DNA from: an uncultured Chitinophagales bacterium | Lineage (GTDB): Bacteria > Bacteroidota > Ignavibacteria > UBA10030 > UBA6906 | Length of the DNA: 64,000 bases | Direction of reading: 5' to 3' | NCBI GenBank assembly: GCA_964538485.1 | Contig: CAZIHJ010000001.1 | Location: 13,899 to 77,898 of the forward strand | Notes under the pieces: generated by a model | Databases searched by the model: none | What the model was told of the DNA's origin: nothing | Seen by the model: only the letters and a program-made list of their open reading frames with translations | Program-made: the position numbers and the translations under genes | In this document: positions 1 through 64,000 of the stretch, in pieces | Layout: every line of letters begins with the position of its first letter | Numbering within the stretch: position 1 is the first letter of the stretch

Positions 1-392
1 TTGATGTTGGCAATGGGAAAGCGAAGAGTGGCAACATCGACAAAATTCGTTGGAACGGTGGCGCCGCTGTCAAGGCCGCCAAGATATTCTATGTTTAACG
101 AACTGACATTTCCCGAAAGCGCGGTCAGACTCAACGGTGAATAGATCGTGCCATCTGCAAAATTGTGAGAGGCCTGGACGGTTGGTGTATTCAATCCGCT
201 ACCGTAGGAAAAAGCAAGGTTCGTCGTTCCCAGTTTGAATGCTGACCCATTTGCTTTGATCTGCACCTTCACGTCCAGAGTATTGCCATCGTTTGCGATT
301 TCAATAAATTGAACGCTATATGAATCGGCGAACGCCTGTGAAGCTGCGAGTAGTATGCCGAACAAGAGTCGGATGAGCATAGTTCGTTTCAT
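1..392 (-). CDS. Hypothetical secreted protein, partial (3' end lies beyond window start)
   Basis: Reverse-complement ORF not in the supplied track because it runs off the window edge. ATG at 392 (alt 380) gives MKRTMLIRLLFGILLAASQAFADSYSVQFIEIANDG..., a classic signal peptide followed by an open frame to position 1. The ORF is the only local evidence. Confidence 0.4.
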   Translation of the reverse strand, partial: MKRTMLIRLLFGILLAASQAFADSYSVQFIEIANDGNTLDVKVQIKANGSAFKLGTTNLAFSYGSGLNTPTVQASHNFADGTIYSPLSLTALSGNVSSLNIEYLGGLDSGATVPTNFVDVATLRFPIANI

Positions 393-635
393 TAACGCTG
401 TTTGGATGTTGAACAAGACCGCTTTGTTGCATTGCCTGCCAAACATCTGAAGATGCCGGCGTGTTGAAGCCGTGGTGCAAATGGCCTCTGTGATAAGCTG
501 GATTAACTTATTGAGTTTGAAGCTGAAAAAGTGTTATGGCGGTCACACACCGAACGGTCCCTGCATTCAAATCCTGCCCCAATTTAGCAAAGTAAGCAGG
601 AAATGTAAACACCCTGCAAAATCAGCTGGATTTCA

Positions 636-2414
636 TTACTTGAGCAAAACGGCCTTTTTAGTGGCAGAATACACGTTGCCGGATTTCGACACTGCTGTGA
701 GCCGGATGCTGTACACGCCGCTTGAGAGGTCTGGGGCCGACCAGAGGGACGTATGTGTCCCCGCTGAGACAGTTCCCTCGAATATCGTGGCAATTTTTCT
801 TCCTAGAATATCATACGCCGTCACTGCTATATCCGCCATTTGCGGAATGTGAAAACTTATCATTGTTGCAGGATTGAAGGGATTTGGGTAGTTCTGTTCG
901 AGACTGAACGTTGACGGTCGTTCGTCACCTCCAACAGATGTTGTTGTTGAATCTCGCACCTCAATGCGATAAGACCCTGAGGCGCCAACCAGGGGTTTGT
1001 TTACCTCTCTTGCAGATCCGGTAAACGCCTTGAGATAATACCACAGTGTCGTACCCGCTGGTTGTGCTGGAATATCAGTTGAGAATACGCCAGAACTGTC
1101 GGACAATACGGACGACTGAAACCCCGCAGTGGTATCGGTTCTCCATAATACAAACGCTGAATCAATTCCGCTTCGTGCTTTGATCCGTGCCTCGATATGA
1201 ATTGTTGCCGTATCGCTTGCAGAGGAGAGAGGCGCATGAGCAAAATGAACAGGTTCGCGTATTCCGATCTCCTTGGTGATGCAATGAATTGCTCCAAGTT
1301 GTCCAATTATGGAATTGCAATCGAAACCCTGGATTGTGTATCCGGGCATTGCTTCCACGTAAATGTCCAATGCCTGCTGATCGGTCGGGAGATTATAAAT
1401 AGGAACCAGAACAGTCTTGTTGATGATAACCGAATTGGTGTAAGTGAGATAGTTGGATCCGTTATCGGGATACCGGCCCTGCGCATCGGGCGGCATGGGT
1501 ATGCGTACAATTCTATAGGGACGGCCATAGGGTCCCGTCAGGGTCTCAAGGTAGTCCACAGTGTTCTCAATGACAACGTAGTCTGCGACATTTACAGGGT
1601 ACTGTCCTATCAAAATGGTCTCCTCGTCAAGGAGTTTCATATGCATATCGATATGATGAATCACATCGTATGGCAGCGGATCCATTGTGACGTAGGATGT
1701 CAGACCGCAGTATCGTTGCATCGAAGAGTCAATATCAGCTGAAGTCAGGTGTGGATTCTCATTGAGTATCAATTCTGATGAGAAGCCACGATTGAATCCA
1801 TCCACCATAAAATTACCACCAGTATGTATCACGCTGTCCGGCTGTTGCACCGTCTGGTAGAGTGGCAGATTCCAGCGTGCGGCAAGCGCAACCGGCACGA
1901 GATCGTCCTGCGGGCGCGGACGATTATAGCGAAAATCAAGGATGCCCATGGAATCAGTCAAAACATCGTAGACGGTCCATGGACCGTAGTCCCTGCACCA
2001 GATACTATTGGTGCTGATGGCAAGAAATTCCAGATTTGTTAACGGGATGTTTCGCCCAGTCAGATAAGCGATAATGTTGCTCGAATCAGACGTGGCGGGA
2101 CGGGTAAGTATCCATACAGTTCCTTCCTCCTGGGCAGCGTCAACAATTTGACTTAACAGCAGATTTTGAGTTCCGTACGCCCATCGCACAATGATCCCTT
2201 CAAGCTCTTCATACTCTGCCATCCCACGGACGGGCCGGGGCGGCGGGGTGGTCGAGATGGCTGAAGGAGGAATGTAAGTTGAATTCAACAGACGTTCATG
2301 GGAGGTTTCATAACGCGGTAAAGGATGTTGTTCCTGTTCCTGCCATTGGGCAACCCCTGAGCTGTATATCAGCGTTGCAACAATAGCGAGTGAGAATACT
2401 CGAAAACAACGCAT
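636..2414 (-). CDS. Peptidyl-arginine deiminase (Porphyromonas-type)/agmatine deiminase family enzyme with T9SS C-terminal sorting domain
   Basis: The 636..2606 ORF was trimmed to the internal ATG at 2414, which begins a signal peptide (MRCFRVFSLAIVATLIYSSGVAQ). Motifs IWCRDYGPW, HTGGNFMVDG and QLGAIHCITKEIG match the PAD_porph/agmatine deiminase fold, including the catalytic Cys near the C-terminus of the domain. C-terminus LEQNYPNPFNPATMISF... is the Por/T9SS sorting domain. Confidence 0.75.
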   Translation of the reverse strand: MRCFRVFSLAIVATLIYSSGVAQWQEQEQHPLPRYETSHERLLNSTYIPPSAISTTPPPRPVRGMAEYEELEGIIVRWAYGTQNLLLSQIVDAAQEEGTVWILTRPATSDSSNIIAYLTGRNIPLTNLEFLAISTNSIWCRDYGPWTVYDVLTDSMGILDFRYNRPRPQDDLVPVALAARWNLPLYQTVQQPDSVIHTGGNFMVDGFNRGFSSELILNENPHLTSADIDSSMQRYCGLTSYVTMDPLPYDVIHHIDMHMKLLDEETILIGQYPVNVADYVVIENTVDYLETLTGPYGRPYRIVRIPMPPDAQGRYPDNGSNYLTYTNSVIINKTVLVPIYNLPTDQQALDIYVEAMPGYTIQGFDCNSIIGQLGAIHCITKEIGIREPVHFAHAPLSSASDTATIHIEARIKARSGIDSAFVLWRTDTTAGFQSSVLSDSSGVFSTDIPAQPAGTTLWYYLKAFTGSAREVNKPLVGASGSYRIEVRDSTTTSVGGDERPSTFSLEQNYPNPFNPATMISFHIPQMADIAVTAYDILGRKIATIFEGTVSAGTHTSLWSAPDLSSGVYSIRLTAVSKSGNVYSATKKAVLLK

Positions 2415-2491
2415 TGCTGTGATCCTGTTTATGAAGGCCTGGGGTAATATATCTGACCATTCACGGAAAGTCAACGTAAAAGGTCGTGAGA

Positions 2492-5400
2492 CTATTTGAG
2501 TAGTATCATCTTCTGATGTGCCACAAAAGCCCTCCCTGACGCACCGGTTGCAACGATACGGTACGCATACACACCACTCGATGACATGATGTCGCCTGTG
2601 TGCCAAGCGACGTCGTTGCGCCCTGCCGCATACATCCCTTCTGCGAGCGTATGTATCTCCCTGCCGAGCATGTCATACACTTTGAGCGACACGCTGGCAG
2701 GTTCTGGCAGATCGAATGTTATTGTTGTGGAAGGGTTGAACGGATTAGGATAGTTCTGGTGTAACGCATAACTCACCGGAATGACCGTTGCATCGTCCTC
2801 TTCAGCATCCCCTGCAAGTGTCCCAGTCGACGGAGGAGGTACTGCGGTATTGAAGAAGTAATCAATGAGTCCGTTGAATATCGGTACAGGGCTTCCGGCG
2901 TTGCCGAAGAATGGGCCGATGGCGTTGACAACAAGTGGGTGCTGGAATGTCACAGATGTTGTCCAGTCAGTGCCGTTGTACGAATAACGTTGCGTCCAGG
3001 TGTTGCCGTCTCGGCGGACTCGCAGGTACAATGTGTTACTCGATGTAATCGTCAAGTCCTTGCGCGTTGTGGGAACCCCGTTGGCGAATGTGGCAGCGAA
3101 TGCCCGGATGCTCGTTCCGCCCCGGACAAAATCGAACCGGATGAAGTTTCCTTGATCCTGTTGCACTATGATTCCTTGAAGCTGGGACTTCATATCCATG
3201 ATTGACTGGAATCGCGCCTCGACCTCGAAATCGACGTTGTTGGCCGACTGCATAATGCGCGGTGCGTAATTTCCGGATGTCCATACATCATGAGAAATAC
3301 CTGCAGGTACAGTGACAGCAAGCTGGGTTCCTGTCAAGGAGAATGTTGCATCGCCGCGAGGATTAACAACAGTCCAAAGTCCCGTGTTTAGTGAAGGGGC
3401 GTTGAAATTGTCTGAAACAATCGTTGACGGTGTTCCACCGCTGATAAAGGATGCCCCGATGATCTTGTTGGTGTCCATTGAAATTGTCACCGGATTTGTA
3501 TTCCCCACAAGGTCACCGCTCCAATTCTGGAACTGCGCGCCAGACCCGGGGACAGCAGTCAAAGTCACAAGCTGTCCCTTCAGATAATCCGGCATTATGG
3601 GGTTCACAGTCACGTTGCCGTTACCGGTGGCATTGACAGCCAGTGTAAAGCGGGAATTGGTAACAGACCGTACCATAACATCACCAAAGCTGGCATCAAC
3701 ATGGTGAGCAACAAGAAGCAAACATCCTTGTTGCGGGTCCGTCGGCGCGGCTTGACCGATGAGGTCCCAATTGACCGGTTCGCTTAAGGAATCGGCCCAG
3801 ACCTTGATACTGTAGCGTGGGATTCCTCCTTGAAGTGTTTCCACACGTGCCTTAAAGATATATCGTACTCCTTTGACAAGCTTGCGACCGGTGTTGTCTG
3901 ATGCGAGCGTCTGAAGATTATTTCCTGCAATGACGAGATTTTCAGTCCCTGTACGATAACTATACCACGCCAGCGCACCCAGAGGCAAATACCCTGTCTT
4001 GGGCTGGAGGCCTGCTGTGCTTGCCGGACTGTTACTGTGACCCGGCCATCGAAGCAAGAATCCAACTCCCGCACCATTGCTTGGCGGCGCGTAGCCGGAG
4101 GAATCGATACGATTTATGGTGATTGGGACAGTCACCTCATAGTTTTTCCAGGAATGTTCACCGATGGCAACAAGACGGTCATAACCAATCTGAATTGGCC
4201 GGAGTGAACCCGTGGCGTCATCAATTCTCCATGATCCATCGAGAACCTGGGCGACGTTCGGAAGATTGCTTACGGCAGACCAGTTGATGTCGTAGTTTCC
4301 GGGCCAGGAGTTTCCTGCAACATATGTCACGCGCACTGTATCGAATGCAAGGACATTCACGCTGTCACGGGCACGAATAACAACCCGATTCAATCCGTTT
4401 GTAAGCGAGGTGTACGGGAGATCAACATTGAAATCGCCCTTTGCCACGAGTCGTCGTGTATCCGGTCCGCGGGACAGTGTCTTGAATGTTCCACCATTGA
4501 GCGAGTAGTGCAGTTCCTTAATACCCTTTGATGAAGTAACATTTCCCAGAATATTTATATCGGGTGTGGGATCGCCGATACTGCCAAAGGTTTGTTGGTT
4601 GCCGTACCAGATCTGGATAATAGTTCCACGCGTGACTCGCAATACTGCAGGTCCGCTTGTATCGCTTCCGACGTAGTTCGAGACGACACATCGGAAAACC
4701 GCTCCGCTATCTGAAATGACCGTTTGAGGCGTGGTGTATGTTGAACCGGTTGCACCCGGAATGGTCGCTCCATTTTTCTGCCATTGATAGGTAAGCGATC
4801 CCGTTCCGGTTGCTGAAACCGAGAATGATGCTGATTGTCCTTGCGCAACAATTTGTTGGCCAGGATTCGCTGTCACTGTTGGCGAGACTCCATGCACTGT
4901 CAGGACTGCGGCATCGCTTGTGTCGCTGCCAAGGGCGTTTGTTACCACACAGCGCATCATTGCACCACTATCAGCCATTGATGGAGTAAATGCGTATCCG
5001 GCTTCCACGGCACCTGCAACAGCGGTTCCGTTACGCAGCCATTGGAATTGCAAAGGAGCGGTACCATCCGCGGTAACACTAAAGCCAGTCTGTTGTCCGT
5101 CGTTGACATTCAGGTTAAGAGGTTGTGTGACTATCTCCGGCAATTCTCCGATAGTGAGTACACCAATCGCGCTGGTGTCCCTTCCGAGTGCGTTCGTGAC
5201 AATGCAGCGGAATGCCGCACCATCATCGTCCGGAATTGTTGGTGCCGTCAGAAGTGATGCACTTATTCCCTCCGGAATGTCATTCCCGTTTTTCTGCCAT
5301 TGATATTCAAAGGGAGGAGTGCCGATTGTCCCAACCATGAACGCGGCTGACTGACCAATCAGAACAACCCGGTTCAACGGGTTCTGAACGACAATCGGGG

Positions 5401-6199
5401 CAGAGGCCACGACACTCAATGTTGCAGATTCGCTTGTGTCGGCTCCAGCTATGTTGGTGATAATACAATGGAAGATCGCCCCACTATCACTGGCATTTGT
5501 TATTGGTATGTTCAGGGTTGCAGAATTGCCACCGACAATATCCACCCCATTCCGCACCCACACATACTGAAGAGGAAGTGTCCCCGTTGCCGAAACTGAG
5601 AACGTGACACCATCTCCTTCCGGGACAGATCTGCTTATCGGCTGGGTTGTAATGAGCGGGGGAAGAACTGTCGGTGCTGTCTTCTTCAATTCCACGTCAT
5701 CGATATAATACACCGTGCCGCTTGTCGCGTACGGTGCGAACCAGAATCGAACACGCGCGTCATTGACGACACCGGAAAACCCGCTTGTGGTAAACTCAAT
5801 GGTGTAGGTTTGCCACGAATTGGTAAGATTGACGAACCGATTGCTGAGGCCGTAGGTTGTATATGGAGAGGTTTGCTTCATGACCGTAAGCGAAACATCA
5901 CGGGCATTATTTGAATATGCCGAGAATGTGAGGGTGTAGCTCGTGTTTGGTTCCAATCGTAATCCTGATTGGTAGAGTTGCACATTCGAGCCGACCGAGT
6001 TCATGGTTAACCTCGCCGCACGCGCTCCGGTAAAGCCCGGCGACACAGATGCGTAGCTACCCGACGCGTTCGTATAGAACGTCCACGAACCCGTGCCAGT
6101 CTCAAAGCCCGGGTTTGTAAGGATGTTTCCCGTTTGAGCAGCCGCAGGGACCGAAAGGCTGGAGACAATCACGATGACATACAAAGAAACACGATTCAC
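2492..6199 (-). CDS. Large T9SS-secreted surface protein: N-terminal CBM4/9-like carbohydrate-binding module, five tandem Ig-like repeats, concanavalin/LamG-like domains, T9SS CTD
   Basis: 1235 aa with a signal peptide (MNRVSLYVIVIVSSLSVPAAAQ). The N-terminus NPGFETGTGSWTFY...YYIDDVEL resembles CBM_4_9. Five ~85-aa repeats of the pattern P..VTQP.s..V..G....FsV.AtGt.PL.YQW..NG..I.GA..at....SDSGA.FRCvvtN..G.dtS..A.LtV are Ig/I-set-like. C-terminus QNYPNPFNPSTTITFDLPE. Confidence 0.8.
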   Translation of the reverse strand: MNRVSLYVIVIVSSLSVPAAAQTGNILTNPGFETGTGSWTFYTNASGSYASVSPGFTGARAARLTMNSVGSNVQLYQSGLRLEPNTSYTLTFSAYSNNARDVSLTVMKQTSPYTTYGLSNRFVNLTNSWQTYTIEFTTSGFSGVVNDARVRFWFAPYATSGTVYYIDDVELKKTAPTVLPPLITTQPISRSVPEGDGVTFSVSATGTLPLQYVWVRNGVDIVGGNSATLNIPITNASDSGAIFHCIITNIAGADTSESATLSVVASAPIVVQNPLNRVVLIGQSAAFMVGTIGTPPFEYQWQKNGNDIPEGISASLLTAPTIPDDDGAAFRCIVTNALGRDTSAIGVLTIGELPEIVTQPLNLNVNDGQQTGFSVTADGTAPLQFQWLRNGTAVAGAVEAGYAFTPSMADSGAMMRCVVTNALGSDTSDAAVLTVHGVSPTVTANPGQQIVAQGQSASFSVSATGTGSLTYQWQKNGATIPGATGSTYTTPQTVISDSGAVFRCVVSNYVGSDTSGPAVLRVTRGTIIQIWYGNQQTFGSIGDPTPDINILGNVTSSKGIKELHYSLNGGTFKTLSRGPDTRRLVAKGDFNVDLPYTSLTNGLNRVVIRARDSVNVLAFDTVRVTYVAGNSWPGNYDINWSAVSNLPNVAQVLDGSWRIDDATGSLRPIQIGYDRLVAIGEHSWKNYEVTVPITINRIDSSGYAPPSNGAGVGFLLRWPGHSNSPASTAGLQPKTGYLPLGALAWYSYRTGTENLVIAGNNLQTLASDNTGRKLVKGVRYIFKARVETLQGGIPRYSIKVWADSLSEPVNWDLIGQAAPTDPQQGCLLLVAHHVDASFGDVMVRSVTNSRFTLAVNATGNGNVTVNPIMPDYLKGQLVTLTAVPGSGAQFQNWSGDLVGNTNPVTISMDTNKIIGASFISGGTPSTIVSDNFNAPSLNTGLWTVVNPRGDATFSLTGTQLAVTVPAGISHDVWTSGNYAPRIMQSANNVDFEVEARFQSIMDMKSQLQGIIVQQDQGNFIRFDFVRGGTSIRAFAATFANGVPTTRKDLTITSSNTLYLRVRRDGNTWTQRYSYNGTDWTTSVTFQHPLVVNAIGPFFGNAGSPVPIFNGLIDYFFNTAVPPPSTGTLAGDAEEDDATVIPVSYALHQNYPNPFNPSTTITFDLPEPASVSLKVYDMLGREIHTLAEGMYAAGRNDVAWHTGDIMSSSGVYAYRIVATGASGRAFVAHQKMILLK

Positions 6200-6436
6200 A
6201 ATAGCACCTAACCAAGTCAGGATGTATTTTCGGTGGATCTGGACGGGTTTTGACGGTAGCCTGGAAGGTTAACGTACGTAAAGGCCATTTCGTGTGGTGT
6301 GACCGGCGTCTCCCGACTGCAGAATCTTGGATCAATGGGCAGAATACGGAAGTTCCGTCCAAACATCAAATGAGACAGGACCGGAAAAGAAACAGGCGCT
6401 CTTGAAGGAGCGCCCGTGCCTGAGGTACATGGGGGT

Positions 6437-6474
6437 ATCGCATCCTCAATGCGGAAGTGCATCGAGGATGCGAT
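6437..6474. terminator. Perfect 11-bp inverted repeat (atcgcatcctc ... gaggatgcgat) immediately downstream of the minus-strand cytochrome gene; possible intrinsic terminator without U-tract
   Basis: Read directly from the sequence: stem 6437-6447 pairs with 6464-6474 around a 16-nt loop, and lies 10 nt after the stop codon at 6484-6486. No T-run follows on the minus strand, so termination function is uncertain. Confidence 0.35.
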
Positions 6475-6483
6475 GAAAGGACC

Positions 6484-8601
6484 TCATTTCAGCAAGACCA
6501 TCTTCTTTGTGGCTGAGAATGATCCTATTGTCACTCTGTACAGATAGAGACCGCTTGCAACTTTTGCTCCGCTTGCATCGCTTCCTTCCCACGATACATT
6601 GTAGTTGCCCGGCTCGAGTTCTCTATCGACCATTGTCGTAATGAGTGTCCCCAATGTATTGAAGACTTCGAGCCTGACGTACCCTTTCTCCGGCAACGAG
6701 AAGCCGATCGTTGTTGTCGGGTTGAACGGGTTGGGGTAGTTTTGCTGCAGGACGAATTCCTGTGGAATGGTCTCGTCGATTTGTTTCACGTCTGTTGGGT
6801 ACCAGCCAAGTGCTTTTTGCAATAGTGCAACGGCGTATTTCGTATTGTGGACGCCATAACTTCCGTCGCTCTTGACAAAGTAATATGTCCAGATGCCCTG
6901 AACGAGGTCCGGACGGTTTGCGACTCGCGCAGAGTCGGCGGCAGTGACGGTGCTTCCACCGATTGGCTCGCCATCAGAACCGAGAGGCAGTCGGGCCTTG
7001 AGCACATCAAGCATCCCATGCACCTCGCTGACCACTCCTTCAACCGCGCCATCATGGTCATAGTCATACGCCGCTTGTATGTCGTTGAACTCCTCGATCT
7101 CGCCGTGGCAAGTAATACATGCCTCTACCTGATCGTGTGTGCCGCCGACGTTATCGATCATCGACATTTCATGATCCGAATGCACGCTGGAGCCGTTTAC
7201 CCGCTCTGCCATATGGCAGGTCACGCAGGTGTTCTCAACTTGCGAGTGTGTATTCCGGCCTGTGAGTGTCGCGTCGCCGAACTCGTAGGAGTTTCGGCCG
7301 AGCAACATATCCGCCTGATTACTGTGATGTGGTGTGAACCGTGCGCCAAAACCATAGTACGGCGGGGTGCTTTTGACCTTCTGGACATAACGTGATTTGT
7401 GGCAGTTCATACAGAGTTGACCTGTCCCACCGACTGTGGGGACAAAGCCGTTCTTCAGCGAATCCACTCTTACAGTCCTGAGCTGATGCTCGTTTGTTAT
7501 ACTATGCGGATCATGGCATGTGGTGCATGAAACGTTCTTGTTTCCGTCAGCTGCCACGCTATAGCCCGGCGCCGACTTGTTATTCGTCCACTTGACGAAA
7601 GAAGAACCACTGTGACAAGGGAAGCAGTTTGTATTTGCCGTGTGGCCTCCCTCTGCGAACGTTGAGTGTCCCGAAGCTTCCCAGTAACTGCCGAGCCGAT
7701 GTTTCTTTGGCGCATCATGGCATTGCATACAAACGCCGGCATCTGTGGTGACACCGATTTTTTCGCGAGCGCCCATGTGACTTCCGCCGGGCCCGTGGCA
7801 ACTTTCACAACCAATGCTTGCCACAGGCAACATTGATGTCGGCATTGCATGATAGATTGATGAATCACGGTATGGAATCCAATAGTCTCCACCGTAAAAA
7901 GGGAGCCCGGCAAACCACGTTGAATCCCAATTTGTTTGATGTGCAAGGTAACCGAAGTTCCCGTTGTCCGTAGTCGGCTCCCATCCCGTCGTATGGCATT
8001 TTATGCACCCACTCGCATAAGCACCCTTGCCGGTAAACGGATCGACCTCGACTTGTCCGGTGATGGCACGCGTAAACATCGTTGCATGCGGCGTTGTCTT
8101 CCATGCCGCGGTGCTTGTCGCGTGGCATGTAACGCACTTGATGACCCCGGGGTTTCCGCCTTCGACACCCGTATACGTGCTTGCATAAAGGGTGTCAAGT
8201 GCATTGATGCTGCCATTCGCAGAGACCCTGATAATGTACTGACCGATTTGATCCGGCATAAACCGGACGAATCCGTTGGACGGCGTATCAATCACCGCAG
8301 TTGAGTTCGCCGGCTTTGAGATAATAGACCACGCAAGGGATGTGACGTTCCCGGTGGTATCGGCAGAAAGGTACACCTTCATGTTCTGACCAACCACTCG
8401 CAAGCCCGTGGAAACAAAATATGGGCCCGAGGGTGCAGTATAATTCGGCGGACCTGATGAGCGCCGGCCTGGAGACATTGCCTCAATCTTGATCTTCACT
8501 GTCTGCGCAATGGCATCAAGCGATGTGCCTGCAAGCAGACTCAGGGCGAGCAACCCCAAACAGATTGAACCAATTCGTTTCATAAAAATGTTTCCTTTCA
8601 T
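6484..8601 (-). CDS. Secreted multiheme cytochrome c (9 CXXCH motifs) with T9SS C-terminal sorting domain
   Basis: ORF 6484..8727 trimmed to the ATG at 8601 or 8583 (MKGNIFMKRIGSICLGLLALSLLAGTSLDAIAQ signal peptide). CXXCH motifs: CVTCH, CIKCH, CESCH, CMQCH, CFPCH, CTTCH, CMNCH, CVTCH, CITCH. An N-terminal Ig/Fn3-like beta-rich region is present. C-terminus LQQNYPNPFNPTTTIGFSLPEKGYVRLEVFN... is a T9SS CTD. Confidence 0.8.
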   Translation of the reverse strand: MKGNIFMKRIGSICLGLLALSLLAGTSLDAIAQTVKIKIEAMSPGRRSSGPPNYTAPSGPYFVSTGLRVVGQNMKVYLSADTTGNVTSLAWSIISKPANSTAVIDTPSNGFVRFMPDQIGQYIIRVSANGSINALDTLYASTYTGVEGGNPGVIKCVTCHATSTAAWKTTPHATMFTRAITGQVEVDPFTGKGAYASGCIKCHTTGWEPTTDNGNFGYLAHQTNWDSTWFAGLPFYGGDYWIPYRDSSIYHAMPTSMLPVASIGCESCHGPGGSHMGAREKIGVTTDAGVCMQCHDAPKKHRLGSYWEASGHSTFAEGGHTANTNCFPCHSGSSFVKWTNNKSAPGYSVAADGNKNVSCTTCHDPHSITNEHQLRTVRVDSLKNGFVPTVGGTGQLCMNCHKSRYVQKVKSTPPYYGFGARFTPHHSNQADMLLGRNSYEFGDATLTGRNTHSQVENTCVTCHMAERVNGSSVHSDHEMSMIDNVGGTHDQVEACITCHGEIEEFNDIQAAYDYDHDGAVEGVVSEVHGMLDVLKARLPLGSDGEPIGGSTVTAADSARVANRPDLVQGIWTYYFVKSDGSYGVHNTKYAVALLQKALGWYPTDVKQIDETIPQEFVLQQNYPNPFNPTTTIGFSLPEKGYVRLEVFNTLGTLITTMVDRELEPGNYNVSWEGSDASGAKVASGLYLYRVTIGSFSATKKMVLLK

Positions 8602-9088
8602 CGATGATATTGAGCCGCGGTTGATAAACATCGGGCTGTGGGAAAAAATCAGTAAGAACGGCGGCGAAATGGGCGAACATTGGCGGTACTGATTAGATTT
8701 CGATTCGCCCGTGTTACGAAACAGCAACGTGCGTGCCGTTATTTGATTGAAGATTTGAGAATCCGAAATCCCGATTGCTTCCCCTCAGTTCTGTCGGAGA
8801 ATGAGCCTTTTGTGTTGCGGACGCGAAGGCGAAGTGCTTTACATGATGAGGACAGAATACCTGCCTGTTGAGACTGAGAAATACGGCTTCACAAATGAGA
8901 ATTGCGAGGAAGGAGGAGATTCTCAGATTGCGAACCGGCTTCAGGACAATTCTGTCTTGTATTCGTTTCTCAGAAACCATAGATTCACAAGAGAAGTCCA
9001 CCTTCAATCGAAGGACCAGGTTCTGGAAAATCACCAAGCACGGGGACTGTTGCAACGAAATCAACAACATACAACCACACTGGCACCA

Positions 9089-10513
9089 ATGACTTCTTTA
9101 TTGGATGCCGTTGCGGATCCGGCTTTTGTGCTCTCGCGCGCCGGAATTATCATTGCCGTGAATGAAGCAGCTGCCGAAGTGTGGAAGCAGTCGAAGCATA
9201 CTCTGGTTGGCCGTGACCTGGTATCTTTTCTGAAGCCACAATCGCGTGGCGGATATTCCATGGCCTTGGAGCGTTGCTTTGTCGAAAGACAAAGGCAATT
9301 CTGTACCGTCACTTTTGAGAAGCCGGAACTGAGCAATGATTTTATGATGTCGCTTGCGACGTTTTCCGCACCAGACAGTCCGGATGATATGTTCTGCCTG
9401 TCCATTGCTCGTGACGTTACCGAAGACGTACAAAAGGACATTGACCTTCTTCGATTTTCAAACGTTGCTCACTACACATTGAATCCGCTCGAAATCACTG
9501 ATATTCATGGACAGATTATCTATGTCAATCCCGCCTTCGAAAAGGCGAGCGGCTTTTCAAAAGAGGAGTTGATCGGAAGGGACCCGAACGTCTTTGGGAG
9601 CGGCAAACATCCTAAACGTTTCTGGCAGGAAATGTGGCAGACGATAACCTCCGGCAAGGTGTGGACCGGAGAAGTACAGAACAGGAAGAGAACTGGAGAA
9701 CCATTTCTTACGCATTTGCTTATTTCTCCCATTGTGGATCAGACCGGAAAAGTGGCGGGTTATTTCGGCATTCACCGGGACATCACAGAACAGCGACATC
9801 TTGAACACCAGCTCTTTCAGGCACAGAAGATGGAGAGTATCGGTACGCTTGCCGCGGGTATTGCACATGAAGTGGGCAACCCGCTCACATCAATTTCGTC
9901 CCTGGTGCAGGTGGTGCAGCGGACAACGCAGGAGGACTTTACCAAAGAGAAACTCGAACTGGTGAAGCATCAGGTGACGCGCATCTCGAAAATCATTCGT
10001 GATCTTGTCGACTTCTCGCGACCTTCGACGTACGAAGTGCAACTTACAGACATCAACAAGTGTGTTCGTCAGGCTATCGACATTGTCAAAGTTGGCAAGA
10101 AATCAAGGTCCATCCGTTTTGTTTTGAACCTTGATCCCACCGTTCCGTCGCTTCATCTCGTTCCGGATCAGGTGGAGCAAGTATTGATTAATATTCTGAT
10201 TAACGCTGTCGATGCTGTATCTGACGCGCAGCTTCCGGAACGAAAAGACGGATGCATCGAGGTCTCCTCGCGCGTCGAAGGAAAGAACCTCACGGTGATG
10301 ATTCAAGACAACGGAAAAGGAATGTCTGAGGAAGAAGTGGAAAAGATTTTTGAACCATTTTTTACAACCAAAGGAGTGGGAGAAGGAACGGGTTTGGGTC
10401 TCTGGGTCAGCTATGGTATTGTGAAGAGCTTCCACGGCCAGATTCAGGTAGAAAGCGAACCCGGTCGCGGTTCCTCCTTCAACGTTCTGCTCCCGATCCA
10501 TTCCGACTACTAA
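9089..10513 (+). CDS. PAS-domain sensor histidine kinase (cytoplasmic; NtrB/AtoS-like)
   Basis: Two PAS-like segments ([12 protein letters not shown]...; [36 protein letters not shown]), an H-box ([11 protein letters not shown]) and a HATPase_c (N-box LINAVDA; G-boxes DNGKGM and GTGLGL). The start is uncertain: the open frame begins at 8801, with an ATG also at 8843, but the first PAS domain starts right after the ATG at 9089. Confidence 0.75.
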
Positions 10514-10525
10514 ACTACTGGAGCC

Positions 10526-11884
10526 ATGGCACATCGCATTCTGGTTGTTGATGACGAGCAGATCATCCGGGAATCAATTTCCTATGTTCTGAAGAAGGAA
10601 GGTTACGAGGTCGAGGAGGCGGAAAACGGCAAGGTGGCTCTTGACAGGATTGCCGAACGATCCTTCAATGTGGTCATTACGGACATTGAAATGCCCGTGA
10701 TGAAAGGGATCGAGTTGCTGGATAAAGTCATGCAGCAGAGTCCCGAGACGATCGTCCTCATTATTACAGCGTACGGTTCTCTTGAAACGGCGATCGCTGC
10801 GCTACGGGCAGGAGCCGGTGATTACATCCTCAAGCCGCTGGAATTTGATGAGTTACTCATCAAACTCAGACGGTTGTTGGAGGCCCGTACGCTGACACTG
10901 GAGAATCAACTGTTGCGCCGGGAGATACAGAGAGAGTTTGACTCATCTCCCATCATCGGGAAGAGTGCAGCGATGAAGCGCGTCTTCGATACGATCATGA
11001 CCGTTGCAGGAACTGATTCGACGGTACTGATCACCGGCAAGAGTGGTACTGGAAAAGAGTTAGTGGCACGTGCTGTTCATTTCAACAGCAGGCGCCGTGA
11101 ACGTTCCATTGTTGCTGTGAATTGTGGCGCCATTCCCGAATCGCTGATTGAAAGCGAGCTCTTTGGCCACAAGCGTGGATCGTTTACGGGGGCAGTATCC
11201 GACAAGATCGGGTATTTCAAGGCGGCCGAGGGGGGGACATTGTTTCTTGACGAAGTCAGCGAGATGCCGGTGAACCTGCAGGTGAAGCTGTTGCGCGCGA
11301 TTGAACAGCGTGAGATCATTCCTGTTGGTACTTCCGTCCCCCAAAGTATTGATGCGAGGTTTGTGGCTTCGACCAATCGCGATTTAAAAAAGGAAGTGGA
11401 GGCGGGACGATTCCGGGAGGATTTGTACTATCGCCTCAATGTTGTGGAAGTACATCTGCCGCCGCTGAGCGAGCGCAAAGATGACATCCCGTTGTTGGCT
11501 GAACACTTTATCGCCAAGTACCGGACAGAACTTCGGAAGGATGTCAAAGGAATCGACAGCGGGGTTATGCGGGCACTCCTCGGTCATGTTTGGAAGGGTG
11601 AGGTGCGCGAACTGAGCAATATCATCGAACGCGCGGTGATCTTCTGCAAAGGCGATTTTGTTACGATGAACGATCTTCCTGAATTTTTTCGCGGCGCTCC
11701 CGAGATAGACCTTTCCGATGACAATAAGTCGCTGCAGCACGCCATGAACGAACTCGAGAAAGTCTACATCGAGCGTGTTCTGCGGAAACATAATTTTGAC
11801 AAGGAGCACACCGCAACCGCACTTGGCATCAGTCTTCCCACACTCTATCGTCGGATTAAGGAACTGGGCATCCCGCACGAGTAG
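10526..11884 (+). CDS. Sigma-54-dependent response regulator (NtrC/AtoC family: REC + AAA+ sigma54-interaction + Fis-type HTH)
   Basis: REC domain (ILVVDDE...DIEMP...LKP), Walker A GKSGTGKE, GAFTGA-equivalent GSFTGA, ESELFGH, and a C-terminal HTH (TALGISLPTLYRRIKELGI). Adjacent to the kinase, so the two form a two-component pair. Confidence 0.9.
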   Translation: MAHRILVVDDEQIIRESISYVLKKEGYEVEEAENGKVALDRIAERSFNVVITDIEMPVMKGIELLDKVMQQSPETIVLIITAYGSLETAIAALRAGAGDYILKPLEFDELLIKLRRLLEARTLTLENQLLRREIQREFDSSPIIGKSAAMKRVFDTIMTVAGTDSTVLITGKSGTGKELVARAVHFNSRRRERSIVAVNCGAIPESLIESELFGHKRGSFTGAVSDKIGYFKAAEGGTLFLDEVSEMPVNLQVKLLRAIEQREIIPVGTSVPQSIDARFVASTNRDLKKEVEAGRFREDLYYRLNVVEVHLPPLSERKDDIPLLAEHFIAKYRTELRKDVKGIDSGVMRALLGHVWKGEVRELSNIIERAVIFCKGDFVTMNDLPEFFRGAPEIDLSDDNKSLQHAMNELEKVYIERVLRKHNFDKEHTATALGISLPTLYRRIKELGIPHE

Positions 11885-12023
11885 TCCTTCTCAATTCTGA
11901 AGCCCTTATCATCCGGCATCTCACGTTTGAGAACCGGTTGCCATTTCTTCCCCTGAAAACATCTCCCACCGTTCGCATTTGCATCAATCTGCGCGTTCTT
12001 GCCCTGATTGTCCGCTCCAATAT

Positions 12024-12040
12024 CGGCACAACGGTTGCAG
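12024..12040 (+). promoter_or_regulatory. Candidate sigma-54 (-24/-12) promoter cGGCACaacggTTGCa upstream of usp gene
   Basis: GG (12025-26) and GC (12037-38) separated by 10 nt, matching the TGGCAC-N5-TTGC consensus in 5 of 6 and 4 of 4 core positions. It lies ~30 nt upstream of the AGGAGG RBS and ATG at 12072, and directly downstream of the sigma54 activator gene. Confidence 0.4.
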
Positions 12041-12071
12041 GAGAACCTGATGGACAACCCAGGAGGAAGCA

Positions 12072-12578
12072 ATGTACATGATCAGAAATATCCTTGTACC
12101 GACCGATTTCTCAGATTTTTCGACGGCGGCTATTGAGCATGCTTCTTCTCTCGCGCTGCTGTACGGCGCAAAAATGCACCTCGTGCATGTGATTGATACT
12201 GTTCCGGTGTTTGGGGCGCCAAATCTTGCGTTGACTGCGGAACCCATGGCCGGAGTCCTTGAGGCCAATGCCCAGGAGGAGATGAGAAAGTTCGTGTATT
12301 GGAAGCTGAAGAACAGCACAAACCTGGAACAGATAATTCTTCATGGTGACCCGTGCCAGGAAGTGGTCAACTACTCCCAGCAGCATGAAATTGACCTGAT
12401 CGTAATTGCCACGCACGGCAGAACCGGTCTTGCTCACATGTTGATGGGCAGTGTTGCGGAGAAGATCGTTCGTCTTTCGTCCGTACCTGTCCTTGCAGTG
12501 AAGCCCACGGAATTGCGCGACAGGGTTTTGACGAAGGAAGACATCGAAGAGGATCTCCATGTCCTCAAACGGGAGTAA
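12072..12578 (+). CDS. Universal stress protein (UspA family)
   Basis: ILVPTDFSDFS...HLVHVID...DLIVIATHGRTGLAHMLMGSVAEKIVRLSSVPVLAVKP is the canonical Usp ATP-binding fold. Strong AGGAGG RBS at 12061-12066. Confidence 0.85.
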   Translation: MYMIRNILVPTDFSDFSTAAIEHASSLALLYGAKMHLVHVIDTVPVFGAPNLALTAEPMAGVLEANAQEEMRKFVYWKLKNSTNLEQIILHGDPCQEVVNYSQQHEIDLIVIATHGRTGLAHMLMGSVAEKIVRLSSVPVLAVKPTELRDRVLTKEDIEEDLHVLKRE

Positions 12579-12588
12579 GTGGAATATT

Positions 12589-13020
12589 ATGCAATCACTC
12601 GCGCACGGTGAAGATCCGGGATCGGAGAGTCGGAGAAATGCCATTGTTATGTACAGCCCCGACGTGGATCTTTGTATGAGTTTTACGCTCTACTTTCAGG
12701 AAAAGTACGACATTATTACAACAACAGATGGGAACTCGCTGCCTGCGCTTGTAGACACGTATCATCCGTCGCTCGTGATTGTTGATGCGCTACCGACAAG
12801 TTGGATCCTGGAGTTATTTGACCGATGGAAAAAAGGGAGTCAGGATATCAGCATCATGCTGTTTCGCGTATGGCGATATGAAGACCGAAAGCGGGAGGCA
12901 ACGATTCATCAGTCTATTGATTTTGTTGTGTACAAGCCAATCGATATTGACTTCGTTGCGCGTGTCATCAATAATCTCCATAAGGCGCCGGGTAGTGAGT
13001 CGGCAGAATCAAGAGTGTAG
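12589..13020 (+). CDS. Hypothetical protein with divergent CheY-like receiver fold
   Basis: ORF 12559..13020; start moved to the ATG at 12589 to avoid overlap with usp. IVMYSPDVDL...LVIVDALP...FVVYKP follows the REC topology, retaining the D and K positions, but is highly divergent. Confidence 0.4.
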   Translation: MQSLAHGEDPGSESRRNAIVMYSPDVDLCMSFTLYFQEKYDIITTTDGNSLPALVDTYHPSLVIVDALPTSWILELFDRWKKGSQDISIMLFRVWRYEDRKREATIHQSIDFVVYKPIDIDFVARVINNLHKAPGSESAESRV

Positions 13021-13055
13021 CCCCCTTCGTGTGAGAACAAAACAGAAGGAGAAGA

Positions 13056-13805
13056 ATGGAAAACGTTACGATGACAGTAGTCGCCGACCGGAGCCCATAC
13101 GGGAGAATGGAGATTCAGAAGTTTCTCCACAGGAACTTTGTTCGCGGGATGATCATCTCCATTCTCCTGCATGCAGTGGTAGTTGGCTCCTACTATTCTG
13201 CACTCGTTCTTGGAGAAGATGACGATAATATTCCGACGATGAAAGTACGTATTCTGAAGTACAGTGATCTCGGTCCGCCTCCCTCCATTTCACAAGCACC
13301 GCTGCCACCTGCAATGGGAGTGCAAGCACCTGTGAAGCCCTCGGTGGGTGTTCCGGTTCCGGTTCCGGATGCCGAGGTGAACCCTGAGCAGACTTTTGCC
13401 ACGCAGCAAGAACTGAGCGCAACTCCGTCCCCGGTGACTGAGGGTTTAAGTAGTGAAGATGGCATTCAGGTGACGCAGGATATTACAATAGAGGATGATC
13501 CGGACATTGATGAGTTTGTTCCATATGAAAAGGGTCCCGTGGTTGTCAAGAACGTAGTCCCGAAGTATCCTGAAATGGCGCTTCGTGCTGGTCTCGAGGG
13601 CACGGTGTGGGTGAAAGTTCTTGTGGATAAGGATGGGAAGCCCAAAAAGGCCGTCGTCCTGAAGTCTGCTGCAGAGATCTTGAATGATGCGGCGTTGGAA
13701 GCGGCCATGCAGTTTGTTTTTACTCCGGCCGTCATGAACAGCGGCGCTGTGCGTGTGTGGGTGGCGATACCGTTCAAATTTCAGATTAATGAAAGCCCAA
13801 GCTAA
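13056..13805 (+). CDS. TonB family energy-transducer protein
   Basis: N-terminal TM helix (MIISILLHAVVVGSYY), a Pro-rich spacer (GPPPSISQAPLPPAMGVQAPVKPSVGVPVPVP) and a C-terminal TonB_C motif (YPEMALRAGLEGTVWVKVLVDKDGKP...VWVAIPFKF). Confidence 0.75.
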   Translation: MENVTMTVVADRSPYGRMEIQKFLHRNFVRGMIISILLHAVVVGSYYSALVLGEDDDNIPTMKVRILKYSDLGPPPSISQAPLPPAMGVQAPVKPSVGVPVPVPDAEVNPEQTFATQQELSATPSPVTEGLSSEDGIQVTQDITIEDDPDIDEFVPYEKGPVVVKNVVPKYPEMALRAGLEGTVWVKVLVDKDGKPKKAVVLKSAAEILNDAALEAAMQFVFTPAVMNSGAVRVWVAIPFKFQINESPS

Positions 13806-13817
13806 GACCAACATCGC

Positions 13818-14198
13818 GTGAGGAAACAGGCAATGCTGACCAACGAACAATATCTCGAAGCGATTCTGGCGCGCGTCTGTCCGAAATGTGTGGACGGGGA
13901 TGGCAAAGGAAACTGCCGGATCTCCAACAACGCTGAATGCGCCGTCAAGCGGTTTCACTCTGAGATTGTCGAAGTCGTTCGCTCCATGTATAGCAATTCC
14001 ATGGTGCCGTACGAGGCAGCATTGAGAAACAAGGTCTGTGGTGCGTGTATCCATCAGTCGAGTGACGGGAGATGTGCTGTCAGGAACGAAGTCGATTGCT
14101 CGTTGGACAGGTACTTTCCGCTGATTGTCGAAACTATCGAAAAACTGGAAGTGAAACACCGTCTCACAAGTCCCGGTACAGGTTGGAGTTTTGAATGA
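13818..14198 (+). CDS. Cys-rich hypothetical protein (two C-x2-C...C-x n-C clusters; possible metal-binding)
   Basis: CPKCVDGDGKGNCRISNNAEC and CGACIHQSSDGRCAVRNEVDC. No family recognised. Confidence 0.45.
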   Translation: MRKQAMLTNEQYLEAILARVCPKCVDGDGKGNCRISNNAECAVKRFHSEIVEVVRSMYSNSMVPYEAALRNKVCGACIHQSSDGRCAVRNEVDCSLDRYFPLIVETIEKLEVKHRLTSPGTGWSFE

Positions 14199-14470
14199 TC
14201 CCGGTGCTTGTCGTCATGAGTGTGGCGGTCTCTTTTGCAGCATTGCTTCTGACATTGCCGGAGTGTATCGCAGTGTACAGGCAATTCACGCGTGGCCATT
14301 TCGTCGAATGTCCGGAGACACACCAACAATCGACTATTGCTGTTTCGGCGGGTATTGCAGCAGGCACATCTGCAATTGCAAAACCTGTTCTTGTAGTCAC
14401 GACATGTGTGTTGTGGCCAGTCAAGTGTTGTTCACGGAGATGCATATCGCAAATTCGAAGTCACGAATGA
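14195..14470 (+). CDS. Small hydrophobic hypothetical protein
   Basis: ATGA start/stop overlap with the preceding ORF suggests translational coupling. Hydrophobic N-terminus MIPVLVVMSVAVSFAALLL. Weak evidence. Confidence 0.3.
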   Translation: MIPVLVVMSVAVSFAALLLTLPECIAVYRQFTRGHFVECPETHQQSTIAVSAGIAAGTSAIAKPVLVVTTCVLWPVKCCSRRCISQIRSHE

Positions 14471-14515
14471 CTCAGAACGTCATTCGACGTTAAACAATAA
14501 AACAAGGAGAACAAG

Positions 14516-14785
14516 ATGGATAACACGACACACCCACCACACAGTGTCTCAGGTGAATATTTCGTCTCCGAAGAATGTGATGGATGCGCTTATTGTGCAT
14601 TGGTCGCACCGGAGAATTTCGACTTTAATAAATCAACCAATACGTATTTCGTTGCCCAACAGCCACGATCAAATGATGATCTGGAGTTGGTGCTGGAAGC
14701 CATGGAAGACTGTCCGGTGAGTGCTATTCGCAAATCGAGTCCGCTGAAAGCATCAATGTACAATATGGAACTTGATATCGAATAG
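14516..14785 (+). CDS. Small ferredoxin (single [4Fe-4S]/[3Fe-4S] cluster type)
   Basis: ECDGCAYCALVAP...CPVSAIR is a C-x2-C-x2-C...CP ferredoxin motif. Confidence 0.65.
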   Translation: MDNTTHPPHSVSGEYFVSEECDGCAYCALVAPENFDFNKSTNTYFVAQQPRSNDDLELVLEAMEDCPVSAIRKSSPLKASMYNMELDIE

Positions 14786-15018
14786 GGCCCGGAATGATAA
14801 TCGAGCGGCATGATCTCCTCATGAATTCATCCGGTCAAATGTTGCGATAAACGCGCATCAATGCCGAATCGAGCAACAATAGCATCAAAAATACACAGTA
14901 TCATTTCTCGCTCTTGCAAAGCCATTCTCAGATTTTAGAATAACTCCCCGCTGGCGTCACAAAGCTCCTCAGAATCCCTAAATTCCAAGATATTACCAGA
15001 GTTTTTCCTGCAATTCTG

Positions 15019-15035
15019 ATGGCACGTATCTTGAC
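15019..15035 (+). promoter_or_regulatory. Possible sigma-54-type promoter TGGCACGtatcTTGAc upstream of PLP-lyase gene
   Basis: TGGCACG is perfect at -24; -12 reads TTGA instead of TTGC. Located ~90 nt upstream of the ATG at 15125. Confidence 0.25.
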
Positions 15036-15124
15036 CTCCCAATATCAGTAATCCATAGGCGGTTTGCAATCCCGATAGCTCCTTCAAACCTGCCTGTTGG
15101 AACAATGACAAGGGGTGAAAATCA

Positions 15125-16480
15125 ATGAAACGAGATCCTGAAGAAAAACAAGAAGGAAGATACTCGGTCGAGGCACATCTTATCTACGGCCAATCCCAGG
15201 ACCCGCGGTGGGATTATAGTCACCATTTGCTCCCGCCCATTTCGTCGTCCGCCACATACAGACTTGATTCCGCCCAGCGGGGAGCTCAGGGATTTACAGA
15301 GTTTGCTCACTCGAATGACGAGGTTCATGTTACCAGCAAAGCCCCAATTTATATTTATGATCGTCTCGGTGAGCCCAACAAGGACATGCTTGAAGAGAAC
15401 CTTGCATACGCTGAAGGCGGTGATATCGCTGTGACCTTTGCCAGCGGCATGGGGGCCATCTCGGCGGTGCTTGGAGTACTGACGGGGACGGGAAGCGAAA
15501 TCCTTGCCCATAAAACACTGTATGGATGCACATACTCACTGCTGACAAACTGGTATCCGCGGCTGAAGATCAAGACGGCATTTGCCGACTTCACGAACCC
15601 GGAAGAAATCAGACGGAGCATTACTCCGCAAACACGGGTCGTGTACATGGAATCGCCTGTGAACCCGACATTGCTGCTCATCGATTTGGCGGCTGTGGTA
15701 CAGGTTGTGAGAGAAGTGAACCAGAAGCGCTCACCGGAAGACAAGGTCTACACTATTGTTGATAGCACCTTTGCCACCCCGTTCTGCCAGCGACCATTGA
15801 AAATCGGTATCGACTTCGTGGTCCATTCGTTGACAAAAGCGATCGGAGGATTTGGTACTGACATCGGAGGAGTTGTCATCGGTCCGCAGTGGAGCAAAGA
15901 CATGTTGATGTTGTACCGGAAGGACTTCGGAGCGGTCCTTTCCGCGAAGAGCGCGTGGCCTGTACTTGTACAAGGTCTCCCATCGCTTGCCGTTCGGATG
16001 AGACAGATGCAGGACACAGCAATGGAAGTGGCGGAGTTTCTCGAATCCTGTCCGGAAATCGAATCAGCCCGCTATCCCGGCCTTCCTTCGTTCAGTCAGT
16101 ATGAACTGGCGCAACGACAAATGCGCGATTATGACGACAACTTCGCCCCCGGTCCGATGATCTATTTCGTGATGAAGGGAGAAGATCCTCACGACTCGTT
16201 GAAGCGTGCAGAGAGATTCATCAATCACATCGCCAAAAACGCGTACTGCATTACTCTGGCTGTTAGTCTCGGTAACATCCGCACGTTGATCGAACATCCC
16301 GGATCAATGACGCACTCCGCCATACCACCGGATGAACAACTTGCCAAAGGACTTGACCCCGGCGGAATCCGGTTGGCGATCGGTCTGGAGAAACCCGGGG
16401 ATATCATTGCAGATCTGAAATGTTCACTCGCGGGGACACGTGTCGATACGCCGGTCGAACTGGCGGACATGGAGCTTTAG
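15125..16480 (+). CDS. PLP-dependent Cys/Met-metabolism family enzyme (methionine gamma-lyase / O-acetylhomoserine sulfhydrylase-like)
   Basis: Cys_Met_Meta_PP signature: ...VDSTFATPFCQRPLKIGIDFVVHSLTKAIGG (the PLP-lysine lies in SLTK), and N-terminal YSRLGNPT-like region (IYIYDRLGEPN). Confidence 0.8.
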   Translation: MKRDPEEKQEGRYSVEAHLIYGQSQDPRWDYSHHLLPPISSSATYRLDSAQRGAQGFTEFAHSNDEVHVTSKAPIYIYDRLGEPNKDMLEENLAYAEGGDIAVTFASGMGAISAVLGVLTGTGSEILAHKTLYGCTYSLLTNWYPRLKIKTAFADFTNPEEIRRSITPQTRVVYMESPVNPTLLLIDLAAVVQVVREVNQKRSPEDKVYTIVDSTFATPFCQRPLKIGIDFVVHSLTKAIGGFGTDIGGVVIGPQWSKDMLMLYRKDFGAVLSAKSAWPVLVQGLPSLAVRMRQMQDTAMEVAEFLESCPEIESARYPGLPSFSQYELAQRQMRDYDDNFAPGPMIYFVMKGEDPHDSLKRAERFINHIAKNAYCITLAVSLGNIRTLIEHPGSMTHSAIPPDEQLAKGLDPGGIRLAIGLEKPGDIIADLKCSLAGTRVDTPVELADMEL

Positions 16481-16511
16481 TTCAACAATCCAAGAATCAA
16501 ATAAGGTATCT

Positions 16512-17846
16512 ATGCACTACAATACGATTTCCCAGACTATTAAACGTCAGTACGAGCGAAAATTTGTTACTGCCGGTGACGCGGTGTCCGTGATCCAATC
16601 CGGCGACAGGGTGTGGATTCATCCGGGTTGTGCCGTGCCGCAGATTCTACTGGATGCGATGGTAGCCAGGTACGAGGAATTGCATGACGTTGAAGTCGTT
16701 CACCTGCTTGGCGTGAATCAGGCTCCATATGTTCATCCGGAAATGAAAGGGCACTTCAGACACAATGCCTTCTTTATTGGAAAGAATGTACGACAAGCTG
16801 TATGGGAAGGGCGTGCAGACTTCACTCCCATTTTTCTCTCGGAGATTCCTGCCATGCTGTACGGCAAACAATATCCGATTGACGTGGCCTTGATTCAGGT
16901 TTCGCCCCCGGACGAACACGGGTACTGCAGCTTTGGCGTTGGCGTTGAATGCACAAAGGCGGCAACAGAAGTGGCGAAGGTAGTGATTGCCCAGGTGAAT
17001 CCCAATATGCCGAGGTCGCTGGGCGACAGCTTCATTCATTTGAATCAGATCGACTATTGTGTAGAAGTTGAGACGTTGCTCACGGAGCTTCCCCAGCTTG
17101 AAGGTGATGAGACGCCGGAAGAGTTGGATGTATATCAGAAGATTGGGGCGCACATTGCCAGTCTGGTTGAAGATGGTGCAACTCTGCAACTGGGGATCGG
17201 TCGAATTCCGGATGCTGTCGTGAAATATCTGGGCGACCGGAAAGATCTTGGTATTCATTCCGAAATGGTTTCGGATGGTATTATTCCCCTTGTTGAAGCA
17301 GGGGTTATCAATAACAAGAAGAAGACCTTGCTTCCCGGGAAGATCGTCACGTCGTTCGTTCTCGGTTCACGCCAATTGTTTGAGTTCGTCGACAACAATC
17401 CGTTGATGGAGTTTCGACCAACCCAATTTACGAACGACCCGTTTACCATTTCGCGGAACAGGAAAATGGTGGCAATCAATTCGGCCCTGGCGGTTGATCT
17501 CACGGGACAGGTTTGCGCGGATTCGATCGGTCAGAAATTCTACAGCGGGTTTGGCGGGCAGGTGGATTTTATCCGCGGAGCGGCAAGGTCCGAGGGTGGC
17601 AAGCCCATCATTGCCCTTCCCTCAACGGCCAAGGACGGAGCCCTTTCACGTATAACAACGAGGCATATGGATGGAGCCGGTGTGACCACGTCGCGGGGTG
17701 ATGTTCACTATGTGGTTACTGAGTTTGGTGTGGTGAATCTGCATGGCAAGACAATCAGAGAACGGGCGGAATCGCTTATTCAGATTGCGCACCCATCGTT
17801 CAGGCAGTCCCTTGAGGAGTTTGCAAGGGAACAACACTACTTGTAG
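16512..17846 (+). CDS. Acetyl-CoA hydrolase/transferase family protein (4-hydroxybutyrate / propionyl-CoA:carboxylate CoA-transferase-like)
   Basis: ORF 16440..17846 trimmed to the ATG at 16512 (MHYNTISQ...). AcetylCoA_hydro N- and C-terminal domains are present (GDRVWIHPGCAVPQ...; SGFGGQVDFIRGAA). Confidence 0.8.
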   Translation: MHYNTISQTIKRQYERKFVTAGDAVSVIQSGDRVWIHPGCAVPQILLDAMVARYEELHDVEVVHLLGVNQAPYVHPEMKGHFRHNAFFIGKNVRQAVWEGRADFTPIFLSEIPAMLYGKQYPIDVALIQVSPPDEHGYCSFGVGVECTKAATEVAKVVIAQVNPNMPRSLGDSFIHLNQIDYCVEVETLLTELPQLEGDETPEELDVYQKIGAHIASLVEDGATLQLGIGRIPDAVVKYLGDRKDLGIHSEMVSDGIIPLVEAGVINNKKKTLLPGKIVTSFVLGSRQLFEFVDNNPLMEFRPTQFTNDPFTISRNRKMVAINSALAVDLTGQVCADSIGQKFYSGFGGQVDFIRGAARSEGGKPIIALPSTAKDGALSRITTRHMDGAGVTTSRGDVHYVVTEFGVVNLHGKTIRERAESLIQIAHPSFRQSLEEFAREQHYL

Positions 17847-17856
17847 GAGACAATTG

Positions 17857-18168
17857 ATGGCACGCGGATCGGTTCAATTTGAAATTGACACATGTAAGGG
17901 ATGTGAGCTTTGTATAGGAGCGTGTCCCCAGGGCAGCATAGAACTCTCCCCGGGGATCAACAAACAAGGGTATCATTATGCCGTCCTTATCAAGGACAAT
18001 TGTACGGGCTGCACAAACTGTGCTCTTGTTTGTCCCGATGCAGTGATTCGGGTGTATCGCGAAGAGAAAAAGAAGAGAGTTCCGGTTGCAACCATTTCCA
18101 ATGTCAAGGAAAACATTACGGTCACCATTACTGATGGTGATCGCGGAACAGTCGGTTCACAAGGGTAA
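17857..18168 (+). CDS. 2-oxoacid:ferredoxin oxidoreductase delta subunit (2x[4Fe-4S] ferredoxin)
   Basis: Trimmed to the ATG at 17857. CKGCELCIGACP and CTGCTNCALVCP motifs. Immediately precedes the alpha, beta and gamma subunit genes. Confidence 0.75.
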   Translation: MARGSVQFEIDTCKGCELCIGACPQGSIELSPGINKQGYHYAVLIKDNCTGCTNCALVCPDAVIRVYREEKKKRVPVATISNVKENITVTITDGDRGTVGSQG

Positions 18169-18185
18169 TTTGAAAGGGGAATACG

Positions 18186-19274
18186 GTGTCCGAGCTTCGA
18201 TTAATGAAAGGAAATGAGGCACTTGCCGAGGCCGCAATCCGCGCGGGATGTCAGGCGTATTTCGGTTATCCCATCACGCCGCAGTCGGAGATTCTTGAGT
18301 ACCTGACGGACGAGGGGCGTAAACGGGGGATGGTCGTTCTTCAAGCGGAGAGCGAAGTTGCCTCGATTAACATGGTGTATGGAGCAGCTGGAGCGGGAGC
18401 CAGGACGATGACGTCGTCATCAAGTCCGGGAATCAGCTTGATGCAGGAAGGTCTCTCGTATATCGCCTGTGCCGAGCTGCCCTGCCTTGTGGTCAATGTC
18501 AATCGCGGAGGTCCAGGCCTTGGGACAATTCAACCTTCGCAGGGTGATTACTTCCAGTCCACTAAAGGAGGCGGTCACGGGGATTACCGCCTGATCGTCC
18601 TTGCGCCGGCAAGCGTTCAGGAGATGGCGGACTTTGTCTATGATGCGTTTGATCTTGCAGACAAGTACCGGACTCCAGTGTTGATTCTCGCTGATGGTGC
18701 ACTGGGACAGATGATGGAGAAGGTGGAGTTCAAGGAATACAATCCGGCGGAACATATCCCGTCAAAACCATGGGCAACGGTTGGCAAGCCCAAGTCACGT
18801 GAGCGCAATATCATCACGTCGCTTCATATTCAGCCTGAAAAAATGGAGCAAATGAATATCCAGCTCCAGGCGAAGTACAAGGAGATCTCGGAACAAGAGG
18901 TCCGCTTTGAGGAGATTCAGACCGAGGATGCCGACTGTTTCATCGTCGCTTACGGGTTGGCTGCGCGGATCGCACATCGCGCAGTGGAGCAGGCACGCGA
19001 ATTGGGTATTCGTGTCGGATTGTTGCGACCGATAACGCTGTGGCCGTTCCCCCAAGCAAAGATCCGCGAACTTGCGGACAAGACCCACGGGGTGTTGGTG
19101 GTCGAAATGAATGCAGGACAAATGGTGGAAGACGTCCGACTCAGCGTTGAAGGAAGAGTGCCGGTCCGGTTTTGCGGAAGAATGGGTGGTGTTGTACCAT
19201 CGGCCGAGGAGATTGTGGCTGCTCTTGAAGCGTTGGACTATGAAGTCGCCAAGGATCATATCGGAGAATACTGA
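18186..19274 (+). CDS. 2-oxoacid:ferredoxin oxidoreductase alpha subunit
   Basis: GNEALAEAAIRAGCQAYFGYPITPQSEI is the POR/KOR alpha N-terminal signature. Start is GTG at 18186 (GGGG RBS) or ATG at 18204. Confidence 0.85.
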   Translation: MSELRLMKGNEALAEAAIRAGCQAYFGYPITPQSEILEYLTDEGRKRGMVVLQAESEVASINMVYGAAGAGARTMTSSSSPGISLMQEGLSYIACAELPCLVVNVNRGGPGLGTIQPSQGDYFQSTKGGGHGDYRLIVLAPASVQEMADFVYDAFDLADKYRTPVLILADGALGQMMEKVEFKEYNPAEHIPSKPWATVGKPKSRERNIITSLHIQPEKMEQMNIQLQAKYKEISEQEVRFEEIQTEDADCFIVAYGLAARIAHRAVEQARELGIRVGLLRPITLWPFPQAKIRELADKTHGVLVVEMNAGQMVEDVRLSVEGRVPVRFCGRMGGVVPSAEEIVAALEALDYEVAKDHIGEY

Positions 19275-19275
19275 C

Positions 19276-20052
19276 ATGGACGCACATGCTTCACAGAATA
19301 TCAATGAGACATTGGAGTGTGTATATGAACGACCGGACACACTCACCGATACGAGGATGCACTATTGCCCCGGATGTGGTCATGGTTCTGCTCATCGACT
19401 GCTGATGGAGGTTGTTGATGAGTTGGGCATTCAGGAGCAGACGATTGGCGTTGCACCTGTTGGATGTTCAGTATTTGCCTATCAGTACATGAACATTGAT
19501 ATGCAGGAAGCAGCACATGGAAGGGCGTCAGCCGTGGCAACCGGCATCAAACGCATTCATCCTGACAAGTACGTGTTCTCATATCAGGGAGATGGTGACC
19601 TCGCCGCAATCGGTACTGCAGAGACCATTCATACTGCAAACCGCGGCGAAAACATCCTTGTCGTGTTTATCAACAACGGTATTTATGGCATGACCGGTGG
19701 TCAGATGGCCCCCACAACATTGCTCGGAATGAAGACGACGACAAGTCCAGCCGGCCGTACTACTGATACGGCGGGTTTTCCGCTCAAGATCAGCGATATG
19801 ATCGCAATGTTGCCCGGTGTGTACTACGTGAGCAGGCATTCTGTGCACACACCGAATGCTGTCCGGCAGTTAAAGAAAGCGCTTACGAAGTCGTTCCAAT
19901 TTCAAAAGGAGAAGAAGGGAACATGCTTCATAGAAGTTGTCTCCAATTGTCCCTCCGGTTGGAAGATGACCCCTCCGCAGGCAAACAAATGGATGGAGGA
20001 GAATATGTTCCCGATGTATCCCCCGGGCGAATTGAAAGCGCCCAAGCCATGA
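19276..20052 (+). CDS. 2-oxoacid:ferredoxin oxidoreductase beta subunit (TPP-binding)
   Basis: Trimmed to the ATG at 19276, which lies 1 nt after the alpha-subunit stop. HYCPGCGHG and GDGD...IFINNGIYGMTGGQ form a TPP-binding motif. Confidence 0.85.
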   Translation: MDAHASQNINETLECVYERPDTLTDTRMHYCPGCGHGSAHRLLMEVVDELGIQEQTIGVAPVGCSVFAYQYMNIDMQEAAHGRASAVATGIKRIHPDKYVFSYQGDGDLAAIGTAETIHTANRGENILVVFINNGIYGMTGGQMAPTTLLGMKTTTSPAGRTTDTAGFPLKISDMIAMLPGVYYVSRHSVHTPNAVRQLKKALTKSFQFQKEKKGTCFIEVVSNCPSGWKMTPPQANKWMEENMFPMYPPGELKAPKP

Positions 20053-20128
20053 AACACCAGAGGAGAACGGAGCGCGGAAATAGCAGCCGCATATTCTTCT
20101 CTCTGTTCAGGATTGAAAGGAAACAGCA

Positions 20129-20680
20129 ATGACACACGAACTACTTGTTGCGGGCTTTGGTGGACAAGGCGTTCTCTCCATGGGGATGACGCTTGCGTAT
20201 GCCAGCATGATTGAGAAAAAGGAAGTCAGTTGGATGCCTTCGTACGGTCCGGAGATGCGGGGCGGAACAGCGAACTGTATCGTGATTGTCTCCGATAGAC
20301 AGATCAGTTCCCCGATTGTTACGACCTTCGATACGGTCGTTGCGCTCAACCAACCATCATTGGAGAAGTTCGAAAAAGCTGTCAAACCGGGCGGGTTGCT
20401 CGTGTATGATTCCACAAACTGTATCGCCCCACCGCGCAGAACTGATATCGACATTCTTCCTCTTGCAGCGAGTGAAGAGGCGGCCAAATTGAATAATGCC
20501 CGGATCATGAACATGATTGTCCTTGGAGCGTTCATCGCACAGACTGGCGTTGTGGAAATTGCATCGTTGATGCATGCCTTGGAAAAAGTCCTGCCGGAAC
20601 GCTATCACAATCTCCTGCCATTGAACGAACGAGCGCTGCGCCGCGGAATGGAACTGGCGACACATGTCGAGGCCATCTAG
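20129..20680 (+). CDS. 2-oxoacid:ferredoxin oxidoreductase gamma subunit
   Basis: [19 protein letters not shown]...[11 protein letters not shown] is the POR/KOR gamma signature. Confidence 0.85.
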
Positions 20681-20721
20681 CGGGAAGGTTATCACGTATC
20701 CACATCCGAGAGGAGTCTGCA

Positions 20722-20970
20722 ATGGAGGTTCAATGTATGCACACATGTCAGGGTCACTGCAATGCTCTCAAGGTTGCCGAGCAGATTGAGTTATCCGCAA
20801 TTGAGGGATACAGCCGCTACCTCACGGAGTGCAACTATCCCGACGTGAGAGTGATATTGCAGGATATGATCGACCGGCATCAGAAAACCCTTCAGTTTCT
20901 GCAAGGGAAGAAAAACGAGCTGACCGAAAAACTGAATATCCTCGACAACATCAATGACAGTTTTAGCTGA
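20722..20970 (+). CDS. Small hypothetical protein (possibly ferritin-like four-helix)
   Basis: ORF only; 82 aa; E/H-rich helical pattern. Weak. Confidence 0.35.
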   Translation: MEVQCMHTCQGHCNALKVAEQIELSAIEGYSRYLTECNYPDVRVILQDMIDRHQKTLQFLQGKKNELTEKLNILDNINDSFS

Positions 20971-20989
20971 AACGGCCTGGAGACAACGT

Positions 20990-21241
20990 ATGGCACATCA
21001 GGGCAATGATGTCGTGAATTGGAACGAGGTCTCAATTGAAGAGATCCTTGCGCTGGCAATCGCCGATGAGGAATACGCGCGTGACTACTACAAACACGCC
21101 GCTGATCTCGCCGGCAGCTTGCATACGCGACAAATGCTATTGCAGCTTTCTGAAATGGAACAGGGACATGCCGACCAGTTGCGAAAAGAGCTTGACGAGC
21201 TTTCCCTGCAACGTGAGATGGAAGCTGGAATGGCGGATTAG
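20990..21241 (+). CDS. Small ferritin-like/rubrerythrin-like diiron-motif protein
   Basis: EEYARDYYKHAA and EMEQGHADQL resemble paired E-x2-H diiron-carboxylate motifs. Trimmed to the ATG at 20990. Confidence 0.4.
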   Translation: MAHQGNDVVNWNEVSIEEILALAIADEEYARDYYKHAADLAGSLHTRQMLLQLSEMEQGHADQLRKELDELSLQREMEAGMAD

Positions 21242-21295
21242 GACGGAGTGGATTCACACCTATTAAGTCCTATGCAGTTCACAAGGAGGTCCACC

Positions 21296-21886
21296 ATGAC
21301 GAAATACATTGAACAACTTTCAAAGCTCGCTTTCTTGACATTGACGGGGGTCATCGGGAGCGTTGTTGTGGGATTGATGGTGTATGGCAATGAGGTGTTT
21401 GGCATGACGCACATCGGCTTTTCATTTGTTTCATTCGGTTTGAGTGGCGCTTTCATCTTTGCTTTTTACCACGTTCGAGGTCTTTCGGAGACCATCACTG
21501 CTGCCGTGGTGACCAGTGCCTTGCAATTTGCCGTTGCCTCATCATGGATCACGCCACTTAACGCAGCGATCTGGTCCTTTGGAGTGAACCTGCCGCTCAT
21601 TCTTGTTGCGCTCATTTTCGAACGGAAACTCTCCCCGTTCAGGCAATATAAGTTCATTGTCGTGGCATTGCTGTACGGAGTGATGTTTGTGCTGTTGACG
21701 CTGTTTGTCTCATTGTTGAGTGGTATGCAGTTGCTTCCAGCAACGGTGTTCCGACAAAACTTCGTGGATGGAGGGTTGATCGGATTGGGGCTCGCGCTCG
21801 GGATTGAAGCGGGAGAAGCGTTGATCCATTCGCTTGAGCATCACCATTCCTTGAAGCATCACGGCCATATTGAGAAGCACGCGTAA
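21296..21886 (+). CDS. Integral membrane protein (5-6 TM helices), unknown function
   Basis: Trimmed to the ATG at 21296, preceded by a perfect AGGAGG RBS. Hydrophobic helices throughout and a His-rich C-terminus (HSLEHHHSLKHHGH). Confidence 0.55.
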   Translation: MTKYIEQLSKLAFLTLTGVIGSVVVGLMVYGNEVFGMTHIGFSFVSFGLSGAFIFAFYHVRGLSETITAAVVTSALQFAVASSWITPLNAAIWSFGVNLPLILVALIFERKLSPFRQYKFIVVALLYGVMFVLLTLFVSLLSGMQLLPATVFRQNFVDGGLIGLGLALGIEAGEALIHSLEHHHSLKHHGHIEKHA

Positions 21887-22026
21887 GAATCTGGCAAGAG
21901 GTCTGTCCGCTCTTTCTGTTCGCCGGGATGTATCGTGGGAAGTTTCCTTCAAGCGTCCCGGCATTCTTGTTGTTCGCACAACGTGCGCAGGATACAGTTA
22001 CTCACACACATATCTGAGATGACCGT

Positions 22027-23151
22027 ATGAGCAAATATACTATTGCCTGGTTGCCCGGCGACGGAATAGGCAATGACGTAATGGAAGCTGCACGGATTGT
22101 ACTTGATGCAGTGCACCTTGACGCAGACTACGTTCACGGCGACATCGGATGGGAATTCTGGTGTCGTGAAGGCGATGCTTTTCCCCGGCGTACCATCGAT
22201 CTTCTCCACCATGTCGATGCAGCGATGTTTGGTGCGATTACCTCCAAACCGGTCAAATCAGCTGAAACAGAACTGGCACCTGCACTCCAGGGCAAGGGCC
22301 TTGTGTACCGGTCGCCCATTGTTCGCATGCGCCAATTGTTCGATCTCTATACGTGCCTTCGTCCGTGTAAAGCGTATCCCGGCAATCCCTTGAATTTCAA
22401 AGAAGGCATCGACCTTACGGTATTCAGAGAGAACACTGAAGACCTCTATGCCGGCGTGGAGTTTAGTCCTGTTCCTGTTGAGTTATCCAGTCTGCTGACG
22501 AGTATCTCCAAACCGTTTGAAGCGTTCAAGAATCTATCGGGCGACGAGTATACGGTGTCCTGCAAAATCAACACCAGGAAGGGTTCCGAGCGAATTGTCC
22601 GGGCTGCATTCGAGTTTGCACGCAAGAACGATCGAAAGAAGGTCACTGTGGTACACAAAGCCAACGTCGTCCGCGCAACTGATGGCATGTTCCTTGACGA
22701 AGCAAAGAAAGTCTCGCGGGAATTCCCCGAAATTGTGATGGACGATGCCAATGTTGACGCCATCTGCATGTGGTTGCTGAAGAACCCTCTCAGCTATGAT
22801 GTCCTTGTTGCGCCGAATCTGTACGGAGACATCATCTCCGACCTCGCGGCGCAGATGGTCGGTGGGCTGGGCTTTGGCTGCTCGGGCAACATCGGCAAGA
22901 GGCTTGCGGTATTTGAACCGTCCCATGGATCCGCGCCGAAGTATGCAGGACAAAATAAAGTGAATCCCATTGCCACCATATTGGCGGCAAAGATGATGAT
23001 GGAGTGGCTCGGAGAAACAGAGAAGGCCGAGCGCGTTGAGCGTGCAACGGCCTCCGTGATCAAGGCGGGCAGAGTGCGGACCTACGATATGGGTGGGCAC
23101 AATACCACGCGCGAAATGGCGGAAGAAATCACGAGACATCTGACCGACTAG
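22027..23151 (+). CDS. leuB: Isopropylmalate/isocitrate/homoisocitrate dehydrogenase family (beta-decarboxylating dehydrogenase)
   Basis: LPGDGIGNDV, NLYGDIISDLAAQMVGGLG and FEPSHGSAPKYAGQNKVNP are family signatures. Substrate assignment is uncertain given the genomic context. Confidence 0.85.
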   Translation: MSKYTIAWLPGDGIGNDVMEAARIVLDAVHLDADYVHGDIGWEFWCREGDAFPRRTIDLLHHVDAAMFGAITSKPVKSAETELAPALQGKGLVYRSPIVRMRQLFDLYTCLRPCKAYPGNPLNFKEGIDLTVFRENTEDLYAGVEFSPVPVELSSLLTSISKPFEAFKNLSGDEYTVSCKINTRKGSERIVRAAFEFARKNDRKKVTVVHKANVVRATDGMFLDEAKKVSREFPEIVMDDANVDAICMWLLKNPLSYDVLVAPNLYGDIISDLAAQMVGGLGFGCSGNIGKRLAVFEPSHGSAPKYAGQNKVNPIATILAAKMMMEWLGETEKAERVERATASVIKAGRVRTYDMGGHNTTREMAEEITRHLTD

Positions 23152-24081
23152 GTGGAGACAACGATGAATGATATCATCATACACGAAGTTGGTTTGCGGG
23201 ATGGTCTGCAGATGGAGAAGCAAATCGTTCCTATGGCGCAAAAAGCGAAATGGGTCGAGCAGCTCATCGATGCGGGAGTGGATATCATTCAGCTTGGCTC
23301 GTTTGTTCATCCCGAGAAAGTCCCGCAGATGGCTGATACCGATGGACTGTTTCAGTATTTCACCAACATTGAACGACCGTCCGGCGTGATGTTCTCAGGT
23401 CTCGTCCTCAACGAGAAGGGATTTGATCGAGGTCTTGCGTGTGGAGTTGAGATGTTTTGCCTGGGTGTGTCCGCGAGTGAAACCCACAGCCGGAAGAACA
23501 CCGGCATGTCGGTGAATGAGGCAACCGATCGGATCATTGCAATTGCACTACGGGCTATTGAAGCCGGGAGAACAGTACAGGTGTCGGTGCAATCGGCATT
23601 TGGATGCGGGTACGAAGGCCACGTTCCACAGGAACGGGTGATGAGGATTGTTGAACGCTACTTGAATGCCGGACTGCGGAATATCAGTCTCGCCGATACT
23701 GCAGGTCATGCCACGCCGGACCAGGTGGAGAGAATGTTTGCATCAGTCATGGAATGCGACGAAGGCGTTCAATACGCCTGTCACTTTCATAACACATATG
23801 GGCTTGGACTCGCAAACGCATATGCAGCGATGAAGACGGGAGTGAAGTATTTTGAATCATCGGTCGGTGGGCTCGGTGGTTGCCCATTCACGAAGATCGC
23901 CGGAGGCAACGTCTGTACTGAAGATCTCGTACATATGCTGCAACGGATGGAACGCCGACACGATATAACATTGGAGGGTCTCATCGAGGTTGCAAAAGAC
24001 ATGAATGTGTTTTTCGATCGCGAGTTGCCGGGGACGATTTACAAGACCGGAAAGATCGTTGAGAATCACACTGTACAGTAA
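23152..24081 (+). CDS. HMG-CoA lyase-like (HMGL family) short lyase/synthase; lacks LeuA/CimA C-terminal domain
   Basis: IHEVGLRDGLQ (compare the HMGL signature EVGPRDGLQ), the TIM-barrel metal ligands HFHNTYG and D..GH. At 309 aa it is the size of HMG-CoA or citramalyl-CoA lyases rather than the 500+ aa synthases. Confidence 0.8.
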   Translation: METTMNDIIIHEVGLRDGLQMEKQIVPMAQKAKWVEQLIDAGVDIIQLGSFVHPEKVPQMADTDGLFQYFTNIERPSGVMFSGLVLNEKGFDRGLACGVEMFCLGVSASETHSRKNTGMSVNEATDRIIAIALRAIEAGRTVQVSVQSAFGCGYEGHVPQERVMRIVERYLNAGLRNISLADTAGHATPDQVERMFASVMECDEGVQYACHFHNTYGLGLANAYAAMKTGVKYFESSVGGLGGCPFTKIAGGNVCTEDLVHMLQRMERRHDITLEGLIEVAKDMNVFFDRELPGTIYKTGKIVENHTVQ

Positions 24082-24100
24082 TTGATCCGGAGGGTGAGAT

Positions 24101-24568
24101 ATGCATTGTAGCTGTGGAAGTCCGGTAAATCACTTGGATGATTTTTGTCCGCATTGCGGTGCACTGCTTCTGGAAGAAGTTCACTGCAGCAGACATTCCC
24201 CGGAGAAAGCCCTTGGTGTGTGCATTATTTGTTCCAAACCCTTTTGTGCGACTTGTGGCGGATGGTTAGGCGGTCTCTTCTTGTGCAATGAACATCGTGG
24301 ATATGAAGTCATTGAAGGAATGGCAAAAGTATTCGGGGGAAGTGACGGTGCACAGGTTGAGCATGCAAAGAATTGTTTGGAGAAAAGCGATTTACATCCT
24401 TTCTTTTTTTCTCGAAAAGCGACCCCTGGTCCCGACCACGCATTGTTCAGAGAGCTCGATGGTCACATCGTCGACGAGTACAAGGTCATGGTTCCGTGCA
24501 ATGAAGTGATGAAGGCGGAGGATGTGTTGAAGAAATTGGACCTGGTCGAAATGGACAAAACAAGTTGA
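24101..24568 (+). CDS. Zinc-ribbon hypothetical protein
   Basis: CSCGSPVNHLDDFCPHCG ... CIICSKPFCATCGGW...C give two C4-type clusters. C-terminal region of unknown function. Confidence 0.45.
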   Translation: MHCSCGSPVNHLDDFCPHCGALLLEEVHCSRHSPEKALGVCIICSKPFCATCGGWLGGLFLCNEHRGYEVIEGMAKVFGGSDGAQVEHAKNCLEKSDLHPFFFSRKATPGPDHALFRELDGHIVDEYKVMVPCNEVMKAEDVLKKLDLVEMDKTS

Positions 24569-24585
24569 AGCGCCGAGGAGAAATT

Positions 24586-25785
24586 GTGACACAAGCACTG
24601 CTCTCAGGCATTCGTGTTCTTGATCTGACGAATGTTCTCTCGGGACCGTTTGCAACACTTCATCTCTCGTTGCTGGGAGCCGAGGTCATCAAGATCGAGA
24701 ATCCTGTCGATGGTGACCTTGCGCGCAAGCTTGGCAGCGTTCCCGAGTTAAACGACCAACTCATGGGAACGAGTTTCCTCGCCCAGAACGCGAATAAGAA
24801 ATCGCTCACACTGAATCTCAAAGAGACGGAAGCAAAAAAAATATTTCTGAAGCTTGTCAAAACAGCCGACATTGTGGTCGAAAACTTTCGTCCCGATGTT
24901 ATGAACCGCCTTGGGCTCGGGTATGATGTACTCAGGAAGAATAATACGGCGCTTATCTACTGTGGCATCTCCGGCTTCGGTGCCACGGGACCGGATGCAA
25001 TGAAACCCGCGTACGATCAGATCATCCAGGGACTCAGTGGTGTCATGGCCATCAACGGCGATGAGAGCTTGAATCCGCTGCGTTGCGGGTTCCCAGTGTG
25101 TGATACCGTCGGAGGATTGAACGCTGCGTTTGCCATCATGGCTGCCTTGTTCCATCGCGAACGGACAGGGGAGGGGCAGTTCATTGATGTGGCGCTTCTT
25201 GATTCCGTAATGCCGCTCATGGGTTGGGTGGCGGCAAACCTTCTCATCGGTCACCAGCAGCCGGTACTGATGGGAAATGACAACTTCACTGCCGCACCAT
25301 CGGGGATGTTCGTCACGAAGGACGGCCATATCAACATTGCCGCCAATAAGCAGGAGCAATGGGAAGCCGTTGCGGACGTACTTGGTGTTCCCGGGCTCAC
25401 ACAGGACCCTCGCTTTGAAAAGCGTGATGCGCGTAAAAGAAACCGGAAGGTTCTTACGTTATTGTTGGAGGAAAAATTGAAAGAGAGGGAGACAGCATAC
25501 TGGGTGGAAACACTCAATGCAAAGGGCGTTCCTTCGGGTGAGATTCTTGGTCTTGAAGCCGCACTGGACCAGCAGCAGGTGAAGCATCGCGATGCAATTC
25601 AGTCTGTTCATGCCGACGGTATCGGGGATCTCAAGTTGTTCAATTTGACTGCAAAGTTTGAGAAGACTCCGGGGAACGTAACATGTGCTCCGCCGAAGCT
25701 CGGTGCGCATACAAACGAATTCCTTCGCGAATTGGGTTATTCCAATGTGGAGATAGAGCAGCTTCGTGAGCGAAGGGTTGTGTAG
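24586..25785 (+). CDS. CoA-transferase family III (CaiB/BaiF/Frc-type)
   Basis: LSGIRVLDLTNVLSGPFATLHLSLLGAEVIKIE is the family-III N-terminal signature. The start is probably GTG at 24586 (AGGAG 7 nt upstream); the ORF track uses TTG at 24565. Confidence 0.85.
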   Translation: MTQALLSGIRVLDLTNVLSGPFATLHLSLLGAEVIKIENPVDGDLARKLGSVPELNDQLMGTSFLAQNANKKSLTLNLKETEAKKIFLKLVKTADIVVENFRPDVMNRLGLGYDVLRKNNTALIYCGISGFGATGPDAMKPAYDQIIQGLSGVMAINGDESLNPLRCGFPVCDTVGGLNAAFAIMAALFHRERTGEGQFIDVALLDSVMPLMGWVAANLLIGHQQPVLMGNDNFTAAPSGMFVTKDGHINIAANKQEQWEAVADVLGVPGLTQDPRFEKRDARKRNRKVLTLLLEEKLKERETAYWVETLNAKGVPSGEILGLEAALDQQQVKHRDAIQSVHADGIGDLKLFNLTAKFEKTPGNVTCAPPKLGAHTNEFLRELGYSNVEIEQLRERRVV

Positions 25786-25796
25786 CATATCAGCGA

Positions 25797-27095
25797 GTGT
25801 GTGCAATGGGTATGACAATAGTTGAAAAGATTCTGGCCCGCGCGTCAGGGTACAAAGCGGTGAAAGCCGGTGATGTGGTGGAGCCGTCAGTCGATCTCGC
25901 AATGTCGCATGAGAACGCGGCACTGGTGATCAATCAGTTTCTCGAAATCTTTGAAGGTACTGGTGTCACACCGGAGGTGTGGAGTTCGCCAAGGGTTGCA
26001 ATCATCTTTGATCATCGCGTTCCGGCGGAATCAGCGAAGACCGCGACGAACCAGAAAAAGGTCCGGGAGTTTGTAGCGAAACACATGATCAATAAATTCC
26101 ATGACATTCGGGGTGATCGCGGTGGAATTTGTCACCAGATTCTCCCTGAAAGCGGCTACGTTCGTCCCGGCTCAGTGGTTGTGGGTACGGATTCACATAC
26201 GACCAGCCATGGCGCTCTTGGCGCGTTTGCCTTTGGGATCGGGGCAACCGAGATGGCGAGTGTCTGGGCGCTCGGTACGGTCCTCAACGTGGAAGTGCCC
26301 GAGACGATCAAGGTGAATGTGCACGGGAGTTTCCCCCCCTTCGTCGGGCCTAAAGATTTGATTCTCCACCTCATCGGCAAGATCAGTGCGCAGGGGGCGA
26401 ATTTCAGGGTCATTGAGTTCCATGGCGACACAATCCGGGCAATGTCCACTTCGGGGCGTTTGGTTCTCTGCAATATGTCTGTCGAAGCTGGCGCAACATC
26501 CGGCATCGTTCCTGCCGATGAAGAATCGATCCGATACCTCAGGGACGAAGCCGGCGTAAACGATCCGCTGACCCCGGTTTTGCCCGACAATAATGCGACA
26601 TACATCCAGGAGATCGATATTGATGTGTCGAATCTCGGACCACAGGTTGCCTGTCCGCACACGGTTGATAATGTCAAATCCGTTGAGAGTGTCATGGGAA
26701 CATCTGTCCACCAGATCGTCATCGGGTCGTGCACAAACGGCAGATTGGATGACCTTCAGGTAGCCGCAGAGATTATCAGAGGAAAGAAGGTTTCGAAGAA
26801 CACCCGTATGCTTGTTTTTCCGGCAAGCGGCAAGATCTATGGTGAGGCGCTTGAGCGAGGGTACATCATGGACTTCATGAAGGCCGGAGCCGTGGTGATG
26901 AACCCGGGGTGTGGGCCGTGTCTCGGCATACATGAAGGTGCGTTGGCCGACGGTGAGGTTGCCCTCTCGACGACAAACAGAAATTTCAAAGGACGGATGG
27001 GAAACCCGAAATCTGAAGTATATCTCTGCTCACCTGCCGTTGCCGCGGCATCAGCCATTACCGGGATGATCACCGATCCGCGGAAAGGGGGATAA
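25797..27095 (+). CDS. leuC: Aconitase-family hydro-lyase large subunit (archaeal-type LeuC/HACN-like, ~430 aa)
   Basis: Fe-S ligand Cys region CTNGRLDD...NPGCGPCLG, and the substrate-loop region GSRTDSHT-like (VVGTDSHTTSHGAL). Confidence 0.85.
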   Translation: MCAMGMTIVEKILARASGYKAVKAGDVVEPSVDLAMSHENAALVINQFLEIFEGTGVTPEVWSSPRVAIIFDHRVPAESAKTATNQKKVREFVAKHMINKFHDIRGDRGGICHQILPESGYVRPGSVVVGTDSHTTSHGALGAFAFGIGATEMASVWALGTVLNVEVPETIKVNVHGSFPPFVGPKDLILHLIGKISAQGANFRVIEFHGDTIRAMSTSGRLVLCNMSVEAGATSGIVPADEESIRYLRDEAGVNDPLTPVLPDNNATYIQEIDIDVSNLGPQVACPHTVDNVKSVESVMGTSVHQIVIGSCTNGRLDDLQVAAEIIRGKKVSKNTRMLVFPASGKIYGEALERGYIMDFMKAGAVVMNPGCGPCLGIHEGALADGEVALSTTNRNFKGRMGNPKSEVYLCSPAVAAASAITGMITDPRKGG

Positions 27096-27099
27096 TGAT

Positions 27100-27618
27100 A
27101 TGGCAAAGGTAGTCCTGGCTGTTGGCGACGATATCTCCACCGATGTTATCTATCCGGGCAGGTTCATGGCAACAGTTCTTCCCGCTGAAACACCACAGTT
27201 CGCATTTGCGGACAATACCGGGTTCAACGCGAAGTTGAAATCGAAACAAATTGCTGGCGGGAGTATCATTGTGGCAGGGAGGAATTTTGGATGCGGTTCG
27301 TCACGCGAACAAGCCGTCTCCACTCTCAAAGGTCATGATCTGGTGATCGTTGCAAAGAGCTTTGCGCGCATTTTCTTGCAGAATTCCGTGAACCTTGGAT
27401 TGCAGTTGGTTGAAGCGCCGGAAATCGAAGCGTCTGAAAATGACGAATTGGATATCGACGCGGACATTGTTGAAAACAAGACGACAGGAAAACGGTTCAA
27501 CATCATTGCTTTCCCGAAGACCCGACAAGAGATCATTGCTTCAGGTGGATTAATACCCCATACGAGAAAGTTGATCATGGAGAGGCGGAGGGGAGTTTCT
27601 CAACGGAAAAATGCTTAA
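27100..27618 (+). CDS. leuD: Aconitase-family hydro-lyase small subunit (archaeal-type LeuD-like)
   Basis: GDDISTDVIYPGRF...IVAGRNFGCGSSREQA is the LeuD swivel-domain signature. Lies 4 nt after leuC. Confidence 0.85.
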   Translation: MAKVVLAVGDDISTDVIYPGRFMATVLPAETPQFAFADNTGFNAKLKSKQIAGGSIIVAGRNFGCGSSREQAVSTLKGHDLVIVAKSFARIFLQNSVNLGLQLVEAPEIEASENDELDIDADIVENKTTGKRFNIIAFPKTRQEIIASGGLIPHTRKLIMERRRGVSQRKNA

Positions 27619-27646
27619 CTACTTCTGATTATTCCAATCACTACAT

Positions 27647-28141
27647 GTGAGAAGAGACATGGAATCCATTGAACAACCCAAAGTGAGACATCGATCATTT
27701 TCCTACACGACAAATCTCTCCTGGGCGGAAGGCAGAATCGGGACGATGACATCCGAGGGGAAGCCGACTCTCAAGATATCAAGTCCGCCGGAGTTCAAAG
27801 GCAACGCCGGCTATTGGACGCCGGAGGATGTTTTTGTCGGCTCTGTAGAGATGTGTCAGATGCTCACATTTATTGGAATTGCCCAGAAACAAAATGTTCC
27901 GTTCGTATCATACAAGAGTTCTGCCAAGGGTACACTGGAGTTTATTGACGGACAGTACCGGTTTACGCATATCGTTATTACTCCGGTAGTAGTGGTGGAC
28001 GAGCCGGGGACAGAGTCTCAAATCAACGCAGTCCTTCGTGAAGCCCACAAGAAATGCCTTATCGCAAACTCTATTACGGCAATTGTGGAGGTCAACCCTA
28101 CGATCCAGTTGAAAGAGAGAATCGCCGGTGAAGTTATCTGA
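27647..28141 (+). CDS. OsmC/Ohr family peroxiredoxin-like protein
   Basis: PEDVFVGSVEMCQMLTFIGIA...KKCLIANSI carries the two conserved Cys of OsmC. An alternative ATG lies at 27659. Confidence 0.75.
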   Translation: MRRDMESIEQPKVRHRSFSYTTNLSWAEGRIGTMTSEGKPTLKISSPPEFKGNAGYWTPEDVFVGSVEMCQMLTFIGIAQKQNVPFVSYKSSAKGTLEFIDGQYRFTHIVITPVVVVDEPGTESQINAVLREAHKKCLIANSITAIVEVNPTIQLKERIAGEVI

Positions 28142-28314
28142 TGTGTGTGGTGCCACCGTTCAAAGTTAAGAAAACGGCGCGCGACCCATTCTCACATCTG
28201 AAAATCCGATTCACCCGTGGATCAACGGGCGTTATTCCTTCCCAAATTTAACAAATCGATGTGCATTGATTTGGCACCCCCTTTGTCACCTGAGTCAGCA
28301 ACAGGAGGGATTCC

Positions 28315-29709
28315 ATGATGTTTTCTTCGCCGTTGAAAGTAGATGTCGGTCTGCTCAGTAAGTATGATCGTCCCGGACCGCGATACACCAGTTATCCGAC
28401 TGCCCCGATGTTTACGAGTGCATTTACCCCAGACGACTATCGGCGTGCCATAGTCGAGTCAAACCCGGCAACGGCAAACTCTGATATCTCACTCTATTTT
28501 CATTTCCCCTTTTGTGACACATTATGCTATTTCTGCGGTTGCACCATGATGGTAACGCGCGACCGCAAGAGGATCTCAGAATATCTCCAGTACGTGAAAA
28601 AGGAAATCGATATTGTTGCTCCGCTGATTGCGGACAAGAGGAAGGTGATGCAGGTGCATTGGGGGGGTGGGACCCCCACGCACCTGACGCCAGAAGAGAT
28701 ACTCGACATGGCAGGGTACATTCGGCGCTCCTTCAATATCGCTCCCGACGCCGAAATGAGTGTCGAGATTGACCCGCGTGAGTTGACGCAGAAACACCTT
28801 GGCGCACTACGACATGTTGGGTTTAACAGGGTGAGCATGGGGATTCAGGACTTCAACCCTCGCGTGCAGCATGCCGTCAATCGTGTGCAGCCGGAGGAGT
28901 TGTCATTGCAAGTCTACAAGTGGGCAACCGCGCTTGAGTTCGAAAGCATCAACGTGGACCTGATCTACGGACTTCCGTTGCAGACCATGAGCACGTTTCG
29001 GGATACGTTGCAGAAAGTCATCCGCTTGCGCCCCGATCGGATTGCAGTCTTTAATTATGCCCACGTTCCCTGGATGAAGGCCCACCAACGTTTGATCCAT
29101 GCAGAGGACCTTCCGAGCGCGGACGACAAACTCAATATTCTGAAAATGACAATTGAGATGCTCTGCTCTGACGGCTACGAGTATATCGGGATGGATCATT
29201 TTGCACGACCAAATGATGAGCTCACTGTGGCTCAACGGGAGAAGACGCTCAACCGGAATTTTCAGGGCTACTCGACAAAATCCGGTGCGGACCTGTACGG
29301 ATTTGGCATGTCATCCATCGGTAATATTCATGGCGTGTACGCTCAGAACGCCAAGACGCTGCCTGAGTACTACAAGGCCCTTGATCAAGGTACGCCGGCA
29401 ACGTACGTAGGATACCGGATGACGAATGATGATCACATCAGGAAGCATGTCATCGCGCGTCTCATGTGTGATCTTGAACTGAAAAAGTCCGATGTGGAGA
29501 AACTGTTCAGCATCGACTTTGATGAGTACTTCGAGGAGGCGTTGGAACAACTGGAGACATTTGTGGATGACGATCTTGTGGAGCACACACTGAACGGGAT
29601 ACGGATCATCGGCAACGGGCGGCTTGTTCTTCGCAACATCGCCATGTGCTTCGATGCGTACCTTGATACGATGCAGAAAGAGAAACCGGTGTTCTCGCGG
29701 ACTGTGTGA
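28315..29709 (+). CDS. hemN: Oxygen-independent coproporphyrinogen III oxidase (radical SAM, HemN)
   Basis: Radical-SAM CDTLCYFCGC, the PRYTSYPTA N-terminal motif, and the HemN C-terminal domain. Confidence 0.9.
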   Translation: MMFSSPLKVDVGLLSKYDRPGPRYTSYPTAPMFTSAFTPDDYRRAIVESNPATANSDISLYFHFPFCDTLCYFCGCTMMVTRDRKRISEYLQYVKKEIDIVAPLIADKRKVMQVHWGGGTPTHLTPEEILDMAGYIRRSFNIAPDAEMSVEIDPRELTQKHLGALRHVGFNRVSMGIQDFNPRVQHAVNRVQPEELSLQVYKWATALEFESINVDLIYGLPLQTMSTFRDTLQKVIRLRPDRIAVFNYAHVPWMKAHQRLIHAEDLPSADDKLNILKMTIEMLCSDGYEYIGMDHFARPNDELTVAQREKTLNRNFQGYSTKSGADLYGFGMSSIGNIHGVYAQNAKTLPEYYKALDQGTPATYVGYRMTNDDHIRKHVIARLMCDLELKKSDVEKLFSIDFDEYFEEALEQLETFVDDDLVEHTLNGIRIIGNGRLVLRNIAMCFDAYLDTMQKEKPVFSRTV

Positions 29710-29732
29710 TATCCACATCCGTGGTGAACATA

Positions 29733-29763
29733 AAAGCCACCCTTGACGGGTGGCTTTTTTTTG
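29733..29763 (+). terminator. Rho-independent terminator (GCCACCC-ttgac-GGGTGGC followed by T9)
   Basis: Stem 29736-29742 pairs with 29748-29754, and a run of nine T follows. Lies 24 nt after the hemN stop. Confidence 0.65.
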
Positions 29764-29935
29764 AGGTCACGCACCCTCGGGATGCTCGGGTTGCGACGAG
29801 CATATTGATCGTTGAATTTGTGAACACCTTCCGAGAGAATCCTTCTTCTCACGTCTGACAATAGCGAAGTGTATTCCTGTAAATTGTGCCGACATTCGCA
29901 TCGCGATGGTGGCACGTTATTGGGGATGACCATGG

Positions 29936-32338
29936 TTGTTCCACCACTTTCGTATTGGAGACTGTTTGCTCTCATATGTGCAAGAAAAAAGCTGCGGTGA
30001 GTTTGATATAGACCAGGAATGCGGGACGAAGAGGAAGAAGATCAATGTTGCGGGAATTGTCGCTCTGTGTATTCTGGCGACAACGTATGCTTCTCCCGTT
30101 GAAGCACAGGTGACGTTGGCTGGTCAGGTGGTTGATGAAGAGACGCACCAACCGATTGAGAATGTGAGTGTTCTGCTCCTGGAAACAGGGCGCCGGAAAT
30201 ACACGAATACACAAGGACGCTTCGCGTTCGAGAATCTTGCCGCCGGCCAGTACGCAGTAGCAGTGCATCACATTGGCTACGCCGACGTTGAGTGTATGGT
30301 CGTCGTTCGGGAGAAGATCGACAGCATCATTATCCTCCTGCGCTCCTCCATCAACCAATCCGCTGAAGTACTCGTCCGGGGAACGCGTGCACTTTCATCA
30401 TTGAAAAAGTCCTCCTTTCCCATCGATGTTTTAATGAGTGATCGCCTTACTCAGCACTCCCCAACATCAGTCTCTGATGCGCTCAAGAATATTCCGGGGC
30501 TTTCCCTCGTCCGTGACGGCGTTTGGGCCACAACGGTTTCCATCCGCGGGATGGGCCGTTCAAATATCGTTACTCTCGTGGACAACACCAGAATCGAAAC
30601 TTCCAATGATATTGCGGGCGGACTCTCGCTGCTCAATGTTCAGGATATTGAGAGAGTGGAGACGATGAAATCTCCCGGATCGGTCCTTTTTGGATCCGGA
30701 GCCCTTGGAGGTGCGGTTCATGTGATGATGAAACGGCCGTCGTTCAGCGACCAGCCCGGAATGGCCGTCGAAGTATCCGGGGGGTTCACGAGTGTCGATA
30801 ACGGGCTCTCCCAATATCTTGCCATTGAGTCCTCGACTGATCAATACGCCGTCAGACTGAGTGGAGGATATCGACGAGCCGGGAACACCATGACGCCTGA
30901 TGGGATGCTTCTGAATTCACAGTATCGTGATTTCAGTCTGTCAGATGCGCTGGCTGTAAAGACACTTGGTGAACAATCGCTGCTTCTGAACTACCAGCGG
31001 TCGCAAGCCGAGGACACCGGTCTTCCCGGTGGATCGCCAATTTCACCAACAGCGAACGCCAGGTACACACTCGCACGACGTGAACGATTCGGGTTGGAGT
31101 ATATCCTGCCGAATATGTCGCCGGGGACTCCGCTTCTCACGTTCAGACTTTCCCGACAGACGATTACCCGTAATGTTGAGATCATTCAGAATCCGGTGTT
31201 GACTATAACACCGCATGCGGTACATACCACCATATCCGGCCAGATTGAATCCCAAGTTCTCCCCGACGTCAATGACCGCCTCACGGTCGGCATTGAGCTC
31301 TGGCGCAGGGAACTGGATAGCCAGCGTGAGAGAATCGATCGGAGCAACGGTCAAATCACAGGTGAGCGCCCTGTGCCGTTGTCCACCAATCTTAATGCGG
31401 GAGTGTATGCGCAGAACGAATGGCGTAGCTCCTCCGACAACATGGTGATAATGTTGGGAGCTCGCTATGATCGAGCCCGTGTCGCCAATGATGAGACAAT
31501 GAATCCCGCCTATGTTGTTGCCGGTGGAATTCTGCAGACCGCACCGTCCGACCAGAAACTGTTGTGGAAGAAATCAACCGCACACGATGAGTCGTGGAGC
31601 ATGAATGCCGGCCTCCAGTACGCCGTCAGTCCATTGGTTGATGCATCGCTGCTGGTCGCAACGGCATTCCGGTCGCCTTCACTCGAAGAGCGCTTTCAGT
31701 TCATTGATCTCGGGAACACCGTTCGCATCGGAGATCCAACCCTGCAACCTGAACGAAGCCTCTGCATCAACACCGGAGTGGGCTTGCACACGCAAGCCCT
31801 GAAAATCCGCACAGACATGTTCTGGACCCGGCTCTCGAATCTCATCACAGAAATTCCCGGAGTATACGAGGGTCGACCGGCGTACGTGAAAACGAATATT
31901 GGAACAGCCAGTGTGTACGGGTGTGAGATCTCGACCGAACTCGCTCTGACAACATATATTGTTTTGAAGTCGTCGGCTGCCTACGTGCGGGGCCGCGACA
32001 CTCGTAATCATACTGATCTTCCGCAGATTCCACCCATGAACGGCCGTGTGGAAGTTAACGGCCACTTCGAGTCTCTGGGAAATCTGCATATCGCGTGGTC
32101 GGGCGCGGTGACGCAGAATAGTCTTGCTCCTGCCGAGCAGCGCACACCGGGCTATGCGGTTATAGATGTGGATATCGCGAGTAGGCCGCTGACGATCGGA
32201 CCATTGTCGCTCATCGTCCGATCCGGGATACAGAATGTTTTCAATCGGGCGTACAGGAATCATCTCTCCACCCTTCGAGATGTCATCAAGTCCGAGCCGG
32301 GTAGGAATTTCTTTTTGTGTGCGAAGGTCGTCCTATGA
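29936..32338 (+). CDS. TonB-dependent outer-membrane receptor with N-terminal carboxypeptidase-regulatory-like domain
   Basis: A CarbopepD_reg-like beta-sandwich (VTLAGQVVDEETHQPIENVSVLLLETGRRKYTNTQGRFAF), a plug region (PGLSLVRDG...IRGMG), and a long barrel with a C-terminal aromatic-rich strand. The exact start is uncertain: the open frame has no internal ATG before the signal peptide. Confidence 0.8.
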   Translation: MFHHFRIGDCLLSYVQEKSCGEFDIDQECGTKRKKINVAGIVALCILATTYASPVEAQVTLAGQVVDEETHQPIENVSVLLLETGRRKYTNTQGRFAFENLAAGQYAVAVHHIGYADVECMVVVREKIDSIIILLRSSINQSAEVLVRGTRALSSLKKSSFPIDVLMSDRLTQHSPTSVSDALKNIPGLSLVRDGVWATTVSIRGMGRSNIVTLVDNTRIETSNDIAGGLSLLNVQDIERVETMKSPGSVLFGSGALGGAVHVMMKRPSFSDQPGMAVEVSGGFTSVDNGLSQYLAIESSTDQYAVRLSGGYRRAGNTMTPDGMLLNSQYRDFSLSDALAVKTLGEQSLLLNYQRSQAEDTGLPGGSPISPTANARYTLARRERFGLEYILPNMSPGTPLLTFRLSRQTITRNVEIIQNPVLTITPHAVHTTISGQIESQVLPDVNDRLTVGIELWRRELDSQRERIDRSNGQITGERPVPLSTNLNAGVYAQNEWRSSSDNMVIMLGARYDRARVANDETMNPAYVVAGGILQTAPSDQKLLWKKSTAHDESWSMNAGLQYAVSPLVDASLLVATAFRSPSLEERFQFIDLGNTVRIGDPTLQPERSLCINTGVGLHTQALKIRTDMFWTRLSNLITEIPGVYEGRPAYVKTNIGTASVYGCEISTELALTTYIVLKSSAAYVRGRDTRNHTDLPQIPPMNGRVEVNGHFESLGNLHIAWSGAVTQNSLAPAEQRTPGYAVIDVDIASRPLTIGPLSLIVRSGIQNVFNRAYRNHLSTLRDVIKSEPGRNFFLCAKVVL

Positions 32339-33243
32339 ACCTCTTTGGAGAATACGGTTCGGCGACATGGCTTGTGCTGGCTTTATGTTCCGCATTGTTC
32401 TCAGCCGGAGCAGCAGTGACCCAAAAGAGGGTGCTGTTCCGCGTAAACGCATTAGAGTTCTCGTTTCTCCTTTCGTTCATCATTATGGTTTTTTCCACGT
32501 TCATTCCTTTGTCGGTTGATGTTATGGCAATTTCAGCGCCCACCGCGTTGATCATCCTGGGCAAGAGTCTCTTGGGAGGGATGGCCTTCCTCTTTGTGAT
32601 GAAGGCGCTCGAGCGCAACCAAATCAGTACTGCGCTTCCGTTGTTGGGATTGACTCCGGCAGTGGCGGCTCTCTTCGCGATGTTCATCCTCGGAGAAATG
32701 CTTCAGGGCTTGGAATGGGTTGGCGTCGCCTTGATGATGATTGGAGTATACATGTTGGAAAAACGTCCGGTTGAACAAACGCCTGATGTGCACGCAAGAG
32801 CCGGTGCTCCAATACAGCACCGGTACATTCTCGGAGCGGTGGGGTTGTTTGGCGTGTCGTCCGTATTCGATAAGATGCTCGTTGGCACTTTAACGATCGA
32901 TGCGCGCGTTGTGCTGTTCTACCAGCACATCGTATACTGGTTTCTGTTTGGAGCGATGCTGTTGGTGCGGCGCTCACCGTTCACCGATGTCGTCCGAAAA
33001 GGGCGCGAGCTGCTTCCGCTCCTTGTTCTCGTGGCCGTACTTACCATCGTATATCGTTTCACACAACTTGAAGCCATGAAACTCGCGCCGGTTGCGATGG
33101 TTCTCGCAGTGAAACGCACATCTATTCTCTTTGCCTCATTCTTTGGCGGCAAGCTATTCTCGGATGACAGGCTCGGTATAAGATTGGCCGGGGCGGCACT
33201 CATTGTTGCCGCAGGGTTTCTCATTCTCAGAAATGTTGCATGA
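32335..33243 (+). CDS. EamA/DMT-superfamily transporter (10 TM)
   Basis: Two EamA-like halves; ATGA overlap with the upstream stop. Trimmed to the ATG at 32335. Confidence 0.7.
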   Translation: MNLFGEYGSATWLVLALCSALFSAGAAVTQKRVLFRVNALEFSFLLSFIIMVFSTFIPLSVDVMAISAPTALIILGKSLLGGMAFLFVMKALERNQISTALPLLGLTPAVAALFAMFILGEMLQGLEWVGVALMMIGVYMLEKRPVEQTPDVHARAGAPIQHRYILGAVGLFGVSSVFDKMLVGTLTIDARVVLFYQHIVYWFLFGAMLLVRRSPFTDVVRKGRELLPLLVLVAVLTIVYRFTQLEAMKLAPVAMVLAVKRTSILFASFFGGKLFSDDRLGIRLAGAALIVAAGFLILRNVA

Positions 33244-33271
33244 TGTTGTAAATCTTTCGTGAGGACATAAC

Positions 33272-33793
33272 ATGAACGGAACACACACACTTTCACGTGA
33301 ACTGCAGGAAATTGATCTCATCGTGACCAAATGCAAAGGAAGGCAGGGGGAATTGCTGACCATTCTTGAGCAGACACAGCTTCTCAATGAACAGAAGTAC
33401 CTTTCAGAGGAGGCTCTGAACCGTGTTGCTCTCAGGACAGGAGTGCCTCTTTCCCGGATCTATAATGTCGTTACGTTCTATTCATTCTTCAGTCTCAAAC
33501 CTCAGGGCAAGCACACACTCACTGTGTGTCGTGGAACCGCATGTCACACTAAGGGGTCGCGGGCCCTTCTGAACGATCTTGGACTGATTCTCGGCTGCAA
33601 CAAGGCGTTGTCGGACGGAGAATCAACCTTCACGACACCGGATAACCAGTTTACCATTTCCACAGTGGCATGTTTCGGTCAATGCGCTCTTGCTCCGGTC
33701 GTTGGCATTGATGGGATCATTCATAGCAACATGACGACGGCGAAGGTACAAAGGTTGGTGCAAAGGATCACCAAGCGGAGGATCAAGACATGA
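33272..33793 (+). CDS. NuoE/HoxE/HydC-like thioredoxin-fold [2Fe-2S] subunit
   Basis: CRGTACHTKG ... VACFGQCALAPV is the NuoE-type C-x4-C...C-x3-C [2Fe-2S] motif. Confidence 0.8.
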   Translation: MNGTHTLSRELQEIDLIVTKCKGRQGELLTILEQTQLLNEQKYLSEEALNRVALRTGVPLSRIYNVVTFYSFFSLKPQGKHTLTVCRGTACHTKGSRALLNDLGLILGCNKALSDGESTFTTPDNQFTISTVACFGQCALAPVVGIDGIIHSNMTTAKVQRLVQRITKRRIKT

Positions 33794-36700
33794 AGATCCA
33801 CGACGTAACAACGCTGAACGATATCCGTCAAAAGGGCCTCAAGAAACTGTTCCCTGATGTGCCAAAAATCTCGGTGGGCATGGGAACCTGTGGCCTCGGC
33901 AATGGCGCCCAGGATGTGCTCAAACGACTGCAGGATGTAATCAAAGAGAAGAAAGCAAGGATCCAGCTTTCCTCCGTGGGGTGCTTCGGCTTCTGTGCGG
34001 AGGAGACCCTTGTCAATTGCTACATACCCGGACAGCCGCTGGTCATTCTCCACAGAGTCACGCCGGGAGATGCCACCAATATTGTTGAGAGTCTCTCGAG
34101 AGGATTGATGCCGTTGCGGAAAGCGCTCTGCAAGATTGAGCAATGGGACTTCTGCACCTCTAAGATTGAGTTTGGAAAGGGAATTGGCAGCGTTCCCGTG
34201 TGGAACGAGCTTCCGTTCTTCAAAGGGCAGAAGAAGATCGTTCTCCGCGACGCGGGGTTGATCAACCCTGAAGACATCGAGGAGTACATCGCCGTCGGCG
34301 GGTACAGTGCATTGTTCAAGGCCCTGACACACATGACGCCGGAGATGGTGCTTGATGAGATCAAGAAATCGAAACTCCGTGGACGCGGGGGAGCAGGATT
34401 TCCTGTCGGCGTAAAGTGGGAAATGATGAAAAGCGCTCAGGCAGACAAGAAGTACATAATCTGCAATGCTGACGAGGGCGATCCCGGCGCGTACATGAAT
34501 CGTAATGAAATCGAAAGTGACCCCCACGCCCTCCTCGAGGGAATGCTCATCGGTGCCTATGTGATGGGAACCTCTGAAGGTGTCATGTATGTGCGAGCCG
34601 AGTATCCACTTGCAGTTCAACGTTTCACGAAGGCCATGGCTGCTGCCCGGGAGTACGGCATTCTCGGACAGAATATTCTCGGTTCATCATTCAACTTCCA
34701 AATCTCTCATGTTGAAGGAGCTGGCGCCTTCGTCTGCGGTGAAGAGACTGCACTTATCGCTTCTATTGAGGGAAGAGCAGGTCGTCCGATTCCACGGCCA
34801 CCCTACCCTGCCCAAAAAGGGCTCTGGGGAAAACCGACAAATATCAACAACGTTGAGACATGGATAAATATTCCTGTCATCGTGACGATTGGCGGGAACG
34901 AATTTGCAAAATTCGGAACACAGACCAGCACCGGCACAAAGGTGTTTTCCCTTGTTGGTAAGATCAAGAACACCGGATTGGTCGAGCTGCCTCTCGGCAC
35001 TCTGTTGCAGGATATTATCTATCAGATGGGTGAGGGAACCGGTAACAGGAAGAGGATCCGGGCAGTCCAGACTGGCGGCCCGTCGGGAGGATGTATTCCG
35101 GTTGAACATTTCAACACACCTGTCGACTATGAATCCCTCACCAAGCTGGGCACAATCATGGGCTCCGGGGGCATGGTGGTGATGGATCAGGACAATTGCA
35201 TGGTGGATGTTGCACGGTACTTTGTCGAAGTGACGTACAACGAGTCCTGCGGCAAGTGTACGCCCTGTCGTGAAGGGCTGGCACAATCTCTGGCCATCCT
35301 TAATAAGATCACGCGTGGTGAAGCAACCATGCATGATCTTGACACGCTTGAACGGTTGTCGTACGTGATCAGGGATTCATCACTCTGCGGCTTGGGACAA
35401 ACGAGTTCGAATCCTGTTTTGAGTACGTTGCGGTATTTTCGTGATGAGTATGAACGACATATCATCCAGCGGCGATGCAAGGCGGGAGTATGTGAGAACC
35501 TGTTCGTTGCCCTCTGCGAAAACAGTTGTCCGCTGCATATGAATATTCCCGGGTACCTCCAACTGTTGAAGGAAGTCCGACTTGAAGAGGCGTTTGAGCT
35601 CACGCTCAGAGATAATCCGTTGCCCGGTACGGTCGGAAGAATTTGCTACTTCCATTGTCAGGTTCGTTGCCGGCGTGATATGGTCGACGATCCGGTTTCC
35701 CAGGGGGAAATCCATCGCTATCTGGCTGACACCATGTATAAGATGGGGAAGGAGAAAGAAATCTATCAGCGGCTGATAAAAGAGAAACTCTCACCCACCC
35801 AAAAGAACATTGCCATCATTGGCGCGGGCCCCGCAGGACTGACAGCCGCCTATTACCTCGTCCGTCTCGGGCACAATGTAACGGTCTATGACAGCCACGC
35901 GAAGGCCGGTGGTATTCTGCAATACGGAATCCCCGCGTATCGTCTGCCAAAGGACGTGCTCAACAAAGAGCTTGAGCTCTTCAGGAAACTTGGTGTCACG
36001 TTCATCTTTAATACGCATATCGGGAAGGAAATTTCCCTGAAGGCCCTCCAGAAACAGAATGACGCAGTCTTCCTTGCGGTCGGGGCTCAGAAAGACATCG
36101 AGCTTGATATCGAGGGGAAGGACCTCGATGGCGTGCTGCAGGGCTACGAGTTCCTCGAACACCTTGGGGCGGGAGAGAAGCTCCAGATAGGCCAAAAGGT
36201 AGTGGTCATCGGAGCAGGCAACGTGGCAATCGATGCAGCCCGGTCGTGTGTGCGCCTCGGCGCTGACGTGACAATTGTCTACCGTCGCGACAGGGACGAA
36301 GTACCTGCCAACGAGCATGAAGTAAAGGACGCGATCGACGAGAATATCAGGTTCATGTTTATGTCCGCTCCACACCGGATCATTGGTGATGCAAAGGGGA
36401 GGGTGAAAGGTCTTGAAATCCGAAAGATGAAGTTCGACGGTTTCGACAACACCGGGCGGAAAAAACCTGTCGATACAGGAGAATCCGACATCATTGAGTG
36501 CACCAGAGTCATAGTTGCCATCGGAGAGAAGGTTGATTTTGAACCCGCAAAGGAGGTCGGGCTTGAACTCCGAAAGAACGGCACAGTGAAAGTGCATCCT
36601 CCGGCATACCGGACCAACCTGCCAAAGGTGTATGCCGGCGGTGACGCGGTGACGGGACCCGCAACGGTCGCCGAAGCCATGGGGATTGCCCGCCAGGCCT

Positions 36701-36951
36701 CAGAGGCAATCGACTTCGACCTGATGAATGAGAAACGCTTCCATCGACTCTTCAGAGAATTCCAATACAAAGACGAGGTGGTGCTGGAACCGGAAGTAAA
36801 TAAAAAAGTGGATCCACAGAGAATACCGATCAGAGAGAGAATCCACAGTTTTCAGGAGGTTTTGTCCGGATACTCCGGTGAAGAAGCAATGCAGGAAGCT
36901 CTCCGGTGCCTTCGCTGCGATGTCAAATGCCAGGAACACGAGGATAGCTAG
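33790..36951 (+). CDS. NuoF-like NAD(H)/FMN/[4Fe-4S] subunit fused to a C-terminal GltD/NfnB-like FAD/NAD(P)H oxidoreductase (1053 aa)
   Basis: N-terminal half has GRGGAGFPVGVKWE (the NuoF FMN/NADH motif), a SLBB domain, and the NuoF C-terminal cluster CGKCTPCREG. Residues ~610-1050 read IAIIGAGPAGLTAAYYL...VVVIGAGNVAIDAAR...VYAGGD, two Rossmann dinucleotide motifs typical of the glutamate-synthase small subunit or NfnB. Preceded by Cys clusters (CENSCPLHMNIPGY). Confidence 0.85.
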   Translation: MKIHDVTTLNDIRQKGLKKLFPDVPKISVGMGTCGLGNGAQDVLKRLQDVIKEKKARIQLSSVGCFGFCAEETLVNCYIPGQPLVILHRVTPGDATNIVESLSRGLMPLRKALCKIEQWDFCTSKIEFGKGIGSVPVWNELPFFKGQKKIVLRDAGLINPEDIEEYIAVGGYSALFKALTHMTPEMVLDEIKKSKLRGRGGAGFPVGVKWEMMKSAQADKKYIICNADEGDPGAYMNRNEIESDPHALLEGMLIGAYVMGTSEGVMYVRAEYPLAVQRFTKAMAAAREYGILGQNILGSSFNFQISHVEGAGAFVCGEETALIASIEGRAGRPIPRPPYPAQKGLWGKPTNINNVETWINIPVIVTIGGNEFAKFGTQTSTGTKVFSLVGKIKNTGLVELPLGTLLQDIIYQMGEGTGNRKRIRAVQTGGPSGGCIPVEHFNTPVDYESLTKLGTIMGSGGMVVMDQDNCMVDVARYFVEVTYNESCGKCTPCREGLAQSLAILNKITRGEATMHDLDTLERLSYVIRDSSLCGLGQTSSNPVLSTLRYFRDEYERHIIQRRCKAGVCENLFVALCENSCPLHMNIPGYLQLLKEVRLEEAFELTLRDNPLPGTVGRICYFHCQVRCRRDMVDDPVSQGEIHRYLADTMYKMGKEKEIYQRLIKEKLSPTQKNIAIIGAGPAGLTAAYYLVRLGHNVTVYDSHAKAGGILQYGIPAYRLPKDVLNKELELFRKLGVTFIFNTHIGKEISLKALQKQNDAVFLAVGAQKDIELDIEGKDLDGVLQGYEFLEHLGAGEKLQIGQKVVVIGAGNVAIDAARSCVRLGADVTIVYRRDRDEVPANEHEVKDAIDENIRFMFMSAPHRIIGDAKGRVKGLEIRKMKFDGFDNTGRKKPVDTGESDIIECTRVIVAIGEKVDFEPAKEVGLELRKNGTVKVHPPAYRTNLPKVYAGGDAVTGPATVAEAMGIARQASEAIDFDLMNEKRFHRLFREFQYKDEVVLEPEVNKKVDPQRIPIRERIHSFQEVLSGYSGEEAMQEALRCLRCDVKCQEHEDS

Positions 36952-36960
36952 AGGACACAA

Positions 36961-38790
36961 ATGGAAAATACGATGGTCAATATAAAAATTGATGGTGTAC
37001 AGTACCAGGTGAAGCAGAGCGTGACAATACTGGACGCGTGCAGGTTTACCGGGATCAAAGTACCAACCCTCTGCTTTCTTGAAGACGTTTCCAGGAATGC
37101 TTCATGCGCGATGTGTGTAGTGGAGGTGAAGGGTGCCCGTTCTCTCGTGCGCTCCTGCGTTACGTGTGTTTATGAGGGGATGGAGATAGCGACGACGTCG
37201 TCACGCATCAGAGAAACGAGAAAAACAAACCTTGAACTTTTGCTTGCCAATCATCCGAAAGAGTGTCTTTCCTGCCTGCGCAATAAGAACTGCGAACTGC
37301 AGACTCTTGCAGCCGATCTTGGTGTAAAGGAGGATCAGTTTGCGCGATCCAAAGAGGTCAGTGCAATGGACGAGACTTCTCCGTCAATCACAAGAGATCC
37401 GAACAAGTGCATACTCTGTGGCAGATGCATTGCGGTATGTCAGAATGTTCAAACAGTTTCGGCAATCGGCCTTTCCGGGCGGGGGGTCAAGACAAAGATT
37501 TCGACCTACTTTGAGAAAGGCCTTGGCCATGTTGCCTGTACATACTGCGGTCAGTGTGCGTTGGTCTGTCCTACCGGGGCAATTGTTGAACACGATGATA
37601 CGGACATCGTCTTCGAAGAGATCGGCAATCCGGAGAAGGTCGTGATCGTCCAAACCGCTCCGGCGATCCGAGTCGGAATCGGTGAAGCGATGGGGATGGG
37701 ATCGGGCATGCTCGTCACGGGCCAGATGGTCGCCGGTTTACGACGCCTCGGTTTTAACAAAGTCTTTGACACGCAGTTCGCGGCAGACCTGACTATCATT
37801 GAAGAGGGACATGAGTTGATCAACCGCATAACGAACAATGGTGTCCTGCCCATGGTTACCTCCTGTTCACCCGGATGGATAAAATTCGCAGAGCATTTCT
37901 TCCCTCATGCACTCGGACATCTCTCAACGTGCAAGTCTCCACAGCAGATGTTTGGATCAATAGCAAAGACGTACTACGCCGCGAAGATGGGAATCGATCC
38001 AAGAAAGATCGTCGTTGTTTCAATTATGCCGTGCACCGCAAAAAAATATGAGGCGAAGCGACCCGAGATGACCGGTGCGTTCAAGTACTGGAAAGAAAGG
38101 AGGGCATGGTCTGACGACGATATGTTTTATGATGTCGACTATGTACTGACGACGAGAGAACTTGCGAGGATGTTCAAGGAAACGGGAATTCAGTTTGCGC
38201 ATCTCCCTGCGGAGGAATTCGATAACCCGCTGGGTGAATCAACGGGAGCGGCTGCGATTTTTGGGGCGACAGGTGGCGTGATGGAGGCGGCTCTGAGGAC
38301 GGCGTATGAAGTGATGACTGGGAAATCATTGGAGAATCTCAATTTCGCTGCAGTGCGAGGGATGGAAGGAATCAAAGAAGCGGAAGTCGACATAGACGGC
38401 AGGAAGGTAAAGGTGGCCGTCGCCCACACATTGAAGAACGCGCGCAAACTTCTTGAGCAAATTGAGAAAGGGGAATCTCCGTACGCGTTTATCGAGATTA
38501 TGACATGTCCGGGTGGCTGCCTTGGTGGTGGCGGTCAGCCGATCCCGACCACATTGGAAATCCGGAAGTTGCGGGCGGAATCCATCTATGCGGAAGACGC
38601 AAGAAAACAGATCCGCAAATCACACGAGAACCCGGAGATTCAGATTCTCTACAAGGAATTTCTCAAGGAGCCGCTTGGAGAAATATCCCATCATCTTCTC
38701 CATACCTCATATAAGAAGCGCGGGCTTTTTGTTTGGAAGTCAGATGGTGACAAGCTTGAGGAGGCGGACGCGCTCGAAAGTAACCTGTGA
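36961..38790 (+). CDS. hydA: [FeFe]-hydrogenase catalytic subunit (M3-type: 2Fe-2S + 2x[4Fe-4S] + H-cluster domain)
   Basis: N-terminal NuoG-like [2Fe-2S] region, ferredoxin motifs CILCGRCIAVC and CTYCGQCALVCP, and H-cluster motifs L2 MPCTAKKYE and L3 EIMTCPGGCLGGGGQP. L1 reads TSCSPGW rather than the canonical TSCCPxW. Confidence 0.9.
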   Translation: MENTMVNIKIDGVQYQVKQSVTILDACRFTGIKVPTLCFLEDVSRNASCAMCVVEVKGARSLVRSCVTCVYEGMEIATTSSRIRETRKTNLELLLANHPKECLSCLRNKNCELQTLAADLGVKEDQFARSKEVSAMDETSPSITRDPNKCILCGRCIAVCQNVQTVSAIGLSGRGVKTKISTYFEKGLGHVACTYCGQCALVCPTGAIVEHDDTDIVFEEIGNPEKVVIVQTAPAIRVGIGEAMGMGSGMLVTGQMVAGLRRLGFNKVFDTQFAADLTIIEEGHELINRITNNGVLPMVTSCSPGWIKFAEHFFPHALGHLSTCKSPQQMFGSIAKTYYAAKMGIDPRKIVVVSIMPCTAKKYEAKRPEMTGAFKYWKERRAWSDDDMFYDVDYVLTTRELARMFKETGIQFAHLPAEEFDNPLGESTGAAAIFGATGGVMEAALRTAYEVMTGKSLENLNFAAVRGMEGIKEAEVDIDGRKVKVAVAHTLKNARKLLEQIEKGESPYAFIEIMTCPGGCLGGGGQPIPTTLEIRKLRAESIYAEDARKQIRKSHENPEIQILYKEFLKEPLGEISHHLLHTSYKKRGLFVWKSDGDKLEEADALESNL

Positions 38791-39033
38791 TCCGTTGGCA
38801 CAACAATACCGTTTCTCCCGGCCCAAAATGGTCGGTTCTCTGATTTGGTAAGCACCCCCCGTTCCTTTTCAGGAATGAGAAATCAGGTCTTTAAATCCTT
38901 AATTATTACTGAATACATGCCAGAATCAGGCATTTCATACATGGAACAGCATTTGCCCTGTTACTCTCATGTAACCAATTGTTCAAACAAAGAACTCAAG
39001 TTATTATGAACTTTTACTGCGAGTCATCGAATC

Positions 39034-42000
39034 ATGGAACAAATCCCCAAACGTAAACACGTAACAATCGACGGAAACGAAGCAGCGGCTTACGTTGCCC
39101 ACAAACTCAACGAAGTTATTGCCATCTATCCGATCACGCCGTCGTCAAACATGGGCGAATGGGCAGATGAATGGTCGGCACAGGGCCGGAAGAACTTGTG
39201 GGGAACGGTCCCTTCGGTGACGGAGATGCAGAGTGAAGGTGGTGCAGCCGGAGCAGTTCATGGTGCCCTGCAAACAGGGGCTCTCTCCACGACGTTTACC
39301 GCTTCCCAGGGATTGCTCCTGATGATACCGAATATGTACAAGATTGCAGGCGAACTGACGTCAACAGTGTTTCATGTGTCCGCCCGTTCTCTCGCAACAC
39401 AGTCCCTCTCCATTTTCGGTGATCATAGCGACGTGATGGCCACACGAGGGACGGGGTTTGCAATGATGTGTTCAAACTCCGTGCAGGAAGTAATGGATTT
39501 TGCATTGATTGCCCAGGCAGCCACACTCGAAGCTCGCGTTCCGTTCCTTCATTTCTTCGACGGTTTCAGAACGTCCCATGAAGTCATGAAGATCGAACAA
39601 TTGAACGATGATGATATTCGCGCCATGATTGATGATGAATTGATTCACGCGCACCGTTCACGCGGTCTTTCTCCCGACCGTCCGGTGATGCGGGGAACAG
39701 CGATGAATCCCGACGTTTATTTCCAGGCACGCGAAACCGTGAACCCGTTCTATGCAGCGTGTCCGGCCATTGTGCAAAAGGCAATGGATAAGTTCGCAAA
39801 GGTTGTTGGACGTCAGTATCAATTGTTTGAGTATTTCGGTTCGCCCAACGCAGAGCGTGTCATTGTGATTATGGGTTCCGGAACCGGTGCCGTTGAGGAG
39901 ACGATCTCACATCTCAACAGCAAAGGCGAGAATGTTGGCGTCTTGAAAGTACGATTATTTCGGCCATTCTCAATTGCAGCATTTGTTCAAGCACTCCCGA
40001 AATCCGTCAAGACCATCGCCGTCCTCGACAGAACGAAGGAGCCCGGAGGCGCGGGCGAGCCGTTGTATCAGGATGTTGTGACCGCAATCGCCGAACGGCA
40101 CAGTTCCGGAACGCTTCCCTTTGTATTCCCAAGAATCATCGGCGGACGGTATGGACTTTCTTCCAAGGAATTTACGCCTGCGATGGTCAAAGGCGTCTAC
40201 GATGAGATGAAGAAGACCCCCCCGAAGAACCATTTCACCGTCGGCATCAATGACGACGTCACGCATACAAGTCTCGAGTATGATGCGGATTTTACCACGG
40301 AGCCCGACGATGTCGTACGGGCAATGTTCTATGGCCTTGGTGCTGATGGTACAGTTGGAGCGAACAAGAACTCCATCAAGATCATCGGAGAGGATACTGA
40401 TTTCTTTGCCCAGGGATATTTCGTTTACGACTCAAAGAAGTCAGGCTCAACAACGATTTCACATCTCCGTTTCGGTCCGCGTCCCATCAAATCAAACTAT
40501 CTGATTGAAAGAGCCAACTTCATCGCGTGCCATCAATGGTTCTTCCTTGAAAAATTTGATGTGTTGAAGAATGCAGTTCCGGGGGCAACTTTTCTTCTTA
40601 ACAGTTACTTCGGCCCGGACAAAGTGTGGGATGAACTACCACGCCAAATCCAGGAACAGATCATACGGAAGAAGATCAAGTTCTATGTGATTGATGGCTA
40701 CAAGGTTGCCCAGGCAACCGGTATGGGTGGTCGCGTGAATACTATTATGCAGACATGTTTCTTTGCCATCTCCGGCGTACTTCCGCGTGAACAGGCGATT
40801 GATGCGATCAAGAATTCAATCAAGAAAACATACGGGAAGAAGGGCGACCAGATCGTACAGCAAAACTTTGACGCCGTGGATCAGACTATTGCCAACCTTT
40901 TTGAAGTGACAATACCTGAACTGGTGACGAGCACTCTGGAGATGCCGTCCGCGGTTTCGTCGAAAGCGCCGGAGTTTGTTCGCAATGTCACTGGCGTAAT
41001 CATCGCCGGCATGGGTGATTCGCTTCCGGTCAGCGCGATGCCGATTGACGGGACGTTCCCGGTCGGGACAGCCCAATGGGAAAAGCGCAACATAGCTCTT
41101 GAAATTCCCGTCTGGGACACACAGGTTTGCATACAATGCAACAAGTGTGCGATTGTTTGTCCGCATGCAACCATCCGCATAAAGGTATATGATCCCAAGG
41201 AGTTAGCGGGCGCGCCGTCCACGTTCAAGTCAACTGACTACCGCGGCCCCGAATACAAGGGGATGAAATATTCGATTCAAGTTGCCCCCGAAGATTGTAC
41301 GGGATGCGGCATCTGTATAGAGATTTGCCCCGCCAAGAACAAATCGGAGACACGACTCAAGGCAATCAACATGATGCCGCAACCGGCTATCCGCGACCAG
41401 GAGAGAGAGAACTACGAGTTCTTCCTCAACCTTCCCGAGGTGGATCGGCGCGGAGTGAAAATGGATTCGGTGAAGGGGTCGCAGTTGCTTCAACCGTTAT
41501 TTGAATACTCCGGTGCGTGCTCGGGTTGCGGTGAGACGCCGTATCTCAAGTTGGTGACACAGTTGTTCGGCGATAGAATGCTTGTGGCAAATGCAACCGG
41601 CTGCTCATCCATCTATGGCGGCAACCTTCCGACCACACCGTGGACAAAGAACAATGACGGTCGGGGCCCGGCGTGGTCGAATTCACTCTTTGAGGACAAC
41701 GCTGAGTTCGGCATGGGTATGCGTCTCACTATCGACAAACACACAGAGATGGCGAAGGAGCTCGTGCAGGTCCTGGAACCGGTGATTGGAGCCGAGTTGG
41801 TGAATGCACTTCTCACAGCCAGCCAAGCTGATGAGGCCGGTATTTACGAACAGCGCCTGAGAGTTGAGGAGTTAAAGAAGAAACTGAAAATGATCACCTC
41901 TCCCGAAGCAAAGCAACTCGCGACTCTCGCCGACAGCCTTGTGAAGAAGAGTGTGTGGATTGTTGGTGGTGATGGCTGGGCGTATGATATCGGCTTTGGC

Positions 42001-42633
42001 GGACTTGACCATGTGCTCGCCTCGGGAAAGAACGTGAACATTCTCGTGCTCGACACGGAAGTGTACTCCAACACCGGCGGCCAGATGTCCAAGTCCACGC
42101 CACGTGGCGCGGTAGCGAAGTTTGCAGCGGGCGGCAAGCCGCGCGCGAAGAAGGACCTCGGCCAGATCGCAATGACCTACGGTAATGTCTACGTTGCAAC
42201 GGTGGCCATGGGTGCGAACGACATGCAAACCATCAAAGCATTCCTTGAAGCGGAAGCATACGATGGCCCGTCACTTATCATCGCATACAGTCATTGCATT
42301 GCACACGGCATTAACATGGAAAAGGGGATGGGCAACCAGAAAGCCGCGGTGGAAAGTGGCCATTGGCCGCTGTACCGCTACAACCCGACGCAGGACGCCA
42401 ATGGGAAGAACCCGTTCAAACTCGACTCCAAGGCCGCGAAGATCAAGTTCTCTGACTACGCCTATCTTGAGACGCGTTACAAAATGCTGACAAAGAGCGA
42501 TCCTGAAGCGGCGAAAAAACTGATGGAACTTGCACAGGAAGATGTCAACAAGCGATGGGAAATCCTTGAAGAGATGGCAAGGGATGGGAATGGAACCGCG
42601 CAAACGATTGTTCCACCGGTGCAGCATAACTAG
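39034..42633 (+). CDS. nifJ: Pyruvate:ferredoxin (flavodoxin) oxidoreductase, single-polypeptide NifJ/PFOR type
   Basis: 1199 aa; N-terminus VTIDGNEAAAYVAHKLNEVIAIYPITPSS; internal ferredoxin motifs CIQCNKCAIVCPHA and CTGCGICIEICP; a TPP-binding C-terminal domain (GGDGWAYDIGFGG). Confidence 0.95.
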   Translation: MEQIPKRKHVTIDGNEAAAYVAHKLNEVIAIYPITPSSNMGEWADEWSAQGRKNLWGTVPSVTEMQSEGGAAGAVHGALQTGALSTTFTASQGLLLMIPNMYKIAGELTSTVFHVSARSLATQSLSIFGDHSDVMATRGTGFAMMCSNSVQEVMDFALIAQAATLEARVPFLHFFDGFRTSHEVMKIEQLNDDDIRAMIDDELIHAHRSRGLSPDRPVMRGTAMNPDVYFQARETVNPFYAACPAIVQKAMDKFAKVVGRQYQLFEYFGSPNAERVIVIMGSGTGAVEETISHLNSKGENVGVLKVRLFRPFSIAAFVQALPKSVKTIAVLDRTKEPGGAGEPLYQDVVTAIAERHSSGTLPFVFPRIIGGRYGLSSKEFTPAMVKGVYDEMKKTPPKNHFTVGINDDVTHTSLEYDADFTTEPDDVVRAMFYGLGADGTVGANKNSIKIIGEDTDFFAQGYFVYDSKKSGSTTISHLRFGPRPIKSNYLIERANFIACHQWFFLEKFDVLKNAVPGATFLLNSYFGPDKVWDELPRQIQEQIIRKKIKFYVIDGYKVAQATGMGGRVNTIMQTCFFAISGVLPREQAIDAIKNSIKKTYGKKGDQIVQQNFDAVDQTIANLFEVTIPELVTSTLEMPSAVSSKAPEFVRNVTGVIIAGMGDSLPVSAMPIDGTFPVGTAQWEKRNIALEIPVWDTQVCIQCNKCAIVCPHATIRIKVYDPKELAGAPSTFKSTDYRGPEYKGMKYSIQVAPEDCTGCGICIEICPAKNKSETRLKAINMMPQPAIRDQERENYEFFLNLPEVDRRGVKMDSVKGSQLLQPLFEYSGACSGCGETPYLKLVTQLFGDRMLVANATGCSSIYGGNLPTTPWTKNNDGRGPAWSNSLFEDNAEFGMGMRLTIDKHTEMAKELVQVLEPVIGAELVNALLTASQADEAGIYEQRLRVEELKKKLKMITSPEAKQLATLADSLVKKSVWIVGGDGWAYDIGFGGLDHVLASGKNVNILVLDTEVYSNTGGQMSKSTPRGAVAKFAAGGKPRAKKDLGQIAMTYGNVYVATVAMGANDMQTIKAFLEAEAYDGPSLIIAYSHCIAHGINMEKGMGNQKAAVESGHWPLYRYNPTQDANGKNPFKLDSKAAKIKFSDYAYLETRYKMLTKSDPEAAKKLMELAQEDVNKRWEILEEMARDGNGTAQTIVPPVQHN

Positions 42634-42664
42634 TGGTGAGGCGGAAGCTTCAATAGGATAGAGT

Positions 42665-43120
42665 ATGAGACTTCTCACAAGTTTAGCCATAATGTCAATC
42701 ATACAGGCCGGATGCTTTGTGTTAACAGCAACGGCACAAGATGATGAAGATACTTCTTACATCAACGCGTTCCGCCAGCATGCCGAGCAATGGAGGCAGG
42801 CCTACAACATCAAAGACTCTTCCACACTGTCATCAATGTACGCGGATGACGCGCAGTACATCTCGGCCCATGTTGCCGGATACATTCTGCATGGCCGCGA
42901 CCGTGTCATAGAGAATTTCCAGAACGGGGCCAGGAGCGGAGGGTATATCGACACCCTCGAAGTGCTTTCAGTCAATTCTTCGTGTGAAATGGCAACTCTT
43001 GTGACCAGATATGCAGGGATGGCAGGGGGTGACAAGGTGAATGGCCGGAATCTTCTCGTCTGTAGGAGAACAAAAGGCCGGTGGCTTATTGTTACCCACA
43101 TGACCGTTGTCCGAGACTAA
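42665..43120 (+). CDS. Secreted SnoaL-like/DUF4440 (NTF2-fold) protein
   Basis: A signal peptide and an NTF2-like pattern (FRQHAEQWRQAYNIKDSSTLSSMYADDAQYIS...). Low-specificity call. Confidence 0.5.
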   Translation: MRLLTSLAIMSIIQAGCFVLTATAQDDEDTSYINAFRQHAEQWRQAYNIKDSSTLSSMYADDAQYISAHVAGYILHGRDRVIENFQNGARSGGYIDTLEVLSVNSSCEMATLVTRYAGMAGGDKVNGRNLLVCRRTKGRWLIVTHMTVVRD

Positions 43121-43133
43121 CAAGAGAAGGAAC

Positions 43134-43574
43134 ATGAATCAGGCTATTCAGGATTTCATCGGCTGTAAGCGTATTGCGGTTGTTGGCTATTCACGCGATA
43201 TCCGCAAGTTCGGCACCTATGCGTATGCAGAACTACAAAAACGCGGCTATCAAGTCTTCGCTGTTCATCCCATAGAAAAAGAAATCTCCGGCGTAAAGTG
43301 TTATCCCAATCTGCAAGCGTTGCGCGGTGAGATTGATGCTGTCTTGATTTCCATCCAACCGAAACTGGTAGTGCCTATTCTGGAGGAAGCTTCGGCTATC
43401 GGAGTGAAGAATGTCTGGCTGCAACAAGGCGCTGAGTCCGTTGAGGCGCTTGTGGCTGCGGATCGTCTGGGACTTGGCATTGTCGCAAAGAAGTGTGTAC
43501 TCATGTATGCTCCGCCGGTGCGATCGTTCCATGGCTTGCATCGTGCAGTGATGAGACTTGTCGGGAGACTATGA
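43134..43574 (+). CDS. CoA-binding domain protein (YccU-like)
   Basis: KRIAVVGYSRD...GYQVFAVHP...IDAVLISIQP is a CoA_binding_2 fold. Trimmed to the ATG at 43134, which has an AGAAGGA RBS. Confidence 0.7.
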   Translation: MNQAIQDFIGCKRIAVVGYSRDIRKFGTYAYAELQKRGYQVFAVHPIEKEISGVKCYPNLQALRGEIDAVLISIQPKLVVPILEEASAIGVKNVWLQQGAESVEALVAADRLGLGIVAKKCVLMYAPPVRSFHGLHRAVMRLVGRL

Positions 43575-43598
43575 GATGACGGTGAGTGAGAGGGCCCT

Positions 43599-44570
43599 TT
43601 GAAACGCATAGCAGTTCTCACATCGGGTGGTGATGCGCCGGGAATGAATGCTGCAATACGGGCAGTCACACGCTGTGCAATTGAACAAGGATGGGAAGTG
43701 TACGGTGTTCGCCACGGCTTCAGCGGGTTGGTGGCCGGACATTTCCAGGAGTTGACCGCACGTTCGGTTGGCGGGATTATTCAGCAGGGAGGAACGATCC
43801 TCGGCAGTGCCCGTTGCCCTGATTTTCAAACCGAGGAAGGCCGGATGTCGGCGTTGCGTGAGTTGCGCCAGCGGGACATCACCGGGTTGGTTGTCATTGG
43901 AGGCAATGGTTCTCAAACAGGCGCATGTGCGCTCGCGAAGATGGGGTTCCCCGTTGTCGGCGTTGCCTCAACCATTGATAACGATCTTGCGGGAAGTGAT
44001 ATCTCCATTGGTGTCGACACGGCACTCAACATTGCCCTTGAAGCAATCGACCGGCTCAAGATTACCGCATCATCGCACATGCGGGCCTTTCTTGTTGAAG
44101 TTATGGGACGTAAGTGTGGCTATCTCGCACTGATGACAGCTATTGCCGGCGGTGCCGAGGTGGTGGTGGTGCCGGAAATCGACACCACACCCGAGCAGGT
44201 GGCCCAAGGTATCCGGGCGGCATACGAGCGTGGCAAAGCGCATGCTCTCGTTGTTGTCGCTGAAGGAGCCACATACAACGCGGAGGCGCTCGTAAGCTAT
44301 TTCAAAGAACACAGTGCGCGCGTTGGTTTTGATCTGCGCTCCACGACTCTTGGTCATGTGCAGCGCGGTGGCGCCCCGACGGCATTTGACCGGATACTCG
44401 CCACCCGGCTCGGTGCGGGAGCTGTTGCTGCGTTGGCGCATGGAGAAACAAGCGCTCTGGTCGGGATGGTGAAGGGAAGTATTGCAGTAACACCGTTCAG
44501 TGAAGTCGTTGAAATCCGGAAGTCCATTGATCCGGAACTGCTTCAACTGGCACGTGCACTTGACAAATAA
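43599..44570 (+). CDS. pfkA: ATP-dependent 6-phosphofructokinase
   Basis: KRIAVLTSGGDAPGMNAAIRAV, GGNGS and MGRKCG motifs. Confidence 0.9.
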   Translation: MKRIAVLTSGGDAPGMNAAIRAVTRCAIEQGWEVYGVRHGFSGLVAGHFQELTARSVGGIIQQGGTILGSARCPDFQTEEGRMSALRELRQRDITGLVVIGGNGSQTGACALAKMGFPVVGVASTIDNDLAGSDISIGVDTALNIALEAIDRLKITASSHMRAFLVEVMGRKCGYLALMTAIAGGAEVVVVPEIDTTPEQVAQGIRAAYERGKAHALVVVAEGATYNAEALVSYFKEHSARVGFDLRSTTLGHVQRGGAPTAFDRILATRLGAGAVAALAHGETSALVGMVKGSIAVTPFSEVVEIRKSIDPELLQLARALDK

Positions 44571-44603
44571 ACGGTATACCAATCAACTCAACATACGTGG
44601 TGA

Positions 44604-45596
44604 ATGATGGACCTCTCAACAACATATCTTGGACTGAAACTGAAGAACCCGATTGTTCCTTCAGCAAGCCCTCTTTCGTATTCACTCGACAGTATGAAAC
44701 GATTGGAGGATGCTGGTGCCTCGGCTGTCGTTATGTATTCGTTGTTCGAAGAGCAGATCGCACACGAAGCGGCAGAGTTGGAGCACTATCTCAGCTACGG
44801 CAGTGAAAGCTATGCTGAGGCCCTCACATACTTTCCTGAGACAAAGGAATACAATATTGGACCCGATCAGTATGTCGAGTTGGTACGAAAGGCAAAGGAG
44901 GAACTGGACATTCCTGTAATCGGAAGCCTGAATGGTATTTCCACGGGAGGCTGGATCAACTACGCCCGAAAGATTGAAGAAGCAGGCGCTGATGCACTGG
45001 AACTCAACATCTATTACATACCCACCGATCCGGACATTACATCAACTGATGTTGAAGACCGGTACCTCGAGGTGTTGCACGCGGTCAAACGAACGATCAC
45101 CATTCCGGTGGCAATGAAACTCAGCCCGTTCTTCAGTTCAATGAGCAACATGGCGAGACGACTCGAGCTTGGTGGGGCCAGTGGACTGGTGATGTTCAAC
45201 CGTTTTTATCAGCCCGATATCGACCTTGAATCGTTGGAGGTGAAACCCAACGTTGTATTGAGTACAACCAACGCGTTGCGTTTGCCGCTGCGGTGGATTG
45301 CGATTCTGCATGGAAGAACCAGGATGAGCCTTGCAGCCACAAGTGGCATTCACACCGCCGAAGATGTCATCAAGATGGTCATGGCCGGCGCGGACGTTAC
45401 CATGATGTGTTCGGCCCTTCTGAAGAACGGCCCCGGGTACATCGCCCAAATTCTCACGGATATTGACCGTTGGATGCTCGATCACGAGTATATTTCCATT
45501 CAACAAATGAAGGGAAGTATGAGTCAGAAGGCCGTAGCAAACCCCGCGGCGTTTGAACGAGCGAACTATGTGAAGGCCCTGCATTCCTTCAAATGA
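44604..45596 (+). CDS. Dihydroorotate dehydrogenase-like (DHO_dh family) flavoprotein
   Basis: [15 protein letters not shown]...; TIM-barrel FMN-site residues ([13 protein letters not shown]; [18 protein letters not shown]). Confidence 0.7.
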
Positions 45597-45632
45597 AAAA
45601 GAAATTGACAAAACACCTGAAAGGACAGAACA

Positions 45633-47939
45633 ATGGTACGTAAACAAGAAGCACTCGACTATCATTCGGTGGGACGCAAGGGAAAGATTGAAGTCGTCTC
45701 ATCAAAACCGTGTCAGACACAAAGAGACCTCTCGCTTGCCTACACACCCGGCGTGGCAGAGCCGTGCAGGGAGATAGAAAAGAACCCCGATGATGCGTAC
45801 CTCTATACGGCGAAGGGGAATCTCGTTGCGGTGATCTCCAACGGGACGGCGGTTCTCGGACTTGGCGACATTGGAGCGCTGGCCGGTAAACCGGTGATGG
45901 AAGGGAAGGGAGTGCTGTTCAAAAGATTTGCTGACATCGATGTGTTTGACATCGAAATGAATTCGCACAATCCGGACGACATCATCAAAGCAGTGCAGAT
46001 GCTCGAGCCGACGTTCGGGGGTATTAATCTCGAAGACATCAAAGCCCCCGATTGTTTCTATATCGAAGAAACGTTGAAGAAAACCATGAACATCCCGGTC
46101 TTCCACGATGACCAGCATGGTACGGCCATCATCAGCGGTGCTGCCTTGCTGAATGCAGTCGAAATTGTCGGAAAGCAACTCAACCAGGTGAAGGTGGTGT
46201 TCAGCGGGGCTGGTGCTGCAGGGATTGCCTGCGCGAAGTTATACGAGAAACTCGGGGTGAAGCGCGAGAATATGTTGCTCGTTGACACCAAGGGGGTCGT
46301 GTTCAAAGGCCGGACTTCGGGGATGAATCCCTACAAGGAGTACTTTGCTGCCGAGACGAATGCCCGTTCACTGGCTGATGCCATGAGAGGTGCTGACGTC
46401 TTCTGTGGTGTATCGGTGAAGGACATCGTTACCAAGGATATGATCAAGTCCATGGCCGATAATCCGATCGTGTTCGCAATGGCGAACCCTGATCCGGAGA
46501 TCACGTATGATGATGCCATCAGCGTCCGCAAAGACCTCATCATGGCGACGGGACGGTCTGACTACCCGAACCAGGTGAATAACGTCCTTGGCTTCCCGTT
46601 CATCTTCCGTGGTGCACTCGACGTTCGTGCATCGACAATTAATGACGAAATGAAGATGGCGGCTTCGTATGCGCTGGCGAAACTCGCGAAAGAGGACGTG
46701 CCTGATTCCGTTATGCGCGCATACGGCGGAAAGAGGATTGAATTCGGGAGAGACTACATCATCCCGAAGCCCTTTGACCCACGCGTTATGCTTTGGGAAA
46801 CAGTGGCCGTGGCGAAGGCGGCAATGGACACAGGGGTAGCGCGCATGCCGATCACGGACTTTGAGGCGTACAAGGATTCGCTTGAGGCACGTCTCGGCAA
46901 GTCTCACGAAGTCATGCGCTTCTTCGTTCATAAGGCACAGAAATCGCCGAGAAGGATTGTGTTCCCGGAAGGCGAAGAAGAAAAGATTCTCCGCGCTGCA
47001 CAGATCATTGTCGGGGAAGGCATCGGCCAGCCGATATTGCTTGGAGGCCGTACACTCATCACTCAACGGATCAAAGACCTAGGGCTCGATCTGGAGGGTG
47101 TGGAGATCATCAATCCATCGAAGTCGCCAAAGTTCGACGAGTACGTCACTGCCTACTACGCGATGCGGCAACGGAAAGGCGTGACGCGATTCGATGCAGA
47201 ACGGCAGATGGCGACACACAATATTTTCGGTATGATGATGGTGCAACGGGGTGATGCGGACGGCTTGATCTCCGGCCTCACACAGCACTATCCTGCCACA
47301 GTGCGTCCCGCGATACAGATTATCGGTACACGGGAGGGTGTGAGGAAGGTTGCCGGGTTGTATATGATGATCTTCAAGAACCGGACGATCTTCATTGCCG
47401 ATGCGACGGTCAACATTGAACCAACGGCGGAGGATCTGGCAGAGATTGCTTTGTTAACTGCCGAGAAGGTGAAACAATTCAATATCGTGCCGAAGATCGC
47501 CATGCTTTCCTTCGGGAGTTTTGGCGGAACGAATCATCCGCTGGCCGCGAAAGTGCAGAAGGCCCTGAGTATGGTAAAAGAACGGGCACCGCACCTTGCC
47601 ATCGATGGTGAAATGCAGGCGGATGCGGCAGTGTCCCCCGAAATTCTTGCTGAACTCTACCCGTTCAGTCCACTGCAGGGAGGGGCGAATGTTCTCATTT
47701 GTCCGGACCTGACTTCGGCGAACATCGCGTACAAATTACTGAAGTGTCTCAGCGATGCAGTGGCTGTCGGACCGATCCTGATGGGGATAAAGAAACCGGT
47801 ATATCTCCTTGTGCCGGGAAATGATGTGAACGATATCGTCAATATTACTGCGATGGCTGTTTGTGAATCGCAGCGATTGCGAGAGGAGAAGCTGGAGGCG
47901 AAGGAGCACACATTCGAGCTTCCTGTCCATGCGGAATAA
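45633..47939 (+). CDS. maeB: NADP-dependent malic enzyme (MaeB-type: malic enzyme + PTA-like C-terminal domain)
   Basis: N-terminus [26 protein letters not shown], and a C-terminal phosphotransacetylase-like domain (~330 aa). Confidence 0.9.
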
Positions 47940-47968
47940 GTGTGCGACCATAATTGAAAGCACGTCCT

Positions 47969-48409
47969 ATGAGTATCATTTTCAGTCGTAGATGTGAATA
48001 TGGCTTGCAGGCGGTACTGTATCTTGCATTGAAGAACGGGGGAACGAAGACTTCCGTTAAGGAACTCGTCCAGCACATTCAAGTGCCTTCGCCGTTCCTT
48101 GCAAAGATCCTTCAGGACCTTGCGCACAAGGGGATACTCATGTCCTCCAAAGGACCGCGCGGAGGGTTTGCGCTCGCCAAACCGGCCAACGAGATCACGA
48201 TGCTGAGTATTGTGGAGGCAATTGACGGTACAGCGTTTACCAATGGGTGTGTGCTCGGGTTCATGGAGTGTACCACGGGAACACCATGCGCCATGCATGA
48301 TGAATGGTCTGGAATTCGTGACCGGATTATTGGCGCGCTTGGCAATCAAGATCTCGGAGAGATGGCAAAGCGAATGCACAAACCTGAGTACGAAGGAGCG
48401 TTGAGCTAG
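47969..48409 (+). CDS. Rrf2-family transcriptional regulator (IscR/NsrR-like, 3-Cys Fe-S ligands)
   Basis: Winged helix SVKELVQHIQVPSPFLAKILQDLAHKGIL, and the Cys triad C-x6-C-x6-C (CVLGFMECTTGTPC). Confidence 0.8.
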   Translation: MSIIFSRRCEYGLQAVLYLALKNGGTKTSVKELVQHIQVPSPFLAKILQDLAHKGILMSSKGPRGGFALAKPANEITMLSIVEAIDGTAFTNGCVLGFMECTTGTPCAMHDEWSGIRDRIIGALGNQDLGEMAKRMHKPEYEGALS

Positions 48410-48558
48410 GGGCCGTGTTCTTATATCGGTCTTTGTCCGAAATTGGCACGGGAATTGGCCTTTAAGGACATAAAGGGCGATGAGAATGACGAACGTGCTG
48501 AAGGGAAACCAGAAGGGCAATTCTCAGTCGGCCGGTTATCAGACTTGAAAGTCCGATT

Positions 48559-49776
48559 ATGAGAATTGAAAAACTGGAACCCGGCGGAGATATCCCTCCG
48601 GACGAATTTGCGCCCGAAGTTTCGTTGCATAGAATAACCAAAGTGGAGAAGTCCCGGACAAGGAAGAAAATCCCACCCGGTTCCCGACGCCTCCTTCCGG
48701 ATTTTTCCTCCGAACCTCACCGCGCAAAAAGATTTATATGGAGACTCAGGGAGGATCCGCAGTTCCTCAGATCAACAGTTCAGTTTACGTTTGCGCTCCT
48801 GTGTGTTTGGATTGGGATTGAGTTTTACCTGTTCATGCAGTGGGGGCTGTCAAGTGGAGATGCCCCGTTTTCCAGCCGCCCTCCCGGAGTCGAGGGGTTT
48901 CTTCCAATCAGTGCACTCATCAGTCTCAAGTATTGGATGCTGACGGGCATCATCAATAACATTCATCCCGCATCGCTGTTCATCCTGATTGCGATTGTCG
49001 CGGTTAGCATTGTGTTGAAGAAGTCGTTCTGCAGTTGGTTGTGCCCGGTGGGAACGATAAGCGAATCTCTCTGGATGCTTGGACAGCGGCTCTTTAAGCG
49101 CAATGTGAATGTTACGCGCTGGCTTGATTACCCCCTCCGATCCCTCAAATATATTCTTCTTTTCTTTTTTGTGTATGCAATCTGGCAAATGGATGTCTCA
49201 TCGTTGGCGACGTTTATTTACAGTCCTTACAACAAAGTTGCGGACATCAAGATGTACTTGTTCTTTGCCGAGATCACCTCGTTTGCCCTGTGGGTGATTC
49301 TCGGGCTTGTTCTTCTCTCCGTAGTGATCAAGAATTTCTGGTGCCGTTTTCTCTGTCCCTACGGCGCCCTACTCGGGATTGTCGGGTGGATGAGTCCGTT
49401 GAAGGTCACACGTAAGGAATCCTCTTGCATTGACTGCGAGCTTTGCACGAAAGCATGTCCTGCAAATATCAAGGTGCATGCTGTTGCACGGGTGTGGAGC
49501 GATGAGTGCACAAGTTGTTTGCAGTGTGTCTCCGCGTGTCCCGTGAAGGATACACTCAATATGCAACTGAGCGCATCCCGCAGACCCGTCCCGCATTGGA
49601 TGTTGGGAATTCTCGTTGCAGGAGTATTTGTGGCGATCACAGGGTTTGCGATGCTCACAGGTCATTGGCAAAACGCAATCAAGCAGGAAGAGTATCAGCG
49701 TCGATTCCAGCAACTTGATTCACCAAAGTATCAACACTTTCAAGGCAAGGTGCCGGAGTATGGGTCAGAGGATTGA
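48559..49776 (+). CDS. NapH/MauN-like integral-membrane polyferredoxin (4Fe-4S binding)
   Basis: Several TM helices, CSWLCPVGT, and ferredoxin motifs CIDCELCTKACP and CTSCLQCVSACP. The start is uncertain. Confidence 0.6.
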   Translation: MRIEKLEPGGDIPPDEFAPEVSLHRITKVEKSRTRKKIPPGSRRLLPDFSSEPHRAKRFIWRLREDPQFLRSTVQFTFALLCVWIGIEFYLFMQWGLSSGDAPFSSRPPGVEGFLPISALISLKYWMLTGIINNIHPASLFILIAIVAVSIVLKKSFCSWLCPVGTISESLWMLGQRLFKRNVNVTRWLDYPLRSLKYILLFFFVYAIWQMDVSSLATFIYSPYNKVADIKMYLFFAEITSFALWVILGLVLLSVVIKNFWCRFLCPYGALLGIVGWMSPLKVTRKESSCIDCELCTKACPANIKVHAVARVWSDECTSCLQCVSACPVKDTLNMQLSASRRPVPHWMLGILVAGVFVAITGFAMLTGHWQNAIKQEEYQRRFQQLDSPKYQHFQGKVPEYGSED

Positions 49777-50536
49777 AGCGTTTGGTGCCGGGGATTTTTA
49801 TGATCGGCTTGCAACGGATTATGACCAGATGACCGATTTCGAAGGCCGGTTTGTCCGCGAACGATCCGCATTCAAGGCGCTTGTCGACAACCATTCCATT
49901 GCAACGGCCTTGGATGCCGGGTGTGGAACAGGATTTCATTCGGTTCTGCTTGCGCGGCTCGGTGTAGCAGTGACCGCTGTTGATCTCTCCGGGGCAATGG
50001 TGGAGAGACTTCGTCGACATGCTGCAGAAGAGAATCTCACAATCAAAGTTCTCCAATCATCTTTTCAGGAATTGCCGCGACGCATCAGCACGTCCTTTGA
50101 CGCTGTGTTCTGCATGGGGAACACACTGGTGCATTTGCTGACCGGACATGAACTGCGGATGGCACTGAATGACTTCTGCGCGTTACTCAACCCCGGCGGA
50201 CTTCTCGTCCTTCAGCTCTTGAACTTCGAACGGATTCTGGAACAGAGACCGCACATACTGAGCACAAGAACCACTGGCGCAACGATCTATACCCGTTCCT
50301 ATGAGTATGAAGATCCGTTGGTCAGATTCAACATTGCGAGATCCAGGGAAGGGAGTGAACACGCGGACGAGATCATTACAACGACTCTGCGTCCCATACT
50401 TTGGAAGGAACTGTTTGTGATGTTGGGAGATGCGGGGTTTGAGAACATAATGGGTTTTGGCTCCATGTCCATGACGGAGTACGTGCCAGCAACATCCCAG
50501 GACCTTGTGGTATTGGCTTTGAAAAACACTCTCTGA
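49760..50536 (+). CDS. Class I SAM-dependent methyltransferase
   Basis: ALDAGCGTGFHSVLLARLG is Rossmann motif I. Trimmed to the ATG at 49760, overlapping the upstream gene by 17 nt. Confidence 0.75.
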   Translation: MGQRIEAFGAGDFYDRLATDYDQMTDFEGRFVRERSAFKALVDNHSIATALDAGCGTGFHSVLLARLGVAVTAVDLSGAMVERLRRHAAEENLTIKVLQSSFQELPRRISTSFDAVFCMGNTLVHLLTGHELRMALNDFCALLNPGGLLVLQLLNFERILEQRPHILSTRTTGATIYTRSYEYEDPLVRFNIARSREGSEHADEIITTTLRPILWKELFVMLGDAGFENIMGFGSMSMTEYVPATSQDLVVLALKNTL

Positions 50537-50550
50537 GCTATCCCGGTGGA

Positions 50551-51120
50551 TTACGAAAAGGGATTTCTATTGTGCTTTGCTTGTTCCAGGAGACTGGAGC
50601 AATAGGCACAAAAGCTATGACTTTTCATATCGAGTTCTTCCACATACGACGCTGCATGCATGACGCATGAATGCTGTGAGCAGTGCACGAGGCCCAGCGA
50701 GTGTCCGAGCTCATGAGTTGCTACTTTTTGCAAACGTTCCCGGACAAGGAGTGTATTTGACGGAAGTCCGTACAGCTCATTGCGGAATCGGTGATATGAT
50801 ACAACGGCAACATTCCCGCCCAGCGGGGCCTCGCCGAACACATATGTGAGTATGGGTATATACAAGTCATACCCTGTCACTCCGACGAGTTGCACCCCAT
50901 TGTCTGCGTGCCGCGGTTTTGCGCTGTTGAGTTGAGCCAGGAAATGCAGAATAGCGGTAGAATTGTATTGCCCCCGCTGCACGTCGTAGAAACGATCAAT
51001 GGCAAAGCGGTCCGGACAAATTCTTACCGGGACGCCGAACGTTTCGTGCAACGTCGAGTCCAAACCATCAAATACACCGGGGTCAACCTCTGCCAGCGGT
51101 TGTACCTCAATTGCCGTCAT
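50551..51120 (-). CDS. Archaemetzincin-family zinc metallopeptidase
   Basis: HELGHSLGLVHC (HExxHxxGxxH) followed by Cys-rich CSQHSCVMH...CAYC, characteristic of AmzA. Confidence 0.75.
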   Translation of the reverse strand: MTAIEVQPLAEVDPGVFDGLDSTLHETFGVPVRICPDRFAIDRFYDVQRGQYNSTAILHFLAQLNSAKPRHADNGVQLVGVTGYDLYIPILTYVFGEAPLGGNVAVVSYHRFRNELYGLPSNTLLVRERLQKVATHELGHSLGLVHCSQHSCVMHAASYVEELDMKSHSFCAYCSSLLEQAKHNRNPFS

Positions 51121-52459
51121 TGCGCTTTAAACCGTACTTCTGAATCTTGTGATAGAGCGTTACCCGGTCAATGTCAAGAATTGTGGCTGCGCGGCTTACA
51201 TTCCATCCTGTTTCGGCGAGAACCTCTTTGATATACTTGTGCTCCACATCTTCAAGTGTCTTCCTGCCATTGATTCCGACTACAGATGTTCTCAATGGAA
51301 GATGGTCCTTTTCAATTGTCGATCCGACACTCACCACAACAGCACGCTCGATTGCATTCTCCAACTCACGCACATTTCCCGGCCATTCATACCCCTTTAG
51401 TTCGAGCATGGCTTCACGCGAAAACCCCTCGATCCTCTTGTTCATGGCACGCGAATATTTATCAAGGAAATGATGGGCGAGTTTTGCAATATCTCCCTTC
51501 CGGCTACGGAGGGGAGGGATATGAATTGGAAAGACATTCACACGGTAAAAGAGATCTTCCCGGAACGTCCCGTCCTTAACCGCTTGCTCAAGGTCTTTGT
51601 TCGTTGCACAAATCACCCTGAAATCCGACGTGAGCACATCGCTTCCACCGACTCGTGTGAACTGCTTTGTCTCAATGACGCGGAGCAAGTCCATTTGCGT
51701 CTTTGGGTCAATGTTGCCGATTTCATCAAGGAACAATGTCCCTCCGTCGGCCATCTCGACTTTTCCCTTCCTCCGGTACTGCGCACCTGTAAATGCCCCC
51801 TTTTCGTGGCCGAAGAGTTCACTCTCCAGCAATGTCTCAGTCATCGCGCCACAGTTTACCGTGACGAGAGAAAAGAACTTTCGTTGACTGGCATTGTGAA
51901 TGGCCCGTGCTACCAGCTCCTTGCCTGTGCCGCTCTCACCGCGAATCATGACCGTGGTGTCCGCGACGGCAACGGTCTTCACAAGTTTCAAAACGTTGAG
52001 AATTTCAGGCGATTCTCCCACAATCTCATCCCCGCTGGTGAGTTCGCTGACTGCATCTTTCAACCTCTGATTTTCCTTCAGCAGTTCCTGTTCCTTGAGG
52101 ATCTTCTCCACCAGATGATCAAGGTAATCGGGGTCAATGGGTTTGGTGATGTAGTCGTACGCACCATCCTTGAGGGATTTCACGGCGGTATCCACCGCAG
52201 CAAACGCCGTGATAATGATAACGGCGATATGTTTGTTGGTCTCCTTTACACGATGCAACAGCTCGATCCCATCCATACCAGGCATCCGGATGTCGACAAA
52301 CATGATATTCCAACGATTCAATTGCAGTTTTCTTAGTGCGGCTGCGGCATTCTCCGCCACGTCAACACGGTACCCCTCTTCGGCAAACCACTTTGATAGT
52401 GATTCCCTCACAATCAACTCATCGTCCACGACGAGAATCCCGATCTCATTGTTGTTCAT
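51107..52459 (-). CDS. Sigma-54-dependent response regulator (NtrC family)
   Basis: REC (ILVVDDE...DIRMPGMDG), GESGTGKE, GAFTGA, and a Fis-type HTH at the C-terminus. Confidence 0.9.
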   Translation of the reverse strand: MNNNEIGILVVDDELIVRESLSKWFAEEGYRVDVAENAAAALRKLQLNRWNIMFVDIRMPGMDGIELLHRVKETNKHIAVIIITAFAAVDTAVKSLKDGAYDYITKPIDPDYLDHLVEKILKEQELLKENQRLKDAVSELTSGDEIVGESPEILNVLKLVKTVAVADTTVMIRGESGTGKELVARAIHNASQRKFFSLVTVNCGAMTETLLESELFGHEKGAFTGAQYRRKGKVEMADGGTLFLDEIGNIDPKTQMDLLRVIETKQFTRVGGSDVLTSDFRVICATNKDLEQAVKDGTFREDLFYRVNVFPIHIPPLRSRKGDIAKLAHHFLDKYSRAMNKRIEGFSREAMLELKGYEWPGNVRELENAIERAVVVSVGSTIEKDHLPLRTSVVGINGRKTLEDVEHKYIKEVLAETGWNVSRAATILDIDRVTLYHKIQKYGLKRNDGN

Positions 52460-54110
52460 AATCCATTTCCTTTCTTATTCCGGAAGTGTCCGGTTGCGAT
52501 GCATCCACTTCTTGCTTTACCGGAAACGTCAAGGTGAATGTAGTTCCTGCTCCCGGCCTGGAGTCCACGAGGATGGTCCCGTGGTGGTGCTGAACGATCC
52601 CATACACGACCGCCAGACCCAGACCAACACCCTTGCCTTCAGATTTTGTTGTGAAGAATGGCTCAAAAACGTGCGCCTTCACATCGTTGCTCATTCCGCA
52701 TCCTGTATCACTTACGCGAAGGATGACCTTTTCGGGTTGCTGCTGTTGCACCTCGATCTTCAGCGTTCCACCTGAAGCTCCGGGGGAGTCCATTGCTTCG
52801 ATTGCATTCGACATCAAGGCGATAAGCGCCTGTTGCAGTTGATTGGAATCTCCATCCATTACGACATCGTCTGCACGCGACACGATCACATCGATTCCAT
52901 GCATCCGGGCGTGGTGGCTCATGAGCATAACGCATCGATCCACAACCGTGTTCAAGGAAAGAGCGCCAAATGATCCGCCCCGATGTCGCGCAAAGACGAG
53001 CAGGTTCTTCACGATATTGCCACAACGGAGCGATTCATCTGCGATGAGTTTCAGTTCATCATGCATTTGCAGAAGTTCTTTTTCCGTGAGGGTGTTTCGT
53101 TTCACCCTCTTCATCAACAGTCTTGCAAATGTCAGAATGCCTTCAAGCGGGTTATTAAGTTCATGGGCAACAGTCGCCGCAAGGTTTCCTAACGATGCCA
53201 TTTTCTCCACTGTCACCATATGCCTGTGCGCCCGCTCCAGGTCCGCAGTTTTCTCTTCAACCTTCTGCTCGAGAGTTCGGGACCATTCTGTGAGTTCTTC
53301 CCGCGCCGCGGCGAGGTCATCCGTCATCCGGTTGAACGTTACAGCGAGCGTCCCGAGCTCATCACGCGATGTTGCTTCGAGTTTCTGATCCAGTTGGCCG
53401 GACGATACCAACTGCATTCCAGTCATCAATCGTTTAACAGGCCGGTTGATGACCATCCAAATGAAGCCCCCCGAAATCAAGGAGATCAACAGCACGGCGG
53501 CAAACGAAAGGAGGAGGAGCTGGTTTCTGCTTTGTTGCAGATGGACGTCCACCTGTGCAAGTGACATTTTTACGTCCAGCACCCCGAGGATGGTTTTCGA
53601 TTCCGGGTGTGCATGACACGCGGCGTCTGAACATTGCTGTTCATTCCTGATCGGAGTGATGAGTCCGAGAACGCGATCACCGTTCGGTTTGCTGAACACA
53701 CGGGTGAGCTGAGCAGGTGTTTGGGAGACGCTATCGAGATGCGAAGACGAATGACAGCTCACACACGCCTCGGCGTTCACGTCAACCTGGGTGTGCGTTT
53801 CATCCGGAATGGATCCGAAGATCACTTCACCCTGTTTGTTGTAAATGCGGATTCCCTCGAGTCCCGGCTCACCCCCGACCGAAGTGATGATGCTGCGAAC
53901 ATCATCTTTTTGATTGAGCAACATGCTGTGGCGCGTGGAGCGGGCGATGAGATCGCTGACGCGCGTCGCACTCATGATCACATTTTCCATAATGTGAGAC
54001 TGCTGGATGTGGACCGCGGCGAAGGTCAACGCAAACAGTATGATCGTCTGTACAGAGACGATCAACAAAAAGAGTCTGAACGCGATTGTCCTTGTGAGTT
54101 TCATAACCAT
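52446..54110 (-). CDS. Sensor histidine kinase with periplasmic sensor domain containing CXXCH motif(s), HAMP, HisKA, HATPase
   Basis: TM1 (residues ~8-33), a ~155-aa periplasmic domain containing ACVSCHSS (CXXCH) and CSDAACHAH, TM2, HAMP, an H-box HELNNPLEGI, and G-boxes DTGCGM and GVGLGL. Confidence 0.85.
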   Translation of the reverse strand: MVMKLTRTIAFRLFLLIVSVQTIILFALTFAAVHIQQSHIMENVIMSATRVSDLIARSTRHSMLLNQKDDVRSIITSVGGEPGLEGIRIYNKQGEVIFGSIPDETHTQVDVNAEACVSCHSSSHLDSVSQTPAQLTRVFSKPNGDRVLGLITPIRNEQQCSDAACHAHPESKTILGVLDVKMSLAQVDVHLQQSRNQLLLLSFAAVLLISLISGGFIWMVINRPVKRLMTGMQLVSSGQLDQKLEATSRDELGTLAVTFNRMTDDLAAAREELTEWSRTLEQKVEEKTADLERAHRHMVTVEKMASLGNLAATVAHELNNPLEGILTFARLLMKRVKRNTLTEKELLQMHDELKLIADESLRCGNIVKNLLVFARHRGGSFGALSLNTVVDRCVMLMSHHARMHGIDVIVSRADDVVMDGDSNQLQQALIALMSNAIEAMDSPGASGGTLKIEVQQQQPEKVILRVSDTGCGMSNDVKAHVFEPFFTTKSEGKGVGLGLAVVYGIVQHHHGTILVDSRPGAGTTFTLTFPVKQEVDASQPDTSGIRKEMDYEQQ

Positions 54111-54281
54111 CCCTGAAAGACAAGACGGAACCTACCGTGTTGAATTTATTCACAATTCATGCCAGCAGGGCTTCACGGTGATTCCGTCCATTTGGGAACG
54201 AATATTCCTTTTCAGACCGAACAGTCTTTTGTCAACTCTGGTGACCGCCTCTTGCTTTTGTAGCAGGAATGACAAACACCG

Positions 54282-55502
54282 TCATCCCCGTGAATCTGCG
54301 GGGACAAAACCCGCTCCGGCACCCGGGAGCTCCACTGCCTCTGAAACGTGGTCAGCACCCGCCACATGGCCGTGTTCGACCTCTTTCCCGAACACATCGA
54401 AGTACCGGGCAACAAATGAGAACGCAACGAATCCAAACGCGGCGAGAGCTATGGTGATGGCAAGTTCCTGCCATGAAGGAATATATGTCCGCGTTTGCCA
54501 CTGCTCCATGCTGGTGATGGCGGTATTCAATCTGTGGGCGACGAACCCAAGCAACACAAGAACGGAGGAATAGAACAGCCCGGTTTTACTCGTCCGGACT
54601 TTCTTGAACAGGAGCAGAGCGAAAGGAACCAGCACTCCCAATACGACTTCGCCAATGAACATCATGCTCTGGTACGTTGGTTCAAACACGTATTGTAATG
54701 CATCCCGATTCACCAGATCCTGAATTCGTACAGTGAAGTACAGAGCAAGCACGACTACCACGACTTTCGCCAACTGGGAGAGCAATGGCAGTTCTATTTC
54801 TCTCCCGAAGGCTCGCGCTGAAAGGAAGGATTCGAAGATCGTCATGCACAACCCTGCCGCAACGCACGAGATGATGAAGAGAAACGGAATGACGTTGGAA
54901 TACCAGAGCGGGTGCATTCTGCCTGGGATGATAAGGAACAGTGACCCGAGGGAAGACTGGTGGAGAGTAGAAAGAAGCACACCCGCAACGACCAATGGAA
55001 TAGTGATTGCCTTGACGACCTTCAACGCTCGCTTGAGCCGGAAACGCTCAAGAATCACGGGGCTAAACTCCAACGCGAGCACCGTGGTGTACAGCATCAC
55101 GCACCAGGCAACTTCGAACATCACCGATCTTGGGTTCCAATAAATGAGTGCGTGCCAGATGGCCCACGGACGCCCGAGATCAACCATCAGGCCTGCAATG
55201 ACAAGCAGATATCCGAGAAACGCTGTAAGAATGGTTGGTCGGAGAATTGGTCTGAACCGCTCAATGTTGAAGATATACACTGCCGCCGCGATCGTGAATC
55301 CGCCTGCTGCGAGTCCGACCCCAACCAGAATATCGAACCCGATCCATAATCCCCACGGAAATGTATCTGCGAGATTAGTTGTGGCCCCGAGGCCGAGAGT
55401 GAAGCGCTGGATCGTCGCCACAAGTCCGGCCACCATCAACGCCACGGCAACTACTTTCCAAAAAGTTATCTTAAGAAGTCCAGGAAATTTCATGATCATC
55501 AC
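54282..55502 (-). CDS. NrfD/PsrC-family polytopic membrane quinol-interacting subunit
   Basis: Roughly 10 TM helices with the NrfD-like pattern (GLWIGFDILVGVGLAAGG...). Start codon overlaps the stop of the upstream NrfC-like gene. Confidence 0.8.
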   Translation of the reverse strand: MMIMKFPGLLKITFWKVVAVALMVAGLVATIQRFTLGLGATTNLADTFPWGLWIGFDILVGVGLAAGGFTIAAAVYIFNIERFRPILRPTILTAFLGYLLVIAGLMVDLGRPWAIWHALIYWNPRSVMFEVAWCVMLYTTVLALEFSPVILERFRLKRALKVVKAITIPLVVAGVLLSTLHQSSLGSLFLIIPGRMHPLWYSNVIPFLFIISCVAAGLCMTIFESFLSARAFGREIELPLLSQLAKVVVVVLALYFTVRIQDLVNRDALQYVFEPTYQSMMFIGEVVLGVLVPFALLLFKKVRTSKTGLFYSSVLVLLGFVAHRLNTAITSMEQWQTRTYIPSWQELAITIALAAFGFVAFSFVARYFDVFGKEVEHGHVAGADHVSEAVELPGAGAGFVPADSRG

Positions 55503-56281
55503 CTTGTGTTAGTATTTGCTTGATCGTCTTTTTTGCGCAACTCCTCGGCTTCGAACCTCGCTACTTCTGTTCGACGTGCGGTGATCCAATGAATGCCGAA
55601 GAGTACCACGCTCGCTGCAACCGTGTACTTCGGAATTTGTGAGAGCACGCGCCACGAGAGATTGGGAATCGGCTCATTTGGAATGTTCATCGGGAAACCG
55701 AGCTTCTCAAACGGTATGGCAGAGATGTACAGGACGGAAGTTCCCCCGGCCTCTTTCAGTCCATAGATGTAGTTCACATACTGTCCGGGATTCTCGTCGA
55801 TGCGTTTTCTTGCTTCCGTGATCATCTCATCCCGATCACCGAAGGTTGTCGCTCCGAACTGGCACGCTTCAGCGCATGCTGTTGGCTGACCTGCAGTCAC
55901 GCGCTCATAGCACATCTTGCACTTCTGGACTCTTGGCGCAAGACTGCTCCATTCATAGCGTGGGATCTCAAATGGACATGCCTGCATACAGTACCGGCAT
56001 CCGATGCACTTCGACTCATCGTAGACAACGGCACCGGTTTCTGTCTTAGTGAACGCTCCCACGAGACAGGCAGAAACACACGTCGGCTCGTTACAGTGCA
56101 TACACAGTTTGCGCACATGGACTTCGTCATTCTGGAAGCTTTTCAACACGGTGTATCGGGTTGAGGAGAGCTCCTGCCCATCCTCCTGGGGAAGACCGTT
56201 TGTTTCTGCGCAGGCACGTGTGCATTCGCCACACCCCACACACTTGGTGATATCGATAAGCAACGCTTTTGACGTACTCAT
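55499..56281 (-). CDS. NrfC/PsrB/HybA-like 4x[4Fe-4S] ferredoxin subunit with C-terminal TM anchor
   Basis: CVGCGECTRAC, CMHCNEPTCVSAC, CIGCRYCMQACP and CKMC...C clusters, plus a C-terminal hydrophobic helix. Confidence 0.85.
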   Translation of the reverse strand: MSTSKALLIDITKCVGCGECTRACAETNGLPQEDGQELSSTRYTVLKSFQNDEVHVRKLCMHCNEPTCVSACLVGAFTKTETGAVVYDESKCIGCRYCMQACPFEIPRYEWSSLAPRVQKCKMCYERVTAGQPTACAEACQFGATTFGDRDEMITEARKRIDENPGQYVNYIYGLKEAGGTSVLYISAIPFEKLGFPMNIPNEPIPNLSWRVLSQIPKYTVAASVVLFGIHWITARRTEVARFEAEELRKKDDQANTNTR

Positions 56282-56991
56282 TGGCCGATCTCCTTGTGAT
56301 CAGACTCTTGTGCTTTGCGTAAGGTCGTGAACGTGTGACCGAAATCCTCCCAGATGCGATCGTCAAGCTGCTGGAGAACGCCGTCGACCGGCAACCCGCC
56401 CTCCTGTAAGGTCACCGGCTGTCCCTCCATCTCATTCATCGCAATAAAGTCCCGCACCAATACCACTTGTTCCCGCAACCATTCCATCGGTTGGCGGATA
56501 ATGTATTGTCGTGATGCTGCAATATCATCTACCCTTGATTTCAAACGGACAAGCCATCCCTTTCCATACGGATCAGTCATTATGAGCGAAGGGTCTCTCA
56601 GAACATCAGGGTTCGGCTCGACAACTCCACCGGCAACAGGTGTTGCCAGCCGGAATGATCGGCCGTTCGCACCCATTGAAAAATCAGCAAAAGAGGGTCT
56701 CGTCGTCTCTCCAGCGGGTGGGACGGCGATTGTTTCAACTACTCCCATCAGCCGGCTGAGAAACCCGTCAATCCCCAGCGTAATTGTCCCATCGTGGTTG
56801 GTCCGCATCCACATATGGTTGGTAGCGAGTTCGACATCCTGCGGGAGGTGACTCGGGAGTTGGAAAGGCCGTGGCCGCGATGTCGCCTGGAATGGCTTTC
56901 GCACCGCGACAGGCCGGCTACGTTTTTTTTGAACAACGTGGTCGATTGCCAGGAAAGTAATCAGTGTGCACAGCACGAGTAAGACAGTCAT
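56278..56991 (-). CDS. Membrane-anchored glycine-cleavage H-protein-like (GcvH-fold) protein lacking the lipoyl-lysine
   Basis: N-terminal TM helix, then NHMWMRTNHDGTITLGIDGFLSRLMGVVETIAVP...PYGKGWLVRLK. This parallels GcvH (KEHEWL...GITEHAQ...VFVDLP...ESVKA...SEPYAGGWIFKIK) but no Lys sits at the lipoylation position. GGAGG RBS. Confidence 0.6.
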   Translation of the reverse strand: MTVLLVLCTLITFLAIDHVVQKKRSRPVAVRKPFQATSRPRPFQLPSHLPQDVELATNHMWMRTNHDGTITLGIDGFLSRLMGVVETIAVPPAGETTRPSFADFSMGANGRSFRLATPVAGGVVEPNPDVLRDPSLIMTDPYGKGWLVRLKSRVDDIAASRQYIIRQPMEWLREQVVLVRDFIAMNEMEGQPVTLQEGGLPVDGVLQQLDDRIWEDFGHTFTTLRKAQESDHKEIGQ

Positions 56992-57003
56992 GGTAGTTCT
57001 CCT

Positions 57004-57657
57004 CTATGATTTCAATTTCTTTTCCGTGACTAACGAACCGTCACGCACATCGACATGGAAAAACTGGCGAGCGATGCTCGACCACTCTTCGTCCGAGCAC
57101 TTGTCAGCGAGATTCTGCAACAGAACACCACCCTCCTGGAACATCAATGCGGGTGTTCTCGAAAAGAACCTGAGAAGTTCAGCGCGTTCCATATCCTGCC
57201 ATTTGATAGCCGCCCTTCCAGTGAAGAGATTGTTCAATTGGAAGTTGAGTTTGGTTGGCCGCACTTTGAGCAGCCATCCATCACCATAGGGGGAGCTATT
57301 GACAAGTGCAGGGTTGTTCTTCACCATTTCATTTTTTTCGATTACCCAACCGGTCACCGGACTTCTCATGGGCACCACTCGATTACCATGCCGTACGACC
57401 CATCCAACCTCCCCCTGGCGTACGCGACGAAGCAACCGTGGGAGCCTCAACTCATCAACGGCCCCGATGACTGATTGCCCGAAATCATCGATCCCGATAA
57501 CAACATCTCCATCCCGGGTCTGTCTCATCCATGTATGACCCGGATGCATGTAGCGTTTCACCATCACAGGTTCAGGATGGGCTTCAGGTTTTTCTTTTGC
57601 CATCATTCGGATGAGAATGATGACCGTCGCAGTGATTATTGCAAGTATAAGCGACAT
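57004..57657 (-). CDS. Membrane-anchored GcvH-like protein, paralog of the downstream gene, lacking lipoyl-lysine
   Basis: Trimmed to the ATG at 57657, which has an AGGAGG RBS. TM helix, then YMHPGHTWMRQTRDGDVVIGIDDFGQSVIGAVDELRLP...RHGNRVVPMRSPVTGWVIEKN...NSSPYGDGWLLKVRP, which aligns with GcvH position by position. The lipoyl-Lys is replaced by RHGNR. Confidence 0.6.
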   Translation of the reverse strand: MSLILAIITATVIILIRMMAKEKPEAHPEPVMVKRYMHPGHTWMRQTRDGDVVIGIDDFGQSVIGAVDELRLPRLLRRVRQGEVGWVVRHGNRVVPMRSPVTGWVIEKNEMVKNNPALVNSSPYGDGWLLKVRPTKLNFQLNNLFTGRAAIKWQDMERAELLRFFSRTPALMFQEGGVLLQNLADKCSDEEWSSIARQFFHVDVRDGSLVTEKKLKS

Positions 57658-58038
57658 GGCAACCTCCTTTGGGTTTCTGTTCACCTCTGTCGAAGAGTAA
57701 TAGTCCCAAGAAGTTTGCCAGATCACTCACGGGTTTTCAGCGGTGTAAACTCGTGCGACACAATAGGTTGAAACCTGTTGCAAAAACGAACATGTGATGA
57801 GATGAAACAAGAAGTTGAATAACACAACAGCGCCTTCGGCTGAGAGTCGGGATTTTAGCTGGATCTGGTTGTTATCAATGGAGTTGGAAGTGTGTTGAAA
57901 ATTGAAGCGAGAATGTGTAAGTAATCATCACTTCCAGACTGGAGAGTCGCTGATGCGGGAACAAAGTCAAGCCACGCTCATGTTGCCCCACCGGACGGAC
58001 TTTACACCTCCGAAAGTAACTGTTGAGGTTTTCAATAC

Positions 58039-58052
58039 TGGCATCCAATTCG
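58039..58052 (+). promoter_or_regulatory. Possible sigma-54 -24/-12 element (TGGCATccaatTCGC) upstream of the cytochrome operon
   Basis: GG-N10-GC spacing; TGGCA matches the -24 box; -12 reads TCGC instead of TTGC. Lies ~140 nt upstream of the ATG at 58192. Weak. Confidence 0.25.
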
Positions 58053-58191
58053 CCCCTTATTTCTCACAACTGAGAACCTCCACCCATGATTGAGATGCAA
58101 TTTCAGCGTTTTCATTGCTTTCTACCTCGGCATGTGCTTTGAATCTATGAAGGGTGTTGATTTGACAATACAACGGTTGATCTATCAGGTG

Positions 58192-60330
58192 ATGAAAACC
58201 TTTACACTCATACTGACACTTGTCTTCTCTTCGAATGTTGGACCGGATCTTCTGGCCCAGGACAACAATCAGTGTTTGACCTGTCATGGCGAGCATGCCC
58301 TTTCTATGGAGAAGAGGGGAAAGTCAATTTCCCTTTTTGTGAATCCGCCCGCATTCCAGAAGTCAGCACACGGTGATCTCGAATGCGTTGGATGTCACGA
58401 AGGACTTTCTGGCGACGAGATTCCGCATGCAAAGAAGATCAATGCGGTTGACTGCATGAGCTGCCACGACAGCCAGGGGCTTACCCACTACAAGGAGAGC
58501 GTCCACGCACTGAAGAAGGCGAATGGATCTACTGCGGCTACCTGTGCGGACTGTCATTCAAAGCACGCGATTCAGAGAATCTCTGAAAAGGATCCACATG
58601 CAAGGCAAGAATTTGGTATTGGGGTCTGCGCGACGTGTCACGGTGATCTGAAAAACAAGTTCATGGCTTCGGACCATGGTAAGGCCTTCAAGGCCGGCAC
58701 AAAAGGGGCTCCGGCTTGCATAGACTGTCATGGCGAACACGGGGTCCAGTCCGCGATGAATGACTCTTCGACCACAAACCACAAGCAAGTTGCGGCAATG
58801 TGCTTGAATTGTCATCTGGACAATCCCGACGTACGCGCGAAAGTCGGGCCGTCTGCCGGGTTTGTGTCGAGCTACGAGCAAAGCGTTCATGGCCAGGCTG
58901 TGCAACATGGGAATGATATGGCTGCAACGTGTACTGACTGCCACAGCAGTCATGAGATGCGAAAGGGTTCCGATCCCGTATCAAAGGTTGCAAAGAAAAA
59001 TATCGCATCCACATGCGGACAGTGTCACGGCGATGTTGAAGAGCAGTACAAGTACAGTGTCCACGGCAAAGCGGTTGCTGCCGGTATTGGGGCTTCAGCG
59101 ACGTGCACAGATTGCCATGGCGAGCACAACATTCTTTCTCCAAAAGACGACCGTTCACCCGTCTCTGCCAGGAACGTCTCTGTGCAGGTTTGCTCTCCCT
59201 GTCACGCATCGGTCAAACTCAACGAGAAGTACGGGCTCGCCAGTGACCGGTTCCAGAGCTTTGCCGATAGCTATCATGGGCTGGCAGGACGGGCGGGCGA
59301 TGTTGAGGTTGCCAATTGTGCCAGTTGCCATGGTGTTCACGACATCAAGCCTTCTTCGGATTCCACTTCAAGGATCCATCCAAAGAATCTTGTCAACACG
59401 TGTGGTTCATGTCATCCCGGGGCGAACGAGAATTTTGCCCAGGGTTCTGTGCACGTGATTGCGACGTCCGGCCAGGACAGGGTGCTGTATTTCGTTTCCA
59501 CCTCATACATTATCCTGATTATTGTGACGATTGGAGGGATGTTCTTCCACAATCTTCTCGACTTCATCAGGAAATCAAAAAGAAAACTCATGGAACGGCG
59601 CGGGTTGATCCATCACCGACCTGCGGAAAACCGGCTGTACCTGAGGATGTCATTAGGCGAGAGGATTCAGCACGGTACATTGCTCGTCAGTTTTACAACG
59701 CTTGTTCTTACAGGGTTTGCACTCAGGTTTCCGGATGCCTGGTGGGTAGCACCTGTGCGCGATATCAGTCCGATGATGTTTGAACTCCGAAGCCTCAGTC
59801 ACAGGATTGCCGGTGTTGTAATGGTACTCGTGAGTCTCTATCATGTCTACTATGTTCTTATTGTCCCGCGAGGCAAGCAACTCCTGCGCGATATGCTTCC
59901 CGAACGGAACGATCTTACGGATGTGATTGGCGTTTTGAAATACAATCTTGGGATGGCTGCCGTGAAACCGGGGTTCAAGCGCTTCAGCTACATTGAGAAA
60001 GCGGAGTATTGGGCGCTCATCTGGGGGACGTTCGTGATGGCCGCAACCGGATTTATCCTCTGGTTTGACAACACGTTTATAGGCCTCTTCACCAAGCTTG
60101 GATGGGACGTTGCACGGACCATTCATTACTACGAGGCCTGGCTAGCAACACTCGCAATCATCGTCTGGCATTTCTACTTCGTGATTTTCAACCCGGACAC
60201 GTATCCCCTCAACCTCGCTTTCTGGAAGGGAACGCTCACTGAGGAAGAAATGCGGGAAGAACATCCCCTGGAGTTGGATGAATTGAAGCGAGAGGAAGAA
60301 TCGGAAAAAGAAATAGGCGGGGAGAGTTAG
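58192..60330 (+). CDS. Multiheme cytochrome c (13 CXXCH) fused to C-terminal di-heme cytochrome b (FdnI/PhsC/HybB-like) membrane domain
   Basis: Trimmed to the ATG at 58192 (signal peptide MKTFTLILTLVFSSNVGPDLLAQ). Thirteen CXXCH motifs occur between residues 30 and 440. The C-terminal ~270 aa forms 4-5 TM helices with conserved His pairs (IQHGTLL...; SHRIAGVVMVLVSLYHVYYV; WHFYFVIFNP), typical of b-type cytochrome subunits of formate dehydrogenase or hydrogenase. Confidence 0.8.
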   Translation: MKTFTLILTLVFSSNVGPDLLAQDNNQCLTCHGEHALSMEKRGKSISLFVNPPAFQKSAHGDLECVGCHEGLSGDEIPHAKKINAVDCMSCHDSQGLTHYKESVHALKKANGSTAATCADCHSKHAIQRISEKDPHARQEFGIGVCATCHGDLKNKFMASDHGKAFKAGTKGAPACIDCHGEHGVQSAMNDSSTTNHKQVAAMCLNCHLDNPDVRAKVGPSAGFVSSYEQSVHGQAVQHGNDMAATCTDCHSSHEMRKGSDPVSKVAKKNIASTCGQCHGDVEEQYKYSVHGKAVAAGIGASATCTDCHGEHNILSPKDDRSPVSARNVSVQVCSPCHASVKLNEKYGLASDRFQSFADSYHGLAGRAGDVEVANCASCHGVHDIKPSSDSTSRIHPKNLVNTCGSCHPGANENFAQGSVHVIATSGQDRVLYFVSTSYIILIIVTIGGMFFHNLLDFIRKSKRKLMERRGLIHHRPAENRLYLRMSLGERIQHGTLLVSFTTLVLTGFALRFPDAWWVAPVRDISPMMFELRSLSHRIAGVVMVLVSLYHVYYVLIVPRGKQLLRDMLPERNDLTDVIGVLKYNLGMAAVKPGFKRFSYIEKAEYWALIWGTFVMAATGFILWFDNTFIGLFTKLGWDVARTIHYYEAWLATLAIIVWHFYFVIFNPDTYPLNLAFWKGTLTEEEMREEHPLELDELKREEESEKEIGGES

Positions 60331-60573
60331 AAGTGAAGGTCAACGGAAAAAAGGTAGTCCCTTTTTCATCCTTTTGGACTATTTCCAGGAACTTGGAAAG
60401 TCCCTATTGTCTTGTCATAGATGGTAGTATGGCAAATCAGTGAATGACCATTTCAATATGATACTTGTGGAGCGGGCAGTTCTTTGTTACATTAGCTGCG
60501 GTTGCTATGAGTTCCACCCGTTCTTTTCTTCGAATGCTCCAACACTAACACCAACATTTGCATAGGGAGAAAA

Positions 60574-61116
60574 ATGAGATCAACCATGCAGTTTATTGCA
60601 GTCATACTTGTTACTCTCGTCGTGGTAAGCGTAAGTGCTGCGGACAATAAGTTCACGGGCGCCAAGATGTGCGCCGCGTGCCACAAGGCAGGTAAAGGCG
60701 GAACTGCTTTTGCCGTTTGGGAGAAGAGCGCCCACGCACACGCATTTCAAACATTGCTCAGTGATGCCTCAAAGAAAATTGCAAAAGAAAAGGGTTTAAA
60801 GACGGCACCCAGTGAAAGTCCGGAGTGTTTGAAGTGTCATGTCACCGGCGGCGGTGCTGCGAAGAATATTGAGGCCTCGTTCAAGAAGGAAGAAGGCATC
60901 ACATGCGAAGCATGCCACGGGGCGGCATCCGGCTACAAGATGCTTCACAGCAAGGGTGATCTTGCAAAGTCAAAAGCGGCAGGAATGGATCCCGGGCAGA
61001 AAGATGCGAAATTCTGCGTTACCTGTCACAACGCTGAGAGTCCCTCACACAAATCAGCTTTCAAACTCGACGAGATGTGGTCGAAGATAGAACACCCACT
61101 GCCGGCAAAGAAATGA
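60574..61116 (+). CDS. Periplasmic tetraheme cytochrome c (c3-like)
   Basis: Signal peptide, then CAACH, CLKCH, CEACH and CVTCH in 180 aa. Confidence 0.8.
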   Translation: MRSTMQFIAVILVTLVVVSVSAADNKFTGAKMCAACHKAGKGGTAFAVWEKSAHAHAFQTLLSDASKKIAKEKGLKTAPSESPECLKCHVTGGGAAKNIEASFKKEEGITCEACHGAASGYKMLHSKGDLAKSKAAGMDPGQKDAKFCVTCHNAESPSHKSAFKLDEMWSKIEHPLPAKK

Positions 61117-61128
61117 CTTGATGCGTGA

Positions 61129-61158
61129 AACCCGGCCGGTTGACGTCACCCGGCCGGG
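61129..61158 (+). terminator. GC-rich perfect hairpin (CCCGGCCGG-N10-CCGGCCGGG) followed by ATTTGTTTC; probable attenuator/terminator
   Basis: 9-bp perfect stem read from the sequence, 13 nt after the cytochrome stop, with a T-rich tail. The next gene starts 16 nt later. Confidence 0.45.
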
Positions 61159-61173
61159 ATTTGTTTCATCGGT

Positions 61174-62691
61174 GTGTTTACCACGGAGTCCCACTTGAAG
61201 CGCCGATTTCCGGATGTCATCTACAATCCCATCAGCATAGTAGGCGCAGCACTCGCAAGCGTCAGCTTTGCAACCATTCTCTTTCTAACGCTGGTCGATA
61301 TTATGCAGGAGCACCCCCCCGCATACATCGGCATTATCTCCTATGTTGTCCTTCCCATACCGTTGATCATCGGTCTGGCGCTCATCCCGATTGGCATTCT
61401 GCGCGAGAAATCCCGTTTACGCAAGGGATTGCCCGCCAGCCGGATGTCATTTAGTATTGATCTGAACATTCCAAGGCAACGGACTGCGGTGACGCTCTTC
61501 GCAGGTGCAACCGTTATTTTCCTGTTATTCACGGCGTACGGAAGTTACAGGACATTTGAATGGACGGAATCAGTCGAGTTCTGCGGTGAAACTTGTCACT
61601 CAGTGATGGAACCGGAATTCACTGCATACTTGAATTCTCCTCATGCGCGGGTAAAGTGTGTGGATTGTCATGTCGGATCCGGAGCGGATTGGTACCTCAA
61701 GTCGAAGCTCAGTGGTGCGTACCAGGTGTATGCTGTTCTGGTGGATAATTATCCCCGTCCGATCCCGACGCCGATAGCGAACTTGCGTCCGGCGCAGGAA
61801 ACATGTGAACAGTGTCACTGGCCGTCTCACTTTGCAGGTGAGAAGAAGTATGTCAACACGTACTTCAAGTCCGACGAACAGAATACGCGTTGGACGATTG
61901 CCCTTTTGATGAAGACCGGTGGAGGAAGTGCCGATCGTACTCCGACGAGCGGTATTCACTGGCATATGAATATCGCCAATGAGATTACCTACGTCGCGAC
62001 GGACAGTCAGCGTCAGACGATTCCATGGGTGAAGGTTAGAAATCAATCAACGGGTGAGGAGACCGAATATCTCTCGTCGGATGCAACGGAGTCGATGGAC
62101 CATTTCAGGCAACTCCCATCCAACAGAGTAGACTGTATTGATTGTCACAACAGGCCGTCGCACATCTATCGTCCACCTGTCCGCATTGTGGATCAGAGCC
62201 TTGCACTCGGCAGAATCAGCACGGATCTTCCCAGTATTCGGGCAGCGTCCATTCAGGCGTTGACGGAACCCTACACGTCAACGAAAGCAGCGATGGACAG
62301 TATCCCGTTGTTGATGGCCGGATTTTACGCGGATCAGTATCCCGCTGTTGCGAATGAGAAGAAGGAGTTGATCAAGGCTGCTTCGGAAGAGCTTAAAACA
62401 CAATTCAGCCGGAACTTTTTCCCCGGGATGAAGGTCAACTGGAAGGCATATCCCAACAACATCGGACATATGACAGACATCGGCTGTTTTCGATGCCACG
62501 ATGGGAAGCACGTCAGCGCCACGGGCAAGACGATCTCAAAGGATTGCAATAGCTGTCATACGATTCTCTATCAGGGCAGCGATCCTGTTCCGACAACTAT
62601 GAGTATTGCTGGATTGGAATTCCAACACCCTGAAGACATTGGTGAGATCTGGAAGGAAATGAACTGCAAGGATTGTCACACCGGGCAGTGA
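61174..62691 (+). CDS. Membrane-anchored multiheme cytochrome c (7 CXXCH; NapC/NrfH-superfamily-like N-terminus with 2-3 TM helices)
   Basis: The open frame begins after a TGA at 61141; the first plausible start is GTG at 61174. Hydrophobic helices (ISIVGAALASVSFATILFLTLV; IGIISYVVLPIPLIIGLALIPIGIL; VTLFAGATVIFLLF) precede CGETCH, CVDCH, CEQCH, CIDCH, CFRCH, CNSCH and CKDCH. Confidence 0.75.
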   Translation: MFTTESHLKRRFPDVIYNPISIVGAALASVSFATILFLTLVDIMQEHPPAYIGIISYVVLPIPLIIGLALIPIGILREKSRLRKGLPASRMSFSIDLNIPRQRTAVTLFAGATVIFLLFTAYGSYRTFEWTESVEFCGETCHSVMEPEFTAYLNSPHARVKCVDCHVGSGADWYLKSKLSGAYQVYAVLVDNYPRPIPTPIANLRPAQETCEQCHWPSHFAGEKKYVNTYFKSDEQNTRWTIALLMKTGGGSADRTPTSGIHWHMNIANEITYVATDSQRQTIPWVKVRNQSTGEETEYLSSDATESMDHFRQLPSNRVDCIDCHNRPSHIYRPPVRIVDQSLALGRISTDLPSIRAASIQALTEPYTSTKAAMDSIPLLMAGFYADQYPAVANEKKELIKAASEELKTQFSRNFFPGMKVNWKAYPNNIGHMTDIGCFRCHDGKHVSATGKTISKDCNSCHTILYQGSDPVPTTMSIAGLEFQHPEDIGEIWKEMNCKDCHTGQ

Positions 62692-62885
62692 ATTAAGGAA
62701 TCTCCTGATTGCAGGTTTGATAAAAGGCAGGTGTTTCCCTTATGATTGTTGAGAATGAGCCGCATGACTGTCCGGGGAGTGTTGATTTAAGATGGATTTG
62801 GCTGATTCTCCTGGCGTTTCGTTGGCACACGGCTTGATAATATCGAGACAGCATTTTGATTATCCATCGAGAGCGAATCAAACCT

Positions 62886-64000
62886 ATGAACGCTGATACT
62901 GCATTCTCGAAGAGTTTCAAACACATTCTTCTTCTCCTTGCCCTTTCTTTTGGCTGTTCATCGCTTTCAATCGGGCAATTGGTCAACGGTCGTTTTATTA
63001 CATCGGTGTATTCCTGGAAGCAGTATGAAACCGTGGACGTGTCGAAGACATTTACTCGGGGATTTCAGTCCGTCCTCCTTGACGTTGCGCAGAACGATTT
63101 CAGCCTTCATGGCCACTTCCAGGGAGCGGTGATGCTGCAAAGCAAGCTCGATGAGCTTCCGGACTACCGGCTGTATTACGGTTATGCACAATGGAGGAAC
63201 ATCGCTGATGTCGCCGATCTCTCCTTTGGCAGGGTACCGTTCTTTGCCGGTGTGGGTTCGGGAACGATAGACGGCGCGCTGGCAAGATTCCGTGTTGCGG
63301 AGAATGCATGGCGGTTGACGTTCTACGGAGGCGCGAATACTCCTGCGGATATGACGGTGAAAAAATGGGGCCCTCTCAAGAACAACTTTACCATCGGCGG
63401 GCAGATTCTGACGACGGCTGTTGAAGACTGGCGCTTCGGTCTCAGTTACATGAACCGACAGCGTGAGAGTCCGGGCTACTGGACGCTTCGGTCCGACTCG
63501 CTGTTTACTCCATTCGCCCTCTACATTGATCCGAATCAGGCGAAGGAACAGTATGCAAGCGCCGATATCTCCTATTCCCTGAACAACATTAACCTTCGTG
63601 CTCTCTGCGATTACAACATCGACTATGAGAAGACCCAACGAGCACTTGTGAGTGCCCGCTACTATCCATCAGATGACTGGATTGTCAGTGCAGAGTACAT
63701 CCACCGGGCCCCCCGATTGATGTCGAATTCCTTCTTTGCGGTCTTCAATGCGCACACGATTGATGAGATAGAAGGTGGTGCGGATTACACGGTGTTACCT
63801 TCCGTTCGCGTGTTTGCCCGCGGAGCGTACGTGCAATATTCTGGCGATAATAGTTTTCGCTACACGGTGGGTGTAGCCAACGACTACGCTTCCGCCAGTT
63901 ACCGGGGAAGCACGGGATATGCCGGGGAACTACACTCCGTCTCATTGCAGGGATCGTATCCTCTGTGCGATCGGATGTTTATTCCGACTGCCGGTCTTTC
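62886..64000 (+). CDS. Probable outer-membrane beta-barrel protein, partial (continues past window end)
   Basis: Not in the ORF track because it has no stop within the window. ATG at 62886 gives MNADTAFSKSFKHILLLLALSFGCSSLSIGQ (signal peptide), followed by 340 aa of alternating-hydrophobicity, Tyr/Gly/Arg-rich sequence (YGYAQWRN..., TFYGGAN..., FGLSYMNRQ..., ADISYSLNN...) typical of a porin-like barrel. The opposite-strand ORF 62967..63638 is a shadow of this frame. Confidence 0.5.
   Translation, partial: MNADTAFSKSFKHILLLLALSFGCSSLSIGQLVNGRFITSVYSWKQYETVDVSKTFTRGFQSVLLDVAQNDFSLHGHFQGAVMLQSKLDELPDYRLYYGYAQWRNIADVADLSFGRVPFFAGVGSGTIDGALARFRVAENAWRLTFYGGANTPADMTVKKWGPLKNNFTIGGQILTTAVEDWRFGLSYMNRQRESPGYWTLRSDSLFTPFALYIDPNQAKEQYASADISYSLNNINLRALCDYNIDYEKTQRALVSARYYPSDDWIVSAEYIHRAPRLMSNSFFAVFNAHTIDEIEGGADYTVLPSVRVFARGAYVQYSGDNSFRYTVGVANDYASASYRGSTGYAGELHSVSLQGSYPLCDRMFIPTAGL

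Follow-up and report, generated by a model that had tools for sequence, protein, structure and literature searches.

A natural serine-type L1 motif in a HydABC-type [FeFe]-hydrogenase encoded beside a HydB fused to a GltD/Nfn-like module

Introduction

The structurally solved enzyme most similar to the hydrogenase reported here is HydA1 of the electron-bifurcating HydABC complex of Acetobacterium woodii (PDB 7Q4V/7Q4W/8A5E). In its cryo-EM structure, Ser301 takes the place of a cysteine of the cluster and was termed a "serine ligand", and the enzyme displayed normal H-cluster infrared signatures as well as activity (Katsyv et al., 2023, PMC10021017); the resolution of these maps is moderate when it comes to identifying the ligand atom. 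Thermoanaerobacter kivui HydA (8A6T) and Clostridium pasteurianum CpI (e.g. 4XDC), the latter a monomeric and ferredoxin-dependent enzyme, possess the canonical L1 motif TSCCPxW.

The consequences of replacing the corresponding cysteine are known for the algal enzyme CrHydA1 of Chlamydomonas. In the C115S variant most of the [4Fe-4S] cluster was lost, [2Fe] was not taken up and no activity could be measured, and variants with A or D in place of C115 likewise had neither cubane nor activity (Kertess et al., 2017, PMC5855289). Thus, serine is not trivially neutral at this position, and natural Ser-type enzymes must be adapted to it. According to the same mutagenesis study (Kertess et al., 2017, PMC5855289), ~20% of [FeFe]-hydrogenase sequences carry serine at this ligand position. 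The motif TSCSPGW itself was reported from Melainabacteria genomes in 2013.

Two further groups are relevant for comparison. Nfn-Bfu and Stn transhydrogenases (9N5U, 8OH5, 9BOV) combine a BfuB/BfuC-type core with a GltD/NfnL-like FAD-NADP(H) module containing two [4Fe-4S] clusters; this module is located in a BfuA-like subunit devoid of the H-cluster, and the HydA-like subunits of these complexes are not known to contain H-cluster motifs. Sensory [FeFe]-hydrogenases (HydS, groups C/D), on the other hand, differ at the position of the proton relay and along the proton pathway, and they possess a PAS-type extension at the C-terminus.

In this study, we analyzed a hydrogenase locus within a 64-kb window (the whole stretch of DNA considered here, 64,000 nucleotides) from an uncultured bacterium. 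Whereas A. woodii is a Firmicute acetogen, the present host is Ignavibacteriota/Bacteroidota-like.

Results and discussion

HydA belongs to the HydABC-type catalytic subunits

The hydA gene and its active-site features were located as follows:

36961..38790, + strand: hydA, 609 aa, M3-type [FeFe]-hydrogenase catalytic subunit (Pfam, NCBIfam, PDB match, AF2)
37804..37827, + strand: proton-transfer residues E282, E285 and R289 (CpI E279, E282 and R286; gap-free CpI alignment)
37858..37878, + strand: L1 motif T300-S301-C302-S303-P304-G305-W306 (codons ACC TCC TGT TCA CCC GGA TGG), with the S303 codon TCA at 37867..37869
37930..37947, + strand: C324 (37930..37932; CpI A321) followed by K325-S-P-Q-Q329 (37933..37947), second-sphere residues of the [2Fe] subcluster (translation, alignment)
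38026..38052, + strand: L2 motif MPCTAKKYE, aa 356-364, with the cubane ligand C358 and K361 (translation, alignment)
38503..38541, + strand: L3 motif T515-C516-PGG-C520-LGGGGQP (TCPGGCLGGGGQP), aa 515-527, with the cubane ligand C516 and the bridging cysteine C520 (translation, alignment)

HydA contains a [2Fe-2S] site, a His-ligated [4Fe-4S] site, a 2x[4Fe-4S] region, the H-domain and a small-subunit-like tail, and it matched the Pfam families PF13510, PF10588, PF22117, PF02906 and PF02256. All ligands of the M3 F-domain were retained in alignment A1 (C38/C49/C52/C66, H98/C102/C105/C111, C150/153/156/160 and C193/196/199/203). HydA scored 874.9 bits against NCBIfam NF040763 ("group A6"; cutoff 765), next to 873.8 for the Ser-type A. 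woodii HydA1 and 851.7 for the Cys-type T. kivui HydA. Its top PDB match was A. woodii HydA1 (7q4v_A, E 9e-190), with which it shares ~60% identity, domain architecture and NCBIfam family. The AF2 model (pLDDT 90.6) agreed with these results, as Foldseek gave TM values of 0.90 for T. kivui HydA (8a6t_A), 0.89 for A. woodii HydA (7q4w_A) and 0.87 for CpI. A protein identical to HydA is recorded in NCBI (P0001). Thus, HydA is the catalytic subunit of a HydABC-type group A [FeFe]-hydrogenase.

Serine replaces a cubane ligand in an otherwise intact active site

The translation of hydA contains LPMVTSCSPGWIKFAEHFFPHALGHLSTCKSPQQMF, in which the canonical TSCCPxW with both cysteines is absent and TSCSPGW is present instead; the codons therefore bear out the first-pass annotation, which had reported the second cysteine of L1 to be replaced by serine. 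HMMER alignments of HydA with CpI, A. woodii HydA1 and T. kivui HydA were gap-free from L1 through KSPQQ, so that S303 corresponds to the cubane ligand C300 of CpI and C302 to its proton relay C299. Hence the substituted residue is indeed the [4Fe-4S]H ligand and not the relay cysteine, as had been proposed, and no local insertion shifts the serine away from the ligand position.

The remaining H-cluster motifs were found to be complete. L2 and L3 had been described as intact, and this held, with C358, C516 and C520 all in place; C358 and K361 were invariant in alignment A1. The whole proton pathway of CpI (C299, E279, S319, E282 and R286) is also present in HydA as C302, E282, S322, E285 and R289. 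In these respects HydA resembles A. woodii HydA1, in which L2, L3 and the proton pathway are intact and L1 is an identical TSCSPGW; both also have Cys before KSPQ (SSCKSPQ in A. woodii, STCKSPQ here), and they differ in the residue before the first L3 cysteine (Ala and Thr, respectively). T. kivui HydA and CpI share with HydA the fold, F-domain clusters, L2, L3, relay cysteine and proton pathway; however, besides their canonical L1, they have Ala (STARSPQ and SSAKSPQ, respectively) where HydA has Cys324.

It had been suggested that such a protein might be a sensory or regulatory (group C/D-like) hydrogenase; in a HydS-like enzyme of this kind, the altered active site would be tuned for H2 sensing. 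The one feature of HydA pointing in this direction is its departure from the canonical L1. The window also encodes two histidine-kinase/sigma-54 regulator pairs (8801..11884 and 51107..54110), though these are >12 kb away from the operon. Although both HydS and HydA deviate from the L1 consensus, it is the cluster ligand that is changed in HydA, whereas both the relay cysteine and the entire proton pathway are retained, and no PAS or other sensor domain was detected by Pfam. Moreover, HydA exceeds the NF040763 cutoff, as do the two HydA subunits of electron-bifurcating enzymes that have been characterized structurally and are proven to be catalytic. The hydA gene forms part of a hydC-hydB-hydA operon, and its neighbors encode diaphorase-type subunits and a pyruvate:ferredoxin oxidoreductase (PFOR) rather than regulators. 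A sensory role thus appears extremely improbable.

The serine variant is widespread among [FeFe]-hydrogenases

Whether the L1 variant was conserved in orthologs had been raised as a check, and the answer was clear: TSCSPGW together with S[TS]CKSPQ occurred in 120/120 homologs at 76-100% identity and in 80/80 genomic loci from other species (up to 81% identity). These relatives span Ignavibacteriota/Bacteroidota, Spirochaetia, Planctomycetales and Omnitrophota. Across the loci, Ser303 was encoded by all four TCN codons (TCG 36, TCT 25, TCA 11 and TCC 10). A sequencing or assembly error, that is, TCA read for TGY, had also been considered. With serine in all 200 independent relatives, synonymous codons in use and an identical protein in NCBI (P0001), such an error is excluded for practical purposes, its probability being negligible.

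To place the variant in a broader set, we clustered sequences at 50% identity, aligned the resulting 150 representatives with MAFFT and used the 130 that have the relay cysteine for counts. Serine occupied the cubane-ligand position in 27 of these 130, the other 103 being of the Cys type, which is consistent with the published frequency of about one fifth. With this share of the sampled enzymes and an active, structurally solved A. woodii enzyme both carrying serine, the variant is an ordinary one and already known, and the rarity implied by the first-pass annotation has to be abandoned. Likewise, the canonical two-cysteine L1 is not truly defining for the group A6 family.

The active-site residues were highly conserved in the Ser-type representatives. 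All of them retained E285, R289, C302, M356, C358 and K361, and nearly all kept E282 and S322, with one exception each (P0129 and P0136). M514, C516 and C520 were present in every Ser-type sequence covering L3. A neighbor-joining tree of H-domains was star-like with the Ser-type sequences scattered over it, and the Fitch count of 21 (all states) is unreliable for the number of origins.

Cys324 is a common residue rather than a replacement ligand

An extra cysteine close to KSPQQ had been noted as well. The cysteine is real; however, it immediately precedes KSPQQ (S-T-C324-K-S-P-Q-Q) instead of lying two residues upstream, and it is hardly "extra", since Cys is the majority residue at column 324 (75/130 representatives), with the Ala found in CpI being in the minority. 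We considered whether it could be part of a cysteine swap, in which Ser303 would be a spectator and the fourth cubane ligand would be Cys324 or the adjacent Cys302. First, Cys324 is invariant in the clade (120/120 homologs and 80/80 loci), and in the AF2 model residue 324 belongs to a beta-bridge just past the helix starting at L1, which might bring it close to the L1 strand. For Cys302, a precedent exists in CrHydA1 C115A, where the neighboring relay cysteine was suggested as a stand-in (Kertess et al., 2017, PMC5855289). Second, in contrast with these observations, Cys324 did not covary with the serine, as it was about equally common in Ser-type (19/27) and Cys-type (56/103) representatives (Fisher p = 0.19), and two full-length Ser-type proteins (P0123 and P0152) have Ala324 and Ala515 with no other compensating cysteine. 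An unbiased scan of all columns in the alignment of 150 representatives revealed no cysteine column tracking the serine variant. In A. woodii, it is Ser301 that was described as standing in for the ligand cysteine (Katsyv et al., 2023, PMC10021017), and the use of Cys302 as a ligand would cost the proton relay, yet the activity and infrared states of that enzyme are normal. A swap is therefore quite unlikely, and Cys324 was rejected as a substitute cubane ligand; it is a common and ordinary residue at its column. The earlier proposal of an alternative cluster ligand thus survives in one part, a non-cysteine residue at the ligand position as in A. woodii, and fails in the other, the recruitment of Cys324.

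Other changes that might accompany the serine were searched for around the H-cluster. A second-sphere signature near L1 (Ile/Val for Phe before TSC, and PGW for PAW) was strongly associated with the Ser type across the representatives (p ~1e-5); however, it vanished when each Ser-type sequence was set against its nearest Cys-type relative, which indicates a lineage effect rather than an adaptation to serine. Only position 515 (CpI A498) still differed in that comparison, being non-Ala in 12/20 Ser-type vs 3/28 nearest Cys-type sequences, a weak signal obtained without phylogenetic correction. Among the 120 close homologs, 117 have T and 3 have S at residue 515, whereas Cys-type enzymes nearly always have Ala.

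A Ser-type H-cluster is probably functional

Taken together, HydA very probably serves as catalytic subunit in a multimeric group A hydrogenase of the HydABC/Bfu type, linked to NAD(P)H, and combines a natural Ser-type L1 with a normal H-cluster. By analogy with the characterized enzymes, the [4Fe-4S]H cubane and the [2Fe] subsite would be anchored by C358, C516 and the bridging C520, with C302 acting as the proton relay that feeds the E282/S322/E285/R289 pathway and Ser303 filling the fourth cubane position (CpI Cys300). Most likely, Ser303 binds the cubane iron through its oxygen, as reported for A. woodii Ser301, and one would expect HydA to work as a normal hydrogenase, competent in catalysis and bidirectional. 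The physiological direction of the complex and its electron partners (NADH, NADPH or ferredoxin) are a matter of speculation.

The serine in L1 is in itself of little weight, given its appearance in surveys, in Melainabacteria (2013) and in the A. woodii structure (2023). It does, however, call for caution in annotation: a TSCSPGW motif should not be taken as evidence of an inactive or sensory hydrogenase. It also leaves a puzzle, because engineered C115S in CrHydA1, the same change at the same position as natural S303, abolishes cluster binding and yields an inactive protein, whereas A. woodii HydA1, which has serine naturally, shows full activity. The widespread clade described here offers many sequences for locating the compensating changes.

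The HydB fusion and the genomic neighborhood

Upstream and downstream of hydA, the following genes were identified:

33272..33793, + strand: hydC-like, 173 aa, NuoE/HoxE-type thioredoxin-like [2Fe-2S] subunit (Pfam PF01257, E 3e-37)
33790..36951, + strand: hydB-like, 1053 aa, NuoF/BfuB-type FMN subunit fused to a GltD/NfnL-like module (Pfam, PDB)
39034..42633, + strand: PFOR, 1199 aa, directly downstream of hydA (Pfam POR_N, POR, EKR, PFOR_II, TPP_enzyme_C)

The three hydrogenase genes lie on the same strand in the order hydC-hydB-hydA, an arrangement conserved in related loci, and hydC is kept upstream of hydB in nearly all of them. The NCBIfam matches of HydC were of the NuoE/HoxE type, every one of them under its cutoff.

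HydB showed a more unusual organization (Pfam: Complex1_51K, SLBB, NADH_4Fe-4S, Fer4_20 and Pyr_redox_2). Its NuoF/BfuB-type part (aa ~30-572) matched 7t2r_B, 9n5u_B and 7q4v_B in the PDB (aa 30-572), and the remainder (aa ~573-1044), which comprises Fer4_20 and an FAD/NAD(P)-binding domain, matched the GltD-like parts of 9bov_A, 9n5u_A, 8oh5_C and 5jca_L (aa 573-1044). In the Bfu family, BfuB contains FMN, SLBB and NuoF-[4Fe-4S] domains and, at its C-terminus, a ferredoxin-type 2x[4Fe-4S] domain, IPR017896 (Schut et al., 2022, PMC9304861), and A. woodii HydB is such an ordinary BfuB of ~600 aa with a C-terminal ferredoxin domain. In HydB here, Pfam found the FMN, SLBB and NuoF-[4Fe-4S] domains and no ferredoxin-type Fer4 domain, whose usual C-terminal place is occupied by the GltD/NfnL-like module. 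Fer4_20, which also bears two [4Fe-4S] clusters, may or may not replace the ferredoxin domain functionally; without the canonical domain, the complex may behave unlike the characterized HydABC enzymes. Where upstream sequence was available among the 80 related loci, nearly all had the fusion. It is a more unusual feature than the L1 serine and a more promising lead for new biochemistry. A literature search on BfuB-GltD fusions, "group A6" and serine coordination of the H-cluster returned nothing useful.

The module also bears on a further alternative, that HydA carries a dead H-domain as a relic within an Stn/Nfn-Bfu-type NADH/NADPH/ferredoxin transhydrogenase. The GltD-like NADP(H)/FAD module of HydB does resemble NfnA (9n5u_A) and Stn-type complexes (9bov_A and 8oh5_C), one cubane ligand cysteine is gone, and no hydE/F/G maturase genes were found within the 64-kb window, where the sole radical-SAM ORF is HemN-like. 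However, in Nfn-Bfu and Stn the module belongs to a BfuA-like subunit that lacks the H-cluster, whereas at this locus it forms the C-terminal part of HydB, and the BfuA homolog is a complete hydrogenase, with all H-cluster motifs save the C-to-S change in L1. All [2Fe]-subsite residues and the proton pathway are conserved in ~200 relatives under purifying selection, which is not expected of a relic, and a Ser-type enzyme is active in A. woodii (Katsyv et al., 2023, PMC10021017). We thus regard a dead H-domain as very unlikely, and a functional Ser-type hydrogenase remains the preferred reading.

HydC, HydB::GltD and a HydA with Ser303, Cys324 and Thr/Ser515 formed a co-conserved set in nearly all of the 80 loci. 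Tentatively, and with the odds rather against it, this set might represent an uncharacterized Bfu-type hydrogenase with a second flavin site and a co-adapted H-cluster. If so, the second flavin site would stand in place of the ferredoxin-binding domain and couple H2 to both NAD(H) and NADP(H), and the oxygen-ligated cubane and altered residue 515 would reflect co-adapted tuning of the H-cluster potential instead of neutral drift. Such tuning would also explain the cluster loss in engineered Chlamydomonas HydA1.

Finally, the neighbors of the hydA operon include PFOR, an EamA transporter and a TonB receptor. The adjacency of hydA and PFOR was not conserved across the 80 related loci; at the present locus, PFOR is a plausible source of reduced ferredoxin.

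H-cluster motifs and family assignment of HydA

Judged from its sequence, HydA was shown to lack only one cluster ligand among the features of catalytic group A H-domains. The gene and the residues discussed here are as follows.

36961..38790, + strand: hydA ORF, encoding 609 aa
37858..37878, + strand: L1, T300-S-C302-S303-P-G-W, codons ACC TCC TGT TCA CCC GGA TGG
37930..37932, + strand: C324, codon TGC, with K-S-P-Q-Q directly after it
aa 356-364: L2, MPCTAKKYE, intact
38503..38505, + strand: T515, directly preceding the first cysteine of L3, equivalent to A498 of Clostridium pasteurianum hydrogenase (CpI)
aa 515-527: L3, TCPGGCLGGGGQP, intact

HMMER alignments of HydA with CpI, A. woodii HydA1 and T. 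kivui HydA were gap-free from L1 to KSPQQ; thus, S303 corresponds to CpI C300 (the [4Fe-4S]H ligand), C302 to C299 (the proton relay) and C324 to A321. The TSCSPGW motif reported in the first-pass annotation was supported by both the codons and these alignments, and the ligand position is indeed occupied by a residue other than cysteine. The same annotation placed an extra cysteine two residues upstream of KSPQQ; this cysteine is present, but it immediately precedes the motif. The proton-pathway residues E282, E285, R289, S322 and C302 were all found, as were K361, M356 and M514 around the [2Fe] site.

Pfam analysis revealed the full M3 architecture ([2Fe-2S], NuoG-type His-ligated [4Fe-4S], two ferredoxin-type clusters, H-domain and small-subunit-like tail). 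HydA scored 874.9 bits (cutoff 765) against NCBIfam NF040763, "NADH-dependent [FeFe] hydrogenase, group A6", close to the HydA proteins of A. woodii (873.8) and T. kivui (851.7), both electron-bifurcating and structurally characterised. This profile score puts HydA and an active Ser-type enzyme, that is, one with serine at the L1 cubane-ligand position, into one curated family. An AlphaFold2 model built from a 50-sequence alignment was confident (pLDDT 90.6) and could be superposed on T. kivui HydA, A. woodii HydA and CpI with TM scores of 0.90, 0.89 and 0.87, respectively. The suggestion that the protein is a sensory (group C/D) hydrogenase was rejected, as Pfam found no PAS or other sensor domain in HydA and no regulator adjoined hydA. 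No hydE, hydF or hydG gene was found within the 64-kb window.

Occurrence and conservation of the serine variant

Serine at the cubane-ligand position is already known as a natural variant; it is common, and one enzyme carrying it has been characterised experimentally. A. woodii HydA1 (7q4v_A, E 9e-190), the top match among all solved structures, has an identical TSCSPGW motif followed by SSCKSPQ (STCKSPQ here), and its Ser301 is reported to stand in for one of the cysteines that ligate the H-cluster cubane (PMC10021017). A mutagenesis study of Chlamydomonas HydA1 noted serine at this position in ~20% of putative hydrogenase sequences (PMC5855289). In our survey of a library clustered at 50% identity, 130 of the 150 best representatives kept the relay cysteine, and the ligand position was serine in 27 of them (21%) and cysteine in 103. 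TSCSPGW was also described in Melainabacteria hydrogenases in a 2013 genome paper (PMC3787301), where two ACD20 proteins additionally carried isoleucine for an L3 cysteine; these are more degenerate than the present HydA, whose L3 is intact.

The variant proved to be conserved in relatives: TSCSPGW followed by S[TS]CKSPQ was present in 120/120 database homologs (76-100% identity) and in 80/80 loci from species-representative genomes, which included Ignavibacteriota/Bacteroidota MAGs (75-81% identity), Spirochaetia and Paludibacter (~70%), and Planctomycetales and Omnitrophota (~62%). Across related loci the serine was encoded by TCG (36), TCT (25), TCA (11) and TCC (10), a synonymous mix that at the codon level bears the signature of purifying selection on this residue. 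Because serine was kept through four different codons, a sequencing error could be excluded.

Cys324 and adaptation to serine at the ligand position

The first-pass annotation also raised the possibility of an alternative cluster ligand, for which Cys324 was considered here as a candidate. Cys324 is invariant throughout the immediate clade of HydA, which leaves a small probability of a swap in this clade; however, serine is reported at the ligand position in the published structure of the A. woodii homolog. Among the representatives, cysteine was the majority state in the column of Cys324 and occurred in 56/103 Cys-type and 19/27 Ser-type proteins (Fisher p = 0.19). Seven Ser-type representatives had alanine there, and two of these seven (P0123 and P0152 of the library) were full-length, with all other motifs complete and no cysteine at neighbouring candidate positions. 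A scan of every column of the representative alignment found no cysteine tracking the serine variant. Nothing points to a swap, and Cys324 is very probably not a substitute ligand. Ser303 most likely binds the cubane iron via its oxygen, with C358, C516 and C520 making up the rest of the H-cluster and C302 acting as the proton relay, and the enzyme is expected to turn over H2 in both directions.

In Chlamydomonas HydA1, the ligand C115 (numbering of the paper) lies beside the relay C114, and its replacement by Ser, Ala or Asp caused loss of most of the cubane, no uptake of the [2Fe] subsite and inactivity (PMC5855289). Therefore, natural Ser-type enzymes must be adapted to the change. Ile/Val for Phe before L1 and PGW for PAW inside L1 were apparently significant in the Ser-type column scan, and this signature was rejected as a lineage effect once each Ser-type protein was set against the Cys-type protein nearest to it. 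The only difference surviving that comparison (alignment of library proteins P0122-P0270) was at position 515, where non-Ala residues (G/C/T/S) occurred in 12/20 Ser-type proteins vs 3/28 nearest Cys-type relatives, as raw counts that ignore kinship. In 120 close homologs this residue was Thr (117) or Ser (3). The change may be one by which the second sphere is adapted to a serine ligand; A. woodii HydA1 has Ala here, and residue 515 is therefore at most a partial answer. The H-domain neighbour-joining tree was star-like with scattered Ser-type sequences; any number of independent origins read from it is not reliable.

Operon context and the HydB fusion

Three genes flank hydA.

33272..33793, + strand: hydC, NuoE-like, upstream of hydA
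33790..36951, + strand: hydB, NuoF-like, 1053 aa, upstream of hydA
39034..42633, + strand: pyruvate:ferredoxin oxidoreductase (PFOR), 1199 aa, 244 bp downstream of hydA

HydB is unusual in being a fusion of a NuoF/BfuB-type subunit (aa 30-572, matching 7t2r_B, 9n5u_B and 7q4v_B) with a GltD/NfnL-like Fer4_20 plus FAD/NAD(P) module (aa 573-1044, matching the FAD-NADP(H) module of NfnA, Stn-type complexes and NfnI). A C-terminal ferredoxin-type domain is one defining feature of the Bfu family (PMC9304861), and Pfam detected none in HydB, in which the GltD/NfnL-like module replaces the usual 2x[4Fe-4S] C-terminus. The fusion was found in nearly all related loci with upstream sequence available, and the order hydC, hydB::gltD, Ser-type hydA was kept in nearly all of the 80 loci, spanning four or more phyla. 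An archaeal hybrid hydrogenase whose HydB has a glutamate-synthase-type domain has been mentioned (PMC11216029), and a limited literature search found no description of the bacterial arrangement. This gene set may represent a Bfu hydrogenase type, so far uncharacterised, with a link to NADP(H), and the conserved fusion is a lead that deserves more follow-up than the L1 variant. No PFOR match was found within 9 kb of hydA in any of the 80 related loci; hence, the hydA-PFOR adjacency is specific to this genome. More speculatively, it suggests ferredoxin-driven H2 production combined with NAD(P)H.

In the thioredoxin-like domain at the N-terminus of HydB (33790..33990), the aligned cluster region contains no more than three cysteines (GMGTC...VGCFGFC), similar to NfnB (9n5u_B) and Stn B subunits (9bov_B, 8oh5_B), and recalls the partially non-Cys-coordinated [2Fe-2S] cluster described for the Bfu family (Schut et al., 2022; PMC9304861).

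Other observations

One representative-library match (P0121, 4122 aa predicted) contained seven tandem H-domains: six copies at a 444-aa period, the first two ~97.5% identical, plus one more divergent copy. Their L1 reads TSCCA[SG]W (Pro to Ala), followed by STCKSPM/SSCKSPM, and the protein represents either an array of hydrogenases in polyprotein-like form or a product of faulty assembly. Elsewhere in the window, a 4Fe-4S dicluster protein and an NrfD-type membrane subunit have as neighbours two adjoining genes (54282..57726, - strand) for proteins with glycine-cleavage-H-like (lipoyl-carrier-type) domains, extended at the N-terminus by membrane-like segments. For a quinone-interacting complex, such a set of proteins is unusual. 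Finally, several multihaem cytochrome c genes with MtrC/MtrF-like, c554-like and NapC/NirT-like domains (6484..8727, - strand; 58090..62691, + strand), one of which has a cytochrome b561-type membrane domain as its fusion partner, hint that the organism encoding this cytoplasmic hydrogenase also transfers electrons outside the cell or in the periplasm.

What the first reader, a model, noticed from the sequence alone, without database searches (positions are those of the whole stretch)
50551..64000. Regulated membrane/periplasmic electron-transfer locus of undescribed composition
This ~13-kb locus contains the following, in order: (1) an archaemetzincin gene; (2) an NtrC-type sigma54 activator paired with a histidine kinase whose periplasmic sensor carries CXXCH motif(s); (3) a four-gene minus-strand operon of two membrane-anchored GcvH-like proteins, an NrfC-like gene and an NrfD-like gene; (4) a divergent plus-strand set of a 13-heme cytochrome c fused to a di-heme cytochrome b, a tetraheme cytochrome c, a seven-heme membrane-anchored cytochrome and a probable OM beta-barrel. 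Taken together it looks like a complete conduit from the quinone pool (NrfCD-like and cytochrome b) through periplasmic multihemes to an outer-membrane barrel, that is, a porin-cytochrome-like extracellular electron-transfer or respiratory module. It is under dedicated redox-sensing, sigma54-dependent control. I do not know this combination, especially the lipoyl-less GcvH-like subunits, as a described complex. The organism also exports a nine-heme cytochrome through T9SS (6484-8601), which supports an extracellular electron-transfer lifestyle.
Basis: partly seen in the sequence, partly recalled or inferred. Interest (0 to 1): 0.85.

Follow-up and report, generated by a model that had tools for sequence, protein, structure and literature searches.

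The report
Two adjacent respiratory modules, one undescribed
The 13-kb stretch is two independent gene sets that are neighbours only in this lineage: a known Geobacter-type pathway for exporting electrons, and a widespread, apparently undescribed cassette joining a quinone-linked membrane module, two lipoate-less H-protein-like proteins, a haem-based sensor kinase, a sigma-54 activator and an archaemetzincin protease.

Summary
The reading as one conduit under one regulator does not hold.

**Cassette A (50551-57720, minus strand).** It contains GcvH-like A and B, a HybA/HmcB-like FeS protein, a HybB/HmcC-like NrfD protein, a sensor kinase with a dihaem-c motif, a sigma-54 response regulator and an archaemetzincin.
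- The cassette recurs, in the same order or rearranged, in Ignavibacteriota/Bacteroidota, Acidobacteriota, Planctomycetota and deltaproteobacterial MAGs.
- Only 1 of 79 genome loci has the cytochromes beside it.
- Sigma-54-type promoters are conserved in front of GcvH-A and the kinase.
- Starting from the protease, 48 of 49 metagenome loci have the activator directly upstream.
- I found no description of this cassette. Its function is inferred, not shown.

**Cluster B (58061-64000+, plus strand).** It contains a CbcL-like protein (13 haems c plus cytochrome b), a c554-like tetrahaem, an ImcH-like protein and a 24-strand outer-membrane barrel.
- Relatives continue with multihaem and lipoprotein cytochromes, which makes this a Geobacter-type porin-cytochrome pathway, already reported in Ignavibacteria.
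- In relatives it travels with a different regulator pair, the orthologue of window genes 8801-11884.

**Unexplained.** The FeS subunit has no export signal.

The parts
50551..51120 (-). Cassette A: archaemetzincin (Zn protease, 189 aa). Its start overlaps the stop of the sigma-54 regulator by 14 nt.
   Evidence: NCBIfam archmetzin scores 148.9 bits against a cut-off of 145, and Pfam Peptidase_M54 gives E=1e-22. The HExxHxxGxxH motif and four Cys are invariant in 15 orthologues. The gene lies directly downstream of the regulator in 48 of 49 metagenome loci.
51107..52459 (-). Cassette A: NtrC-type sigma-54 activator RR1 (REC + AAA+ with GAFTGA + HTH_8)
   Evidence: Pfam. It is co-located with the cassette across phyla.
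52446..54110 (-). Cassette A: sensor histidine kinase with a periplasmic loop (residues 32-198) carrying CVSCH (116) and CSDAACH (160), then HAMP-HisKA-HATPase
   Evidence: Both haem-binding motifs, 43-44 residues apart, are present in 48 of 50 orthologues across four phyla. There are weak matches to the Geobacter haem-c PAS sensors 3b42/3b47 and to PF21563.
54149..54164 (-). Sigma-54-type promoter P(HK): TGGCATGAATTGTGAA, 54 nt upstream of the kinase ATG
   Evidence: All 25 class-1 loci inspected show TGGCA(C/T)G-N4-NTG(A/C) at the same position in otherwise unalignable spacers. TGGCA-N7-TG occurs upstream of the kinase in 29 of 45 loci, against 0-5 of 41-53 upstream of each internal gene.
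54282..55502 (-). Cassette A: NrfD-family membrane subunit (406 aa, 10 TM helices, N-in/C-in)
   Evidence: Pfam NrfD E=4e-27. The best NCBIfam matches, HybB (322 bits) and HmcC (317 bits), are both below cut-off. The K/R bias is 17 to 7.
55499..56281 (-). Cassette A: NrfC-family four-cluster FeS subunit (260 aa) with a C-terminal TM helix, a conserved RRTEVARFEAEE tail and no signal peptide
   Evidence: HmcB 250 bits, HybA 202 bits, both below cut-off. The N-termini of 35 or more orthologues start at the first Cys cluster.
56278..56991 (-). Cassette A: GcvH-like B (237 aa). An N-terminal TM helix is followed by KKRSR, then a GcvH-fold domain without the lipoyl-lysine and a C-terminal extension.
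   Evidence: Pfam GCV_H E=2e-14. It is syntenic with GcvH-like A and NrfCD.
57004..57657 (-). Cassette A: GcvH-like A (217 aa). It has an N-terminal TM helix, a GcvH fold and a helical C-terminal extension with the TPALMxQxGG and DxCSDEEW motifs.
57705..57720 (-). Sigma-54-type promoter P(gcvH-A): TGGCAAACTTCTTGGG, 63 nt upstream of ATG 57657
   Evidence: A TGGCA element sits at about -60 to -75 in all 33 class-1 loci inspected. TGGCA-N7-TG occurs in 29 of 51 loci, against 0-5 of 41-53 for each internal gene. Canonical TGGCA(T/C)-N5-TTGC lies upstream of the GcvH-like gene in about 10 metagenome loci.
58061..58076 (.). Cluster B: palindrome TTCTCACAACTGAGAA, a candidate activator-binding site about 60 nt upstream of P(cbcL)
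   Evidence: This is the only match in the window, with 0.1 expected. The same TTCTC-N-GAGAA element is present upstream of the CbcL-like gene in L005 and L164.
58128..58143 (+). Cluster B: sigma-54-type promoter P(cbcL): CGGCATGTGCTTTGAA, about 50 nt before ATG 58192
   Evidence: An equivalent element lies upstream of the CbcL-like gene in L005, L164 and L165.
58192..60330 (+). Cluster B: CbcL-like inner-membrane cytochrome (712 aa) with a signal peptide, 13 CXXCH and a dihaem cytochrome b (Ni_hydr_CYTB) domain with 5 predicted TM helices
   Evidence: It is 66% identical over its full length to the L165 orthologue.
60574..61116 (+). Cluster B: periplasmic tetrahaem cytochrome (c554 family, 180 aa)
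   Evidence: Pfam Cytochrome_C554 E=9e-18 and 4 CXXCH. It occupies the same position in L164 and L165.
61174..62691 (+). Cluster B: ImcH-like inner-membrane cytochrome (505 aa) with 3 TM helices, a NapC/NirT-type region and 7 haem motifs (CX3CH at 137 plus 6 CXXCH)
   Evidence: The architecture matches G. sulfurreducens ImcH as described in PMC6295460 and bioRxiv 10.1101/2023.05.03.539133.
62823..62838 (+). Cluster B: sigma-54-type promoter P(barrel): TGGCACACGGCTTGAT, 48 nt before ATG 62886
   Evidence: It is conserved as TGGCATGCAGATTGC in L005 within a diverged spacer.
62886..64000 (+). Cluster B: outer-membrane beta-barrel (porin-like), cut by the window end. The full protein is 438 aa.

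Best explanation
The region holds two separable sigma-54-controlled respiratory modules that became neighbours by a rearrangement in this lineage.

**Cluster B (58061-64000 and beyond)** is a Geobacter-type extracellular electron-transfer pathway.
- Two menaquinol oxidases (CbcL-like and ImcH-like) pass electrons to a periplasmic tetrahaem cytochrome.
- From there electrons reach an outer-membrane porin-cytochrome complex: the barrel here, and in relatives the multihaem cytochromes encoded after it.
- The cluster is transcribed from sigma-54 promoters. Its probable activator is the PAS-kinase/activator pair at 8801-11884.

**Cassette A (50551-57720)** is a self-contained unit that I could not find described anywhere.
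- Its core is an NrfCD-type module, a haem-less quinone-interacting membrane subunit plus a four-cluster FeS subunit. This module exchanges electrons between the menaquinone pool and periplasmic redox carriers.
- Two membrane-tethered, cytoplasm-facing GcvH-fold proteins cannot be lipoylated. I infer that they are accessory or regulatory subunits on the cytoplasmic face.
- The cassette is switched on from two sigma-54 promoters. The likely route is its own periplasmic dihaem-c sensor kinase and activator, which would read periplasmic redox state.
- An archaemetzincin is co-translated with the activator and forms part of the circuit.

**Shown:** gene content, folds, topology predictions, synteny, promoter conservation.

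**Inferred:** the direction of electron flow, the physical association of the GcvH-like proteins with NrfD, which activator fires which promoter, and the protease's substrate.
For: **Separation of the two sets**
- tblastn with all 11 window proteins against 79 genome loci anchored on GcvH-like A found the 7-gene cassette in the same order in about 25 Ignavibacteriota/Bacteroidota loci.
- The cassette is rearranged in Planctomycetota (L059, L065), Acidobacteriota (L071, L075-L082) and a deltaproteobacterial MAG (L078). The cytochromes are present only in L005.
- Gene tables of L004, of the DNA-less JGI place returned for P0024, and of L001 agree.
- The reciprocal scan from the archaemetzincin gave these counts: activator adjacent in 48 of 49 loci, kinase in 37 of 37, NrfD in 18 of 22, and a GcvH-like gene in 19 of 22. 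No cytochrome cluster was found.
- Barrel homologues in L164 and L165 sit in a conserved cluster: PAS-HK / RR / Usp / REC-like / CbcL-like / multihaem / c554 / ImcH-like / barrel / multihaems / CcmF. No cassette A genes are present.
- The L165 activator is 63% identical to window RR2 and 43% to RR1.
- The flanks of the L165 cluster correspond to window 8801-13020 and 15125-16480. The matches are Usp 43%, REC-like 30% and Cys/Met enzyme 77%, which indicates a translocation.

**Promoters**
- GGCAC-N5-TTG occurs 8 times in the window against 2.5 expected.
- Conserved elements precede the CbcL-like and barrel genes and GcvH-A and the kinase.
- A distinct palindrome sits upstream of P(cbcL).

**Cassette biology**
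- The GcvH fold has no lipoyl-Lys.
- The GcvH-like domain is cytoplasmic. K/R residues follow its TM helix. In Desulfobaccales and Desulfatiglandales it is fused to FeS/MvhD/HdrA-type proteins, and in five class-2 loci it is fused to a receiver domain.
- Relatives supply the periplasmic electron-input partner. One type has a 13-haem cytochrome with a Tat-signal NrfC. Another has a QrcB-like Tat protein with a pentahaem cytochrome.
- The dihaem motif in the sensor loop is conserved.

**Literature**
- CbcL and ImcH homologues and pcc clusters are already reported in Ignavibacteriae.
- Sigma-54 control of an inner-membrane cytochrome has a precedent in BccR/CbcBA.
Against: - In the window type of the cassette the FeS subunit has no signal peptide, and no Tat-signal partner is encoded nearby. 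NrfD topology is nevertheless canonical. A functional periplasm-facing NrfCD module is therefore not demonstrated.
- No periplasmic cytochrome is encoded inside the window's cassette.
- The -12 elements of the cassette promoters are non-canonical: TTGG and GTGA instead of TTGC.
- Nothing here shows that RR1 binds near those promoters, that the GcvH-like proteins contact NrfD, or what the protease cleaves.
- The cassette and the cytochrome cluster share one 534-nt divergent control region in this genome and in L005, so cross-regulation or functional cooperation in this lineage cannot be excluded.
- Homology of the ImcH-like and CbcL-like proteins to the Geobacter proteins rests on architecture and published surveys, not on a direct alignment made here.
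Confidence: 0.62

Rival explanations
1. One reading: all the genes form one integrated conduit. NrfCD and the b/c cytochromes take electrons from quinol, periplasmic multihaems carry them to the barrel, and the adjacent dihaem kinase with its activator controls the whole set.
For: - The two sets are divergently arranged around one 534-nt spacer, and the arrangement is kept in the nearest relative L005.
- All four transcription units carry sigma-54-type promoters.
- The window's NrfCD lacks a cytochrome partner of its own, while class-2 and class-3 relatives have one. The neighbouring c554-like protein could fill that role.
Against: - The adjacency occurs in 1 of 79 genome loci and in none of the 80 metagenome loci.
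- The cytochrome cluster is complete without the cassette in L164 and L165, where it carries its own regulator pair. The orthologue of that pair sits 45 kb away in this window.
- The candidate activator site upstream of P(cbcL) is shared with L164, where RR1 is absent.
Confidence: 0.12
2. Cassette A is mainly a signalling device rather than a respiratory enzyme. NrfCD would poise the kinase's periplasmic haems against the menaquinone pool, or report periplasmic redox state to it. The GcvH-fold proteins would be membrane-tethered signalling adaptors or outputs, and the archaemetzincin would reset the circuit by proteolysis.
For: - The kinase, activator and protease are the most tightly linked genes.
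- In five class-2 loci a TM-receiver-GcvH-like fusion replaces the sigma-54 activator and protease next to the same kind of kinase. In those loci the GcvH-like domain is therefore the output of a phosphorelay.
- In L024 a GcvH-like gene is followed directly by kinase, activator and protease, with no NrfCD within 10 kb.
- The window's cassette has no catalytic or cytochrome partner for NrfCD.
Against: - Class-2 and class-3 relatives encode full Nhc-like or Qrc-like electron-input subunits, namely a 13-haem cytochrome or a QrcB-like protein with a pentahaem cytochrome. That looks like a working oxidoreductase, not a sensor.
- No NrfCD module is known to act as a sensor (review PMC8076601).
- Some genomes carry the four structural genes without the regulator trio nearby (L001, L028, L040).
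Confidence: 0.18
3. The window-type NrfC stays in the cytoplasm. The complex would then be a new cytoplasm-facing quinone module that passes electrons between menaquinone and the cytoplasmic GcvH-like proteins or their partners.
For: - 35 or more orthologues have no signal peptide.
- The GcvH-like domains are cytoplasmic, and elsewhere they are fused to HdrA/MvhD-type electron-transfer proteins.
- Acidobacterial GcvH-like proteins carry Cys-rich modules that could bind metal clusters.
Against: - NrfD topology is identical to that in class-2 loci, whose NrfC has a Tat signal. Window-type NrfC and NrfD are 39-47% identical to those proteins, so a change of docking face is unlikely.
- The window's GcvH-like proteins have no lipoyl-Lys and no obvious redox cofactor site.
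- NrfD has no haems that could carry electrons across the membrane.
Confidence: 0.08

Closest known systems
NhcABCD / HmcABCDEF / QrcABCD cytochrome c:menaquinone oxidoreductases of sulfate reducers, and HybA-HybB of E. coli hydrogenase 2 (NrfCD-type redox modules; review PMC8076601)
   Same: - A haem-less 10-TM NrfD-family subunit is paired with a four-cluster FeS subunit that has a C-terminal anchor.
- The best NCBIfam matches are HybB/HmcC and HmcB/HybA.
- Relatives of the cassette add a 13-haem cytochrome (Nhc/Hmc-like), or a QrcB-like protein with a pentahaem cytochrome (Qrc-like).
   Different: - All matches score below the family cut-offs.
- The window's operon has no hydrogenase and no cytochrome.
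- The FeS subunit lacks a signal peptide.
- There are two membrane-anchored GcvH-fold subunits, a dihaem sensor kinase, a sigma-54 activator and an archaemetzincin. None of these appears in the 14 NrfD-containing complexes the review lists.
Glycine cleavage system H protein (GcvH) and GcvH-like proteins (such as S. pyogenes GcvH-L, PDB 5a35)
   Different: - The lipoyl-lysine column is not conserved and is Asn here.
- The proteins have an N-terminal TM anchor and a roughly 70-aa C-terminal extension.
- The NCBIfam score is below cut-off (78.5 against 117).
- The genomic partners are NrfCD and a two-component system, not GcvPT.
Geobacter sulfurreducens EET pathway: ImcH, CbcL and the Pcc porin-cytochrome complexes (PMC6295460, PMC4245776, bioRxiv 10.1101/2023.05.03.539133)
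   Same: - The ImcH-like protein has 3 TM helices in about the first 125 residues, 7 haem motifs and about 505 aa. ImcH has 3 TM helices, 7 haems and about 507 aa.
- The CbcL-like protein has a multihaem N-terminal half and a HydC/FdnI-type cytochrome b C-terminal half.
- A porin-like barrel is followed in relatives by periplasmic and lipoprotein multihaem cytochromes.
- Homologues have already been catalogued in Ignavibacteriae and Bacteroidetes.
   Different: - There are 13 rather than 9 haems c in the CbcL-like protein.
- Both quinol oxidases and the Pcc genes lie in one cluster.
- The first ImcH-like motif is CX3CH.
- The cluster uses sigma-54 promoters, whereas imcH and cbcL are constitutively expressed in Geobacter.
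- No direct sequence comparison with the Geobacter proteins was possible here.
BccR / CbcBA of G. sulfurreducens (sigma-54 response regulator controlling an inner-membrane quinone oxidoreductase; bioRxiv 10.1101/2021.04.15.440034)
   Same: An NtrC-type activator is encoded next to, and divergent from or in line with, a sigma-54-dependent operon for a membrane quinone oxidoreductase.
   Different: - The target here is an NrfCD module with GcvH-like proteins, not a bc-type cytochrome.
- The regulator is paired with a dihaem-c periplasmic sensor kinase and an archaemetzincin.
Periplasmic haem-c PAS sensor domains of Geobacter chemoreceptors GSU0582/GSU0935 (PDB 3b42, 3b47; Pfam PF21563)
   Same: A periplasmic sensor loop between two TM helices carries a c-type haem-binding motif. 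There is local similarity around that motif: LSLVLPFPNEQRCQ--SCH against LGLITPIRNEQQCSDAACH.
   Different: - The similarity is weak (E=0.26 and 1.4; Pfam 18.8 bits against a cut-off of 27).
- There are two motifs rather than one, and the matching one is CX4CH.
- The output is a histidine kinase, not a chemoreceptor.

Membership tests
NrfCD/PsrBC dimeric redox module | Haem-less integral membrane subunit of the NrfD family (PF03916), 8-10 TM helices | tested here: met
   PF03916 E=4e-27. There are 10 hydrophobic segments with a K/R bias of 17 inside to 7 outside.
NrfCD/PsrBC dimeric redox module | Partner FeS protein with four cubane-type Cys groups (NrfC/PsrB/HybA family) | tested here: met
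   Fer4_11 E=2e-23. Four Cys groups can be read directly in the sequence: CVGCGEC..C, CMHCNEPTC..C, CIGCRYC..C and CKMC..C..C.
NrfCD/PsrBC dimeric redox module | FeS subunit exported to the periplasmic face, by its own Tat signal or by that of a co-encoded partner | tested here: not met
   Neither the window protein nor 35 or more orthologues have a signal peptide, and the operon encodes no Tat-signal protein. The feature is met in class-2 relatives (own RRxFLK signal) and class-3 relatives (QrcB-like TRRDLL signal).
Hydrogenase-2 HybA/HybB | NCBIfam equivalog scores above cut-off, and adjacent hydrogenase structural genes | tested here: not met
   HybB scores 322 bits against 450, and HybA 202 against 263. 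No hydrogenase genes occur in any of the loci examined.
Hmc/Nhc complexes | HmcB/HmcC-type pair together with a periplasmic 9- or 16-haem cytochrome in the operon | tested here: not met
   HmcC scores 317 bits against 550, and HmcB 250 against 420. The window's operon has no cytochrome. Class-2 relatives do encode a 13-haem cytochrome.
Glycine cleavage H protein | Lipoyl-lysine in the E-S-V-K hairpin | tested here: not met
   The profile alignment to 1onl and 1dxm puts a variable residue at the Lys position. That residue is Asn in the window's protein A and Gly in protein B.
Glycine cleavage H protein | H-protein fold | tested here: met
Archaemetzincin (peptidase M54) | HEXXHXXGXXH zinc site plus a Cys4 motif, and a family HMM score above cut-off | tested here: met
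   NCBIfam scores 148.9 bits against a cut-off of 145. H136, E137, H140, H146 and four Cys are invariant in 15 orthologues.
NtrC-type bacterial enhancer-binding protein with sigma-54 promoters as targets | REC + AAA+ (GAFTGA) + HTH_8 domains, and -24/-12 promoters in cis | tested here: met
   The domains are, and GAFTGA is visible in the sequence. Conserved TGGCA-N7-TG elements lie upstream of GcvH-A and the kinase. Binding and activation were not tested.
ImcH | Three N-terminal TM helices, a NapC/NirT/NrfH-like region and seven c-haem motifs in about 500 aa | tested here: met
   The TM helices are at 15-44, 58-76 and 105-123. Cytochrom_NNT gives E=2e-12, and there are 7 motifs.
ImcH | Sequence homology to G. 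sulfurreducens GSU3259 | not testable with these tools
   The Geobacter sequence could not be fetched. Published surveys list ImcH homologues in Ignavibacteriae and Bacteroidetes.
CbcL/MtoC/MtrH | N-terminal multihaem c domain fused to a HydC/FdnI-type dihaem cytochrome b domain | tested here: met
   There are 13 CXXCH motifs. Ni_hydr_CYTB gives E=5e-15 and the formate-DH gamma model matches. The haem number differs from the 9 in Geobacter. I did not check the b-haem His ligands individually.
Porin-cytochrome (Pcc) gene cluster | Gene for a porin-like outer-membrane beta-barrel | tested here: met
Porin-cytochrome (Pcc) gene cluster | Adjacent genes for a periplasmic multihaem cytochrome and an outer-surface (lipoprotein) multihaem cytochrome | not testable with these tools
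   The window ends inside the barrel gene. In the nearest relative L005 the barrel is followed by a 353-aa multihaem protein and two multihaem proteins with lipoprotein-type signals. L164 and L165 show the same pattern.
Haem-c PAS periplasmic sensor (PF21563; PDB 3b42/3b47) | Significant sequence match to the family and covalent haem | tested here: inconclusive
   The Pfam score is 18.8 bits against a cut-off of 27, and PDB matches have E=0.26 and 1.4. The motifs are conserved in 48 of 50 orthologues. Haem attachment cannot be tested here.

The most novel reading that the evidence does not exclude
Cassette A is a previously unrecognised, phylogenetically broad respiratory control system. In it a periplasmic dihaem-c sensor kinase governs an NrfCD quinone module in three ways. 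The first is transcriptional, through a sigma-54 activator. The second is through membrane-tethered lipoyl-less GcvH-fold proteins that act as adaptors or outputs on the cytoplasmic face of NrfD; in some lineages these proteins are fused directly to a receiver domain. The third is through a dedicated archaemetzincin. If correct, this gives archaemetzincins a first concrete cellular context and gives the H-protein fold a new non-lipoyl role.
Probability: 0.35. Interest if true: 0.75.

Novelty: new variant of a known kind. Interest (0 to 1): 0.62.

Why it matters
- **NrfCD modules.** They are central to anaerobic energy conservation, and the catalogue of complexes built on them was reviewed recently. 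That review lists none with GcvH-fold subunits or a dedicated haem sensor. The cassette occurs in soil, peat, sediment and groundwater lineages (Ignavibacteriota, Acidobacteriota, Planctomycetota, Desulfobacterota), so it may be a common but overlooked part of anaerobic electron transport or its control.
- **Archaemetzincins.** As far as I know they have no established physiological function in any organism. A near-obligatory, translationally coupled link to a sigma-54 two-component system is a directly testable lead.
- **Annotation.** The result gives a rule for MAG-based metabolic inference. A CbcL/ImcH/Pcc cluster and a neighbouring NrfCD cassette should not be merged into one pathway on adjacency alone.
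- **Promoter detection.** Sigma-54 promoters in these phyla escape a strict TGGCAC-N5-TTGC search.

Tried and rejected
- **Strict sigma-54 consensus searches.** TGGCAC-N5-TTGCW with up to 2 mismatches, and GG-N10-GC, found nothing upstream of GcvH-A or the kinase. I first concluded that the cassette lacked sigma-54 promoters. Inspecting orthologous spacers overturned this. The -12 elements are non-canonical.
- **Source contig.** The look-up of encoding contigs for the exact window protein P0001 found no record, so the source contig beyond 64000 could not be read. The full-length barrel came from the protein collection instead.
- **Literature.** These term combinations returned nothing relevant: NrfD+GcvH, NrfD+NrfC+'glycine cleavage', archaemetzincin+'histidine kinase', and GcvH+MvhD+HdrA.
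- **Generic promoter and terminator scan.** Counts were not above the shuffled controls, so I did not use it. A hairpin at the NrfD stop (54282-54307) is only suggestive.
- **Inverted NrfD.** I considered that the window-type NrfD might be inverted, which would give a cytoplasm-facing module. I rejected this because the K/R bias is the same as in relatives whose NrfC has a Tat signal.
- **Kinase sensor loop against the PDB.** The sequence search gave only sub-threshold matches.
- **TGCAAC...GTTGCA element.** I did not establish an activator-binding site shared by P(gcvH-A) and P(HK). A TGCAAC...GTTGCA-like element seen by eye upstream of GcvH-A in several loci did not match as an exact pattern in the window.

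Full report
**1. What is in the sequence.**

Minus strand:
- An archaemetzincin at 50551-51120. NCBIfam scores 148.9 bits against a cut-off of 145.
- An NtrC-type sigma-54 activator, RR1, at 51107-52459.
- A histidine kinase at 52446-54110. Its 167-residue periplasmic loop carries CVSCH and CSDAACH.
- An NrfD-family membrane protein at 54282-55502.
- A four-cluster NrfC-family FeS protein at 55499-56281.
- Two GcvH-like proteins at 56278-56991 and 57004-57657.

Gene spacing suggests two transcription units. GcvH-A to NrfD has a 12-nt gap and two 4-nt overlaps. Kinase, activator and protease have two 14-nt overlaps. A 171-nt spacer separates the two units.

Plus strand:
- A 13-haem c plus dihaem b fusion. 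Its real start is most probably ATG 58192, because the 712-aa product aligns end to end at 66% identity with a 711-aa orthologue.
- A c554-family tetrahaem at 60574-61116.
- A 505-aa protein at 61174-62691 with three TM helices, a NapC/NirT-type region and seven haem motifs. The first motif is CX3CH.
- An ORF from 62886 that runs off the window.

**2. The two sets are not one system.**

I anchored a scan of one genome per GTDB species on GcvH-like A. It found 177 relatives, of which 79 loci were fetched. I then searched those loci with all eleven window proteins.
- About 25 Ignavibacteriota/Bacteroidota loci have the seven minus-strand genes in the same order and orientation.
- In Planctomycetota (L059, L065), Acidobacteriota (L071, L075-L082) and a deltaproteobacterial MAG (L078) the same genes are co-located in other orders. 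The archaemetzincin is among them.
- The four cytochrome and barrel genes were found in only one locus, L005. This is the nearest relative, at 90% identity.
- Gene tables from the public annotation agree. In two loci at roughly 66-68% identity to GcvH-like A, the genes upstream of GcvH-A are DinB-, cupin- and EamA-type. In the CHB1/CHB3 genomes the four structural genes stand alone.

The reciprocal test started from the archaemetzincin in metagenomes. More than 592 relatives were found and 80 loci fetched.
- The activator is directly upstream in 48 of 49 loci that have room for it.
- The kinase is present in 37 of 37.
- NrfD is present in 18 of 22 loci with 6.5 kb or more of upstream sequence, and a GcvH-like gene in 19 of those 22.
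- No cytochrome cluster was found.

From the other side, barrel homologues at 53% and 42% identity (L164, L165) lie in a conserved cluster. Its order is PAS-kinase, sigma-54 activator, Usp, REC-like protein, CbcL-like, a 670-aa multihaem, a 280-aa protein, c554-like, ImcH-like, barrel, two or three multihaems, CcmF. No GcvH, NrfCD or archaemetzincin genes are present.

**3. Each set has its own regulator, and this genome shows a rearrangement.**
- The activator beside the cytochrome cluster in L165 is 63% identical to the window's second activator (10526-11884) and 43% identical to RR1.
- The genes after it match window 12072-12578 (Usp, 43%) and 12559-13020 (30%).
- The gene beyond the far end of the L165 cluster matches window 15125-16480 at 77%.

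The flanks of the cytochrome cluster in L165 are therefore nearly contiguous in this window, at 8.8-16.5 kb. The cluster itself sits at 58-64 kb beside cassette A. This points to a translocation in the lineage of this genome and L005.

**4. Sigma-54 control.**

GGCAC-N5-TTG occurs 8 times in the window against 2.5 expected, and six copies sit 40-115 nt upstream of ORFs.

Cluster B:
- Sigma-54-type elements precede the CbcL-like gene in the window (58128-58143), L005, L164 and L165.
- They also precede the barrel gene in the window (62823-62838) and L005.
- A palindrome, TTCTCACAACTGAGAA (58061-58076), is unique in the window, with 0.1 expected. Recognisable versions recur upstream of the CbcL-like gene in L005 and L164.

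Cassette A:
- My first, strict searches were negative.
- Lining up orthologous spacers then showed a TGGCA element at a fixed distance upstream of GcvH-A in all 33 class-1 loci inspected. The same was true upstream of the kinase in all 25 loci inspected.
- TGGCA-N7-TG is present in 29 of 51 and 29 of 45 loci for these two genes. Upstream of each of the five internal genes it is present in only 0-5 of 41-53 loci.
- In another clade the GcvH-like gene carries a fully canonical TGGCAT-N5-TTGC.

Both units of cassette A are therefore sigma-54-dependent. RR1, inherited in cis, is the obvious activator, which implies autoregulation. That last step is inference.

**5. Anatomy of cassette A.**

The GcvH-like proteins:
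- The lipoyl-lysine column is variable, so the protein cannot carry lipoate.
- Each protein has one N-terminal TM helix followed by K/R residues, which predicts a cytoplasmic domain.

Distant relatives support a cytoplasmic location. The same domain is the C-terminal module of large FeS/MvhD/molybdopterin-binding or HdrA-like fusions in Desulfobaccales and Desulfatiglandales. Elsewhere it follows Cys-rich modules. In five class-2 loci it follows a TM helix and a receiver domain, in loci where no sigma-54 activator or protease was detected.

NrfD and NrfC:
- NrfD has 10 TM helices with a K/R bias of about 17 to 7. This is the canonical N-in orientation.
- The bias is identical in three cassette types:
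  - Class 1 (window type): signal-less NrfC and no cytochrome.
  - Class 2: Tat-signal NrfC plus a 13-haem cytochrome.
  - Class 3 (Acidobacteriota): a Tat-signal QrcB-like protein, a pentahaem cytochrome and a signal-less NrfC.
- The features common to all three types are the NrfD-type quinone module, the GcvH-like protein(s) and the dihaem kinase. The periplasmic electron-input part varies.

The kinase's two haem motifs, 43-44 residues apart, are conserved in 48 of 50 orthologues. The second motif shows weak local similarity to the Geobacter haem-c PAS sensors.

**6. Most likely mechanism, and what remains open.**

I read cassette A as a sensor-controlled menaquinone:periplasmic-carrier oxidoreductase of the Nhc/Hmc/Qrc kind. 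It is switched on from sigma-54 promoters by a periplasmic haem redox sensor. The GcvH-fold proteins would act as cytoplasmic accessory or regulatory subunits, and the archaemetzincin as part of the regulatory circuit.

The open points:
- The window-type FeS subunit has no export signal and no Tat partner in the operon.
- The window's operon lacks a cytochrome.
- No contact between the GcvH-like proteins and NrfD has been shown.
- The protease's substrate is unknown.

The main rival is a chiefly signalling role for the whole cassette. The receiver-GcvH fusions and the tightness of the kinase/activator/protease trio keep this rival alive.

**7. Cluster B.**

The architectures match published descriptions of ImcH (3 TM helices, 7 haems, about 507 aa) and CbcL (multihaem c plus HydC/FdnI-type b). 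Both are already catalogued in Ignavibacteriae and Bacteroidetes.

The barrel, modelled from the full-length source protein, is a 24-strand outer-membrane barrel. In L005 it is followed by a periplasmic multihaem protein and two multihaem proteins with lipoprotein-type signals. This is the pcc pattern reported for Ignavibacterium album.

Cluster B is a new member of a known kind. Two details deserve mention: 13 haems in the CbcL-like protein, and sigma-54 promoters. In Geobacter imcH and cbcL are constitutive, and only cbcBA is sigma-54/BccR-dependent.

**8. Verdict.**

The extracellular electron-transfer reading of the plus-strand genes and the novelty of the GcvH-like/NrfCD combination both stand. 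The single conduit and the assignment of the adjacent regulator to the cytochromes do not.

The interesting object is the seven-gene cassette. It is widespread, internally coherent, sigma-54-controlled, and absent from the literature I could search.

Noticed in passing
window 6484-8738 (-) and 8801-11884 (+): A nine-haem cytochrome has a C-terminal T9SS sorting-domain match just under Pfam's cut-off (25.9 against 27 bits). It is preceded by a sigma-54-type promoter (CGGCACGCACGTTGCT, 8723-8738). It is divergent from a PAS-kinase/sigma-54 activator pair, which is the orthologue of the pair that flanks the CbcL/ImcH/Pcc cluster in L164 and L165.
   Followed up: partly
window 12024-12039, 15020-15035, 28272-28287, 48444-48459 (+): Further sigma-54-type promoters lie 40-115 nt upstream of four genes: a Usp gene (12072), a Cys/Met-metabolism PLP enzyme (15125), a HemN-like gene (28315) and a 405-aa polyferredoxin-type membrane protein (48559, Fer4_5). 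This suggests a large sigma-54 regulon for anaerobic metabolism in this organism.
   Followed up: partly
L008 7527-8690; also L011, L020, L030, L044: A conserved 387-394-aa protein has an N-terminal TM helix, a response-regulator receiver domain and a GcvH-like domain with the same C-terminal extension. It is encoded after the dihaem kinase and before a second Tat-signal NrfC gene.
   Followed up: partly
L057 7586-10522, L064 7523-10513, L066 7559-11461 (Desulfobaccales/Desulfatiglandales MAGs): The lipoyl-less GcvH-like domain forms the C-terminus of 980-1300-aa cytoplasmic redox fusions. One type is Fer4 + FlpD/MvhD + Molydop_binding. The other is Fer2 + Fer4 + Pyr_redox_2 + Fer4.
   Followed up: no
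L075 4549-5394 and 9659-10483; L045, L066, L085, L099, L121, L124, L154: Recurrent Cys-rich modules sit in front of the GcvH-like domain. They are CxWMxAGVx5C-x5-6-CxxC, two repeats of CPxLxE...C...C..Y..C, and TM + C...CRH...C..F.C..C. They may be metal- or cluster-binding sites.
   Followed up: no
window 55499-56281 and orthologues: The NrfC-like FeS protein of the window-type cassette has lost the Tat signal that its closest known relatives (HybA, HmcB) and its class-2 paralogues carry. It keeps a conserved charged tail, RRTEVARFEAEE, after the C-terminal TM helix.
   Followed up: yes
window 13056-15000: Only about 2 kb of short ORFs lie at the position where L164 and L165 carry the roughly 12-kb cytochrome/Pcc/CcmF cluster. 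This is the apparent excision or translocation scar.
   Followed up: partly
L054/L053/L045 about 17955-18003 and L038 17253: In Ignavibacterium-like loci a canonical sigma-54 promoter lies directly downstream of the archaemetzincin gene. It precedes a ferredoxin plus 2-oxoacid:ferredoxin oxidoreductase operon, and in L038 a HemN-like gene.
   Followed up: no
window 2492-6199 (-): A 1235-aa protein has a CBM_4_9 domain, several Ig-type domains and a weak T9SS sorting-domain match. It lies next to the nine-haem cytochrome.
   Followed up: no

Follow-up and report, generated by a model that had tools for sequence, protein, structure and literature searches.

We describe a sensor histidine kinase that very probably has two c-type haems covalently attached in its periplasmic domain and that, together with a sigma-54-dependent partner regulator, most likely turns on a quinone-linked membrane complex encoded next to it. 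The gene lies in a 64,000-nucleotide stretch of DNA from an uncultured Chitinophagales bacterium, the whole of which is called the window here. It forms part of a block of seven genes on one strand, in the order two GcvH-like proteins, FeS subunit, NrfD-like subunit, kinase, sigma-54 regulator and M54 peptidase (Table 1), and synteny of this block spans Bacteroidota, Ignavibacteriota, Gemmatimonadota, Acidobacteriota and KSB1.

Table 1. Features of the kinase locus, in window coordinates; conservation of residues refers to 197 related sensor domains.
Feature	Position	Strand	Evidence or remark
M54 (archaemetzincin-like) metallopeptidase, HELGHSLGLVH, third gene of kinase operon	50551..51120	-	PF07998, E = 1e-22; motif
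Sigma-54-dependent response regulator: REC (Asp56), AAA+ (GAFTGA, 221-226), HTH_8	51107..52459	-	Pfam; motifs
Sensor histidine kinase, 554 aa	52446..54110	-	ORF; Pfam HAMP, HisKA, HATPase_c
TM2, residues 199-217	53460..53516	-	Kyte-Doolittle 2.45; AF2 helix 185-219
Periplasmic sensor domain, predicted single Cache/PAS-like, residues ~32-198 (~165 aa)	53517..54017	-	
Haem motif 2, CX4CH: C160-SDAA-C165-H166, then A-H168 (CSDAACHAH, 160-168)	53607..53633	-	C160, H166 99%; C165 100%; H168 94%
Haem motif 1, CXXCH: C116-V-S-C119-H120 (ACVSCH, 115-120)	53751..53765	-	C116, C119, H120 each 99%
Met63, candidate distal axial ligand of pocket haem	53922..53924	-	99%
TM1, residues 13-31	54018..54074	-	Kyte-Doolittle maximum 2.48; inside AF2 helix 9-64
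P2, -24/-12 (sigma-54-type) element TGGCATGAATTGTGA, 40 nt upstream of kinase ATG	54150..54164	-	44/77 loci
Terminator-like hairpin, end of NrfD-like gene	54282..54307	-	Hairpin scan
NrfD-family membrane subunit, HybB/HmcC-like, nine predicted TM	54282..55502	-	Pfam NrfD
4Fe-4S subunit, HmcB/HybA-like, C-terminal TM helix	55499..56281	-	Pfam/NCBIfam; hydropathy
GcvH-like protein 1, N-terminal TM anchor	56278..56991	-	Pfam GCV_H; TM segment
GcvH-like protein 2, N-terminal TM anchor	57004..57657	-	Listed ORF reaches 57726
P1, -24/-12 (sigma-54-type) element TGGCAAACTTCTTGG, 49 nt upstream of GcvH-like-2 ATG	57706..57720	-	27/60 loci
Weaker palindrome copy AGTTGAATAACACAACA, ~100 nt upstream of P1	57813..57829	.	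Two mismatches
Candidate regulator-binding palindrome TGTTGAGGTTTTCAATA, consensus TGTTGA-N5-TCAACA	58021..58037	.	One mismatch
Sigma-54-like site of the earlier note TGGCATCCAATTCGC	58039..58053	+	Two mismatches
Cytochrome operon: 13-haem c/cytochrome b fusion, 4-haem c554-like, NrfH/NapC-like	58192..62691 (or 58090-62691)	+	

Two haem motifs in a periplasmic sensor domain

Pfam placed HAMP, HisKA and HATPase_c at residues 219-266, 307-378 and 420-532 of the kinase, the translation of which may begin at a second ATG at 54104. A motif search located the H-box AHELNNPL at residues 315-322, identifying His316 as the phospho-acceptor. Hydropathy and the long helices of an AlphaFold model (residues 9-64 and 185-219) define two transmembrane segments and thus place residues ~32-198 in the periplasm; this region is predicted to adopt a single Cache/PAS-like fold, flanked by the two helices and followed by HAMP. 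An earlier note on this DNA had read the gene as a histidine kinase with haem-binding motifs in the loop between TM1 and TM2; the open reading frame, Pfam, hydropathy and AlphaFold agree on the kinase and on the periplasmic loop. Both sequences that it named are present and periplasmic, ACVSCH as a CXXCH motif and CSDAACH as CX4CH, not as another CXXCH. In the AlphaFold model, which contains no cofactor, motif 1 falls in a low-confidence loop (pLDDT 57-66) and a short helix (117-121).

The earlier note had named poor conservation of the CXXCH cysteines and histidine among homologues as evidence that would speak against haem. Across 197 sensor domains related to that of the window protein at a median identity of 35%, the cysteines and histidines of both motifs, His168 and Met63 are kept in 94-100% (Table 1), a degree of conservation that rules out a chance occurrence of CXXCH. 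Both motifs were found in 110 of the 114 proteins that have an LGVLD anchor, and motif 2 takes the CX4CH form in 109 of 112 relatives. The host's c-type cytochromes encoded in the window comprise 13-, 4-, 7- and 9-haem proteins. It seems very improbable that the four conserved cysteines and three conserved histidines serve as a thiol-disulfide switch, or hold a metal in the periplasm, with no haem at all: two-motif members have been assigned haem from sequence only, yet both motifs have the exact C-Xn-C-H form of haem attachment with an invariant histidine, and motif 2 falls on a crystallographically proven haem site whose ligating methionine is conserved as well.

Relation to known haem sensors

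Sensor domains with c-type haem, including those with two motifs, have been in the literature since 2006. A profile of the kinase family matched PDB entries 3b42 (E = 5.5e-5) and 3b47 (E = 4.4e-3), which represent the chemoreceptors GSU0582 and GSU0935. Both of these proteins bind haem c, and their redox state switches spin state and methionine ligation (PMC8396549, PMC3831638). In the profile alignment, CX4CH falls on the CQSCH haem site of 3b42/3b47, and Met63 corresponds to the YMM/LMM stretch in GSU0582/GSU0935, at most one residue away from Met60, which is a haem ligand in both proteins (PMC8396549). The likeness extends to a two-TM periplasmic domain with HAMP after it, a Cache/PAS-like fold, a conserved methionine on the N-terminal helix, and a haem motif at the aligned position, on a short helix before the last strand. 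The Geobacter proteins, however, are chemoreceptors with CXXCH, whereas the window protein is a histidine kinase with CX4CH at the aligned site, an additional CXXCH ~45 residues upstream and a conserved His168; the sequence match is also remote, its E value of 5.5e-5 being that of a family profile.

PF21563 (Mcp40H-20_sensor), the Pfam model of the GSU0582/GSU0935 domains, which are now grouped as 'sCache_heme', was matched by 16 of 17 relatives (best E = 3.2e-8), and many database relatives carry a precomputed match to it; the window domain itself reached 25.8 bits (E = 1.4e-5) against a gathering cut-off of 27 bits. Together with the 3b42 match and the near-invariant motifs, the matches of the relatives support the earlier assignment to Geobacter-type c-haem sensors. 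The comparison with DUF3365 that had been proposed alongside it fared worse. The DUF3365/Tll0287 model PF11845 gave 14.7 bits (E = 0.043, cut-off 24.1) for the window domain and was matched at E up to 1 by only five of the 17 relatives; judged by these scores, the kinase sensor shares a fold class with PF11845 and belongs to another family, to which PF21563 is the closer model. The Tll0287/DUF3365 haem Cache domains, proposed NO sensors, also have one strictly conserved CXXCH, in contrast to the CXXCH plus CX4CH of the window family.

Motif 1 is the extra motif that marks a two-haem-motif subgroup. Sequence surveys have recognized this subgroup in GSU0599, GSU0591, Adeh_2011 and Adeh_3383 (PMC3831638, PMC8396549). 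The kinase family comprises ~2,200 clusters at 50% identity and occurs in at least 583 species genomes, and no Geobacter was found among the best 80 genome loci of kinase relatives.

A conserved seven-gene block and its promoters

The regulator gene, with a Sigma54_activat match at E = 1e-68, overlaps the kinase stop by 14 nt, an arrangement from which we take the two genes to be translationally coupled. In 63 of 66 testable loci the regulator gene comes after that of the kinase, and in 61 of the 66 the M54 peptidase gene is next. The pairing with a sigma-54 activator suggested by the earlier note is thus borne out by gene overlap, by synteny and by the REC-AAA+(GAFTGA)-HTH_8 architecture, and by their domains the two proteins make up an NtrB/NtrC-class two-component system.

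The operon for the two GcvH-like proteins, the FeS subunit and the NrfD-like subunit lies upstream of the kinase in 45 of 58 testable loci; this operon, and not the multihaem cytochrome operon, is the conserved partner of the kinase. The best NCBIfam matches of the FeS and NrfD genes are HmcB/HmcC of Desulfovibrio and HybA/HybB of E. coli, the NrfD-like protein reaching 322 bits with HybB and 317 bits with HmcC, both under the cut-off, and the FeS protein shares a C-terminal TM helix with HybA. The module nevertheless differs from Hmc and Hyb: its scores stay under the equivalog cut-offs, neither a hydrogenase nor an HmcA partner is encoded in the operon, the FeS subunit carries neither a Tat nor a Sec signal, and membrane-anchored GcvH-like proteins without the lipoyl-lysine always precede the module. 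The absence of that lysine from both proteins was read from an alignment to an approximate reference sequence of E. coli GcvH. A literature search found no paper treating NrfD together with GcvH.

Two -24/-12 elements are conserved in the block. An element at the position of P1 occurs in 27 of 60 loci (P ~2e-25), as TGGCAG-N5-TTGG at the same place in close relatives and as canonical TGGCAC-N5-TTGC in distant ones; at the position of P2, TGGCAN-N5-NTGN was found in 44 of 77 loci (binomial P ~2e-55). Across 1.24 Mb of loci searched on both strands, 18 of the 29 canonical TGGCAY-N5-TTGC sites sit at P1 or P2 positions. At -12, the window and its closest relatives depart from the canonical TTGC, having TTGG and GTGA instead. 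Scans for sigma-70-type promoters and terminators stayed at background level, save for the hairpin after the NrfD-like gene.

Upstream of P1, at a distance of up to 330 nt, 12 of 27 loci have a palindrome, mostly with a 5-nt spacer (background expectation ~0.7), and the 7-mer TGTTGAA occurs in 18 of 27 upstream regions compared with 28 of 486 controls. The palindrome is our candidate binding site for the regulator. Its best copy in the window stands ~300 nt away from P1. A further one coincides in part with the -12 region of P2, a position that might indicate that the regulator represses and does not activate.

The earlier note had instead linked the kinase to the divergent cytochrome operon, and had pointed to a sigma-54-like site upstream of it. 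As a description of the neighbourhood this stands, since the NrfD/FeS module lies next to the kinase and the multihaem operon borders on the block, but only 6 of the best 80 loci have homologues of the window cytochromes close to the kinase, and in the closest relative their place is taken by genes for a DinB-like protein and glutamate dehydrogenase. The gene for the c-b fusion cytochrome runs divergently to the block and lies four genes from the regulator; elsewhere, in locus L019, its homologue (58% identity) sits beside an orthologue of another sigma-54 two-component system, namely that at 8801-11884 of the window (63% and 49% identity, compared with 44% to the 51107-52459 regulator). The site at 58039 does show correctly spaced GG and GC, with the likely start codon ~140 nt further on, and its intergenic region is also that of P1 and contains the best palindrome. 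Sites with two mismatches, however, are about as common in the window as chance would give (79 against 69 expected), and the palindrome directly abuts this one, too close for a looping enhancer. The search for -24/-12 promoters and upstream activating sequences near the kinase supports P1, P2 and an enriched candidate palindrome and gives no support to the 58039 site, around which synteny is not conserved. Two further loci favour cytochrome control: L066 has a divergent NrfH-like gene with a canonical TGGCATACCGTTTGC beside perfect palindromes, and in a Desulfarculales locus (L074) cytochromes stand in place of FeS/NrfD and the kinase-regulator-M54 trio lies among multihaem and c-b cytochromes. 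Taking these observations together, the link between the cytochrome operon and the kinase appears weak, and it is unlikely that the kinase and regulator mainly control that operon.

A separate idea, that the two 'hypothetical proteins' heading cbcBA-like operons are GcvH-like, was dropped, as the genes ahead of the c-b cytochrome in L019 encode a universal stress protein and two small products that match nothing in Pfam.

A proposed redox-sensing model and its possible Geobacter parallel

We think it fairly probable that the two-haem kinase and its sigma-54 activator form a redox-driven system that switches on both their own operon and the GcvH-like/FeS/NrfD operon. One haem would be attached at C116xxC119H120 and the other at C160x4C165H166, the latter in a pocket equivalent to that of GSU0582/GSU0935, and the sixth ligands would likely be His168 and Met63, the latter on a helix that runs on into TM1. 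Periplasmic redox poise would alter the redox or ligation state of the haems and thereby move the Met63 helix, a movement that would pass through TM1, TM2 and HAMP to set autophosphorylation of His316. The phosphate would then be transferred to Asp56 of the co-transcribed activator. Once activated, the regulator would bind TGTTGA-N5-TCAACA-type sites and open sigma-54 promoters at two places, one driving its own operon (kinase, regulator and M54 peptidase) and the other the upstream operon, which encodes the two membrane GcvH-like proteins and the FeS/NrfD quinone-interacting complex.

In related haem-Cache sensors, fusion to a signalling module goes with the behaviour of an NO sensor (PMC12889525), so the signal need not be redox state. 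The haems could respond to a gas (NO, CO or O2) that displaces the distal Met or His and so switches the kinase, with redox potential playing no such part. Such displacement is known for the reduced forms of GSU0582 and GSU0935, in which CO and NO displace Met60 (PMC8396549); the 99% conservation of Met63 is as expected of a displaceable ligand, and the host looks anaerobic, with [FeFe] hydrogenase and PFOR encoded in the window, a way of life in which O2 or NO would matter as signals. Two haems and a conserved extra histidine, however, are at least as much in keeping with electron transfer or with redox sensing by bis-ligated haems, and the output is a quinone-linked membrane module rather than a recognizable NO or O2 detoxification enzyme. 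We regard gas sensing as somewhat unlikely.

Redox sensing by such a kinase would have a parallel in Geobacter, where a falling potential leads the sigma-54 regulator BccR (GSU0598) to induce CbcBA, a quinol oxidoreductase (10.1101/2021.04.15.440034). GSU0599 resembles the window kinase in its published description, which makes it a two-component protein whose haem-PAS-like sensor has two CX2-4CH motifs (PMC8396549, PMC3831638), and its locus tag adjoins that of BccR, a REC/sigma-54/HTH regulator of a quinone-linked membrane redox complex with a sigma-54 promoter (10.1101/2021.04.15.440034). The CbcBA preprint does not mention the GSU0599 kinase (10.1101/2021.04.15.440034), and the literature searched mentions it at sequence level only. 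The two systems differ in output, the target of BccR being a b/c cytochrome pair whereas the window has FeS/NrfD and GcvH-like proteins, and in layout, the window having the order kinase-regulator-M54 and a co-directional rather than a divergent operon.

The sensor type is already known from Geobacter, and given the known c-haem and two-motif sensors the kinase itself is a confirmation and no surprise; the regulon is undescribed. How anaerobes sense extracytoplasmic redox potential and choose among quinone-linked routes is largely unexplained, and in Geobacter BccR is known, yet what signals the drop in potential to it is not. A large, highly conserved family of probable two-haem kinases, seemingly wired through sigma-54 promoters to a fixed membrane module, offers a testable sensor candidate in Bacteroidota, Ignavibacteriota and other phyla, and brings to notice an uncharacterized FeS/NrfD/GcvH-like complex together with the peptidase that constantly accompanies it. 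More tentatively, and as a possibility on the doubtful side, the kinase may be the sensor of a widespread, undescribed seven-gene redox module, in which the haems would read the potential of periplasmic electron carriers and switch on a new quinone-linked complex, and GSU0599 may be the missing sensor upstream of BccR and CbcBA.

The kinase as a probable two-motif haem-c sensor

The sensor histidine kinase under study, a predicted haem-c sensor, belongs to an already known kind. Its two transmembrane segments, assigned by hydropathy to residues 13–31 and 199–217, enclose both motifs that the earlier note had placed between them, ACVSCH (115–120, motif 1) and CSDAACH (160–166, motif 2), although the second has the form CX4CH and not CXXCH. 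The nearest NCBIfam models, AtoS and ZraS, match within the kinase core only. Immediately after it, and sharing 14 nt with its stop end, comes a gene for a response regulator that combines a receiver domain (Asp56) with a sigma-54 interaction domain (Walker A at 174, GAFTGA at 221) and HTH_8, bearing out the proposal of a sigma-54 activator as partner.

A word-based search with the sensor alone as query recovered 30 relatives, which carry both motifs except for two aberrant sequences. Profile searching, run exhaustively over 1.84 billion cluster representatives, yielded 2,194 proteins at E ≤ 1e-3, 1,201 at 1e-10 and 395 at 1e-30, the majority being kinases 540–560 aa long. When one genome per species was scanned, at least 583 genomes held a relative; the best 80 are chiefly Bacteroidota and Ignavibacteriota, with some Gemmatimonadota, Acidobacteriota, KSB1, Calditrichota and Desulfarculales. 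Across 197 aligned sensor regions (28–67% identical to the window protein, median 35%), Cys165 is 100% conserved, Met63, Cys116, Cys119, His120, Arg137, Cys160 and His166 99% each, Arg88 98% and His168 94%; motif 2 takes the CX4CH form in 109 of 112 cases. The motif cysteines and histidines, on whose conservation in homologues the earlier note had staked its reading, are therefore near-invariant (99–100%). The motifs were rightly observed, and their conservation across relatives rules out a chance origin. Two family members, P0071 (769 aa) and P0085 (777 aa), are ~220 aa longer than usual and match the sensor profile over two stretches, which may reflect a duplicated sensor or additional domains.

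Run alone as a profile against PDB sequences, the sensor gave only two meaningful matches, 3b42 (E 5.5e-5) and 3b47 (E 4.4e-3), which are the haem-c sensor domains of two Geobacter chemoreceptors, GSU0582 and GSU0935. Profile alignment sets the family's NEPxCSxAxCHAHP on NEQRCQSCH of these structures, and the conserved Met63 on their YMM/LMM. Haem is bound there by Cys140, Cys143 and His144, with Met60 as sixth ligand upon reduction, displaced by CO or NO (PMC8396549). We infer that Met63 is a ligand of the pocket haem and His168 of the other. PF21563, the Pfam model built on the two structures, recognises 16 of 17 members of the family, at best with E 3e-8, and the window sensor domain scores 25.8 bits, slightly below the cut-off of 27; DUF3365/Tll0287, the family first suggested for comparison, gives a weak match (E 0.043) and is less near. 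An AlphaFold model from 24 sequences (mean pLDDT 86) combines a five-stranded sheet with a long N-terminal helix that runs on from TM1 and a C-terminal one continuing into TM2; motif 1 lies in a low-confidence loop containing a short helix (117–121) and motif 2 in a short helix (158–161) ahead of the last strand. Given the two PDB matches, the placement of motif 2 on CQSCH and the near-invariant motifs, the interpretation as a Geobacter-type haem-c sensor kinase is right in kind.

The two-motif form is likewise already known at the sequence level. Twelve G. sulfurreducens signal transducers carry one or two CX2-4CH motifs; those with two are GSU0591 and the two-component protein GSU0599 (PMC8396549), and the same extra motif occurs in Adeh_2011 and Adeh_3383 (PMC3831638); our literature search found no paper characterising a two-motif member. 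Judged by locus tag, GSU0599 adjoins GSU0598, which is bccR, the sigma-54 regulator on which induction of the quinol oxidoreductase CbcBA at falling potential depends; that preprint makes no mention of a kinase (10.1101/2021.04.15.440034). Compared by description only, the window kinase and GSU0599 may be orthologous.

A conserved gene block and its sigma-54 promoters

We compared the window's proteins with 80 related loci, numbered with an L and drawn from other genomes. The regulator follows the kinase in 63 of the 66 loci extending far enough, and regulator plus M54 (archaemetzincin-like) peptidase follow it in 61 of these 66, in several phyla; the GcvH-like, FeS and NrfD-like genes all lie upstream on the same strand in 45/58. 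These counts define a conserved unit of GcvH-like 2, GcvH-like 1, FeS, NrfD, kinase, regulator and M54 peptidase. The quinone module that the earlier note saw beside the kinase is upheld in the FeS/NrfD genes, but the divergent cytochrome operon that it proposed as the target needs correcting, together with its promoter: homologues of the window cytochromes lie near the kinase in only 6/80 loci, and the conserved elements are P1 and P2 (see table). Read from gene content, the common theme is a putatively quinone-linked membrane redox module of varying identity. In L001, the closest relative (sensor 76% identical), a DinB-like protein and glutamate dehydrogenase lie upstream of the block. In L074 (Desulfarculales), two tandem kinases of the family precede the regulator and M54 genes (8093–11485), and their flanks carry, in place of the FeS/NrfD/GcvH-like genes, a multihaem cytochrome of 994 aa and a c-b fusion cytochrome in divergent orientation.

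Coordinates of the kinase, its associated genes and candidate regulatory elements
Feature	Position	Strand	Remarks
Sensor histidine kinase	52446–54110	-	554 aa; HAMP 219–266, HisKA 307–378, HATPase_c 420–532 (Pfam)
M54 (archaemetzincin-like) zinc peptidase	50551–51120	-	HELGHSLGLVH and Cys-rich tail; overlaps regulator stop
FeS subunit, HmcB/HybA-like	55499–56281	-	first cluster motif right at start
Two GcvH-fold proteins	56278–56991 and 57004–57657	-	N-terminal membrane anchors; always at the head of the FeS/NrfD operon
P1 (-24/-12 element), TGGCAAACTTCTTGG	57720–57706	-	49 nt ahead of likely ATG at 57657, first GcvH-like gene
P2 (-24/-12 element), TGGCATGAATTGTGA	54164–54150	-	40 nt ahead of kinase ATG
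Palindrome, best copy	58021–58037		one mismatch
Palindrome, weaker copy	57813–57829
Palindrome, weaker copy	54138–54154		two mismatches; overlaps -12 region of P2
PAS kinase, second sigma-54 system	8801–10513
Regulator, second sigma-54 system	10526–11884

The NrfD-like protein resembles HybB/HmcC and the FeS protein HybA/HmcB, both below family cut-offs. Neither a Tat nor a Sec export signal was found on the FeS subunit, which ends in a transmembrane helix and a positively charged tail. Aligned to E. coli GcvH, the GcvH-like proteins appear to lack the lipoyl-lysine and to have Asn and Gly there; a literature search found no paper mentioning NrfD together with GcvH. To our knowledge, no role has been assigned to peptidases in two-component operons of this type.

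A terminator-like hairpin ends the NrfD-like gene and, with the two promoters, divides the block into two transcription units, both sigma-54-type. The earlier note had suggested looking in the flanking regions for -24/-12 promoters and regulator-site repeats; -24/-12 elements and candidate regulator-binding sites were found. At the P1 position, close relatives hold TGGCAG-N5-TTGG amid otherwise diverged sequence and more distant ones a perfect TGGCAC-N5-TTGC. L001 and L002 carry P2 unchanged, other close relatives have a similar element there, and in distant ones it takes the canonical form. When the pattern is loosened to TGGCAN-N5-NTGN and the background rate is taken from the same loci, sites occur at the P2 position in 44/77 loci (~1.8% expected; binomial P ~2e-55) and at the P1 position in 27/60 (~3% expected; P ~2e-25), while 18 of the 29 canonical sites across all loci fall at one or the other. 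In the clade to which the window belongs (L001–L019), the -12 parts read GTGA/ATGA or TTGG, not TTGC, a deviation that is itself conserved. The promoter of the second, kinase unit would give autoregulation.

Upstream of P1, the 7-mer TGTTGAA recurs in 18/27 loci versus 28/486 control stretches. It belongs to a palindrome, TGTTGA-N5-TCAACA, whose spacer is predominantly 5 nt. Allowing at most one mismatch, 12/27 loci have it no more than 330 nt upstream of P1, against ~0.7 expected; in L066, two near-perfect copies stand between divergent promoters. This enrichment is suggestive of a candidate binding site of the regulator. The copy over the P2 -12 region, near-identical by eye at that position in L001 and L002, would suit repression as well as activation, and could be a sign of autorepression.

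The cytochrome operon and other systems in the window

The sigma-54-like site earlier proposed for the cytochrome operon is present at 58039–58053, immediately abutting the best palindrome copy, but matches of equal quality occur at chance frequency (79 found versus 69 expected in the window) and the surrounding gene order is not conserved. In L019, a PAS kinase and a sigma-54 regulator stand directly upstream of the homologue of the c-b cytochrome (58% identity). They are orthologues of the second two-component system in the window (8801–11884), with 49% and 63% identity respectively; to the regulator paired with the present kinase, the L019 regulator shows only 44% identity. Should the cytochrome operon depend on sigma-54, this second system would be at least as good a candidate for its control. 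It is divergent from a 9-haem cytochrome with a C-terminal FlgD_ig domain (region 6484–11884), upstream of which stands a near-canonical CGGCACGCACGTTGC at 8724–8738 (-).

Another element, TGGCACGGGAATTGG at 48444–48458 (+), shares the TTGG-type -12 variant with P1 and lies between an Rrf2-family regulator gene (47954–48409) and a 405-aa membrane polyferredoxin-like gene (48559–49776). In several related loci (L005, L026, L030, L034), the M54 gene too is followed by Rrf2 homologues. The region 33790–42633 (+) encodes an [FeFe] hydrogenase (36961–38790), pyruvate:ferredoxin oxidoreductase (39034–42633) and a 1,053-aa protein in which NuoF-like FMN/FeS domains are fused to a pyridine nucleotide-disulfide oxidoreductase domain; together they point to a fermentative or anaerobic host.

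A proposed pathway from haem to promoter

The best-supported reading is a four-step pathway. Two c-type haems would be covalently attached in the periplasmic Cache domain, and their state, presumably of redox or ligation, would act on the helix running into TM1. The signal would then pass via HAMP to His316 and on to Asp56 of the regulator, which would, probably by activation rather than repression, control the sigma-54 promoters of its own operon and of the GcvH-like/FeS/NrfD operon. Neither the seven-gene block nor its promoters seem to have been reported before, and they are a more interesting result than the kinase itself.
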